Shown here one piece after another: positions 1 to 32,694 of a DNA stretch of 32,694 nt. Source of the DNA: an uncultured Thermoplasmatales archaeon (GTDB lineage Archaea > Thermoplasmatota > E2 > UBA202 > JdFR-43); contig CAZDCH010000003.1 of assembly GCA_964503915.1 (NCBI GenBank), positions 1-32,694 on the forward strand, in the 5' to 3' direction. A program made the position numbers and the translations under genes. Within the stretch, counting starts at the first letter, position 1. Every line of letters begins with the position of its first letter. The notes beneath the pieces were generated by a model. It had not been told where the DNA came from and made no database searches. It saw only the letters and a list, made by a program, of their open reading frames with translations.

Positions 1-2
1 TG

Positions 3-1598
3 ATGAAAATGATAAAAAAGAGATTTTTAGGAAAAGGGAAAATAGTACCAATTCTGATTGCATTTGTAATAATAACTGCGTTTGGAGCATTAATGTCAAT
101 TGAAAGAGCAGAAGCCACATGGAACAACCCAAATGATTATCAATATCATTACAAGATCATTATTTCAAATTCTAATTCCTCTACGCTCACAAATTTCCAG
201 TTGAAAATAATTCTTAATTCATCAGTTATAGACTATTCTCATTGGCTCAGCAATGGATATGATACTCTTTTCACCGATGCAACAAACACAACAATATACA
301 ATCATTACATGGAAGTATGGAATACAAGCGGAGATAGTATATTTTGGGTAAATGTTACCAACATACCTCCTGGAACATCTATAATGTATATGCACTGTGG
401 ACAGGCAGGAATTACAAGTGATCCTTCAGATTTTGATAATACATTTACAAAAAGTTATGCAGGAGATACTGCTTTAGATGTGGAATGGCTTTTAGATGAA
501 GGAACAGGAACAATAGCGGCAGACACATCAGGAAATAATATAAATGGAACTATAGTTGGTAATGCTACATGGGTTGGCTCAGAAGGGGGGCAATGGGACG
601 GATATACTGTAACATTTTCAACTGGTGATAGTATTCAGCTAGATGAAGGAGGAGATGCAGTAGAAGACAATGGACAGCTATCACATCCAACATCAGGCAC
701 ATGGGAAGTATGGTATAAGCATTTGGGAACTCCTTCATCAGATACAGCATATGTTGTATATTGTGATGCAGCTGAGACAAATGATGGAGATGCAGGCATA
801 TTAGTTTTAAATAATGATACAGTTAAGGCAAAAATAACAGATTCAACTCAGAGTTATGGCTTATACGGGGGAAATGTAGAAGTAGGAAAATGGTATCATC
901 TTGTACTTACACTAGATAATGGTATAGCAAAATTTTATGTGAATGGCGAATTAAAAGCATCTGCAACAACAAATGCATCATCTCTTGGAAATAATTTAAG
1001 AAATGTTTCATTAAGTAATTACTACAATCCATCTTACATACTAAACGGTATAGTGGATTCTTTCAGACAATATCACAGAGTCTTATCAGAAGAAGAAGTA
1101 GAAAGGCATTATTATAGAGCAAAATATGCAAATCCATTACCATCATATACAATTTCAGGAGGAGCAGTTGATATAACTCTTTCTGGTTATGATACCAACA
1201 AAGTGATATGGCTTCCAACTGCAACAATAACAGATACTACTGGCGATACAGTATGGAGCAACGAAACAAGCTATGGAATTTTAATATGTGAAAATACTGG
1301 AACATTAACAATAAATAATATGTCAATGTATATCACTGGTCCAACTGATTTTTCAGGAGAAATAATGTATGTGTATACAAACAAAAGTGGATCATGGCAG
1401 CTTTTGGGATCAGGAACTGATTCTGCTACAATAACTGTTATATCTTCAGGATCTCCATGGAGTCTTGTTCCAGGAGATAAAATATACTTTATTTTCAAGG
1501 TAATTTACCCAGCAGCTATAACAACAACAGACGGAACATATTATAGTGGAGGAACGCCACCGCCACAACTTGAATGCTATATCACAGCAGACATATGA
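3..1598 (+). CDS. Secreted DUF2341-like plus LamG/concanavalin-A-like lectin domain protein (531 aa)
   Basis: Long ORF with an N-terminal signal-peptide-like segment (KKRFLGKGKIVPILIAFVIITAFGALMSIERAEA). YHYKIIISNS..FWVNVTNIPPGTSIMYMHCG resembles DUF2341. GTWEVWYKH..WYHLVLTLDNGIAKFYVNGE..FRQYHRVLSEEEVERHY fits the LamG_3 pattern. I count 13 N-X-S/T sequons. Confidence 0.8.
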   Translation: MKMIKKRFLGKGKIVPILIAFVIITAFGALMSIERAEATWNNPNDYQYHYKIIISNSNSSTLTNFQLKIILNSSVIDYSHWLSNGYDTLFTDATNTTIYNHYMEVWNTSGDSIFWVNVTNIPPGTSIMYMHCGQAGITSDPSDFDNTFTKSYAGDTALDVEWLLDEGTGTIAADTSGNNINGTIVGNATWVGSEGGQWDGYTVTFSTGDSIQLDEGGDAVEDNGQLSHPTSGTWEVWYKHLGTPSSDTAYVVYCDAAETNDGDAGILVLNNDTVKAKITDSTQSYGLYGGNVEVGKWYHLVLTLDNGIAKFYVNGELKASATTNASSLGNNLRNVSLSNYYNPSYILNGIVDSFRQYHRVLSEEEVERHYYRAKYANPLPSYTISGGAVDITLSGYDTNKVIWLPTATITDTTGDTVWSNETSYGILICENTGTLTINNMSMYITGPTDFSGEIMYVYTNKSGSWQLLGSGTDSATITVISSGSPWSLVPGDKIYFIFKVIYPAAITTTDGTYYSGGTPPPQLECYITADI

Positions 1599-2899
1599 TA
1601 AGGAAAATCTTCCCCCTTCTTGTTATTCTATCTGCCATCTGTATTCATATATCTATAACAAGATCAGAATCTGATGCAACAACAAATAATAAATTTGTTG
1701 TATGGCTTGTAACTGATACTCACATTGGATCTACATCATATGGATATACCGATAAATATGTATTTCAGGATGCCATTCAAGATAGTGAAAATGATTGGAA
1801 TTTTGATTGGGATATAGCATTTGTTCTTGGTGATCTTACAGATAATGGATATGAAACAGAATATCAGAATTTTTCAGATGCATTTAGTGTGCTAACAATG
1901 CATAATCGTAGCGACTTTTATTGTATGTCAGGAAATCATGATGCTAAAAATGACGATGGCTCTCTTTTCAGAAAATATGTAGATCCAACAGGTGAAAATA
2001 CAGAATATAGTGGAGTTAACAATTCACAGAGAAAATTTAGTATAGAAAATGTAAGTGCAACAAAAGATTCATATACAGTAACAGTAGGAAATATACTTTT
2101 TATAGTAATGTCCCCAAATTGGAATAATAATGATTATTACAACTTTTCGTGGTGGTATAACATAGTTGAGAATGCTCCAGCCGATCTCAACATAATATGC
2201 TTATCTCACCATTGGGTAGAGGGTTGCGGAATTGGCGGTGGTCCAGTAAGTGGTATGGAAAACTCTGCTCAATTTGCTTCATGGATGGAAAATAATTCAG
2301 GAAGAATTTCAGCATGGTTAAATGGACATGAGCATTGGGATTACGATGCTGGAGAAACTTACATCTCAACAGCATGGGGAACAACATTTATTGATGCTTG
2401 TTCAATGGATGATGGTGGAACAGCTCAGACAGCATCAAAAAGTATAGTTCTCATATTTGAGGAAGGAAATACAACAGTAAAAGTTGGAGATTATTATCAC
2501 GGATTATCAACATTCAATTATTTAGATGGCGTTGAGCAATGGGATACAACAGATCCATGTAGAGGAAACACAACATTTGAATTATTATTTCCTTTCTATT
2601 TAGATCCTCCTCAGCCACGATTGCTCTTTTGTGAAAACTTCCCATGGAATGCTAGCAACATAACAATTAATACAACTAATCCAACATTTTGCTGGGACTG
2701 GAGCATTATTTCAAATCCCCTCTCGTATATACTCTTAGTTTATTCAACTGATGGAATGTTCAATTATACTGTAAATATTTCTCATTCAGAATTTCTTGTG
2801 GGAGATCATATAGAATATACATGGGGAACAAAAGGTGAACCTCCTCTGCCTAGGGGCAAAGAATATAAATGGAGGGTAAAATGTATCTACGCATTATAA
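1595..2899 (+). CDS. Secreted calcineurin-like metallophosphoesterase with C-terminal Fn3-like domain
   Basis: The ATG at 1595 forms an ATGA overlap with the upstream stop. Signal peptide MIRKIFPLLVILSAICIHISITRS. Metallophosphatase motifs appear in order: VTDTHIG, GDLTDNG, GNHD, SHHW, GHEHW. The C-terminus ends in a KEYKWRVK Fn3-like signature that is shared with the next genes. Confidence 0.8.
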   Translation: MIRKIFPLLVILSAICIHISITRSESDATTNNKFVVWLVTDTHIGSTSYGYTDKYVFQDAIQDSENDWNFDWDIAFVLGDLTDNGYETEYQNFSDAFSVLTMHNRSDFYCMSGNHDAKNDDGSLFRKYVDPTGENTEYSGVNNSQRKFSIENVSATKDSYTVTVGNILFIVMSPNWNNNDYYNFSWWYNIVENAPADLNIICLSHHWVEGCGIGGGPVSGMENSAQFASWMENNSGRISAWLNGHEHWDYDAGETYISTAWGTTFIDACSMDDGGTAQTASKSIVLIFEEGNTTVKVGDYYHGLSTFNYLDGVEQWDTTDPCRGNTTFELLFPFYLDPPQPRLLFCENFPWNASNITINTTNPTFCWDWSIISNPLSYILLVYSTDGMFNYTVNISHSEFLVGDHIEYTWGTKGEPPLPRGKEYKWRVKCIYAL

Positions 2900-3225
2900 T
2901 AATTGCCATTTTGATTGCAATCATTCCTATAAGTTATGCAACAGATACAGAACATTTCGATATAGCATTTCCCATAGATTATCAAATAATTAAGGAAAGT
3001 GATTGGAGTGATACAGGAAACTTTACTGTTTTAGAAGATAATGGAACTCCGCCTCCCCAAGGAGCAGATACAGAATATTTCGATATTGCCTTCACTACCG
3101 ATTATGTAAGTGGAAATGGAGGATTAATAGATAATGAAACAAATACAGATTATCTGTTTGGAATTATTGTTAGTATTATTCTTCTCAATTTCTTAATTGT
3201 TATAATAGGGGGGTTGAGAAAATGA
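2881..3225 (+). CDS. Small type-I membrane protein with an N-terminal DTEHFDIAFPIDYQ motif (2 copies)
   Basis: GGAGGG sits 5 nt upstream of the ATG at 2881. Signal peptide MYLRIIIIAILIAIIPISYA is followed at once by TDTEHFDIAFPIDYQ. A second, degenerate copy is DTEYFDIAFTTDYV. There is a C-terminal TM helix (LFGIIVSIILLNFLIVIIGG). Confidence 0.6.
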   Translation: MYLRIIIIAILIAIIPISYATDTEHFDIAFPIDYQIIKESDWSDTGNFTVLEDNGTPPPQGADTEYFDIAFTTDYVSGNGGLIDNETNTDYLFGIIVSIILLNFLIVIIGGLRK

Positions 3226-3395
3226 AAGAAATGAAAAATAAAATATTGGTTACAATTGTATTAATTTTATCCATATTTGTTAATGCAATGGCAACAGATA
3301 CAGAACATTTCGATATAGCATTTCCTATAGATTATCAGGCCACACCGCAGGAAGATACAGAACATTTCGATATAGCATTTCCTATAGATTATCAG
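2944..3395 (+). repeat. Four copies of a 42-nt coding repeat (gatacagaacatttcgatatagcatttcc[ct]atagattatca[ag]) spread over two adjacent genes
   Basis: Copies lie at 2944-2985, 3067-3108 (diverged), 3297-3338 and 3354-3395. The last two are identical over 42 nt and 57 nt apart. Copy 1 differs from them at 2 synonymous positions. Confidence 0.9.
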
Positions 3396-4148
3396 GCAGG
3401 AGATCCTCCAAACATAACAATAAATTCTCCTCCTACCCCTGCCAACAACTCAATTGATGTTGATATAAATGTAACATTCTCATTTGATGTAGATGATCCA
3501 AATGGAGATTTGCTTACAGTTACTTTATGGAAATATGAATCAGATGGAACATGGACCACATGGAATGAAACAACTGTTACTCCACCAGCAACAGTTACTT
3601 TCCAACGCAGCTTAGCATACAATACAACATACAAATGGAGAGCGAGTGTTCAAGATGAAACAAATTTAGTATATGCGAACTTCTATGGATGGACATTTAC
3701 AACCATTGAGGAAGGAGAAACACCAAATCATCCACCAGTTATATCTGATCCTTCGCCAGCAGATGGCGCCACCGGAGTATCATATCCATCTGTAATTTTA
3801 TGGGTAAACGTAACTGATCTAGATAATGATAGCATACAAGTTACATTTTACAATGCCAGCGATGGTAGCATAATACATCAAACAGAGTGGATACAGAGTA
3901 GTGATGGAAAATTTAGAGTAGGAGCAAATTATACAAATCTAGCTCCTGCCACCACCTATTATTGGTATGTAACAGCAAATGATGGAAAAACAATTACAAC
4001 TTCTCCAACATGGAGCTTCACCACCATGGAAAAAACAACAGGAAATGGAGATATAATAATAGAAATATCAAATGAATGGATATGGATTGCAATAATTCTA
4101 GTTGTAATTGTTGTTATGATGGCTTTCTTAATTATGGTCAGGTGGTAA
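3222..4148 (+). CDS. Secreted protein with two Fn3/Ig-like domains and a C-terminal TM anchor; N-terminal DTEHFDIAFPIDYQ x2
   Basis: ATGA overlap with the upstream stop. Signal peptide ..LILSIFVNAMA is followed by the TDTEHF.. motif twice. Two beta-rich modules end in TTYKWRASVQDETN and TTYYWYVTANDG..WSFTT. C-terminal helix WIWIAIILVVIVVMMAFLIMV. Confidence 0.75.
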   Translation: MKEMKNKILVTIVLILSIFVNAMATDTEHFDIAFPIDYQATPQEDTEHFDIAFPIDYQAGDPPNITINSPPTPANNSIDVDINVTFSFDVDDPNGDLLTVTLWKYESDGTWTTWNETTVTPPATVTFQRSLAYNTTYKWRASVQDETNLVYANFYGWTFTTIEEGETPNHPPVISDPSPADGATGVSYPSVILWVNVTDLDNDSIQVTFYNASDGSIIHQTEWIQSSDGKFRVGANYTNLAPATTYYWYVTANDGKTITTSPTWSFTTMEKTTGNGDIIIEISNEWIWIAIILVVIVVMMAFLIMVRW

Positions 4149-4149
4149 A

Positions 4150-4650
4150 ATGAAAAAGATAAAGGAGATATTGGGAAAAGTTGGGCCTATAGCAATACCA
4201 ATGCTAATGATGATGATACCAAACGCAGCAGCAACAAATCAAACTGGGATTAGTCAAGAAGAAGGAACAATCATAGCAGCTGCAGTATTTTTCTACTTGC
4301 TGGGAGCTGCAATAATATTTCTCGGGTTGCCACAACGGAAAGAAAAGAAAATTGCAGGATATATCACAGCAATAGGTATTGCATTGGCAATTATGGCAAT
4401 AATATTCTATTTTATTGAATTTGCTACTGGTTGGAACATTACATTCTGGACAAAATGGATAGATTATGCTGGACATAAAACAGCTGTATTGACAGCAGCT
4501 GCAGGAGCATTCTTAATTATGCTAGCAACTGCATATCTGGCATATCAAGAGAAAAATCAAAGGAGGGAGAGAGACATAGTAATACTTGGAATAATTGCGA
4601 TGCTGGTATATTCAATAATAATTCTATTCCCTGCTCTAACCTTTATCTAA
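4150..4650 (+). CDS. Polytopic membrane protein (about 4-5 TM)
   Basis: The ORF starts 1 nt after the upstream stop and has several long hydrophobic segments. I recognise no family. Confidence 0.65.
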   Translation: MKKIKEILGKVGPIAIPMLMMMIPNAAATNQTGISQEEGTIIAAAVFFYLLGAAIIFLGLPQRKEKKIAGYITAIGIALAIMAIIFYFIEFATGWNITFWTKWIDYAGHKTAVLTAAAGAFLIMLATAYLAYQEKNQRRERDIVILGIIAMLVYSIIILFPALTFI

Positions 4651-4689
4651 AGGCCCAATAAAAAGGAAGGAAGGAATTTTGGAGGTAAG

Positions 4690-6075
4690 ATGAAAAGGAA
4701 AAAGATGAAAATAATAAAATGGAAAGTGTTGCTCATACTTGCAGTTATTATTCATTTATCCTATTTGATTTCAGCAGAATGTATAGATGAATCTCAAACT
4801 AATATTGATATTGCATATGGAATCATGCCAACAGATGCAAGAGCTCAAAGTTTCAAAATAGATGATGGAGAGTGGATTTACAGAATAGATTTTTATTATG
4901 AGCCAGGAGATCTAGGCTATTTAATCTGCTGTTTAGATGATGATTTAAATCCAAAAAATGGAAATCTAACAGAACATATATTTGATGTTTCTTCATGGAC
5001 AGCTGGATGGCATACATGGAATATTAGAAACATATCTGGAGATGTTGAAGTTTCTGCAGGAACAACTTATTATTTGATCCTAACACCACTTGGGTTGGGA
5101 ACATCTGGAGGAAGTTGGTATGGCGCTGATTCCGATCCAGATCAATATCCAAATGGAGAAGCATATCTTTATCATGATGATACATGGAGTTCATTAGGTT
5201 ATGGAAAGGATTATGCTTTCATTGTTTATACTGATGTAAATCCTGTAGCATCATTTACATATTACACAGATTTACTGACAATATATACTAATGCCTCCAG
5301 TTCATATACTCCAGATGGGGATCCTATCACAAGCTATCAATGGGATTGGAATGGAGATGGAATATGGGATGATACAGGAATTACAGCAAATCATACATAT
5401 TCGCTTCCAGGAACTTATACGGTCCAGCTGAAAGTAACAGATGAAGACGGTCATATAGATATACAAAGTAAGCAAATAACAGTTTCATCAAATCAACCAC
5501 CGATTGCAAATTTCACATATTCTCCAGAAAACATAACAATCAATGAAACTGTTCACTTTACAGATCTATCATATGATCCTGATGGAAGCATAATAAACTG
5601 GACATGGAATTTTGGAGATGGAAATTATAGCTATGAGCAAAATCCCAGTCATGTATATGAAAATGCTGGCCATTATGATGTTACTCTAACAGTTACTGAC
5701 AACAGCGGAGGCACAAATTCAACAACAAAAACGATAACAGTTAGTGAAAAAAATGAAAATGGCTCTTCATGGTTTACTTGGAAACTGCCTTTCTCATGGT
5801 TTGCAATTTTTCTAACAGCGTTCACAGGCATATGCGGGTTCAGTTTATCAGCATTTTTTTTGAAACCCGAGTCTATAAAAGCATTAGGATATGCTCCAGC
5901 TGCCGGCAGCATTCTTACAACAATTCTTCTTATTGCAGTCATATTAATGTATCATGCGGGTGTTGCATGGTATTACATTGCATTAATCATTCTACTCATC
6001 ATTTTCATCCTTTACATTACTATAAAAGTAGTTATTAGCAAAAAAGGAAGAAAATTCTTAAGGAAGGTGCTATAA
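4690..6075 (+). CDS. Surface protein: N-terminal beta-sandwich domain, two PKD domains, C-terminal TM segments
   Basis: GGAGGT lies just upstream of the ATG, and there is a signal peptide. Two PKD-type repeats are present (ASFTYYT..WDWNGDG..HTYSLPGTYTVQLKVTDEDG and ANFTYSP..WNFGDGN..HVYENAGHYDVTLTVTDNSGG), followed by 3 hydrophobic helices. Confidence 0.8.
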   Translation: MKRKKMKIIKWKVLLILAVIIHLSYLISAECIDESQTNIDIAYGIMPTDARAQSFKIDDGEWIYRIDFYYEPGDLGYLICCLDDDLNPKNGNLTEHIFDVSSWTAGWHTWNIRNISGDVEVSAGTTYYLILTPLGLGTSGGSWYGADSDPDQYPNGEAYLYHDDTWSSLGYGKDYAFIVYTDVNPVASFTYYTDLLTIYTNASSSYTPDGDPITSYQWDWNGDGIWDDTGITANHTYSLPGTYTVQLKVTDEDGHIDIQSKQITVSSNQPPIANFTYSPENITINETVHFTDLSYDPDGSIINWTWNFGDGNYSYEQNPSHVYENAGHYDVTLTVTDNSGGTNSTTKTITVSEKNENGSSWFTWKLPFSWFAIFLTAFTGICGFSLSAFFLKPESIKALGYAPAAGSILTTILLIAVILMYHAGVAWYYIALIILLIIFILYITIKVVISKKGRKFLRKVL

Positions 6076-6782
6076 TGGGATGGACAGATGATATAGATAC
6101 AGAGGGATTAGTGGAAGAAAATCCATTCGTTTTCATCATAATTGGAATAATAGGAGCAATAGCTGTTACAATCTTACATTTTGTCGGCATAGATTATCAG
6201 CCGGGATGGTTCCAAGGACAAAATTTGTTATCTACCATTGGCTTAATCTTCCTAATTGTTTTCATTCCAGCAATAGCTTTATCAACATTAACTGGAAGAA
6301 GTGATTTAGTAAAATGGGAGGCAATTTTTTTACTAATTTCTGTTGCATTAATATTTATAGGTAATAACTTTGATTTTGATAAGTTTCTCGAAGCAATAAG
6401 AGAAGCAAAAATATTCAATACAAGTTGGGATACTTCAGATGTGATCACTGCAATTTTAATCGCTACAATAGGCATTTCTATCATTGCAACAGCATTTACA
6501 GGAAAAGGATTTAGCATAGGAACTGCATTAATTGTCCTAATTTGCTTTATAGGTTTAGGAATTATCAATTTTCCAGAGAAACTAGGAGGAGGAACTCATC
6601 AATTTATATCAAATCTAATTGGCGGAGATTTCGGAAAAGCAGTAGGAATAGGAGGATTGGCTACAGGGGGAGCATTAATAACATATGGAGCTATAGCAGG
6701 CTCGATGGGCCCAATAGGTATAGGAGCATTTGCAATAGGAGCTGGAATTTATTTGCTGGGGGCAAACATGGGATGGTGGTAA
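6075..6782 (+). CDS. Polytopic membrane protein with a glycine-zipper-rich C-terminus
   Basis: TAATG start/stop overlap. Multiple TM helices. The C-terminus reads GGDFGKAVGIGGLATGGALITYGAIAGSMGPIGIGAFAIGAGIYLLGA. Confidence 0.65.
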   Translation: MGWTDDIDTEGLVEENPFVFIIIGIIGAIAVTILHFVGIDYQPGWFQGQNLLSTIGLIFLIVFIPAIALSTLTGRSDLVKWEAIFLLISVALIFIGNNFDFDKFLEAIREAKIFNTSWDTSDVITAILIATIGISIIATAFTGKGFSIGTALIVLICFIGLGIINFPEKLGGGTHQFISNLIGGDFGKAVGIGGLATGGALITYGAIAGSMGPIGIGAFAIGAGIYLLGANMGWW

Positions 6783-6787
6783 TTAAA

Positions 6788-7114
6788 ATGAAAAGGGGAA
6801 AAACAATCCTTGGAATAACTGCAATTGCAGTTGCACTAGCTTCAATTATTCCAGTCATAGCCCATATTATCTTTTCCGCCTTAGGTTATATCTTTACAAT
6901 GATAGGAGCAGGCTTTTCATTGCTTGCAGCATGGTTTGCAAAAGCTTCTGATGAACCTCATGAAAAAGCAATTTGGGGAGGAATATTGCTTGCTCTAATA
7001 ATGGCAATGATCTATTACTTAGGATTACCTCTGCTAAAATACTGGTGGCTAATCATCCTTGCAATTATCATCTTTCTCATAGCAGTTTTCAATGCATGGA
7101 TAAGAAAAAAATGA
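6788..7114 (+). CDS. Small hydrophobic protein (108 aa, about 3-4 TM)
   Basis: I use the internal ATG at 6788 (MKRGKTILGITAIAVALASI..). The upstream part of track ORF 6542-7114 is R/N/S-rich and overlaps the previous gene in another frame. Confidence 0.6.
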   Translation: MKRGKTILGITAIAVALASIIPVIAHIIFSALGYIFTMIGAGFSLLAAWFAKASDEPHEKAIWGGILLALIMAMIYYLGLPLLKYWWLIILAIIIFLIAVFNAWIRKK

Positions 7115-7215
7115 AGCTAAAAATAGAAAGTTATAGGGATTTCCTCAAATTCTATTGGATAGTTGTAATTATATTTGTAAGTGTAACATTGTTTCTAACA
7201 TGGTGGTTGGGATGA
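7111..7215 (+). CDS. Tiny single-pass membrane protein (34 aa)
   Basis: ATGA overlap with the upstream stop. MKLKIESYRDFLKFYWIVVIIFVSVTLFLTWWLG has one TM helix. The ORF is very short, so confidence is low. Confidence 0.35.
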   Translation: MKLKIESYRDFLKFYWIVVIIFVSVTLFLTWWLG

Positions 7216-7445
7216 ACAAAGAGAAAAAAATGATACAAAGGGAAAAAATAATAGAATTATTCAAAAAAGGAAAAACAATAGAAGAAATTGGTAAAGAATT
7301 AGGGATGAATCTACAAAAAATTAGCAATATTTTGAAAAATCATAGAATAAAAGTCCATAGTGGTTCTTTTCCAAAGTATCTTAAAAATTTCAGAAACAGA
7401 ATCATAGAAATTAGTCTGGATAGAAAAAAGGAGGTGAAAATATAA
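7212..7445 (+). CDS. Small helix-turn-helix protein (77 aa)
   Basis: ATGA overlap with the upstream stop. IIELFKKGKTIEEIGKELGMNLQKISNILKNH is a typical HTH pattern. Confidence 0.55.
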   Translation: MNKEKKMIQREKIIELFKKGKTIEEIGKELGMNLQKISNILKNHRIKVHSGSFPKYLKNFRNRIIEISLDRKKEVKI

Positions 7446-7525
7446 ATACAATAATAAAATTTGCATCAGCTCCCGCAACATGGGCGATATACTTCATAGG
7501 GATAATTTTATTCATATTTCTCAGC

Positions 7526-7861
7526 ATGAAGTTTAATTATAGCAGGGAAACATGGAAGGATTTCTTCCGCATTTACTTTGGCATAGGAGCATTTTTATTT
7601 GGACTAGCAGCAGGCTTCCAGGGAATAGCTGAGGCAATAGGCGCACAAATTCATTTAGATTATTCAATTAAAAGCATTATAACACTCATTTTCATGCTAC
7701 TCTATATCTTTTTGTTATATAAGACTTCAAAGAGTTTGTTTGAGAAAAGGGGATATGAATGGATGGGGGCAATATTTGCATTATTTTTCATAGGCTGCAT
7801 AATAAATGCTATTTTAACAGGAGGAAAATATCTTCCTTTTGTGGGGTGGTTGCTTGGCTAG
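7526..7861 (+). CDS. Small membrane protein (111 aa from the ATG; possibly N-terminally longer, from a near-cognate ATA at 7442)
   Basis: Hydrophobic ORF. The in-frame upstream stretch 7442-7525 is open and encodes a TM-like helix (ATWAIYFIGIILFIFLS). It is preceded by GGAGGTGA (7430-7437). Confidence 0.6.
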   Translation: MKFNYSRETWKDFFRIYFGIGAFLFGLAAGFQGIAEAIGAQIHLDYSIKSIITLIFMLLYIFLLYKTSKSLFEKRGYEWMGAIFALFFIGCIINAILTGGKYLPFVGWLLG

Positions 7862-7868
7862 GAGAGGA

Positions 7869-8021
7869 ATGGGGACAAAAATACTGATTGCAATATTGGC
7901 ATTAGTTGGCTTAACAGTCTTAATAGATAAAGTTGCAAATACACAAATTTTCGATACATTGTATAATAAATTTATAGAATTTGTTCAATGGTTAGCTAAT
8001 TTAATAGGAGGGAAAGCATGA
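7869..8021 (+). CDS. Small hydrophobic protein (50 aa)
   Basis: Internal ATG of track ORF 7839-8021. MGTKILIAILALVGLTVLIDKV.. has one TM helix plus an amphipathic helix. Its stop overlaps the next start (ATGA). Confidence 0.4.
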   Translation: MGTKILIAILALVGLTVLIDKVANTQIFDTLYNKFIEFVQWLANLIGGKA

Positions 8022-8317
8022 CAAATTTACAAATAGCATTGATCTTGCTCGGAATATCGATCTTCCTTATTATTTCATCATATAAAATTTCAAGGATCAA
8101 AACAAAAAGAATGAGAAAGCACGTTATGACAGCAATAGGAATATTTCTCATGGCATTTGGAATATACGAACTCCCTTGGGGAGTTATGGAAGTATATAAA
8201 ATTACAGAGGACATATTCAACTTCAATTTAATTGAAAACTATACTTTCTGGACGATCATCTGCATTATCTGCATCATAGTTGGCTACATTCTTTATAGAG
8301 GAGGAAGGAAAAAATGA
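8018..8317 (+). CDS. Small membrane protein (99 aa, about 3 TM)
   Basis: ATGA overlap and hydrophobic helices. Confidence 0.6.
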   Translation: MTNLQIALILLGISIFLIISSYKISRIKTKRMRKHVMTAIGIFLMAFGIYELPWGVMEVYKITEDIFNFNLIENYTFWTIICIICIIVGYILYRGGRKK

Positions 8318-8589
8318 GTAAAAGGAAAAAAATTGCGATAATAGGAATCGTTGCCACCTTAGCTACCTTAATCGGAGGAATAGCAAACATTTATCACTGG
8401 TGGGAAATAGATTGGAATGCAATTTCCTATCATCCAGCCGTTCCATTTCTGGGGTTGATGAGCTGGATCGGAATTGCTGCAATTTACAAATTGAGAAAAA
8501 TAAGGAATATAGCCTTGTGGTTGATTGCTACTTTCTGGCTCTTTTACAATATCCTTCTCCTGTTGATGATTTATGGGTGGTTGAAATGA
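8314..8589 (+). CDS. Small membrane protein (91 aa, about 3 TM)
   Basis: ATGA overlap and hydrophobic helices. Confidence 0.6.
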   Translation: MSKRKKIAIIGIVATLATLIGGIANIYHWWEIDWNAISYHPAVPFLGLMSWIGIAAIYKLRKIRNIALWLIATFWLFYNILLLLMIYGWLK

Positions 8590-8885
8590 AAAGAAGTATA
8601 TTTAGAAGAAAGAAAAAAGGAAGGAAGGAAAAAAGGAGATGGATCCAATCTGCAATAAAAAAACCAGGCGCGTTGAGTCGCCAGCTAGGTATTCCAGAGG
8701 AAGAAGATATCCCAATTAGATTACTCCAAAAAATTAAGAATACAGAAATTGGAACTACTATAAAAAATCCAACAAAAAAGGGAAAGAGAAGAATAAAAGT
8801 AACTAGGCTATTAAAAAGAAGAGCTGTTTTAGCATTAACATTGAAGAAATTAAGAAGAAGGAAAAAGAAAAAAAGAAGGAGGTGA
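8586..8885 (+). CDS. Highly basic small protein with a poly-K/R tail (99 aa)
   Basis: Internal ATG at 8586 with an ATGA overlap. MKRSIFRRKKKGRKEKRR..KKPGALSRQLGIPEEEDIP..KRRAVLALTLKKLRRRKKKKRRR. The upstream part of track ORF 8400-8885 overlaps the previous gene. Confidence 0.55.
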   Translation: MKRSIFRRKKKGRKEKRRWIQSAIKKPGALSRQLGIPEEEDIPIRLLQKIKNTEIGTTIKNPTKKGKRRIKVTRLLKRRAVLALTLKKLRRRKKKKRRR

Positions 8886-8890
8886 TAAAA

Positions 8891-9202
8891 GTGCCGGCAA
8901 AAATAATAAGGAGAAAGATCGGAGGAAAATATTATTACTTCTACAAACGAAAAGGAGGAGCTTGGAAAAAAATAAAAGGAAGATTTAAAAAAGTAGGGAC
9001 GGGAAAAGGAGATTATAGCAGGAGAAACATTGTTGTGGATTTGCATAAAAAACCCCATGATAGGAAATACATTGATTCTGAAATGGCAAAAAAATACCCC
9101 CAAGCATACGATCATCCAGCTGAGCTAATAGAATACTATAGATGGAAGAGAAAGCAGAAGAAAAAGAAGAAGAAAAAATCTAGAAAAAGGAAGAAGAGAT
9201 AG
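8891..9202 (+). CDS. Highly basic small protein with a poly-K tail (103 aa)
   Basis: GGAGGTGA (8878-8885), then 5 nt, then GTG at 8891. The track start at 8882 lies inside the SD. The C-terminus is KRKQKKKKKKKSRKRKKR. Confidence 0.55.
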   Translation: MPAKIIRRKIGGKYYYFYKRKGGAWKKIKGRFKKVGTGKGDYSRRNIVVDLHKKPHDRKYIDSEMAKKYPQAYDHPAELIEYYRWKRKQKKKKKKKSRKRKKR

Positions 9203-9224
9203 CTCTTCCTCCTCTTATTTATTT

Positions 9225-9494
9225 ATGAAAATGAAGGAAAGAAGAAAGGAAGAAGAAAATACGGGAATAAGAGCATGCTTCGCTATTGTTGGATGGATCA
9301 GAGGAGATGGAATAAGTAGCATAGATAAGATATTAAAAGAAATAAATCAAAGAATTTTTTCAATACAGGGAGTAGAGAGTAAAGTATATTTAAAAACAGA
9401 TATAGCAAAATTATTTGTTATTAGTGAAAGAGAAATTTCAAAAGGAGAAGCAACTCTTCCTGGAATGAAAATAAAAATTAAGAAAATAAAATGA
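9225..9494 (+). CDS. Hypothetical protein (89 aa)
   Basis: ORF in the operon context. Its stop overlaps the next start. No recognisable motif. Confidence 0.5.
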   Translation: MKMKERRKEEENTGIRACFAIVGWIRGDGISSIDKILKEINQRIFSIQGVESKVYLKTDIAKLFVISEREISKGEATLPGMKIKIKKIK

Positions 9495-9706
9495 AGAATA
9501 AAAAGCCTTTTCTAAAAAGTTTAATTTATCAAGATACAGAAAAACAGCATATAGCAGTAGCTATAATAAAAATAGACAACATAGAAATAAAAATGGATTT
9601 TTTGGAAAATGATGAAATTATGGATGCCTTTAATGATTTCGCCCAGGAAATTCTGCAATATGTAGCAAGGAGGTGGAAACATAAAGAGAAAAAGAAGAAG
9701 GATTGA
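9491..9706 (+). CDS. Hypothetical acidic/basic small protein (71 aa)
   Basis: ATGA overlap. No recognisable motif. Confidence 0.5.
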   Translation: MKNKKPFLKSLIYQDTEKQHIAVAIIKIDNIEIKMDFLENDEIMDAFNDFAQEILQYVARRWKHKEKKKKD

Positions 9707-9746
9707 ACTGGAAGAAGACTATTACGAAGAGAAAAAAGAGGGACTG

Positions 9747-10343
9747 ATGCAAAATTTCAAGAGATTCGTATCATATCATCCGAGATTATCGCTCATAATT
9801 ATATTTTTGATCATAATATTCGCTTTTAATATTGCATTATTCCTTCCATTAAATTTCTCCTCCATACTATACAATCTTGAAATTACAATTTTACAAGCAT
9901 TGCGTATTCCTATCCCAACATGGATCGTCTTAATAATAATGATAATAACATTGTTCCACGGAATATATTTCATTCCACGATTGGAAATACCATCAACTGA
10001 AGAAAAATTCATATATACTTCCACCTGGACAGATGGGAAGCTCAGATATTTCAAAGTTTTCGGCATAAACAAACCTATTGCAGTAGATGAAGAATGGATA
10101 AAAAGAATAGGCTGGAAAAGATACATTCTCGTTGGAAATATAAGAGTAATAACAGAAACAGATGATGCAATAATATACGAGAGTGAGGAACTAGAAGTTA
10201 GCCAGTCTATCGAATTGCAGCATGAGCTTGATCTCTACAAGAGAAAAGTTGCTCAGCTTGAAGAGGATCGCAAAGCCGACAAAATCATCATGACTAAAAA
10301 GGAACTTCTTGAATTTTTAAAAACATTGAAGGTAGGAAAATGA
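9747..10343 (+). CDS. Membrane protein with two N-terminal TM helices and a C-terminal coiled-coil-like region (198 aa)
   Basis: Hydrophobic N-terminus. The C-terminus SQSIELQHELDLYKRKVAQLEEDRKADK looks like a heptad pattern. Confidence 0.6.
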   Translation: MQNFKRFVSYHPRLSLIIIFLIIIFAFNIALFLPLNFSSILYNLEITILQALRIPIPTWIVLIIMIITLFHGIYFIPRLEIPSTEEKFIYTSTWTDGKLRYFKVFGINKPIAVDEEWIKRIGWKRYILVGNIRVITETDDAIIYESEELEVSQSIELQHELDLYKRKVAQLEEDRKADKIIMTKKELLEFLKTLKVGK

Positions 10344-11158
10344 AATGCAAAATTGCAATAATCATTATAACACTTTGTTTCTTTTCCTTTCATGCATCAG
10401 CATCAAACTATATCATTATAAGAACAAATGTAAATCCAATGTATATAGAAGGAGATCCGATCAGGATCCAAGTATTTATTCTTGTTTTTAGAAATAATAA
10501 GCCGACCGATGAAACTGCAGAAATCATCATAAAAATTTCAGGAATTGGCATAAATTATAGCTATGAGGAACATGTAACAATAAGAGGAGGGCGCCGATAT
10601 ACAATTTCCTTACCTTCTTTAAAAGAAGGACATTATTATATCTCGATTCAAGCCATTAAAGGAAATATGAAAAGCCAAAAAATTAAGGTTGAATTCGGAG
10701 TTACTAAAGCTCCTATTCCCTATTCAATACATTTCTCCCCAGATGGTTCAAAATTATACTTCACAAGCTTAAAATTAAATCAAACAGGTGTTCCAGATCC
10801 AGATTACCCTTTTACATTATATATCTATGCCTCTTCTCATGGAACTGGAGAGGTATTGATTAGAACAATCAAGAATGTTACAAAGCTGACTTTATCAATT
10901 CCTTCTTCATGGAGATCTGGAACTTTAATTGTTGATGTTGTAGATATATATGGATGGAGAAATTCTGCAACTATGGATTTATCAACATTTTCCTTTGAGG
11001 GAATTCCAGCAATGTATGATTATGAATATATGCTAAAAGAACCTTTCAAAAGTAGAACATTGCAAAGAGCAGCAACAGCATTCATTATATTAATTATTTT
11101 AATCATTTTGTTTATTATATTTGCAGGTGCTTACAATGTCAGAAGGAGGAGTTTATAA
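10340..11158 (+). CDS. Secreted beta-rich (Ig-like) protein with a C-terminal TM anchor (272 aa)
   Basis: ATGA overlap. Signal peptide MKCKIAIIIITLCFFSFHASA. Beta-strand-rich body. C-terminal helix AFIILIILIILFIIFAGAY followed by NVRRR. Confidence 0.7.
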   Translation: MKCKIAIIIITLCFFSFHASASNYIIIRTNVNPMYIEGDPIRIQVFILVFRNNKPTDETAEIIIKISGIGINYSYEEHVTIRGGRRYTISLPSLKEGHYYISIQAIKGNMKSQKIKVEFGVTKAPIPYSIHFSPDGSKLYFTSLKLNQTGVPDPDYPFTLYIYASSHGTGEVLIRTIKNVTKLTLSIPSSWRSGTLIVDVVDIYGWRNSATMDLSTFSFEGIPAMYDYEYMLKEPFKSRTLQRAATAFIILIILIILFIIFAGAYNVRRRSL

Positions 11159-11513
11159 GGAATGGCACGAAACTATAATGCAATTATACAAAGCTCCAGT
11201 CCAGCAGCTCATAGATAAATTTGCAAATGAAGAAATACCACGCTACAAGGGAAGCAGAATTATTCTTGATGATGAAGCAGATTTGTTAAAAGCAGCCTGT
11301 GAGGCAGTCCAAATTGAAGTAAATGGAAATCTAAGAGAATACAAAACTTTCATGATATATTTGATTAAATTTATCATATTCCTATGGAACAAAATGGAAA
11401 AAGAGTTAAAGCCAGAAGATCCCTATATTCGATTATTGGATAAATTAAATGAAGGCGATTTAAGAAACATATTAAAAGAAGTAAAAGAAGATGAAGTACA
11501 GAAGCAGGGCTAA
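11136..11513 (+). CDS. Hypothetical soluble protein (125 aa)
   Basis: I prefer the ATG at 11136 over the TTG at 11121. No recognisable motif. It overlaps the next gene by 23 nt. Confidence 0.5.
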   Translation: MSEGGVYKEWHETIMQLYKAPVQQLIDKFANEEIPRYKGSRIILDDEADLLKAACEAVQIEVNGNLREYKTFMIYLIKFIIFLWNKMEKELKPEDPYIRLLDKLNEGDLRNILKEVKEDEVQKQG

Positions 11514-12567
11514 AATAGAAACAGATTTCTGGCTTCATGAAGTTAGATTTATTCCTTATTTTGTTCCAGAGAAATTAAAAAAATTGTTGATCATATTTGA
11601 ACATTTTTACAGAATAGGAAAAATAAACAAGCAAAGGATAACGATCATTGCTACTTATTTAAAACAAAAGTTTGGTATAGATTACCGTATAATAGATGAA
11701 AATCAAATCGTTTTCCTCCCTCGCTCTTCCGATGCATTAGTAAAATATTTTGCAAAATATCCAAATTTAATGAGCATTATAGGGGATAGACATTCTGGCA
11801 AAACAATAACAGCCTGGAAAATTGCCCTGGATATACTTAACAGAAAAAAGGCGGCGAGATTATACGTATATGGAGATGTAGATGCTCTGGGTTATGCATT
11901 GATAAATGAAAATTTGATAGATCAAAAAAGAATCGTGGTCAAAGAAGATTACACACTTCCTCCACTTGATGGAAAGCCAAAAATCATTCTCTATAATGAG
12001 CTTTCTGAAGCCTTAATGGGAAAAAGAGCACTTTCCATAGAAAATATAGAGTTAAACCTCCAGGCTCTTAGAAGTCGCCATTTAAATGCTTGGATAATTT
12101 ATAATGTGGTCCGCCATGGCAGCCTGGAGAGTGTGCTGAGAGAAACAACAAATATATTTCTTTTCAAATGGATGAGCGGAACTATACTCAAAAATGCAAT
12201 GAATATCGTACCATTAGGGTGGAAGGAGCTTTTGAAAATCACCATGCATTTTAACCAAAATGAAGCGCTTGCCATTGTTCCAGTAGTAGGCAAAGGAACC
12301 ACATTTTTTATTCATGAAACAAACCCACCGCCATGGCTTTTGCATGCTCATTCCGTTGCAAAGAAGAATCAAAGGCTGCTAATGGTAAAAAGTGAGCAGG
12401 AGAGAAGAATCATGAAGAGAATAGCAGAATTAAAAATGGATCAGGAAAGACAGTGGACTAACGAAGAAATAAGGCTCATTTTAAAGAAAGAATTTGGCGT
12501 AGATTATTCAGTTAGGACCATACAAAACAAATGGAGGAAATACAGGAAAATAATGGAGATAGAATGA
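11491..12567 (+). CDS. P-loop NTPase (358 aa) with a C-terminal HTH-like tail
   Basis: Walker A GDRHSGKT at aa 98-105 (nt 11782-11805). Candidate Walker B PKIILYNELSE. The C-terminus WTNEEIRLILKKEFGVDYSVRTIQNKWRKYRK is Myb/HTH-like. Confidence 0.7.
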   Translation: MKYRSRAKIETDFWLHEVRFIPYFVPEKLKKLLIIFEHFYRIGKINKQRITIIATYLKQKFGIDYRIIDENQIVFLPRSSDALVKYFAKYPNLMSIIGDRHSGKTITAWKIALDILNRKKAARLYVYGDVDALGYALINENLIDQKRIVVKEDYTLPPLDGKPKIILYNELSEALMGKRALSIENIELNLQALRSRHLNAWIIYNVVRHGSLESVLRETTNIFLFKWMSGTILKNAMNIVPLGWKELLKITMHFNQNEALAIVPVVGKGTTFFIHETNPPPWLLHAHSVAKKNQRLLMVKSEQERRIMKRIAELKMDQERQWTNEEIRLILKKEFGVDYSVRTIQNKWRKYRKIMEIE

Positions 12568-13187
12568 AGGCAGTAATTTATGCCAGGGTATCAACTGAAG
12601 AACAGAAAAAAGGATATAGTATAGAAGCACAAATTGAGGAATGTAAAAAATATTGTGAATTAAAAGGATGGGAAGTTGTAAAAGTGTATAAAGAAGTAAA
12701 ATCAGCTGCTAATATAAAAAGAGATGAGTTGAGTAAGGCAATAGAAATGGTAAAGTTGGGAGTTGCAGACATATTAGTTGCATGGAAAATAGATAGAATA
12801 ACAAGGAGCATCAAAGATTTCATTTTTTTAACAGAGGAATTAATGAAAGAAAAAGATGGAGAAAATTATATTGCTTTCACAAGCTTGATGGAAAATTTGG
12901 ATCTAACAACAGCAGTTGGAAGGGCATTCGCAAGCATTGTTACTGTATTTGCTCAGTTGGAAAGAGAAATGATTTCAGAAAGAACAAAAATGGGTATTAA
13001 AAAAGCAAAGGAGGCTGGAAAGCAGATTGGCTATCCAAAAGGTCGGGATCGAATCCCGGCATGGAAAAAAGAAAAGATCATCGAGTTGCACAAGCAGGGT
13101 AAAACATATAAGGAAATTCAAATGCAGCTAAAAGTTGGAGCTGGCACAATAACAAGCACACTCCGCAAGGCGGGCTTAATAGAATAG
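12564..13187 (+). CDS. Small serine recombinase (resolvase/invertase type; N-terminal catalytic domain, C-terminal HTH)
   Basis: ATGA overlap. MKAVIYARVSTEEQ carries the catalytic Ser motif. Also present: WKIDRITRS, LEREMISERTKMGIKKAKEAGKQIGYPKG, and the C-terminal HTH GKTYKEIQMQLKVGAGTITSTLRKAG. Confidence 0.9.
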   Translation: MKAVIYARVSTEEQKKGYSIEAQIEECKKYCELKGWEVVKVYKEVKSAANIKRDELSKAIEMVKLGVADILVAWKIDRITRSIKDFIFLTEELMKEKDGENYIAFTSLMENLDLTTAVGRAFASIVTVFAQLEREMISERTKMGIKKAKEAGKQIGYPKGRDRIPAWKKEKIIELHKQGKTYKEIQMQLKVGAGTITSTLRKAGLIE

Positions 13188-13569
13188 CAAATTTGCAATG
13201 AAACCCCCTTAGTTTTTGTGAAAATTAAGGATTTCGTGAAATGTAAAAAATCATACAAATTTACATACAAAAACAGTAGTTCCGAATCTAAAAATTTGCC
13301 AAAGAAAGTAAGATTTACAGATTCTACAAGAAATGGCAGACTTGCCAAAATTAGTAAAGTCATTTCTTGATAGAGGGAAATCTATTAAAATGTGTCGCAG
13401 AGAAGCTTGGTATAGATATTAGCCTATGACATTAATCCAAAATGTGTAGAGAAGCGTGTCCTTTTTTTATTTAAATTTTACTCCACCCGGTGGAGTTCAA
13501 AAAATGGATGTTTTGAGTTTCGGAACATAAGAGATGAATAAAAAAAATTTTCACCCCCCTTTCGCACCT

Positions 13570-13771
13570 TTGCTCAGCAAAACGAACGTTTTGCTGAGTG
13601 CATCCTGGCTATATCTTAAAAATTTGCTGAATTGCTGCCTGACAGGCAGCAAGGCATGAAACATTTTTCATTGTCTATTATATATATCTATATATATTAC
13701 GATGTAGGTGCATATAATTTTATAAATTACTCCTCTCCCCCTCTAAGATTTTGAAATATTCTCTCCCCCTC
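13570..13771. promoter_or_regulatory. Candidate cis-acting region (origin-like): two GC-rich hairpins, clustered TTGCTG/CAGCAA hexamers, alternating AT tract, 11-bp direct repeat
   Basis: Hairpin 13573-13598 has 12-bp arms (ctcagcaaaacg / cgttttgctgag). Hairpin 13632-13652 has 9-bp arms (ttgctgcct / aggcagcaa). Hexamers lie at 13575, 13591, 13624, 13632 and 13647. The (TA)n-like tract is at 13676-13699. ctctccccctc occurs at 13733-13743 and 13761-13771. Confidence 0.4.
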
Positions 13772-13821
13772 CAACTTTTTTACATTGCCAATTAATTAAT
13801 AAAATTACAGGAGGTGATAAC

Positions 13822-14022
13822 ATTAAAAGAAAGATCATAATTGAAAAGAATGTATTTGTTCGTCCTGTTGATGTAGCAAAGTTCATTTATAAAAAAGCTA
13901 AAAAATGCCAAGAAGAAGGAAAAGGAATAAATGAATTATTAGATGATCTAGCAAAAATTATCATTGATATGGAAGAAGAAAAATTCCAGGAGCTGGCGGA
14001 AAAATGGGGCGTGGATCCTTAA
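13822..14022 (+). CDS. Possible small ORF (66 aa) lacking a canonical start; ATT 4 nt after GGAGGTGA
   Basis: The frame is open from about 13746 to the TAA at 14020-14022. GGAGGTGA (13810-13817), then taac, then ATT at 13822. The product is IKRKIIIEKNVFVRPVDVAKFIYKKAKKCQEEGKGINELLDDLAKIIIDMEEEKFQELAEKWGVDP. The only in-frame ATG/GTG/TTG is the ATG near the C-terminus (IIIDMEEE). Confidence 0.25.
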   Translation: MKRKIIIEKNVFVRPVDVAKFIYKKAKKCQEEGKGINELLDDLAKIIIDMEEEKFQELAEKWGVDP

Positions 14023-14031
14023 CTTCTTTCC

Positions 14032-14340
14032 TTATTCTTTTTCTTTTGCATAATCTATGAATCCTTTTATCATCATAGCTAATCCTACAACCACAAAAAA
14101 TAATCCAAACAATATTTCAAACACTATTTCCTGTTTTATTGTCTCCGATGCAAAAGGAAAAAAAGGATTGTTATATCGCCACCATCCATCAAGAAAGATC
14201 AGCATACCAAATAAAAAGCTAAATATTCCTACTCCAATGCAAAATTCAGGATAAGTTTTCTTCTTTTTCTTCTTATTTTTTGGAACTTTTTTCTCTTTTG
14301 GAACTTTTATATCCCATCCATACAAAGATTCCTCATTCAT
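14032..14340 (-). CDS. Small membrane protein (102 aa) with a lysine-rich N-terminal region
   Basis: Two TM helices follow KVPKNKKKKKKT. Its start overlaps the stop of the upstream wHTH gene (ATGA). Confidence 0.6.
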   Translation of the reverse strand: MNEESLYGWDIKVPKEKKVPKNKKKKKKTYPEFCIGVGIFSFLFGMLIFLDGWWRYNNPFFPFASETIKQEIVFEILFGLFFVVVGLAMMIKGFIDYAKEKE

Positions 14341-14630
14341 TCCTCCTCCATAATCCTTTTTATTTCCATCAATTTTTCTGCTACTTTTTTACCTTTAGGA
14401 GTAAGAGAAATAAAAACCACTCTTCTAAAAATGTAATCAGGTTCTTCAATAGCTCTTTCTTCTCTATTAATGAGCTTCTTTTTTTCCAATTCCTTTAACC
14501 TATCATACAATGTATTCGAAACAACACCAGATCTTTTTTGTAATTGTGTAATTGTAAGTTTTTCGTATTCAACTAAAGTCAATAAAATTTTTGTTGATCC
14601 ACTTTTTTCTAACCATTTCAGAATATTCAT
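14337..14630 (-). CDS. Winged-helix transcriptional regulator (97 aa)
   Basis: STKILLTLVEYEKLTITQLQKRSGVVSNTLYDRLKELEKKKLINRE is a typical wHTH (ArsR/PadR-like) pattern. It is divergent from the ParB operon. Confidence 0.75.
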   Translation of the reverse strand: MNILKWLEKSGSTKILLTLVEYEKLTITQLQKRSGVVSNTLYDRLKELEKKKLINREERAIEEPDYIFRRVVFISLTPKGKKVAEKLMEIKRIMEEE

Positions 14631-14680
14631 TTATTATCAGTTTGATAACGTTAAATTATTTTTAAAGTGATTATATGTTA

Positions 14681-14745
14681 TTGCAAAACTATAAGTATTA
14701 TAAAATCGCAAATATTATAAATATACAAACATTATAGTTTTGCAA
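14681..14745. promoter_or_regulatory. Perfect 14-bp inverted repeat bracketing TATA-like boxes in the divergent promoter region (candidate operator)
   Basis: ttgcaaaactataa (14681-14694) and ttatagttttgcaa (14732-14745) are exact reverse complements. The 37-nt spacer contains attataaaat and attataaata. Confidence 0.45.
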
Positions 14746-14826
14746 AGCAGGCGGGGCTCAAAGAAACCAACAAAAATAGGAGGGGGTGGGCTTTGCCTGC
14801 CCCATCCGAGCATTCCCGCCTGCTTT
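14744..14826 (+). ncRNA. GC-rich nested stem-loop (83 nt): candidate structured 5' leader or small RNA just upstream of the ParB-operon RBS
   Basis: Outer 12-bp perfect stem aaagcaggcggg (14744-14755) / cccgcctgcttt (14815-14826). Inner 9-bp hairpin GGGGTGGGC-ttt-GCCTGCCCC (14783-14803, 7 GC pairs plus 2 GU). GAGGAGGT lies at 14831-14838. Confidence 0.35.
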
Positions 14827-14844
14827 CCTTGAGGAGGTATGGAG

Positions 14845-15060
14845 ATGGAAGGTAAGGAAAAGGCTTGGGCAAAAATAGTTTTTAAGGATGGAGAACGTAT
14901 AGGATCCATCAAGGGAGAAATACTTGATGATGAAGATGAAATTTTTATTACAATAAAAAGGAGAGATGGCAAAGAATTCAGAATAAACAAGCATCACATC
15001 ATCAAAATAGAAAAGAATAATTTTTTAGGGGAGGCAAAGGAGGAGAGAAAATGCCAGTAA
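14845..15060 (+). CDS. Small beta-rich protein (71 aa)
   Basis: I prefer the second ATG (14845) because GGAGGT ends at 14838. The track start is 14839. No family recognised. Confidence 0.5.
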   Translation: MEGKEKAWAKIVFKDGERIGSIKGEILDDEDEIFITIKRRDGKEFRINKHHIIKIEKNNFLGEAKEERKCQ

Positions 15061-15560
15061 TGATAACCATTTCCGGCCTAAACACGGAGGAGGTTTCAAA
15101 AATTCTTTCATTGATCACAAAACTTGGCAACTTTAACATAGAGACTAATGCTACCAATGTAATTTATCTGACGAAAGCAAATGAGGCAAAAGCAAAAAAA
15201 GTAGAGGTACAGGTTCCAGATCCTAGCAACAGTTTCCCAAAAAGAAAGAAGAAGAGACATCACTTTACCGAAGAAGAAGAAGAAATTTTCATTGTTCAAA
15301 ATCTCGAAAAGATGTCATATTCCGAAATTGCAAGGCAACTTGGGTTAAGAAGGAAACAGGTTGAGGATAAAATCTACAATATGAGAAAAACAGGCAGATG
15401 GGATGAAATCAAAAAGAAAATTGAGAAGAAAAAAGAAAAAAGCTGCAACAACAATTGCCGGGATTGCAAATATGCAAAGCCAGAAGAAGTTGGCAACAGC
15501 ATCTGGTGCACCAGATTTAACAGAAGAATCTTCTTGGAGGAGGCGGAACCGTGCAGCTGA
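15051..15560 (+). CDS. HTH protein with a C-terminal Cys-rich (Cys4-like) motif (169 aa)
   Basis: GGAGGAG lies upstream. HFTEEEEEIFIVQNLEKMSYSEIARQLGLRRKQVEDKIYNMRKTG is a Myb/sigma-r4-like HTH. The C-terminus is CNNNCRDCKY..WCTRFN..EPC. Confidence 0.6.
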   Translation: MPVMITISGLNTEEVSKILSLITKLGNFNIETNATNVIYLTKANEAKAKKVEVQVPDPSNSFPKRKKKRHHFTEEEEEIFIVQNLEKMSYSEIARQLGLRRKQVEDKIYNMRKTGRWDEIKKKIEKKKEKSCNNNCRDCKYAKPEEVGNSIWCTRFNRRIFLEEAEPCS

Positions 15561-16909
15561 CACTAGGAACATATATCCCGATAGACTTGATTAAAATCAC
15601 AGGTCTCAATCCTAGAAAAAACTTCGATGATGATAGCATGAAGGAACTTGCAAAAAGCATTCAGAACCACGGAATCCTGGAACCAATAATAGTAAGACCG
15701 AAGGGAAACCATTATGAGCTCGTTGCTGGTGAGCGTCGCCTCCGTGCAGCGAAGATGGTTGGTCTTGACAAAGTGCCAGTAATTATCCGTGAATACACCG
15801 ATGAACAGATGATGGAAATCATGCTCATGGAAAATCTGCAGCGAAAGGATCTAACTCCAATTGAGGAAGCACATGCCCTGCAAAAAATCATTGCAAGCGG
15901 CATCAAAAAGGAGGATCTGGCGAAAAGGATTGGCAAAAGCGAATCGTGGATATCAAAACGCCTCCGCCTCCTGGAATTGCCAGAGGAACTGCAGAAGCTG
16001 GTGGAGGAGAGTCGCCTTACCATTGAACAGGCTCTTAAAATAGTTCCGTTTGCAAAATGGCCCGTTATCAAATTCATTCTGAAGGAAATTAAAAATACAT
16101 CAAATGATATAGATTGGATTCTCATTCATGCTGTGCAAAACAGGACCTACGCACTCAATCTTGACTTTTTCGGCTACACTCTCAAGGATGTCCAGGAATA
16201 TTTTGATTTTTCGGAATGCAAGAACTGCAAAGCTCCGATAAAATTCAACAACTCAAGGATATGCCTCCATAAAGAATGCTTCTCAATGAAACTGAAGGAG
16301 GCAAAGCGAAAACTCAGAGAGGCAAAGGAAAAGGAACTTGAAGAAATGAAACAGAAGAGCATTGTGGATCTCGATAAAATAGGATATGGAAACTATGTAG
16401 AGCTGGCCGATACATGGGATGCACCAAAATTTGATGTCAGCGTGTGCGAAAGTTGTCCGCATAAAAAGATGGGAATAAGATGGAATGGCAAAAAAATACC
16501 GGTATGCCTCAATCCATCATGTTTCAAAGAAAAACAGAGGAAAGCTGAAGAGGAAATCAAAAAGAGGATCAGAGAAACAATTAAAACCGTTAAGAAAAAT
16601 CTGGAAACCATCAGAATAACAAAATTGCATACAAATGGATTAAGGATTGTTCTATTGAAGCTAATTGATGAGATTGCTGAAACGAATCCTTGGGAAATAC
16701 TTAAGCCTTGGAATCCACCAAAGGAATGGAAAAAACTGATAGATCGGTTAAATGACGAACAACTTGCTCAAGCAATCATAAGAGCTGTTGTGTTACATGA
16801 CCTAACTAATCTTGAATGGTGGGGAAATACAGATAGACTTCTTGTCAAAAAATACCTACCAGAGCTGATGGAAAAACAGAAAAACGGTCAGGAGGAGGTG
16901 AGATCATAA
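15551..16909 (+). CDS. parB: ParB/Spo0J-like N-terminal domain protein with two C-terminal Cys4 zinc-ribbon-like motifs (452 aa)
   Basis: GTG start 7 nt after GGAGG. NPRKNFDDDSMKELAKSIQNHGILEPIIVRP..YELVAGERRLRAAKMVGLDKVPVII carries the canonical ParB box with GERR, and LMENLQRKDLTPIEEA follows. Later motifs are CKNCKAP..CLHKEC and CESCPHKK..CLNPSC. Confidence 0.85.
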   Translation: MQLTLGTYIPIDLIKITGLNPRKNFDDDSMKELAKSIQNHGILEPIIVRPKGNHYELVAGERRLRAAKMVGLDKVPVIIREYTDEQMMEIMLMENLQRKDLTPIEEAHALQKIIASGIKKEDLAKRIGKSESWISKRLRLLELPEELQKLVEESRLTIEQALKIVPFAKWPVIKFILKEIKNTSNDIDWILIHAVQNRTYALNLDFFGYTLKDVQEYFDFSECKNCKAPIKFNNSRICLHKECFSMKLKEAKRKLREAKEKELEEMKQKSIVDLDKIGYGNYVELADTWDAPKFDVSVCESCPHKKMGIRWNGKKIPVCLNPSCFKEKQRKAEEEIKKRIRETIKTVKKNLETIRITKLHTNGLRIVLLKLIDEIAETNPWEILKPWNPPKEWKKLIDRLNDEQLAQAIIRAVVLHDLTNLEWWGNTDRLLVKKYLPELMEKQKNGQEEVRS

Positions 16910-16974
16910 AAAGAACAGCAAGTATTGGTATGGCTGCCTTTCTGGTAAAATTTTTTTATGAAAGAAAGAATGGG

Positions 16975-17053
16975 AGGACCAGCAGGATTTGCATCTCCCC
17001 TCCTGTTGCATCCCTTTTTTTATTTAAAAAACTTGCCTCCTCCTGCTGGTCCT
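16975..17053. repeat. Perfect 13-bp inverted repeat with a 53-nt C/T-rich spacer between parB and the integrase gene
   Basis: aggaccagcagga (16975-16987) and tcctgctggtcct (17041-17053) are exact reverse complements. The spacer contains ttgcatctccc / ttgcatccc and a T7 run. Confidence 0.6.
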
Positions 17054-17075
17054 TTCGCCTTTTCAAGGAGGAGAA

Positions 17076-17411
17076 ATGATTAGCGATGCTACATGGCAGG
17101 AATTTATAAATCATGCAGTTGCAATTCAACAGCTTTCAGAGACAACAATAATTGAAACTATCCGCAAATTAAAACATTTGGAAAAAAATGGCATCAATTT
17201 GATGGCTCAAAAAAATGATTTAGAAAAACAAGTATATGCTTTCTTTGCAAAAAAGTTAAGACAGGGTTCTTCTTATTCAGCATTAAATCATTATGTTCGT
17301 GCTTTGAACAGATGGTGCAAATTTAGACAATTAGATCTTAAATTCAAAAGATACAAAGAACATCATCCGCCCCGCCGAATTCCATTAACAGGAGATATAA
17401 AAGATTGTTAG
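17076..17411 (+). CDS. Tyrosine integrase, N-terminal SAM-like/core-binding fragment (frameshifted from the catalytic part)
   Basis: GGAGGAG lies upstream. WQEFINHAV..YAFFAKKLRQGSSYSALNHYVRALNRWCKF is typical of the phage-integrase N-terminal domain. It ends at a TAG just after the A-run at 17399-17402. Confidence 0.75.
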   Translation: MISDATWQEFINHAVAIQQLSETTIIETIRKLKHLEKNGINLMAQKNDLEKQVYAFFAKKLRQGSSYSALNHYVRALNRWCKFRQLDLKFKRYKEHHPPRRIPLTGDIKDC

Positions 17412-18061
17412 ATGCCTGTAAAGGAAAAGATCCAACTTCAAAAAGAGATCGAACAATAATCTATACTCTATCTTTATTAGGTTTAAGAGCTAGAGAATTA
17501 TGCAACATTAATTTAGATGATATAGATTGGAAAAATAGTTTATTAACCATAAGAGGAAAAGGAGGAAAAATAAGAATTATTCCCATTCCGAAGAGGTTAT
17601 TAAATGGAAAGAATGTTCCTAGCCTTTATAATTACATAAAATATCATCGTATGCCAACAGATAAAAAGGCTTTATTTACAACTAAAAATGGAAGATTAAC
17701 TCCAACTTATCTAAGAAACATAATAAAAAGGAGGGCAAAACAGGCAGGTTTACCATGGATTCATACGCATTCATTACGCCATTACGCAGCAACAAATTGG
17801 CTTAGAGCTGGTTTAAATATTCGCATCGTTCAGGAATTGCTGGGGCATGAAAGCATCGAAACAACTGGAATTTATTTGCATATAATCGAAGCAGATTATA
17901 AAGCAGCTTTAGAAAATCCAAAAATTGAAGATCCTTTAAGGAAAAAAACAATACCTCACAAAAAAAGGAACATGCTGTCAGAATCTCTCCTTATGTTTGT
18001 AGCGGGCTCGGGGGGATTTGAACCCCCGACCAACAGGTTAAGAGCCTGCCGCTCTACCTAG
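17405..18061 (+). CDS. Tyrosine integrase (XerC/D-like), catalytic domain fragment; the 3' end reads into tRNA-Lys
   Basis: RDRTIIYTLSLLGLRARELCNINLDDID (Arg I), GKGGKIRIIPIP, HSLRHYAATNWLRAG (H-x-x-R) and LLGHESIETTGIYLH (His/Tyr). The final residues SGGFEPPTNRLRACRST are a translation of the tRNA gene. Confidence 0.85.
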   Translation: MLDACKGKDPTSKRDRTIIYTLSLLGLRARELCNINLDDIDWKNSLLTIRGKGGKIRIIPIPKRLLNGKNVPSLYNYIKYHRMPTDKKALFTTKNGRLTPTYLRNIIKRRAKQAGLPWIHTHSLRHYAATNWLRAGLNIRIVQELLGHESIETTGIYLHIIEADYKAALENPKIEDPLRKKTIPHKKRNMLSESLLMFVAGSGGFEPPTNRLRACRST

Positions 18062-18076
18062 CTGAGCTACGAGCCC
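18003..18076 (-). tRNA. tRNA-Lys (anticodon CTT), 74 nt
   Basis: The reverse complement folds as a cloverleaf: GGGCTCG ta GCTC agctaggta GAGC g GCAGG CT-CTT-AA CCTGT tggtc GGGGG ttcaaat CCCCC CGAGCCC g. No CCA is encoded. There is a TATA-like box about 24 nt upstream (18094-18104). Confidence 0.9.
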
Positions 18077-18138
18077 TATAAAAATATTATTTTGCATATA
18101 AAAATGTTTTTTAAGGATGTAAAAATAGGATTAGCAAC

Positions 18139-18148
18139 TTTTATATAA
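18139..18148 (+). promoter_or_regulatory. TATA-box candidate for the uL16 gene (leaderless or near-leaderless mRNA)
   Basis: ttttatataa is centred about 24 nt upstream of the ATG at 18168. No SD lies in between. Confidence 0.35.
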
Positions 18149-18167
18149 TAAATCTTCATGTAGCATC

Positions 18168-18668
18168 ATGGCAAGAAAACCAGCAAAGATGTATAGGGAT
18201 ATAAAAGGAAGGGTTACAACAAGAAAGGAATATATTGGAGGAGTTCCAAATCCTCGCATTACTCAGTTTGATTTAGGTAACTTAAATGCAAATTTTCCAG
18301 TTGAAATTTCTTTGATTGCAAAAGAAAAATGCAATATTTTACATCGTGCTCTTGAAGCTGCTCGTGTTGCTGCAAATCGTTATATAATGAAAAAAGCTGG
18401 AAAAACAAATTACCATTTAAAAATTAGGATATATCCTCATGTTGTTGTGAGAGAAAATAAACAAGCAACAGGGGCAGGAGCAGATAGAGTTTCACAAGGA
18501 ATGAGAAAAGCCTATGGTAAGCCAGTTGGAACAGCTGCTAGAGTTAAAGAAGGGCAAAAATTAATAACAATATGGACAACTCCAGAAAATGTAGAACATG
18601 CAAAACTTGCTTTGAAAAGGGCAATAGCAAAGCTGCCGACTCCCTGTAGAATTGAAATTTCAACATAA
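18168..18668 (+). CDS. rpl10e: 50S ribosomal protein uL16 (L10e)
   Basis: [38 protein letters not shown].. and ..[40 protein letters not shown] match archaeal/eukaryotic L10e. Confidence 0.95.
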
Positions 18669-18706
18669 ATTTTTTTATATAGTTGGTTTATTACATTTGT
18701 GTTTAG

Positions 18707-18997
18707 ATGAATCTTATGGATAAGTTAAAAGAAGAAATAGAAGTAATGGAGAGACATTTGCAAATCCTAAAAATAGTTAGTCAAAAGGGGCCAATTGGTA
18801 TAATAAAACTATCCGAGTTAACGGGATTGCCACCTCATAAAGTAAGATATTCTTTAAGAATTCTAGAAAGTAATGGATTGATAAAGCCATCAACAAATGG
18901 TGCTATAACAACAGAAAAGACAGAAGAATTTATTAATGAGTTCAGAAATATAATAAATGAACTAATAAGTAAGCTTCAAAAAATGAGGGAAATATAG
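18707..18997 (+). CDS. Winged-helix DNA-binding protein (96 aa), conserved archaeal hypothetical regulator
   Basis: MERHLQILKIVSQKGPIGIIKLSELTGLPPHKVRYSLRILESNGLIKPS is a wHTH pattern. Confidence 0.6.
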   Translation: MNLMDKLKEEIEVMERHLQILKIVSQKGPIGIIKLSELTGLPPHKVRYSLRILESNGLIKPSTNGAITTEKTEEFINEFRNIINELISKLQKMREI

Positions 18998-18998
18998 T

Positions 18999-19072
18999 GC
19001 CGCGGTAGCTCAGTTTGGGAGAGCGTGCGGCTGAAGACCGCAAGGTCGAGGGTTCGAACCCCTCCCGCGGCA
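18999..19072 (+). tRNA. tRNA-Phe (anticodon GAA), 74 nt
   Basis: GCCGCGG ta GCTC agtttggga GAGC g TGCGG CT-GAA-GA CCGCA aggtc GAGGG ttcgaac CCCTC CCGCGGC a. Confidence 0.9.
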
Positions 19073-19077
19073 TCTTT

Positions 19078-19728
19078 ATGAACGAAAAAAATGTTTTATT
19101 GAAACTATCGTTTGCTGATTCTTTCACTATTATAAATGGAATTTTAGGATTATTTTCTATTTATTTTTCTATTCAAGAAAAAATATATATTTCTTTTGCT
19201 TTCATTTTACTTTGTGTTTTAGCTGATGGAATGGATGGAATTGTTGCTAGAAAATATGGGGGATATTTAGGAAGATATTTAGATGAATTTTCAGACATTG
19301 TTTCTTTTTTAATTGCTCCTTGTATTCTAACATATATATTTTATGAAGTAAAATTTAGCATTCCTTTTATTTTTTCCTCTGCTCTATTTATAATTTTTGG
19401 TATGCTACATCTAGTAAATTATCATATAAGTAAAAAAGATTTCTTTATTGGAATAACAACCCCAGCATCAGCAATTATTATAATCTCTCTATCATACCTT
19501 TATTTCCCTTTTTATTTAGTTATAATTAGTTTTATAATATTATCTTTTTTAATGATTATAAATATTTACTATCCAAGAATAGAAAAGCATTTTGCTATTG
19601 TTGCATGCATAATAATTTTTCTTGCAATAACTGGAATAAAATTATTTGTCTATTTATTGCTTTTTTCTACAATAGTATATATAGTTGTTGGACCATTTTA
19701 CTTTAAGTATAGTAGAAAGAATTTTTAG
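19078..19728 (+). CDS. CDP-alcohol phosphatidyltransferase family membrane protein (archaetidylserine/inositol-phosphate synthase-like)
   Basis: I use the ATG at 19078, because the track ORF start at 19015 lies inside tRNA-Phe. The motif ADGMDGIVARKYGGYLGRYLDEFSDIVS fits D-G-x2-A-R..G-x3-D-x3-D. Multiple TM helices. Confidence 0.8.
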   Translation: MNEKNVLLKLSFADSFTIINGILGLFSIYFSIQEKIYISFAFILLCVLADGMDGIVARKYGGYLGRYLDEFSDIVSFLIAPCILTYIFYEVKFSIPFIFSSALFIIFGMLHLVNYHISKKDFFIGITTPASAIIIISLSYLYFPFYLVIISFIILSFLMIINIYYPRIEKHFAIVACIIIFLAITGIKLFVYLLLFSTIVYIVVGPFYFKYSRKNF

Positions 19729-19957
19729 TTTAAATTCAAGTTTTTCCAGTCATTAAAATTCGTTTTTGCCATGACTTCTGTTTAAATAACAAGCTAATTC
19801 ATCAGCTTCTACAATTTATTTTAACCTTTGTAGGGGAAAATGCAACTCTCATACAGTTTAAACATATATAATATCTCATCTTTTACAGAATTAATAGCTT
19901 GTATGAGAAATATGATTAAAATTTTACTAATTTCATAAAAAAATAAAATCAAAATAG

Positions 19958-21481
19958 TTAATAAAACCTATCTAGTTTTGCCTGTTTTTTTAATATATCC
20001 CTTTTTAATATATCCTTAAGCTTCTTTATTTGATAAATCATTTTTCTTTCTTTCCTTTTGCTGCTCCAGTAATATGCTTCATCTCGTGAGCCTTTCATTA
20101 TTAATATGTATACTTCACCTGGTAAACCGCCTCTAGCTGTTCTGCCTCGCCTTTGTATATATCTAATGGCAGATGGCACTGGCTCATAAAATATAACTAA
20201 ACTAGTTGCTGGAATGTCTATTCCCTCCTCTCCAATACTTGTTGAAACAAGAACATTATAAAAGCCGCTTTTAAAAAGCTTGATTATCATTTTCTGTTCA
20301 TCTTGACTCATTCCATTTCCTCTTCCTTTAGCTTGTCCTATAAATTTTGCTGCTTTTATTGCATTTAATTTGTTAAGTTCGTTTACTAAAACATCTATTG
20401 TATCCCTATACTCTGCAAAAACAATTGCTTTTGCATTCTTATTAGATTTAAAATGTTGCATTAATATATTTTTAGTAATTTCAAGTTTTGGATTTTCCTG
20501 GCTTATCTCAAAAATTTTTTCCCTTATCTCCCTATAATTTTTATGTCCTCTTATTTTCCTCCCACCTTTTGAAGAATCTATCTCAATTTTTTTTATATAA
20601 TTCCTTGCTGAATCAATTCCTTGACTCGTTAACATTTCCTTTAAATGATAAATTTTTATTAATGCCGATATTGTGCTAACAGCATTATAAAAAACGCCTC
20701 CTTTTTCATTTGCAATCTCTTGCAATTTTTCTTGAAATGAAATCAACATTTTCTTTGTTATTCTCTTTGGCATTTTTATATATTTATTAAGCTCGGTTAA
20801 AAAATCATTTATTATTTCATCTATCTTAATAGAAATCAATTTTATTTCTTTTGGCATTTCTATTACTTTCCATCTCAATTTTCTTTCTGGAATATATGGC
20901 TTAACATCCGGGTCATCTTCGGTTCTCGCCTCAATTACTTCTACTCCCAAATTTTCTATAACTTCCTTCAACTTTGAATAATCGCTTCCGGGAGATGCTG
21001 TTAAGCCGAGAGTTTGAACATTATTTTCTATACATTTTTTTGCAATTGGAACATACGAATAGTTTCCAACGCATCTATGAACTTCATCGAAAATTGTTAG
21101 GCTATATTCTTTAAAATTTATAAAATCTAGATCATTTTCAATGGTTTGTGGAGTTGCAACAATTACTTTAGCTATATCATATATTTTTTTTCTTTTTTCT
21201 TTCTTCATTTTTTCTCCAGTTACTAAAAAAATGTTGTCTAATGTAGTTATTTCCTTTATATTTGAAAAATGCTGTTCGCATAATGGTTTAGTTGGAGCTA
21301 GAAATAAAATTTTTCCATGTTTCGATTTATATGCTAATAGCATAATTGCAATTATTGTTTTACCTAAACCAGTAGGTAAAACGACCAATGAATTCTTATT
21401 TTTTATTGAATTCAATATGTTAATTTGATATTCTCTTTCAATAATTTTATATGGTTTTATATTTTCCATTTCGACAAACAT
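19958..21481 (-). CDS. Hef/FANCM/Mph1-family SF2 helicase (helicase domains only, 507 aa)
   Basis: REYQINILNS..VVLPTGLGKTIIA (motif I), FDEVHRCVGNYSY (DExH), LGLTASPG (III), LVSTSIGEEGIDIP and YIQRRGRTAR (VI). No ERCC4 nuclease domain follows. Confidence 0.85.
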   Translation of the reverse strand: MFVEMENIKPYKIIEREYQINILNSIKNKNSLVVLPTGLGKTIIAIMLLAYKSKHGKILFLAPTKPLCEQHFSNIKEITTLDNIFLVTGEKMKKEKRKKIYDIAKVIVATPQTIENDLDFINFKEYSLTIFDEVHRCVGNYSYVPIAKKCIENNVQTLGLTASPGSDYSKLKEVIENLGVEVIEARTEDDPDVKPYIPERKLRWKVIEMPKEIKLISIKIDEIINDFLTELNKYIKMPKRITKKMLISFQEKLQEIANEKGGVFYNAVSTISALIKIYHLKEMLTSQGIDSARNYIKKIEIDSSKGGRKIRGHKNYREIREKIFEISQENPKLEITKNILMQHFKSNKNAKAIVFAEYRDTIDVLVNELNKLNAIKAAKFIGQAKGRGNGMSQDEQKMIIKLFKSGFYNVLVSTSIGEEGIDIPATSLVIFYEPVPSAIRYIQRRGRTARGGLPGEVYILIMKGSRDEAYYWSSKRKERKMIYQIKKLKDILKRDILKKQAKLDRFY

Positions 21482-21547
21482 TTATAAAATAAGCAAAATT
21501 TTTTCTTAAACATTTCTTAAACATTATAAGGCCTTTTTCCATTTTAA

Positions 21548-21865
21548 TTGTTGAATCCAATTAAAAAAATATTGTGGTGGTTGCTTGCTGGAACAGTAGG
21601 AGGATTAAACAGGGGGAGGATTATTGAAATGCTTGCCAACAAACCAATGAATGCAAATGAGCTTTCCAAAAAATTGGGCCTAGATTATAAGACAGTTAGA
21701 CATCATTTAAAAATTTTGGAAAAAAATAGCCTTATAACTTCTATTGGAGAAGGATATGCAAAAGTATATTTTATATCGGAATTGTTGGAACAAAATATGA
21801 AATATTTTTATGAAATTTGGGAAAAAATTGGGAAAAATAAAATAAATAAGGAGGAGATGATGTAA
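21548..21865 (+). CDS. ArsR-like winged-helix regulator (105 aa)
   Basis: ILWWLLAGTVGGLNRGRIIEMLANKPMNANELSKKLGLDYKTVRHHLKILEKNSLITS. The TTG start is uncertain. Confidence 0.65.
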   Translation: MLNPIKKILWWLLAGTVGGLNRGRIIEMLANKPMNANELSKKLGLDYKTVRHHLKILEKNSLITSIGEGYAKVYFISELLEQNMKYFYEIWEKIGKNKINKEEMM

Positions 21866-21866
21866 C

Positions 21867-22157
21867 ATGAAATTGGATAAAGTATTAATTTTGCTTGCTC
21901 TTGCGGCATTTCCAATAAAAATGCCTTTTAGATTGGTTTTTGTAATTTCAATTGTTCTAAATATGGCTCTTTTACTTGCTTTATTAATCATATATTTAAG
22001 TAGCTATTTAAAAACAAAATCATCTTTTACATTGGGCTTGGTTTTTTTTATTGGCGTTCTTCTTATTCAAAAAATAATGATAATTTTTTATCCGTTATTC
22101 CCCCAATTTTTTGAAACGTTGGCATTGGCTATATTGCTAATATTAAGTATTAAATAA
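21867..22157 (+). CDS. Small membrane protein (96 aa, 3 TM) coupled to the ArsR-like gene
   Basis: It starts 1 nt after the upstream stop and is hydrophobic throughout. Confidence 0.55.
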   Translation: MKLDKVLILLALAAFPIKMPFRLVFVISIVLNMALLLALLIIYLSSYLKTKSSFTLGLVFFIGVLLIQKIMIIFYPLFPQFFETLALAILLILSIK

Positions 22158-22195
22158 AAATATAAATAATATAAATACATGAATATTAGAGAGTT

Positions 22196-22618
22196 ATGAA
22201 AATAAAAAATATGGAAATAAAAAGCATTGAAGCAAGAAGATTTATTAAAGATTTTTCTCGCCCAATGAATATTAGAATAGATCACAATAGTAGTATAACT
22301 TTATTCTCAATTATAGGAAAAGGGGAAGCTCAAGTTGAATTTGAATATACAACAAGTTATGGTCCATTAGGAATAATAAAATTTGAAGGAACTTTCATAT
22401 ATGAAGATAAAAATGCTGAGGAAATTGCAAAAAGATGGCAAAGCAAAAAAAACATGCCAAACGAAATTGCTTCACAAATACATACTGCAATAATGCATTT
22501 TTGTGTTCCTGAAGCTGTAATAATTGCGAGAGAATTAAAGTTGCCTCCTCCAATACCTCTTCCACAAATAAGAGTAGATAAAAAAGGTATGAAAAAATTT
22601 GGGCCCGAAGTTGCATAA
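22196..22618 (+). CDS. Hypothetical protein (140 aa)
   Basis: Clean ORF with codon usage like its neighbours. No motif recognised. Confidence 0.55.
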   Translation: MKIKNMEIKSIEARRFIKDFSRPMNIRIDHNSSITLFSIIGKGEAQVEFEYTTSYGPLGIIKFEGTFIYEDKNAEEIAKRWQSKKNMPNEIASQIHTAIMHFCVPEAVIIARELKLPPPIPLPQIRVDKKGMKKFGPEVA

Positions 22619-22629
22619 AATATTTTAAT

Positions 22630-25600
22630 ATGCCACCTATTTCCATAAAAATGATCGAAAATTATCCTAAAATCGAGGAAGAGATTTTAAATTACTGGGA
22701 AAAAAATAGAATATTTGAAAAAAGCGTTGAAAAAAATAGAGGGAGGGAAAAATTTATATTTTTAGAAGGACCACCAACTGCAAATGGATTGCCACATCCT
22801 GGACATGTTTTAACGAGAGCAATGAAGGATGTTATCTTGCGTTATAAAACAATGAGAGGATATTATGTAGAAAGGAGAGCAGGATGGGATACACATGGAC
22901 TACCAGTAGAAATAGAAGTTGAAAAAATGCTTGGCTTGAGAAATAAACAGGAAGTTGAAAAATATGGTATTGAAAGATTTAATGAAGCATGTAAAAAAAG
23001 TGTTTTCAGATATGAAAAAGCGTGGAAGGAAATGACTAGAAGGGTTGGCTTTTGGATCGATATGGAAAATCCATATATTACTTTAGATAATGAATATATC
23101 GAATCTGTATGGTGGTCATTAAAAGAAGCATGGAAAAAAGGATTGCTTTATAGAGGATATAAAGTAACTCCATACTGTCCAAGATGCGGAACAACTCTAT
23201 CATCTCATGAAGTGGCGCAAGGCTATAAAGAAGTTGAAGACCCTTCAATATTTGTTAAATTTAAAATTAAGGGAAAAAATGAATATTTTTTGGCTTGGAC
23301 CACAACTCCATGGACCCTTATTTCAAATGTTGCTCTGGCTGTTCATCCCAATGAATGGTATATAAAAATAGAATATAATGGCGAAAAATTTATATTGGCT
23401 GAAGAAAGAGCAGCTATTTTATTAAAAAATAAAGAATATAGAGAATTGGAGAGATTCAAAGGAAAAGAGTTAGAAGGAATGGAATATGAACCATTGTATA
23501 AATTTATAGAGCCAGGTAAAAAATGTTGGTATGTTATATTGGCAGAATTTGTTACAATGGATGAGGGTACGGGAATAGTTCATATTGCTCCCGCTTTTGG
23601 CGAAGAGGATTATGAAGTTGGTATAAAATATGATTTGCCCATCATACAGCTTGTTGATGGGGAAGGAAAATTTAAAAAGGAGGTAAAGCCATGGGCTGGA
23701 AAATTTGTTAAAGAAGCGGATAATGAAATAATTGAGGATTTAAAAAAGAGGGGGCTATTGATTAGTAAGCAAACTTATAAGCATCAATATCCATTTTGTT
23801 GGAGATGCGATTCGCCTTTGTTATACTATGCTATTGAATCATGGTTTATAGGAATGTCAAAACTTAAAAATGAATTAATCAAAAACAATGAGAAAATAAA
23901 TTGGTATCCAGAACATATAAAATATGGAAGATTTGGGGATTTTATTAAAGAAGCTAGAGACTGGGCATTATCAAGAAAAAGATATTGGGGAACTCCATTA
24001 CCAATATGGATTTGTAAAAAATGTAAAAAAGAAATTTGTATTGGAAGCATTGAGGAATTGAAAGAAAGAGCAATTAATTTTCCAGAAAAATTAGATTTAC
24101 ATCGCCCCTATGTTGATAAAATATTGCTTCAATGTAATTGTGGAGGGGAAATGAGAAGAGTTGAAGAAGTTATAGATGCATGGTATGATTCTGGAGCAGC
24201 TTTTTTTGCACAATGGCATTATCCTTTTGAAAATGAAAAAAAATTTTGGCAAAATTTTCCTGCAGATTTTATATGCGAGGCAATTGACCAAACAAGGGGG
24301 TGGTTTTATTCCTTATTGGCAGTATCAACTTTAATTTTTAACGATATACCATATAAAAATGTTCTAACTCTAGGATTAATTTTAGATGAAAAAGGGCAAA
24401 AAATGTCTAAAAAGGCTCGTAATTATGTTGAACCAAACGAAATATTTGCAAAATATGGGGCAGATGCTTTGAGATGGTACTTGATTTCCTCTTCTCCTCC
24501 ATGGCAGCCTAAAAGGTTTTATGAAAAAGTTGTAAAAGATGCATTGAGCAAATTTTTACTTACTTTTTGGAATGTTTATTCTTTTTATGAAACCTATGCA
24601 TCATTAGACAAATTTGATTATAAAAAAGATTTTGTAGAAATTGATGAAAGATTGCTTCTTGATAAATGGATTATATCTAAGTTGAATAGTTTGATAAAAA
24701 ATGTTATGGAAAAAATGGAAAAATATGAAGTTCACAAAGCAGCTCGCATGATTGAAGAATTTGTTATAAATGATTTGAGTAATTGGTACATAAGAAATTC
24801 TAGAAGAAGATTTTGGATTGAGGAAAAAAACATTGAAAAAATGGCTGGATATTCTACTTTATATGAAGTAATAGTAACTATTTCAAAATTAACTGCTCCA
24901 TTTGTTCCATTTATTTCAGAAAAAATTTATTTGTGCATTACAAAAGATGAAAGCGTTCATTTATGTGATTATCCTAATTATAATGAAAAATTGATTGATA
25001 AAGAATTAGAAGAAAAAATGGAAAAGGTAAGGAAAATAGTAGAGGAAGCAAGAGCTATAAGAGCAAAAAAAGGAATTAAATTGAGATATCCATTAAAAGA
25101 AATAATAATTGTTGGGAGCGAATTAAAAAAATTAAAAAAATTAAAAAATTTTGAGGAAATAATAAAAGAGGAAATAAATGTAAAAAATGTTTTGTTTGAA
25201 GAAAATGAAGAAAAATTTATGGAAAAAATTGCAAAGCCAAATTATTCTAAATTGGGAAAGAAATTTAAGGAAAAAACAGGGGAAGTAGCGAAAATAATTG
25301 AATCAACGCCTGTTGATAAATTAATAGGCAAGAAAATATATGGAAAAAAAATTGAAGAAGAAGATTTTAACGTAGAATTGAAAGAAAAAAAGGGATATGC
25401 GGTTGGGAAAGTAGATGAATATATATTGGCTTTAAATATAATACAAACTCCTGAATTGTTAAAAGAGGGATTTGTAAGAGAAATAATAAGAAGAATACAA
25501 GAAATGAGGAAGGAATTAAAGCTAGAAATGGAAGAAAAAATTAATGTTGAAATTAATATAGAAAAAAAAGAGCTTATGGAATGGGAAAATTATATTAAAA

Positions 25601-25710
25601 ATGAAACAAGGAGTAAAGAAATAATTTATACAAGAGAGCCAAAAGGAAATCTATTAAAAGAATGGAAAATAGGAGATAAGAAAATAAAGATAGGAATAGT
25701 TAAATTTTAA
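22630..25710 (+). CDS. ileS: Isoleucyl-tRNA synthetase
   Basis: PPTANGLPHPGHV (HIGH), GWDTHGLPVE, the editing domain, the Zn-like CWRCDSP and CKKCKK motifs, and GQKMSKKARN (KMSKS). 1026 aa. The true start may be the ATG at 22651. Confidence 0.97.
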   Translation: MPPISIKMIENYPKIEEEILNYWEKNRIFEKSVEKNRGREKFIFLEGPPTANGLPHPGHVLTRAMKDVILRYKTMRGYYVERRAGWDTHGLPVEIEVEKMLGLRNKQEVEKYGIERFNEACKKSVFRYEKAWKEMTRRVGFWIDMENPYITLDNEYIESVWWSLKEAWKKGLLYRGYKVTPYCPRCGTTLSSHEVAQGYKEVEDPSIFVKFKIKGKNEYFLAWTTTPWTLISNVALAVHPNEWYIKIEYNGEKFILAEERAAILLKNKEYRELERFKGKELEGMEYEPLYKFIEPGKKCWYVILAEFVTMDEGTGIVHIAPAFGEEDYEVGIKYDLPIIQLVDGEGKFKKEVKPWAGKFVKEADNEIIEDLKKRGLLISKQTYKHQYPFCWRCDSPLLYYAIESWFIGMSKLKNELIKNNEKINWYPEHIKYGRFGDFIKEARDWALSRKRYWGTPLPIWICKKCKKEICIGSIEELKERAINFPEKLDLHRPYVDKILLQCNCGGEMRRVEEVIDAWYDSGAAFFAQWHYPFENEKKFWQNFPADFICEAIDQTRGWFYSLLAVSTLIFNDIPYKNVLTLGLILDEKGQKMSKKARNYVEPNEIFAKYGADALRWYLISSSPPWQPKRFYEKVVKDALSKFLLTFWNVYSFYETYASLDKFDYKKDFVEIDERLLLDKWIISKLNSLIKNVMEKMEKYEVHKAARMIEEFVINDLSNWYIRNSRRRFWIEEKNIEKMAGYSTLYEVIVTISKLTAPFVPFISEKIYLCITKDESVHLCDYPNYNEKLIDKELEEKMEKVRKIVEEARAIRAKKGIKLRYPLKEIIIVGSELKKLKKLKNFEEIIKEEINVKNVLFEENEEKFMEKIAKPNYSKLGKKFKEKTGEVAKIIESTPVDKLIGKKIYGKKIEEEDFNVELKEKKGYAVGKVDEYILALNIIQTPELLKEGFVREIIRRIQEMRKELKLEMEEKINVEINIEKKELMEWENYIKNETRSKEIIYTREPKGNLLKEWKIGDKKIKIGIVKF

Positions 25711-25717
25711 TTTAAAT

Positions 25718-26650
25718 TTAAATTTTAATTATTCCTTTTTCTGTTATTATTGCATCTATATATTTTGCAGGCGTAATATCAAAAGCAGGATTTTTCACTT
25801 TTTTTGGCTTCCATGGATATATATTTATTATTTCATTTTCATTTCTTTCTTCAATTTCTATTTGATTTCCATTTTCAATATTGCTATCAAAAGTGCTTAG
25901 TGGAGCAGCAACATAAAATGGAATGTTATTTTCTTTAGCTAAAACTGCTTTTTCATATGTTCCTATTTTATTAGCAATATCATAATTTGTTGCTATTCTA
26001 TCTGCTCCAACAATTACTAAATCTATTTCTCCTTTCTGCATTAAATAACCAGCTGCATTATCAGCTATAATAGCATATTCTATTCCTTCTTGTTGCAATT
26101 CCCATGCTGTTAGCAATCCTTGCAAACGTGGCCTTGTTTCATCAACCCATACAAATATGTTTTTATCTTTGGCCATTCTAATAGGAGATAAGGCGGTACC
26201 ATAATCAACGCAAGCTAATGCGCCAGCATTACAATGGGTTAATATTCTATCATTTCTTTTAATCAATTTTTTTCCATATTCTCCTATTTTCCTGCATTTT
26301 TCAATAATATTTTCAACATATTTATTTGCAGCTTTAATTGCATCTTCTCCTTGTTCAATCCTATCGAGCATATAATCAACTGCATAAAATAAATCATGAG
26401 CAGTTGGTCTTGTATTGCGCAGCAATTTGGCAGCTTTTTCTTTATCTTTTGCCATTGCTATGCCATAAGCAGCTGCGCATCCAATAGCTGGGGCTCCTCT
26501 CACAACCATTTCTTTAATTGCATATGATATCTCTTTTTCATTTTTTGCAACGAATATTTCAAGTTTTGCTGGGAGCTTTCTTTGGTCTATTAATTTTAAA
26601 CAACCTTCTTCATACCATAAGCTCCTCATTTCTTTGCCATTCACAAGCAT
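25718..26650 (-). CDS. mtnA: MtnA-like (eIF-2B alpha/beta/delta family) sugar-phosphate isomerase: methylthioribose-1-P / 5-deoxyribose-1-P isomerase candidate
   Basis: LKLIDQRKLP..AIKEMVVRGAPAIGCAAAYG, TRPTAHDLF, DETRPRLQG, VIVGADRIA. GGAGG lies 7 nt upstream of the ATG at 26650. Confidence 0.8.
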   Translation of the reverse strand: MLVNGKEMRSLWYEEGCLKLIDQRKLPAKLEIFVAKNEKEISYAIKEMVVRGAPAIGCAAAYGIAMAKDKEKAAKLLRNTRPTAHDLFYAVDYMLDRIEQGEDAIKAANKYVENIIEKCRKIGEYGKKLIKRNDRILTHCNAGALACVDYGTALSPIRMAKDKNIFVWVDETRPRLQGLLTAWELQQEGIEYAIIADNAAGYLMQKGEIDLVIVGADRIATNYDIANKIGTYEKAVLAKENNIPFYVAAPLSTFDSNIENGNQIEIEERNENEIINIYPWKPKKVKNPAFDITPAKYIDAIITEKGIIKI

Positions 26651-27138
26651 TTCAATTCCTCCAAAGCTTTTTTTAAATCTATTCCAACAGCTACGCTTCC
26701 ATGTTTTTCCAAATTTATTAAATTGGAATTTTTTAAGGCTTTTAAAGCTTCCATAGCAAGTTCTACGCTTCCAGGAGGAGCATATTTTGCTGTAGGGACA
26801 TTTTCATATAGCTTATGAACATGTATTATTGCATTTATATCTGGCTTTCTATATATTAACCAATGCATTGGTGTTTCTATAGAAGGATTTTTTAATCCTA
26901 TTGCCAAAGCAATATTTGTAAATGGATTATAGTCTACAACTTCTACAAAATCTTCATTTTTCAAATTTCCTAAATCAGCATTAGTTGCTGTAATGATCAT
27001 TCTTTTCCCATATCTAATGCTAATATTTCCATATGTTTTTTCAACTAGTTTCTTTTCCTTAATAATTCTTCCAACAGTTTTCATTTCTTCTATTAATGGA
27101 TTTCTTATTTCTTCCCTTGATATAAAGAAAGTTTTCAT
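26641..27138 (-). CDS. Class II aldolase/adducin-family protein (MtnB / Ald2 / FucA-like)
   Basis: YGNISIR, SIETPMHWLIY, AIIHVHK and LEKHGSVAVG are the class II aldolase metal-binding patterns. I prefer the start at 27138 (ATGA overlap with the cupin stop). The track start is 27153. Confidence 0.75.
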   Translation of the reverse strand: MKTFFISREEIRNPLIEEMKTVGRIIKEKKLVEKTYGNISIRYGKRMIITATNADLGNLKNEDFVEVVDYNPFTNIALAIGLKNPSIETPMHWLIYRKPDINAIIHVHKLYENVPTAKYAPPGSVELAMEALKALKNSNLINLEKHGSVAVGIDLKKALEELKCL

Positions 27139-27470
27139 ACTGGTATTAAGCATAAGAATATAAAATCTTCATTGCCAACATTTTTAAATTGATGTATTTC
27201 ATTAGGCTTTACATATGCAAAATATCCCGGTTTTAAAGGATATTCATTTTTATTTTCATCAACTATTGCACCTTCTCCAGCTAAAACAAATATTTCATGT
27301 TCCCAATCATGTTTATGTAATGGAGTATGACCATCTTTTTTTATAACAAATCTTCTCATAGCAAATGTTCTGGCTTTATCTGGAGGAATAAGCCATTGAA
27401 TATAAACATTTTTTGCTCCTTCATTTTTAACTTCTTCCGCTTTTACTTCTTCATGACTTTTAACAAACAT
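27135..27470 (-). CDS. Cupin-domain protein (111 aa)
   Basis: GHTPLHKHDWEHEIFVLAGEG...PNEIHQFKN matches the two cupin motifs (G-x5-H-x-H-x3,4-E and P-x-x-x-H-x3-N). Confidence 0.75.
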   Translation of the reverse strand: MFVKSHEEVKAEEVKNEGAKNVYIQWLIPPDKARTFAMRRFVIKKDGHTPLHKHDWEHEIFVLAGEGAIVDENKNEYPLKPGYFAYVKPNEIHQFKNVGNEDFIFLCLIPV

Positions 27471-27600
27471 AAAACAAAAATGTTATATATTTAAAATAGT
27501 TTGGTATAAATTTTAAAATTTTGCTAACAAAAAATAAACAAAATGCTTGCAAATTGCAAAAAATTTATATACTCCTTTTGTATATAAAATTGGTGATACC

Positions 27601-28068
27601 ATGAGAAAAATAAGAAATATAATAAAAGAAAAGGCGGGCGTAAGCCCAATAATAGCAATAATATTGATGGTAGCAATAACAGTAGTACTTGCAGCAACAA
27701 TCTATGTATGGGTCAGTGGATTTAAAAGCGGAAAGCAATCAGAGAATGCAGCAGTAACGGTAAAAGGGGAGAATGACCAGATACGAGTTATTTTGACCAA
27801 AGGAGGAGATAACTATGATCCCACCAATGGATATGCAAGCAATGACTTCGCTATCTATGTGGATGGTGAGAAAGTAGCTGGAACTGAACCCTCCAATTGG
27901 CTTGTAGGACAAAACATTATTTTAACTTATAATGCTAGCAAATCCCCTAAGTGGGCTATTAGTGGGACAACAGGCTATGGAACATCCATATCATCCCCAA
28001 CTGAGTTTGCAGTAACAGTTGAGATAATGGGCACTGTAGTCTATGATGGAACTGTGATAGTTTCTTAG
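27601..28068 (+). CDS. Archaeal type IV pilin-like protein (class III signal peptide, DUF1628-like N-terminus)
   Basis: I use the ATG at 27601, preceded by GGTGA. MRKIRNIIKEKAGVSPIIAIILMVAITVVLAATIYVWVSG is the class III signal plus hydrophobic helix. There is a TATA-like tttatata at 27564-27571. Confidence 0.75.
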   Translation: MRKIRNIIKEKAGVSPIIAIILMVAITVVLAATIYVWVSGFKSGKQSENAAVTVKGENDQIRVILTKGGDNYDPTNGYASNDFAIYVDGEKVAGTEPSNWLVGQNIILTYNASKSPKWAISGTTGYGTSISSPTEFAVTVEIMGTVVYDGTVIVS

Positions 28069-28108
28069 AAATACTCTGGTAGTCCTGCCCGCCTCCTCTT
28101 CCTTTCAT

Positions 28109-28143
28109 GGGGGTTTGCCTCCGCCCCCATTTCTCTTTTTTTA
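28109..28143 (+). terminator. G/C hairpin followed by a T-run downstream of the pilin gene
   Basis: GGGGG (28109-28113) tttgcctccg CCCCC (28124-28128), then atttctcttttttta. Confidence 0.4.
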
Positions 28144-28146
28144 TTT

Positions 28147-28356
28147 TCAATATCTTGAAATAATCGTTTCCATGCTGTAAAATGGCATTGTTTTAATTAA
28201 AGTATAATTTACTGGTATTGGTGCTAAAAACGATGCATTTCCTTCTACCAATATACAGCCTTTTTTATAGCCTGGTACCATTTCTCCAGTAATAGTTGCT
28301 CCAACAAAAACTACTCCCAAAATAATAAATGTAGTAAATATAGCAAATATTTTCAT
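28147..28356 (-). CDS. Small secreted/membrane protein (69 aa)
   Basis: N-terminal signal-anchor MKIFAIFTTFIILGVVFVGA. Short, with no recognised family. Confidence 0.4.
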   Translation of the reverse strand: MKIFAIFTTFIILGVVFVGATITGEMVPGYKKGCILVEGNASFLAPIPVNYTLIKTMPFYSMETIISRY

Positions 28357-28388
28357 AAAAATTTAAAAGGTATTGATATTTAAAAATT

Positions 28389-28625
28389 GTGATAAAGATA
28401 AAGTTTTTCGGTAAATTGAGAGAGAAATTTGGCCAAGAAATGGTTTTGCCAAAAAGATTCGAAAATATTGAGGATTTATTAAATTTTCTTATACAAAAAG
28501 ATAAAAGTTTAAACGATATAAAAGAACATCTTATTTTTTCAATAAATTATAGATATGCTACAAAAAGAGATAAGATAAATGATGGAGATATCATTACTAT
28601 AATAATAAGTCCGACTGGTGGCTAA
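28389..28625 (+). CDS. MoaD/ThiS-family ubiquitin-like protein (SAMP-like), C-terminal GG
   Basis: GTG start. IKIKFFGKLREKFG...INDGDIITIIISPTGG-stop is the beta-grasp pattern with a terminal di-glycine. Confidence 0.7.
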   Translation: MIKIKFFGKLREKFGQEMVLPKRFENIEDLLNFLIQKDKSLNDIKEHLIFSINYRYATKRDKINDGDIITIIISPTGG

Positions 28626-28653
28626 GTTTAAATAAACCTTTTTTTATAACCCT

Positions 28654-29688
28654 ATGAAAGAGCTTTTAAGAAAGCTCTCAAATTCGTACGGAATTTCTGG
28701 ATATGAGGATGAAATAAGAAATATAATAAAAGAAGAATTAGAAAATTATGTTCACGAAATAAGAATAGATACTCTAGGAAATATAATTGCTATAAAAGAA
28801 GGAAGCGATACATCAGTAATGCTTTCTGCCCATATGGATGAAATTGGTTTAATGGTGAAAAGTATAGATAAAAATGGTTTTATAAGATTTACAAAATTTG
28901 GAGGATGGTATGATGCTGTTCTTTTGAATAGTAGAGTTGTTTTACACACAGGAAAAGGAAAAGTATATGGAGTGATTGGTTCAAAGCCTCCTCATTTGAT
29001 GAAGGATGAGGAAAAAAAGAAAGCAATAAAAGCAGAGGAAATGTTTATTGATATAGGTGCTAAAAATAAGGAAGAAGTAGAAAAAGCGGGCATAAGCATA
29101 GGAACACCAATAACTCTCGATGTTGAAATGAAGGAATTAATAAATGATATTGTAACTGGAAAAGCATTAGATAATAGGGTGGGAATAGTAATGATGATTG
29201 AAGCTATTAAAAATACAAAAAGTAATGCAACAATATATGCTGTTGGAACAGTACAAGAGGAAGTAGGGCTTAAGGGAGCGAGAACATCAGCATATGGTTT
29301 ATCTCCAGATATAGCAATAGTTTGTGAAGTTGCTGTTGCTGGAGATCATCCTGGTATAAAAGAGGAGGAAAGTATTGTTAAATTAGGGAATGGACCAGTC
29401 ATAACTGTTGCAGATGCTAGTGGAAGAGGTATAATAACTCAACATAGAATTTTGAAATGGCTAAAAGAAACTGCAGAAAAGGAAGGAATAAATTATCAAT
29501 TAGAAGTTTCTGAAGGAGGAACAACAGATGCGGCAGTTATTCATATTACAAAAGCCGGCATACCTTGCGGGGTTGTAAGTGTTCCAACTAGATATATGCA
29601 TTCTGGCGTTGAATTGATTAGTTTAAGAGATTTAGAAGAAAGCGTTAGACTAATTGCAAAAGCATTGGAAAATCTAAATAACATATAA
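28654..29688 (+). CDS. M42-family (TET/FrvX-type) aminopeptidase
   Basis: LSNSYGISGYEDEIR, LSAHMDEIGLMV, GKALDNRVG, VGTVQEEVGLKGA, the Y-x-H in PTRYMHS. Confidence 0.9.
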   Translation: MKELLRKLSNSYGISGYEDEIRNIIKEELENYVHEIRIDTLGNIIAIKEGSDTSVMLSAHMDEIGLMVKSIDKNGFIRFTKFGGWYDAVLLNSRVVLHTGKGKVYGVIGSKPPHLMKDEEKKKAIKAEEMFIDIGAKNKEEVEKAGISIGTPITLDVEMKELINDIVTGKALDNRVGIVMMIEAIKNTKSNATIYAVGTVQEEVGLKGARTSAYGLSPDIAIVCEVAVAGDHPGIKEEESIVKLGNGPVITVADASGRGIITQHRILKWLKETAEKEGINYQLEVSEGGTTDAAVIHITKAGIPCGVVSVPTRYMHSGVELISLRDLEESVRLIAKALENLNNI

Positions 29689-30654
29689 ATCCATGCCAAC
29701 CTTTACTTTTGAAGGAGAATAGCTACCGATTTTCCTAACATCTTTAATTTCGATCTCATAACCTAATTTTTTAGCAATTTCTTTTATTTCTTTTGTTCTT
29801 TCACCAATTTTACCCCTATCAATTATTTCATAATAATGTAAAATTTTCCCCTTTTTAATTGCAACTGGTAAAAATTTAAAGCTTTTATGTGGTAAATTCA
29901 TTATTATATGATGAGCTTTTGGTAAATTTTGGACAATTTCTAATGCATCTCCTTCCATTATTTCAATATTATCTATTTTATTTATCTTTACATTTTCCTT
30001 TGCATATTTAATAGCATATGGATTTTTATCTATTGCATAAATTTTTTTTGGTTTTGAATATTTAGCAATAACTAAACTAAATGGAGCAACGCCTGCAAAC
30101 ATATCTATTACTATTTCATTTTTCTTAACTTGCTTTGCTATTCTCATTCTTTCTGTTGATAAACGGGGAGAGAAATAAACTTTTGATATATCCATCTTTA
30201 TTTTTAATCCATACTCAATATGGATCGTTTCTGTCCTATTTTCTCCAGCAATTATTTCAATATCTCTTATCCTAAAATCTTCCTTTACTCCTCTATCTAA
30301 ACACACAACTTTTACATGCTTGTTCGTCTCCATTATTGCATTTGCAATTTCTTTTACATTTTCTTCATTCTTTAACCTTATTACTGCAATATCTCCTATA
30401 ATGTCCATTGAAATTGATTCAATTTTTATTCCCTTTTTTTCCAAAATTTCTTCATAATTTTTTCTCTTAACTTCTTCAAAATTTTCTCTACTGATTCTAC
30501 ATTTTTCAATTGAAATAGCTTTTTTAATTGGAAAATAAACAAATTTTCCATTCCTTTTAACTTTTAAATTTTTTATCAATAAATTCTCCTTTAACAATTT
30601 TTTCCTAATTTTTTCAGCAATATTTTTTGGAGTAATTAAACAAAGGCATTCCAT
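29674..30654 (-). CDS. trm5: tRNA (guanine37-N1)-methyltransferase Trm5/Taw22 family (Met-10+ like)
   Basis: YFSPRLSTERMRIA, VIDMFAGVAPFS (SAM motif), YAIDKNPYA, IIMNLP. Confidence 0.85.
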   Translation of the reverse strand: MECLCLITPKNIAEKIRKKLLKENLLIKNLKVKRNGKFVYFPIKKAISIEKCRISRENFEEVKRKNYEEILEKKGIKIESISMDIIGDIAVIRLKNEENVKEIANAIMETNKHVKVVCLDRGVKEDFRIRDIEIIAGENRTETIHIEYGLKIKMDISKVYFSPRLSTERMRIAKQVKKNEIVIDMFAGVAPFSLVIAKYSKPKKIYAIDKNPYAIKYAKENVKINKIDNIEIMEGDALEIVQNLPKAHHIIMNLPHKSFKFLPVAIKKGKILHYYEIIDRGKIGERTKEIKEIAKKLGYEIEIKDVRKIGSYSPSKVKVGMDLYVI

Positions 30655-30693
30655 CTCTTACATATTTATATTATTTATATCTATTTATTTTAT

Positions 30694-31461
30694 ATGTTGC
30701 TATTCATTGGATTGGGATTATGGAATGAAAAGGATATAACATTGAAAGGACTTGAAGAGGCAAAAAATTGTGATATATTATACGCTGAATTTTATACTAC
30801 TAAACTTGGCATTGAAATAGAAAAAATTGAGAGATTGGTAGGAAAAAAAATTATTGTTTTGGAAAGAGAAGAAATAGAAGATGGTGAAAAAATATTAGAA
30901 GAAGCAAAACATAAAAAAGTTGGCTTACTAGTTGGTGGCGACCCAATGGCAGCGACGACACACGTTGCTTTAAGAATAAAAGCAATTGAAAAAGGGATAA
31001 AAACAAAAATTATACATGGAGTAAGTATAATAACTGCTTCAGCTAGCTTGCTGGGATTGCAAATATATAAATTTGGTAAAGTTGTAAGTATTGCTAGACC
31101 TTATAATAACTATTTTCCCCTTTCTCCTTATGAAGGAATAAAAAATAATTTAAAAATGGGTCTTCATACTTTGCTTCTTTTAGATACTACCGATGGCTAT
31201 ATGAAAGCAAATGAAGCAATGAAAATTTTGCTTGAAATGGAAAATAGGAAAGGAGAAGGAATAATAGATAAGGATATGCTAATTGCTGTTGTTGCGAGAG
31301 TTTCATCCGATGATGCTATTGCAAGAGCAGACTATATGAAAAATTTAATAAAAGAGGATTTTGGAGATACTCCCCATTCCATAATAATACCAGGAAATCT
31401 ACATTTTATGGAAGCAAAGGCTTTGGTTGCGATAGCAGGGGCACCACAAGAGATAATATAA
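30694..31461 (+). CDS. dph5: Diphthine synthase
   Basis: MLLFIGLGLWNEKDITLKGLEEAKNCDILYAEFYT.., VGLLVGGDPMAATTH and HGVSI match the tetrapyrrole-methylase-fold Dph5 pattern. Confidence 0.92.
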   Translation: MLLFIGLGLWNEKDITLKGLEEAKNCDILYAEFYTTKLGIEIEKIERLVGKKIIVLEREEIEDGEKILEEAKHKKVGLLVGGDPMAATTHVALRIKAIEKGIKTKIIHGVSIITASASLLGLQIYKFGKVVSIARPYNNYFPLSPYEGIKNNLKMGLHTLLLLDTTDGYMKANEAMKILLEMENRKGEGIIDKDMLIAVVARVSSDDAIARADYMKNLIKEDFGDTPHSIIIPGNLHFMEAKALVAIAGAPQEII

Positions 31462-31486
31462 AAGATAAAAGATAAAAGATAAAAAG
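31458..31486. repeat. Four tandem copies of the heptamer ATAAAAG between convergent genes
   Basis: ataaaag ataaaag ataaaag ataaaaag. The repeat overlaps the dph5 stop codon. Confidence 0.8.
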
Positions 31487-32694
31487 TTAAAGGGTTGAAT
31501 CTACTGGCGTAGGCTCAATCCAATGAGCTGGGCTATATACTATAAGCATTGGGTCTCCATATATAACCATCTGTCCCCACATGTCATTTAATGAACATCT
31601 TCCATATATTGAAGTTGGGTCTCTTGTTGTATAATCTCTATCAAATCTCCATATAACTTTTCCTAATGCTTCTCCTATTGGCAATCCATAGTACAATGAA
31701 TTTTTAAAGAAAAGTAAATCCATTATTTCATTTGTTGGACTTAGTCCAGTATTTGCATTTCCATAAGCTGCAACTGCTCCATGTTCAAGATATATTTCTG
31801 GCCCAAAATGGGCAAATGTGGTACAGCTCATCCAGCATATAAATGAGCTATGTAAATTCTCCCAAAGCATATCGCACCATTTGAAATGTATTATATCATA
31901 TTCAAATGGAGGCTCAGGGTCATACCAGGTAAATCCTCCACTTCTAGGTGTTTTTCCGCTCCAATATGCATATCCTCTCCATCCATCTATTCCAATTCCT
32001 TTTCCAACTGGATGTTCGCTCACACCACTTCCTCCAGTTCCATGTCCTGTATAATAGTATACTGAGACTCCATTATTTTGTTCAACTAACAAATTGTCCC
32101 ATACACAATGTCCTCTATATTCTCTTCCATATGCTCTAAAGTATACTAAATTTTCCCTTGTTGTATATGCATTATATCTATTTCTATCATTTCCAGACCA
32201 TTCTCTTCCATCTTGATAATTTATAAATGATGTTGTTGTATATTCTTTATGTGGATTTGCAAAAATCAATGCTGGATATAAAATACTTCTAGCTACATAA
32301 GCAGCCATTTCTGCAGGCGTCTTTCCAATAAATTGACCAGCTGTAGATTCATTTCCTATTAATGGATGAGTAACTGTAAATCTTATATCTTTCTTAGGCG
32401 CAACTATTCCATAAGCCTCCATTATGCCATCTATATTAATTCCTAAGCTTTTTACATATTTATATATTGAATCAACAATTTTGCTCATCCATCTTAAATC
32501 TGCATCTAATCCAATTGGTGGAATTTCTCCTTCCTTTATATAATCAATAATTGGCTTTTCTGCCATTGCTAAATGCCCTATTGAACGACAGCCATGATAG
32601 TAATCACCAGCATAATACATCCATTGATGAGCAATATTTGCCCAATGATATGCTCTTCCCATTTCTCCAATTCTTAATACTGGTGATGCATGAT
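31487..32694 (-). CDS. Putative caspase-fold (gingipain/C25-like) cysteine peptidase, N-terminus truncated by the window edge
   Basis: The frame stays open from the ATG at 32662 to the window end. VYYYTGHGTGGSG (His-Gly) and SFICWMSCTTFAHFG (Cys) lie in the order and spacing expected of a caspase-like catalytic dyad. The family assignment is tentative. Confidence 0.5.
   Translation of the reverse strand, partial: HASPVLRIGEMGRAYHWANIAHQWMYYAGDYYHGCRSIGHLAMAEKPIIDYIKEGEIPPIGLDADLRWMSKIVDSIYKYVKSLGINIDGIMEAYGIVAPKKDIRFTVTHPLIGNESTAGQFIGKTPAEMAAYVARSILYPALIFANPHKEYTTTSFINYQDGREWSGNDRNRYNAYTTRENLVYFRAYGREYRGHCVWDNLLVEQNNGVSVYYYTGHGTGGSGVSEHPVGKGIGIDGWRGYAYWSGKTPRSGGFTWYDPEPPFEYDIIHFKWCDMLWENLHSSFICWMSCTTFAHFGPEIYLEHGAVAAYGNANTGLSPTNEIMDLLFFKNSLYYGLPIGEALGKVIWRFDRDYTTRDPTSIYGRCSLNDMWGQMVIYGDPMLIVYSPAHWIEPTPVDSTL

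Follow-up and report, generated by a model that had tools for sequence, protein, structure and literature searches.

A probable integrated mobile element at the tRNA-Lys(CTT) gene of a hydrothermal-type Thermoplasmatota archaeon

The block to the left of tRNA-Lys(CTT)

Positions 1-18014 of the window (the whole 32,694-nt stretch of DNA analysed here) very probably represent, as judged from sequence comparisons, the rightmost 18 kb of a circular dsDNA mobile element integrated in the genome of a hydrothermal-type Thermoplasmatota archaeon. An element at tRNA-Lys(CTT) is an ordinary kind of feature, and we could not find any published description of the family to which this one belongs. The family occurs in two states, either integrated at the 3' end of a tRNA or in circular or tandem junction form, and its conserved block combines a tyrosine integrase and a small serine recombinase with membrane proteins and an ATPase of the FtsK/HerA type (A32-like). 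Relatives of the element were found neither in IMG/VR nor among the GenBank phage and plasmid records. An earlier note had proposed that an element at least 18 kb long, open leftwards, is integrated at the 3' end of tRNA-Lys(CTT), and this proposal is now backed by comparative evidence from two contigs (E093 and L001) and from the tRNA loci of other hosts. The observations behind it are mostly borne out as well, the exceptions being a single intact integrase gene and the interpretation of a TGA triplet as the end of an upstream gene.

The genes to the right of the tRNA are, indeed, housekeeping genes, coding for L10e, tRNA-Phe, a CDP-alcohol phosphatidyltransferase, a helicase, IleRS, an eIF-2B-like protein and an M42 peptidase. 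Related MAGs retain those proximal to L10e (18168-21481), and the block at 29674-32662 recurs in L006 and L007. The left-hand side harbours the mobile-element hallmarks previously listed for it, i.e. a serine recombinase (PF00239), ParB (PF02195) and several small HTH proteins, and most of the other ORFs there have no Pfam or PHROG match, in keeping with their description as ORFans. A search for the left-hand genes near L10e in 80 related genomes returned no homologue except for one weak PKD-domain match. The noted contrast in composition holds, too: the G+C content is 0.344 in 1-18001 and 0.300 from 18077 to the end (p=0.0008, Mann-Whitney test on 1-kb windows), placing the left block about 4.3 points above the host flank, and the two sequence lines originally cited as an example recount to 29/60 and 16/60. 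Everything to the left of tRNA-Lys is, on these sequence-based grounds, foreign to the host, a Thermoplasmatota MAG.

The motif TGATG at nt 1-5 had been read as the stop codon of an upstream gene and as a sign that the element continues leftwards. The latter part stands and the former does not, as contig L001, which extends the window by 1122 nt to the left, has an 84-nt intergenic spacer at this place, with the upstream gene stopping 85 nt earlier. To the left of nt 1, L001 carries more non-host genes, namely a gene of the PAPS-reductase family and a 64-aa ORF, and an extension of the element beyond the left edge of the window is supported; its whole size would be ~20-23 kb by our estimate. 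The next genes leftward are carried by a 9,224-nt contig of the same MAG.

The unity of the block is best judged from E093, an independent contig of 18,256 nt that contains homologues of nearly all window genes between 1574 and 18001 in the same, but circularly permuted, order. After its integrase gene come not a tRNA but seven element genes, and after these the homologue of 1574-2899. Since such an adjacency of the integrase and element genes arises only in a circular or tandem form, 1574-18001 would constitute one replicon. The contig is not closed, and it could derive from a tandem integrated array instead of a free circle. The arrangement already contradicts a reading of the left block as a host genomic island of surface-protein genes beside a decayed integrase remnant, with mobile DNA confined to 13.2-18.0 kb or less: the homologues of 1574-2899, 4150-8885 and 9747-12567 share E093 with the integrase and lie on its far side. 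None of these genes adjoins L10e in relatives, and the G+C content is uniform over 1-18 kb, unlike that of the host flank. Hence, although genes like the leftmost ones (LamG, metallophosphoesterase, PKD) are common in archaeal chromosomes, the integrase is frameshifted and no attL is found in the window or in L001, we consider a host island highly improbable and retain the interpretation of the block as an integrated mobile element.

Related integrases provide further snapshots of both states. In L111 and E093 a conserved gene of ~50 aa begins 14 nt before the integrase stop codon, and tails of this junction type occur in 8 of the 18 aligned integrases. Integrases of the window, P0016 and P0022 (the latter two as seen in DNA) read into tRNA-Lys(CTT), and those of P0024, P0028 and P0034 terminate in tRNA-antisense-like peptides. 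In other hosts, the tRNA-Lys(CTT) gene either has a related integrase next to it (L092/L103 and L094-96) or is empty, its 3' side being flanked directly by host genes (L101/L109/L110 and L104). Empty target sites as well as junction forms (E093 and L111) are thus on record, all from outside the window's own strain; an isogenic empty site was not observed in this host lineage, in whose relatives L10e adjoins other genes and has no tRNA-Lys next to it. The cultured Aciduliprofundum sp. MAR08-339 carries two tandem copies of the family (17,522 nt) at tRNA-Ile(GAT).

Attachment site and tyrosine integrase

The target of integration, tRNA-Lys(CTT), is an intact minus-strand gene located where the earlier note had placed it (18002-18076 by ARAGORN, 18003-18076 by Rfam, RF00005, 72.2 bits), and the insertion is at its 3' end, as is typical of tRNA-targeting integrative elements. 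The integrase gene abuts this end, reads into the tRNA and stops at 18061, so that its last 20 codons are antisense tRNA-Lys. The putative attR core (17986-18014) is common to the window and to L111, the nearest unintegrated relative, at its attP-type junction (28 of 29 positions identical); of these ~29 nt, 12-13 belong to the tRNA 3' end and ~16 lie downstream of the tRNA. Comparison of E093 with L092 gives the same divergence point as that of L111 with the window. The sequence common to attP and the target is therefore short, about 16-29 nt, spanning the tRNA 3' acceptor strand, the start of the T stem and a few bases downstream.

As just 12-13 nt of the att core belong to the tRNA, attL should not be expected to contain a long repeat of it, and the direct repeat of 18003-18050 that had been proposed as a test was misdirected, the core common to attP and attR lying at ~17986-18014. 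The window was correctly said to contain no second copy of the tRNA 3' part (none is found with up to three mismatches over 50 nt). Exact matches of at least 12 nt to 17960-18100 are confined to a single, irrelevant one of 12 nt in the AT-rich spacer outside the att core, and no copy of the core that would mark attL is present in the window or in the 1122 nt further left in L001. A copy of CTCCTTATGTTTGTAGCGGGCTCGGGGG, together with the gene at the left end of the element, would lie to the left of nt 1.

The protein encoded at 17076-18061 (plus strand) is a Xer-like tyrosine integrase (PF00589, 8e-33; XerA-like at 168 bits, below the cut-off). What had been described as a single gene running into the tRNA is, in fact, two ORFs, 17076-17411 and 17405-18061, although an ORF with the Phage_integrase domain does enter the tRNA. 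DNA alignment with four intact homologues shows that the loss of one nucleotide from an A run at ~17399-17402 divides the two, and the identical frameshift is present in an independent ENA assembly. When the frame is repaired in silico, the resulting protein of 328 aa can be aligned over its full length with intact homologues, which measure 303-354 aa. The catalytic residues of tyrosine recombinases are in place, with R138, K165, H232-R235, H258 and Y267 invariant in the 18 aligned integrases, and their order is the Xer-like R..HxxR..H..Y (HSLRH in the sequence).

Given the 1-nt deletion, the window copy of the element is probably immobile and can probably no longer excise by itself. It would still be mobile if the integrase were made by -1 ribosomal slippage on A_AAA_G at 17399-17403. 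The shift needed is indeed -1, on a four-A run where Lys-tRNA can re-pair, and the frameshift is fixed in all assemblies of the window's strain; however, the canonical heptamer is absent, and the integrase is intact in one frame in four homologues at the DNA level and in 17 at the protein level, so the frameshift is not a feature of the family. We thus regard slippage as unlikely and favour a disabled integrase.

The position of attP, within the integrase reading frame but after the catalytic Tyr, deserves comparison with the known archaeal arrangements. Due to the short att core, neither the tRNA nor the catalytic part of the integrase is disrupted by integration, which swaps just the last 20-35 residues of the enzyme. 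In the SSV-type (type I, 'suicidal') integrases, with the motif R..KxxR..Y, the gene is cut into Int(N) and Int(C) upon integration, whereas in the pNOB8-type (type II), with the motif R..YxxR..Y, the gene stays intact after integration (PMC8371274). The family described here resembles the former in having attP inside the integrase reading frame and the latter in keeping the catalytic gene whole, the gene being intact in the integrated relatives P0016 and P0022. It belongs to neither type: the site follows the catalytic Tyr, so that the tail alone is exchanged, and the motif is HxxR (HSLRH) rather than KxxR or YxxR. In the mycobacteriophages BPs and Brujita, which exhibit integration-dependent immunity, attP lies in the 3' end of the repressor gene and integration removes a degradation tag. 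A possible analogy is that in both cases attP occupies the 3' end of a coding gene and integration changes the C-terminal tail of the product, but the gene concerned is a repressor there and an integrase here.

Gene content of the element

Genes of the element are on the plus strand unless stated otherwise. The leftmost one in the window (3-1598), an identical copy of which is found on contigs L001-L004, encodes a secreted, adhesin-like protein with Laminin_G_3 and DUF2341 domains (PF13385, 1e-19; PF10102). It is followed by a gene for a secreted metallophosphoesterase (1574-2899; PF00149, 2.5e-10), the C-terminal domain of which is common to a 646-aa E093 protein (tblastn, 47-55% identity, E093 8714-9100), and by genes for two surface proteins of 118 and 308 aa (2869-4148) with a repeated motif ATDTEHFDIAFPIDYQ, an Ig-like Big_5 domain (PF13205) and a C-terminal membrane anchor; a family of 47-nt direct repeats is located within these genes at 2938-3394. 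The membrane-protein block at 4150-8589 (PKD_4, 2e-35) has collinear homologues in E093 (45-69% identity) and codes for a 166-aa TM protein, a 461-aa PKD protein with C-terminal TM helices, hydrophobic proteins of 235, 109, 111, 60, 99 and 91 aa, and a 76-aa HTH protein (7215-7445), its small proteins being without Pfam or PHROG matches. At 8589-9706, translation yields two small ORFs besides a pair of very basic, Lys/Arg-rich proteins of 98 and 106 aa, none of them with a family match; a homologue of 8589-8885 is carried by E093.

The next three genes (9747-11513) form a core trio upstream of the ATPase, whose homologues keep this order both in E093 (44-65%) and in the element of Aciduliprofundum (30-45%). 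They specify a 198-aa N-terminally anchored protein, a 272-aa beta-rich protein with a signal peptide and a C-terminal anchor, and a 130-aa protein; single-sequence AF2 modelling yielded a low-confidence result (pLDDT 61.5). The ATPase gene itself (11491-12567) encodes a P-loop protein that carries a winged HTH at its C-terminus and is assigned by AF2 and Foldseek to the FtsK/HerA superfamily (A32-like). Directly 3' of it, in E093 as well, is the gene for a serine recombinase of the resolvase/invertase type (12531-13187; PF00239, 9e-38), whose 218 aa, with PF00239 over residues 14-164 and an HTH at 180-213, conform to a small serine recombinase. In Aciduliprofundum, one small ORF (78-108 aa) intervenes between the two. 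The hairpin-rich region at 13188-13815 is devoid of ORFs and of Rfam matches, contains a (TA)n tract and CTCTCCCCCTC repeats, and has an RNA fold z=-4.15; it is a candidate origin or regulatory region, and independent assemblies break there.

A minus-strand pair of genes (14032-14630) encodes a 102-aa membrane protein and a 97-aa winged-HTH (MarR/TrmB-like) regulator (PF01978/PF01047), and a homologue adjoins a related integrase in L094/L096. A 73-aa protein and a 169-aa protein with a Sigma70_r4_2-like HTH (14839-15560; tblastn matches in E093 and L094) are likewise kept near the integrase in relatives. The last gene before the integrase (15551-16909) codes for a ParB-family protein composed of N-terminal ParB/Srx and HTH domains and a long C-terminal extension (PF02195, 2e-31; PF17762, 4e-17; TIGR00180), for which tblastn found no match in E093 or Aciduliprofundum.

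Virus or plasmid

The ATPase, the hallmark gene of the family, has only 27 relatives in 1.84 billion cluster representatives and 45 in a 5.8-billion set. Its AF2 model (pLDDT 82.5) has FtsK, HerA, VirB4 and STIV2 B204 as top Foldseek matches, along with viral A32-like packaging ATPases, with which it agrees at the fold level only (Foldseek probability 1.0, TM 0.5-0.63 on target). Together with the small membrane proteins and the signal-peptide/anchor protein, it would move DNA through a membrane; the large LamG/PKD/Ig surface proteins would mediate cell recognition, the small serine recombinase would resolve multimers and ParB would be accessory. In what is close to an even call, we lean slightly towards the conserved block packaging DNA into a membrane-containing virus-like particle. 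Pfam, PHROG and profile comparisons identified no capsid, fusogen or replication protein among the element's products; for a jelly-roll major capsid protein specifically, Pfam and PHROG gave no capsid match and the candidates no confident structure models.

The AvPV1-like viruses ('Thalassapleoviridae') offer a close parallel: the provirus, of ~18 kb, occupies a tRNA, its att site is short (27 nt), the integrase is adjacent, the hosts come from hydrothermal vents, and the morphogenetic membrane-protein block ends in a ~120-aa protein that overlaps a ~360-aa P-loop NTPase (PMC10919331). Nevertheless, profile comparisons do not place the element in this group or in Pleolipoviridae, as hhalign probabilities for VP3-, VP4- and ORF6-like proteins are all <=6%. 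The NTPase reached 47% over 66 columns, covering the stretch from Walker A to Walker B only, and the AvPV1-like profiles are shallow (four or five viruses), so distant homology could escape. A tblastn search of GenBank virus records gave no match. Archaeal (pro)viruses with A32-like packaging ATPases include STIV/STIV2 (B204) and, according to Krupovic and Bamford (2008), TKV4 and MVV. The element is similar to these in ATPase fold class, tRNA integration and size, and differs in that no jelly-roll capsid was identified, TM-scores are modest (0.5-0.6 on target) and its ATPase has extra N- and C-terminal domains.

Integrative plasmids of the pT26-2 family, found only in Thermococcales and Methanococcales and proposed to function in DNA transfer through membranes (PMC6972569), are comparable in many respects. 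They measure 17-38 kb, are inserted by a tyrosine integrase at tRNA 3' ends, have a T-arm-like palindrome in the att site, consist mostly of ORFans and have a conserved block in which numerous transmembrane proteins are joined by large secreted or carbohydrate-binding proteins and a HerA/VirB4/STIV2 B204-like ATPase; the gene layout of pMEFER01 is similar. The differences lie in the host phylum, the att core (~58 nt there, about 16-29 nt here), the integrase, which has HxxR instead of the SSV-type motif, and the conserved serine recombinase of our element. Membership is not supported, given the lack of detectable homology to the seven core genes (t26-5p, 6p, 7p, 11p, 13p, 14p and 15p): in hhalign, 12 profiles of the window family against 15 proteins of pMEFER01, the one family member compared, as single sequences, gave a maximum probability of 0.9% (ATPase). 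The ATPase had no tblastn match in plasmid records either.

An integrated plasmid, whose ATPase and membrane proteins would serve conjugation-like or vesicle-based DNA transfer and whose ParB and resolvase would ensure maintenance, is a serious possibility, if not the one we prefer. The ATPase model fits VirB4, FtsK and HerA as well as viral packaging ATPases, and the element encodes both ParB and a small serine recombinase, a combination commoner in plasmids; the failure to detect a capsid or fusogen, the absence of relatives from IMG/VR and the architecture paralleling pT26-2 and pMEFER01 point the same way. On the other hand, the core proteins of pMEFER01 have no sequence or profile similarity to those of the element, no replication gene was recognised, and the best viral-library matches of the ATPase are A32-like packaging ATPases. 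The anchored LamG/PKD surface proteins and the two very basic small proteins would fit a virion equally well.

Extent and foreign character of the element

The genes to the left of tRNA-Lys(CTT) have a close counterpart in an independent contig, E093 (ENA ERZ27248455 k141_669652; 18,256 nt), which was reached via the closest integrase homologues and combines the loci L093 and L098. E093 keeps, in the order of the window, homologues of the genes at 1574-2899 (C-terminal part), 4150, 4690, 6075, 6785, 7526 and 7839, followed in the same order by those of 8018, 8589, 9747, 10340 and 11121, of the ATPase (80% identical) and of the first part of the serine recombinase; its opposite end carries homologues of 14839 and 15051 together with the integrase. 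Relative to the window the contig is circularly permuted, with the integrase followed by seven small or medium-sized genes and then by the homologue of 1574-2899, and no tRNA comes after the integrase. A circle or a tandem array is the only form in which such an adjacency can arise, so that all of 1574-18001 is part of one mobile replicon and the left end of the element must lie outside the window. No terminal overlap that would close E093 into a circle was found; the part missing from it comprises the serine recombinase and the non-coding and minus-strand region, where a Logan contig of the window strain breaks as well, at 13346. With this permuted collinearity, the junction forms of related elements and a variably occupied target, the earlier note's finding of a mobile element integrated at tRNA-Lys(CTT) is real and its reading correct.

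The gene content and composition that had been put forward in its favour also hold. To the left of the tRNA stand a serine recombinase, ParB and small HTH proteins, the remaining left-hand ORFs are nearly devoid of family matches, the G+C content is 0.344 on the left versus 0.300 on the right (p=0.0008), and there is no second copy of the 3' part of the tRNA within the window. The TGA at nt 1-3 had been taken as the end of an upstream gene and has to be reinterpreted, as it falls in an intergenic spacer on L001, a contig that continues the window by 1122 nt leftwards. Upstream of that spacer L001 holds a 64-aa ORF and a gene of the PAPS-reductase family, the latter located, in the same MAG, on a contig of 9,224 nt; these non-host genes fit a left end beyond the window. 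Contigs recovered with the window proteins were only window-identical ones, reaching at most 1.1 kb further leftwards (L001), and the PAPS-reductase-family protein used as a query against JGI and IMG/VR gave no match. The element measures at least 19 kb with L001 and probably about 20-23 kb in total, and for annotation purposes the block 1-18014 is not core genome.

Two contigs of 33-35 kb (JGI Ga0180302_10000096 and ENA ERZ27227321 k141_136932) encode a homologue of the PAPS-reductase-family protein with 37% identity; they are ORFan-rich, include a DUF87 (HerA-like) ATPase and a helicase, and probably represent a separate mobile element or virus unrelated to that of the window.

Integrase and attachment site

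Both ARAGORN and Rfam find the tRNA-Lys(CTT) intact, on the minus strand, with its limits at 18002/18003 and 18076. The ORF that stops at 18061 encodes a Phage_integrase domain (PF00589, 8e-33), and its final 20 codons (VAGSGGFEPPTNRLRACRST) are tRNA-Lys antisense. The assignment of 17076-18061 to a single integrase gene needs correction: the span is occupied by two ORFs, 17076-17411 and 17405-18061. Re-reading of A17402 joins them into a 328-aa protein, which can be aligned over its full length with some two dozen intact homologues (303-354 aa, 50-71% identity), and a DNA alignment with four intact homologues places one missing base of the 986-nt gene in an A run (GATAT-AAAAGA). The window sequence recurs at 100% identity in an independent ENA assembly and in two from Logan, and the ENA contig, which spans the integrase, shows the same frameshift. 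Judging from its sequence, the integrase of the window copy is an inactivated pseudogene. The protein is Xer-like, with an HxxR motif, and by motif belongs to neither the SSV-type nor the pNOB8-type integrases; its top NCBIfam match is archaeal XerA, below the cut-off. G+C-rich perfect inverted repeats occur directly upstream of the integrase start, within 16975-17053 (AGGACCAGCAGGA / TCCTGCTGGTCCT), and likewise in the divergent promoter region between a wHTH gene and a 73-aa gene at 14681-14826 (AAAGCAGGCGGG / CCCGCCTGCTTT and TTGCAAAACTATAA / TTATAGTTTTGCAA); both sets may be operators or terminators.

The attachment site was defined by two comparisons of a junction form with an integrated form, namely E093 versus L092 and L111 versus the window. 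L092, an integrated form at tRNA-Lys(CTT) whose integrase is 70% identical, is nearly identical to E093 up to ...CAGTAGCGGGC and divergent beyond, and past the divergence point E093 resembles the tRNA T arm only loosely. L111, the junction form closest to the window integrase, has CTCCTTATGTT(A/T)GTAGCGGGCTCGGGGG in common with window positions 17986-18014 (28/29), followed beyond the shared block by a T-arm-like imperfect palindrome. Because both pairs diverge at this point, the att core takes in just 12-13 nt of the tRNA (the discriminator, the 3' acceptor strand and the beginning of the T stem), together with some 16 nt downstream of it. With a site this short, searches for a long tRNA repeat miss the other end; the tRNA 3' half, used as an attP query in IMG/VR, gave no match. 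The left end, attL, is expected to carry a short core of about CTCCTTATGTTTGTAGCGGGCTCGGGGG rather than a copy of 18003-18050, and if the reading as an element holds, a gene of ~50 aa ending in ..DLVDLLHGAVGA is expected after it.

This expectation concerns a conserved gene that is absent from the window and L001. In E093 and L111 the integrase frame is open across the site and overlaps the start of the conserved ~50-aa gene by 14 nt; several free-form integrase tails have a 'GGD' close to their end, which corresponds to GGAGGTGAT, the ribosome-binding site of this ~50-aa gene. In a circle, the integrase would remain in open frame for ~30 codons and be coupled to the first 'left-end' gene by an overlap of 14 nt, and integration would break this coupling and swap the integrase tail, so that an attP within the 3' end of the integrase frame might act as a switch sensing the integration state. 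In SSV-type enzymes attP likewise lies inside the reading frame; in the window family, however, it is positioned beyond the catalytic tyrosine, and for that reason integration is not 'suicidal'.

Occupancy of the target and the host flank

Ten contigs were obtained when JGI metagenomes were scanned with the tRNA sequence, and two of them (L103 and L106) show the L092-type junction again. In L106 (1369-1440) tRNA-Lys(CTT) is adjoined by just the last ~76 nt of an integrase of the P0016 type (an intact homologue reading into this tRNA), the final 50 nt being identical; the insert between the tRNA and a host glycosyltransferase gene consists of this integrase end and about 480 nt of unrelated sequence, and is probably the remnant of a deleted element. 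Three further contigs (L101, L109 and L110) have two glycosyltransferase-like genes and a CTP synthase 113 nt from the 3' side of the tRNA, and in L104 a kinase-like host gene adjoins that side. No integrase of the window family was found in the other contigs of the scan, L102, L105, L107 and L108 included. Another related integrase is present at the same tRNA in L094-L096, beside replication factor C. With both occupied and empty loci found, the tRNA-Lys(CTT) target is variably occupied across related organisms, as a mobile element predicts, with all the empty sites coming from lineages other than the window's own. The L10e loci of relatives, used as an empty-site test, provide no clean empty site, since both the tRNA-Lys and the element are missing from them and other genes lie to the left.

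Housekeeping genes do lie to the right of the tRNA, as previously stated: L10e, a wHTH protein, tRNA-Phe, CDP-alcohol phosphatidyltransferase, a helicase, IleRS and others. The window L10e is 94% identical to that of one Thermoplasmatota MAG and 85-90% identical to those of other Thermoplasmata MAGs, and nucleotide homology to these relatives begins at about 18137. When the 29 left-hand ORFs were compared with 80 L10e loci, no homologue was found except for one weak match of a PKD domain (36% identity, L053). To the left of L10e the relatives have folate and riboflavin genes in one case and the inverted 29.7-32.7-kb block of the window in two.

The segment 18137-29688 (L10e to an M42 peptidase) is inverted relative to two MAGs (L006 and L007), in which the 29674-32662 block abuts L10e; the breakpoints fall at 18077-18136, the 60-nt spacer between tRNA-Lys and L10e, and at 29674-29688. 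A homologue of the ArsR-like gene 21548-21865 is also in the opposite orientation relative to the tRNA in L103. The listed ORF 19015-19728 starts inside tRNA-Phe (18998-19074), and the CDP-alcohol phosphatidyltransferase gene most likely begins with the ATG at 19078.

A family with members in Aciduliprofundum

The ATPase (11491-12567) is rare, with 27 relatives in 1.84 billion cluster representatives and 45 in a larger set. Among them is AciM339_0216 of the cultured Aciduliprofundum sp. MAR08-339, which has a 17,522-nt element in two tandem copies, 99.98% identical (analysed within about 152,357-190,972 of CP003168.1, with the left end of the array lying beyond this segment). The window and MAR08-339 elements encode in the same order the 198-, 272- and 130-aa proteins, the ATPase (48% identity), the serine recombinase (46%) and the tyrosine integrase (33%). 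The MAR08-339 array ends at an intron-containing tRNA-Ile(GAT), found with the intron option of ARAGORN and missed by default, and the identity between junction and end stops 16 nt into this tRNA, which is the geometry of the window element. Several vent metagenomes contain the family, as integrated copies and as junction forms.

An AF2 model of the ATPase (pLDDT 82.5) matches FtsK, HerA, VirB4 and the STIV2 packaging NTPase B204, and in a viral library A32-like packaging ATPases; as the TM-scores are modest, these matches denote a fold class, not an orthologue. The model supports a putative role in DNA translocation. The single-sequence AF2 model of the 272-aa core protein is of low confidence. 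Near the ATPase are many small hydrophobic proteins, a protein with a signal peptide and an anchor, two strongly basic proteins and the large LamG/PKD/Ig proteins, which are anchored. Neither in the window nor in E093 or L001 could a replication protein, a capsid protein or a fusogen be recognised. The ATPase and the LamG protein had no relevant BLAST match among GenBank phages and plasmids, the ATPase alignment had no match in IMG/VR, and sequence searches of PDB with four proteins or profiles gave nothing useful.

Two described groups invite comparison. The pT26-2 plasmids (family design described in PMC6972569) resemble the window element in overall design and kind of ATPase; membership is not supported, with no homology to pMEFER01 in a profile comparison (hhalign). 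The AvPV1-like pleomorphic proviruses (PMC10919331) resemble it in size and habitat, in integrating at a tRNA and in having a block that ends with an NTPase of ~360 aa, but no counterpart of VP3, VP4 or ORF6 was found in the window family and the NTPases are alike just around the Walker motifs, so that pleolipovirus membership is unsupported by hhalign. No description of the window family or of the Aciduliprofundum array was found in the literature covered, which left out many subscription journals. The window element is of a well-known kind and probably represents a family that is as yet unnamed. A more specific reading, which we consider rather doubtful, is that the family constitutes a novel archaeal lineage of viruses, or of virus-like transfer agents, with Thermoplasmatota such as the cultivable Aciduliprofundum as hosts, built around an FtsK/HerA-type ATPase and small membrane proteins and with attP in the integrase as an integration-state switch. 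Known mobile elements of Thermoplasmatota are few, a 2026 survey having reported only 30 provirus regions in Thermoplasmatota and Nanobdellota together (5041 and 2275 genomes; PMC13573593), and the window offers a well-anchored example of the present family. Since tandem copies sit in the cultured MAR08-339, the family is open to experiments on particles, excision and transfer.

Several minor features of the window element may be recorded. The 630-nt non-coding region 13188-13815 contains perfect hairpins (13573-13598 and 13634-13651), a (TA)n tract and two CTCTCCCCCTC repeats, and has an RNA fold z-score of -4.15; Rfam assigned no RNA family to the non-coding regions, this one included. The Logan contig stops within it, the ends of E093 flank its equivalent, and it may be an origin or a segment existing in two orientations. 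Immediately downstream, at 13823-14023 (+), a frame of ~66 codons is open after GGAGGTGAT, with no ATG, GTG or TTG start nearby, and might represent a small gene whose start codon is unusual. At 2938-3394, a 47-nt repeat present in four copies encodes ATDTEHFDIAFPIDYQ in two adjacent surface-protein genes, and two contigs (L003 and L004) end at 2967, within its first copy.

Follow-up and report, generated by a model that had tools for sequence, protein, structure and literature searches.

A tRNA-inserted mobile element family of Thermoplasmatota with a putative envelope and packaging module

Positions 1-18076 of the window (the whole stretch of 32,694 nucleotides that was analysed) cover most of one integrated mobile element. 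It belongs to a family of temperate elements of Thermoplasmatota that had not been described before, and the best reading, probable rather than secure, is that these elements are archaeal viruses of a new family, temperate, non-icosahedral and with a membrane. The element is most likely a provirus with a capsid-less, membrane-containing particle, spindle-shaped or pleomorphic, and the block at 3-12567 is most likely the envelope and packaging (particle-forming) module of this tRNA-inserted element of a hydrothermal-vent archaeon. Particle formation is inferred from the genes, which are listed in Table 1.

Table 1. Features of the element in the window
Feature	Position	Strand	Remarks
Secreted lectin-like protein: signal peptide, DUF2341, LamG/ConA-like domain, 13 sequons	3-1598	+	Pfam Laminin_G_3 1e-19, plus DUF2341
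Secreted metallophosphoesterase: signal peptide, 13 sequons	1595-2899	+	Pfam Metallophos 2.5e-10
Small type-I membrane protein: signal peptide, C-terminal TM, 2 copies of peptide DTEHFDIAFPIDYQ	2881-3225	+	
Type-I membrane protein: Ig-like (Big_5) domains, two further DTEHFDIAFPIDYQ copies	3222-4148	+	Pfam Big_5 1.6e-9
Four-TM membrane protein	4150-4650	+	Homologues in L009, L011, L022, L027, L047
Membrane glycoprotein: signal peptide, specific N-terminal domain, two PKD domains, 2-3 TM C-terminal bundle	4690-6075	+	Pfam PKD_4 2e-35
Two polytopic membrane proteins: 6075-6782 (6 TM), 6773-7114 (3 TM)	6075-7114	+	
Small basic helix-turn-helix protein	7212-7445	+	Pfam HTH_23, HTH_28 E ~1e-4, under their cut-offs
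Two small hydrophobic proteins: 111 aa (3 TM), 50 aa (1 TM)	7526-8021	+	
Core small hydrophobic protein; conserved part a helical hairpin, basic C-terminus	8018-8317	+	
Second small hydrophobic protein, 91 aa, 2-3 TM, between hairpin gene and VP2-like gene	8314-8589	+	
Polybasic DNA-binding protein, fusellovirus VP2 homologue (PF25632, phrog_15706)	8586-8885	+	41 K/R in 99 aa
Second polybasic protein, 39% K+R (40 K/R in 103 aa)	8891-9202	+	
Two small soluble proteins, 89 and 71 aa	9225-9706	+	Without family match
Core protein: two N-terminal TM helices and cytoplasmic domain	9747-10343	+	In 19 related loci
Core type-I membrane protein: signal peptide, two Ig-like beta-sandwich domains, linker, TM anchor	10340-11158	+	
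Core small acidic soluble protein, always immediately 5' of NTPase gene	11136-11513	+	25 loci
FtsK/HerA-superfamily P-loop NTPase: N-terminal helical/hairpin domain, C-terminal HTH	11491-12567	+	
Serine recombinase, core gene, resolvase/invertase type with C-terminal HTH	12531-13187	+	Pfam Resolvase 9e-38
Non-coding gap	13188-14031	.	Hairpins and CT-rich direct repeats
Divergent pair: two-TM protein and MarR/TrmB-like wHTH regulator	14032-14630	-	
Maintenance genes: small ORF, HTH protein with CxxC motifs, ParB_N + HTH_ParB protein (452 aa)	14839-16909	+	Pfam
Tyrosine integrase, split by 1-nt frameshift	17076-18061	+	Pfam Phage_integrase 8e-33
tRNA-Lys(CTT), integration target, element right end	18002-18076	-	

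Extent, integration and distribution of the element

On the plus strand the block at 3-12567 is a train of 21 genes that lie close together or overlap, or 22 if the serine recombinase gene is counted; the earlier note had described such a train with 23 genes, and the train itself stood while the count did not, the calls of small ORFs being different. The train is only a part of the element, which ends on the right at tRNA-Lys and extends at least 1122 nt to the left of window position 1, where a PAPS reductase gene and a short ORF, RHH-like on inspection by eye, were found (locus L003). Beyond the train the element also has the serine recombinase, the ParB-like protein (Pfam ParB_N 2e-31, HTH_ParB 4e-17) and the frameshifted tyrosine integrase, and no replication protein was recognised in it. 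The CxxC motifs of the HTH protein were read off its translation, and the non-coding gap could possibly be a regulatory or origin region.

The frameshift of the integrase gene sits in an A run near 17400; one added A restores a 329-aa ORF, and homology to intact relatives runs across the frameshift when both frames are taken together. The 3' end of this gene overlaps the tRNA-Lys gene, to the right of which lie housekeeping genes including those for L10e and IleRS. A tyrosine integrase abuts a tRNA gene in all three chromosomal contexts (tRNA-Lys here, tRNA-Pro in a 436-kb DHVE2 contig, and tRNA-Ile). Aciduliprofundum sp. MAR08-339 has two copies in tandem, with 99.98% identity over 16.16 kb; they end at a tRNA-Ile gene that contains an intron, and the junction between them retains the tRNA 3' end. 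The serine recombinase gene lies after the NTPase gene in 20 loci and is present in related loci wherever the sequence 3' of the NTPase gene is long enough to show it. A mobile and integrative nature of the element is thereby supported. Its size is about 17.5 kb in MAR08-339, and the contigs of related elements cluster at 21-26 kb; those of 22-25.6 kb hold, in the parts read, element-type genes only, with no tyrosine integrase, tRNA or recognisable housekeeping gene, and are possibly episomes.

The NTPase family had 35 representatives among 1.84 billion proteins. A further 5.8 billion protein clusters gave 45 homologues, and among 185,579 species genomes the element occurred at 11 loci, of which ten were labelled Thermoplasmata, Thermoplasmatales, Aciduliprofundum or DHVE2 and one was binned as Micrarchaeota; the named family members are Thermoplasmatota (DHVE2/Aciduliprofundum). 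The occurrence of the family is sporadic and narrow, without vertical conservation. A conserved chromosomal cell-surface locus without integrases, which the earlier note had named as the finding that would speak against its proposal, was not what was found: the family is rare, linked to recombinase or integrase genes and, in the three chromosomal cases, adjacent to tRNA genes. The lineage had no match in GenBank phages, IMG/VR or PLSDB, and as far as these searches reach it is undescribed, as had been proposed; the description of the sequences as ORFans fails at the domain level for some of them (LamG/DUF2341, metallophosphoesterase, Big_5 and PKD).

The hairpin protein 8018 (proteins are named here by the start of their genes), 9747, 10340, 11136, the NTPase and the serine recombinase form the core in both main clades, and the most distant loci still carry 10340 and the NTPase. 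A variable surface module stands beside this core: its large proteins with signal peptides, LamG and PKD proteins among them, are exchanged between relatives. Apart from the integrase frameshift, the train shows no disrupted gene and keeps the gene order of relatives 50-83% identical at the protein level, which implies purifying selection on the whole module.

Secreted and membrane proteins

N-terminal signal-like segments were confirmed by hydropathy in all six proteins for which signal peptides had been claimed (3, 1595, 2881, 3222, 4690 and 10340). N-glycosylation sequons occur in them at 1.1-3.0 per 100 aa; five of the six have 2.4-3.0, which is 1.7-4.3 times the composition-based expectation, and 10340 has 1.1 (3 versus 1.6 expected), with about none in the cytoplasmic proteins of the element. 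The C-terminal anchors claimed for four of them were found in 2881, 3222 (TM at residues 287-305 of 308 aa, with 45-nt DNA repeats in its gene) and 10340, and 4690 ends in 2-3 TM helices, not one. The LamG domain of the lectin-like protein aligns to PAV1 ORF678 (71%, hhalign); this protein, a candidate receptor-binding protein, has an 81% identical homologue in L022 and is missing from the other clades, and the metallophosphoesterase gene stays beside the LamG gene in L022 and L060. Full-length homologues of 4690 are confined to related elements. At least 30 loci, the most distant ones among them, carry the core protein 10340; the fold matches of its AF2 model (pLDDT 82) were unspecific, those in BFVD being Ig/FN3-like tail and envelope proteins and not capsid proteins, and it is a candidate spike.

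Eight small or polytopic hydrophobic proteins, in place of the approximately ten claimed earlier, were obtained by hydropathy: 4150 (4 TM), 6075 (6 TM), 6773, 7526, 7869, 8018, 8314 and 9747. The hairpin protein 8018, kept in both main clades, matched the family of a 98-aa protein of MAR08-339 (hhalign 99.3%, E 7.6e-21), and its gene lies just upstream of the VP2-like gene; it is the best candidate for a coat or internal membrane protein. The 8314 protein was found elsewhere in L047 only. The 9747 and 11136 proteins matched the 211-aa and 120-aa proteins of MAR08-339, respectively, each at 100% (hhalign).

NTPase, basic proteins and comparison with known viruses

The one P-loop NTPase claimed for the block was confirmed. 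Its Walker A motif GxxxxGKT is invariant across 33 homologues, and Pfam HTH_33 was matched at residues 321-347. AF2 models cover two proteins of the element, 10340 and the NTPase; that of the NTPase (pLDDT 82, pTM 0.74) gave Foldseek matches to the FtsK motor (1e-5), B204 of STIV/STIV2 (target-normalised TM 0.54-0.63), HerA and A32-like ATPases. The fold, as modelled, is that of FtsK/HerA, like viral packaging ATPases, and the protein is a candidate genome-loading motor; its match to pleolipovirus VP8 was limited to the Walker A-Walker B stretch. No HK97 or jelly-roll capsid protein, portal, terminase, polymerase, VirB4 or VirD4 was found with Pfam and PHROGs. The hallmarks reported earlier as absent were thus absent with respect to capsid, portal, terminase and polymerase; since the FtsK/HerA superfamily includes both viral packaging pumps and conjugative dsDNA transfer pumps, the absence of a conjugation ATPase is not strictly shown.

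Both polybasic proteins claimed earlier were likewise found. The family of the first one (8586) matched that of fusellovirus VP2 over 65 columns (hhalign 94.0%, E 1.4e-7; controls at most 0.8%), and its best PHROG, phrog_15706, was aligned end to end. By these profiles the protein belongs to the VP2 virion protein family, the match being one between short basic proteins, and what had been drawn as an analogy with the basic DNA-binding protein of SSV1 proved to be homology. The second one (8891) was unrelated to VP2 (hhalign 0.1%), and the polybasic protein of clade B (MAR08-339, 95 aa) had no match to it. With SSV1 VP2 as query, the VP2 family was found in 19 virus records; the family also occurs in the Thermus icosahedral virus IN93, and neither SSV1 VP2 nor its IN93 homologue had a match among 72,556 plasmids. 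VP2 is an accessory DNA-binding protein and not a universal hallmark. The VP2-like gene here follows immediately on two genes for small hydrophobic proteins, an order like that of VP1-VP3-VP2 in SSV1 and of SMF1.

Sequence profiles gave no homologue among the known major capsid, coat and spike proteins. The small hydrophobic proteins had no match to SSV1 VP1/VP3, His1 VP21 or PAV1 ORF121, nor the element proteins to HRPV-1 VP3/VP4 (all tests at most 8%), so membership in the pleolipoviruses or known spindle-shaped viruses, for which the element had been put forward as a candidate, is unsupported. The gene content is of the same kind as that of the spindle viruses of vent Thermococcales, which encode lectin proteins, a P-loop ATPase and an integral-membrane module, with PAPS reductase and XerC/D integrase as accessory genes (PMC12934983).

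Alternative explanations and proposed mechanism

An integrative plasmid without a true virion, carried in membrane vesicles of the host (like pR1SE) or passed as dsDNA between cells in contact, is a less likely explanation but a serious one. For contact transfer, the FtsK-like NTPase with its DNA-binding domains would pump DNA as TraB does in Streptomyces, with the polytopic membrane proteins as the pore and the lectin and PKD proteins as cell-cell adhesins. The top structural matches of the NTPase are indeed FtsK motor domains, its C-terminal HTH is as in FtsK and TraB, the ParB-like and resolvase genes are typical of plasmids, no capsid protein was identified in the element, no relative turned up when IMG/VR was scanned with the NTPase profile, and vesicles and nanotube-like structures have been reported in A. 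boonei cultures (PMC10117752). However, VirB4, VirD4 and a relaxase were not found, the NTPase has no TM anchor by hydropathy, the search of the 72,556 plasmids gave no significant match (sole match E 0.6), and the VP2-family protein is in virus records and in no plasmid record of the collections searched. To our knowledge, known archaeal conjugative plasmids are also unlike this element in its small size and its single small ATPase.

A decaying or domesticated element, in which a fixed genomic island would serve the host surface with its secreted adhesin, lectin and phosphoesterase genes, is improbable. The integrase of this copy is frameshifted, the same sequence recurs 100% identical in four samples, and cellular surface proteins often contain LamG, PKD and Big domains (the PKD protein has 968 matches at E <1e-40); against this, no other gene of the train is disrupted and the gene order agrees with that of diverged relatives, the serine recombinase is intact, the family is sporadic, and the copies in MAR08-339 are recent tandem insertions. 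Far less probable still is a membrane-containing icosahedral virus (PRD1/STIV-like or sphaerolipovirus-like) with a jelly-roll diverged past recognition and packaging by the NTPase, even though this NTPase is closest by target-normalised TM-score to B204, its viral fold matches are mostly A32-like ATPases and IN93 is icosahedral. Besides the NTPase, the proteins of 3-12567 without signal peptide or TM are at most 125 aa, too short for a soluble capsid protein of the single or double jelly-roll kind, and the two-domain beta protein 10340 is membrane-anchored, with the tail and envelope matches given above.

For the favoured reading as a membrane-containing virus, the following mechanism is proposed. 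The tyrosine integrase would insert the genome, as a circle, at the 3' end of a tRNA gene, in keeping with the observed contexts, and excise it again, and the serine recombinase and the ParB-like protein may resolve and partition the episome. The VP2-like protein, and perhaps the second polybasic one, would coat or condense the DNA, and the NTPase, which has a C-terminal HTH and an N-terminal helical/hairpin domain, would recognise the genome and load it at the membrane. The hairpin protein and the remaining small hydrophobic ones, together with the core proteins 9747 and 10340, may build the coat or envelope, and the glycosylated type-I proteins (LamG, Big and PKD), which vary among relatives, may decorate the particle and bind surface glycans of the host. 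This copy may be stuck or inert because its integrase is frameshifted; the two copies in MAR08-339 are fresh, and since this relative of the host is in culture they make the family testable in the laboratory.

Integration sites, relatives and distribution

Only the last ~60 nt of the tyrosine integrase gene overlap the tRNA-Lys gene at the right end of the element, and all genes to the right of this tRNA were of the housekeeping type (L10e, tRNA-Phe, CDP-alcohol phosphatidyltransferase, IleRS, an IF-2B-like protein, Trm5 and a diphthine-synthase-type methylase); the Rfam scan of the window yielded two tRNAs only. A single-base frameshift in a run of A (17395-17411) divides the integrase into two frames, across which homology to the intact relatives runs on, and one added A gives a 329-aa ORF which aligns with these relatives. 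The frameshifted sequence was also present in an independent assembly, and because of the frameshift the window copy may be immobile. The same DNA was found with 100% identity in ENA, Logan and JGI assemblies of four samples. An identical contig of another assembly (L003) reaches 1122 nt to the left of window position 1 and carries there a PAPS-reductase gene and a small gene judged RHH-like by eye, so that the left end of the element lies beyond the window; a left attachment site was looked for in L003 and was not found. The G+C content of the window was ~33%, and that of the element (window 1-18000, 0.31-0.41) was higher than that of the adjacent host genes (19000-26000, 0.25-0.33). The non-coding gap behind the serine recombinase contains a near-perfect hairpin (13618-13666) and two CT-rich direct repeats (13733-13785), gave no match in Rfam and may be an origin or a regulatory region. 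No replication protein was recognised among the element proteins.

Features of the element and of its right boundary
Feature	Position	Strand	Remark
LamG + DUF2341 protein	3-1598	+	Pfam
Metallophosphoesterase	1595-2899	+	Pfam
Big_5 protein	3222-4148	+	Pfam
Protein with two PKD domains	4690-6075	+	Pfam
Small hydrophobic hairpin protein	8018-8317	+	core
Polybasic protein	8586-8885	+	41 K/R in 99 aa
Polybasic protein	8891-9202	+	40 K/R in 103 aa
Two TM helices and a cytoplasmic domain	9747-10343	+	core
Type-I membrane protein	10340-11158	+	core
Small acidic protein	11136-11513	+	core
NTPase	11491-12567	+	core
Serine recombinase	12531-13187	+	core; downstream of the block
Non-coding gap, 840 nt	13188-14031		between serine recombinase and wHTH regulator
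Divergent wHTH regulator, HTH protein with CxxC motifs, ParB_N/HTH_ParB protein			downstream of the gap
Tyrosine integrase	17076-18061	+	last codons overlap tRNA-Lys(CTT)
tRNA-Lys(CTT)	18002-18076	-	overlapped by the integrase

Forty-five homologues of the NTPase were obtained from a 5.8-billion-cluster collection, and 35 representatives among 1.84 billion proteins were obtained by an exhaustive profile (HMM) search; all family members named by organism belong to Thermoplasmatota. The scan of 185,579 species genomes gave 11 loci, of which 10 are located in Thermoplasmata, Thermoplasmatales, Aciduliprofundum or DHVE2 MAGs, and the other one (L015, CAZVAJ010000023.1) is a 3.7-kb contig binned as Candidatus Micrarchaeota, whose label reflects either the mis-binning of a short contig or a hint at a wider host range. 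Twenty-six loci were found in the JGI metagenome scan and no relative was found in IMG/VR with the NTPase profile. By tblastn, the NTPase gave no match against GenBank phages and no significant match against PLSDB (72,556 plasmids).

The cultured strain Aciduliprofundum sp. MAR08-339, with a complete genome, carries two tandem copies of a 17.5-kb element, which are 99.98% identical across 16.16 kb. Directly after the integrase of the right copy lies a tRNA-Ile(GAT) with an intron (positions 16149-16267 of the MAR08-339 locus, CP003168), at which this copy ends, and the 3' end of the tRNA is kept at the junction between the copies; this tRNA was missed by default ARAGORN and was found only with the intron option. 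On a 436-kb DHVE2 contig (L012), the integrase is followed by tRNA-Pro, and no direct repeats were found there. The integrase thus abuts a tRNA gene in three contexts, namely tRNA-Lys in the window, tRNA-Pro in L012 and tRNA-Ile in MAR08-339. The element is a mobile element, and almost certainly a tRNA-integrating one, with a sporadic distribution (the 11 loci in the species genomes) and recent movement (the near-identical tandem copies); the left repeat of the window copy falls outside the available sequence. The possibility that the earlier note raised against its own reading, that the genes form a conserved chromosomal surface locus with no link to integrases, therefore failed, since the locus is linked to recombinases and its relatives are sporadic.

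Several contigs of 22-25.6 kb contain element-type genes only, including ORFans, toxin-antitoxin genes and a radical-SAM gene paired with TcmP. The parts of them that were read showed neither a tyrosine integrase nor a tRNA gene nor anything recognisable as a housekeeping gene, and these contigs are compatible with episomes. In L022, the closest relative, the resolvase is followed by a different cargo (17337-19234), a spore-photoproduct-lyase-like radical-SAM protein adjoining a three-Cys-motif partner protein (TcmP); a tyrosine integrase was not observed within 10 kb. The NTPase module of one distant relative, found in a Thermoplasmatota MAG (L050/L051, 11669-21341), is followed by the defence-type genes for AIPR, a D12 methyltransferase, a PD-(D/E)XK protein and an MmeI-type enzyme.

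Membrane-protein block: conserved core and variable surface proteins

The block and the serine recombinase gene (3-13187) comprise 22 plus-strand genes with short or overlapping junctions. A train of membrane-protein genes including six with signal peptides had been proposed from the sequence alone, and this was borne out by gene calls, hydropathy and Pfam, apart from small changes in the number of genes and in the topology of protein 4690 (proteins are named by start coordinate). Signal-like N-terminal segments were detected by hydropathy in proteins 3, 1595, 2881, 3222, 4690 and 10340, and C-terminal TM anchors in 2881, 3222 and 10340; the C-terminus of 4690 is a two- or three-helix bundle instead of the single anchor assumed before. 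Eight small or polytopic hydrophobic proteins (hydropathy) and two polybasic proteins are also encoded. N-glycosylation sequons occur at 1.1-3.0 per 100 aa across the six signal-peptide proteins; in five of them the density of 2.4-3.0 is 1.7-4.3 times the composition-based expectation, 10340 has the lowest value (1.1), and sequons are nearly absent from the cytoplasmic proteins of the element.

When all 29 element proteins were scanned against Pfam and PHROGs, matches were obtained at the domain level only, and for the region 7526-11513 they were limited to one sub-threshold match (Pfam) and one marginal match (PHROGs, the 8891 protein). The LamG protein gave only weak LamG-domain matches to three bacterial phage records by tblastn against GenBank phages, in which the 10340 protein gave no match. 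In the AlphaFold2 model of the latter (pLDDT 82), the signal peptide is followed by two Ig-like sandwiches, and a linker leads to the TM helix; the fold search with this model against BFVD returned generic Ig/FN3 matches only (TM ~0.3), and the profile of the protein gave no match below E 0.61 against PDB sequences. DNA repeats of 45 nt with 97-100% identity are located at 2938-2984, 3291-3340 and 3353-3397 and encode the peptide DTEHFDIAFPIDYQ, which is present twice in each of two adjacent type-I membrane proteins from just after their signal peptides, with the fourth copy diverged and read from the translation. The peptide could be a processing, sorting or binding motif.

The loci were compared by tblastn, phmmer and hhalign, and the core common to the two main clades, represented by the window and MAR08-339, respectively, consists of the six genes labelled as core in the table. 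The small hairpin protein was matched to a 98-aa protein of MAR08-339 with 99.3% probability (hhalign, E 7.6e-21), and in the most distant loci the pair of 10340 and the NTPase was still found, with 25-35% identity. Among the relatives, the large signal-peptide proteins vary. The LamG protein and the phosphoesterase were found only in the window and L022 (81-83% identical), a 1204-aa PKD protein was found in L047 and a DUF2341 protein in L048. Three unrelated type-I proteins (624, 506 and 435 aa) were found in MAR08-339, which also encodes its own 83-aa hairpin protein and 95-aa polybasic protein; the 506-aa protein has homologues in the most distant loci (L042, L043 and L050) and none in the window clade, in which a PKD protein occupies the corresponding position. 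A stable core with fast-changing surface proteins is the pattern expected of a particle with receptor-binding proteins.

VP2-related protein and NTPase

Protein 8586 shares with SSV1 VP2, the virion DNA-binding protein of fuselloviruses, an N-terminal (K/R)W(V/I)Q.A(I/V)K(K/R)PG motif and a C-terminal R..LA..LKKL motif. The VP2 family (phrog_15706) was the best PHROG for 8586 (E 0.011) and for two of its relatives (E 0.008 and 0.16), each aligned end to end. By hhalign, the six-member 8586 family profile matched a seven-member VP2 profile (SSV1, SSV6, SMF1, SSeV and the Thermus phages phiFa, Tsatsa and IN93) with a probability of 94.0% (E 1.4e-7, 65 columns), and the VP2 profile gave ≤0.8% with the 43 other element families, other polybasic proteins included. 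The 8891 protein and the 95-aa polybasic protein of MAR08-339 did not match VP2 (≤0.8%). With the VP2 HMM, the three 8586 homologues ranked first among 2595 ORFs of the related loci. SSV1 VP2 as the query matched 19 virus records, SSV1 VP2 and the IN93 homologue gave no match among 72,556 plasmids, and tblastn of 8586 against GenBank phages gave no BLAST-level match. The genes 8018, 8314 and 8586 follow one another with overlapping stops and starts, with the VP2-like gene after the hairpin gene, and the hairpin gene is likewise followed by the VP2-like gene in L021, L022 and L027, an order which recalls SSV1 (VP1-VP3-VP2) and SMF1 (VP1-VP2). VP2 family members also occur in the bacterial Thermus viruses phiFa, Tsatsa and IN93 (L066, L067 and L068), which belong to two morphotypes, so that among the viruses of thermophiles this family spans both archaeal and bacterial hosts.

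The NTPase was modelled by AlphaFold2 with 33 homologues (pLDDT 82, pTM 0.74). Its first 90 residues are a helical bundle that includes a beta-hairpin and may be a winged helix according to the model; then come a RecA-like core and, at the C-terminus, three helices corresponding to HTH_33 (Pfam). The core was placed in the FtsK/HerA superfamily by Foldseek, with matches to the FtsK motor (E 1e-5), the STIV/STIV2 B204 packaging ATPase (TM 0.54-0.63, target-normalised), HerA and many A32-like packaging ATPases. No Pfam match was obtained for the ATPase core, no sequence-level link to established families was found in Pfam, PHROGs, GenBank phages, PLSDB or PDB, and no match below E 0.26 was given by the profile against PDB sequences. 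The predicted core fold is thus shared with FtsK/HerA pumps (FtsK, STIV B204, A32-like ATPases and Streptomyces TraB), and the C-terminal HTH resembles that of the FtsK gamma domain and TraB. Unlike these pumps, to which its sequence identity is 12-16%, the NTPase has NE instead of DE in Walker B and is without a TM anchor and a jelly-roll capsid partner. The NTPase profile also matched a seven-member pleolipovirus VP8 profile (81.6%, E 1.1e-5) over 73 columns from Walker A to Walker B only, a stretch including GDxxSGKTxTxW and PK(I/V)..(N/D)E; VP8 was not recovered by HMMER with the NTPase, and the match is taken as a lead from sequence and not as family membership. The hhalign values for PAV1 ORF375 (9-20%), His1 ORF16 (18%) and SSV1 B251 (8%) were not accepted as showing membership of these families.

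Comparison with known systems and interpretation

Among known systems, Fuselloviridae share with the element a VP2-family protein, present in SSV1 and some relatives but not universal, encoded directly after small, very hydrophobic proteins, as well as a tyrosine integrase at a tRNA gene, large secreted or anchored proteins and the 15-25 kb size class. The small TM families gave ≤1.7% against the SSV1 VP1/VP3 profile by hhalign, with similar topology and gene position. The element differs in its FtsK/HerA-like ATPase, to be compared with the DnaA-like AAA+ B251, in its integrase, which is not split by integration (the ORF is continuous save for the 1-nt frameshift), and in its host (Thermoplasmatota versus Sulfolobales). 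The PAV1/TPV1-like spindle viruses of Thermococcales, for which 'Osirisviridae' and 'Sethviridae' were proposed, have the same habitat, nearly all genes on one strand, a ConA/LamG lectin, a run of integral membrane proteins, one P-loop ATPase near the module end, an accessory PAPS reductase and an XerC/D-type integrase (PMC12934983). In contrast to them, the element has one lectin protein instead of two, without a C-terminal TM bundle, and its lectin gene is outside the conserved core. The LamG domain matched PAV1 ORF678 (hhalign, 71%), and no homology was found to ORF121 (the MCP, ≤3.1%) or ORF375 (the ATPase); when every window family was compared by hhalign with the full protein sets of PAV1 and HRPV-1 (986 comparisons), the matches were confined to LamG and wHTH domains.

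The proteins 9747, 10340, 11136 and the NTPase are mirrored in His1 (Halspiviridae) by ORF20 (signal peptide, C-terminal anchor), ORF18, ORF17 (2 TM) and ORF16 (ATPase, C-terminal HTH), and a run of small TM proteins and two anchored signal-peptide proteins are shared with it. No significant homology was found (small proteins ≤5%), His1 VP21 was not matched by any small hydrophobic family of the element, and the linear genome and protein-primed polymerase of His1 set it apart. Against the structural proteins of His1 and SSV1, the VP2 match was the only lead by hhalign. Pleolipoviridae (HRPV-1, His2) have the same block logic of a membrane protein, a type-I spike-like protein, small ORFs and an NTPase; the elements are larger, their hosts are not haloarchaea, and HRPV-1 VP3, VP4, ORF6 and ORF7 gave ≤2% against the element families.

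The reading which we consider the most likely, and on balance probable, is a temperate, capsid-less, membrane-containing virus. It is favoured by the presence and location of the VP2 homologue, by the FtsK/HerA motor and the conservation of the small hairpin protein, by lectin and Ig proteins that are glycosylated, anchored and fast-evolving, by the size class and by a gene content close to that of vent Thermococcales spindle viruses (PMC12934983) and His1. The main rival, which we regard as rather unlikely, is a plasmid that travels in vesicles (pR1SE-like) or is transferred by one TraB-like pump. Of the marks of T4SS-like or pNOB8-like conjugative elements, no VirB4/TrbE-like or VirD4/TraG-like ATPase and no relaxase was matched in Pfam; the single FtsK/HerA-like ATPase (358 aa) leaves room for the TraB-like mechanism. 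If it were nevertheless correct, the single FtsK-like pump would represent a new DNA-transfer route in Euryarchaeota. A decaying island comes next and is improbable. An icosahedral virus with a hidden capsid is ranked last and is very improbable. A jelly-roll capsid as in STIV, pTN3/TKV4-like viruses and sphaerolipoviruses was not matched in Pfam or PHROGs, and of their pair of capsid and packaging ATPase the element has the FtsK/HerA ATPase fold. An HK97 capsid, portal or large terminase of Caudoviricetes was not matched in Pfam or PHROGs either. A hidden jelly-roll capsid is disfavoured by the size of the soluble module proteins, all of which are ≤125 aa apart from the NTPase.

DHVE2/Aciduliprofundum is a widespread thermoacidophilic vent archaeon, and to our knowledge no virus has been isolated for this lineage. 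Integrated non-icosahedral archaeal proviruses and plasmids are already known as a kind; we could not find a description of this element family, including the Aciduliprofundum element, its lineage or its core gene set, in the literature, and a VP2-type protein combined with an FtsK/HerA motor bearing DNA-binding domains was not found in the archaeal virus families compared and is likewise not described. It is tentatively suggested that the elements are the first recognised DHVE2/Aciduliprofundum viruses and a new family with a lipid-containing, non-icosahedral particle, in which a fusellovirus-type VP2 would be combined with an FtsK/HerA-type loading motor with its own DNA-recognition domains.

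The entry of DNA into the particles of spindle-shaped and pleomorphic archaeal viruses is regarded as an open question in reviews (PMC4124505). The core of membrane proteins, the predicted FtsK/HerA motor with DNA-binding domains and the VP2-type protein give a concrete, testable model of active genome loading without a capsid shell, and the question is experimentally accessible since the cultured host MAR08-339 has two fresh copies. If the virus reading is true, MAR08-339 with its near-identical copies would be a tractable system for genome loading in capsid-less archaeal viruses.
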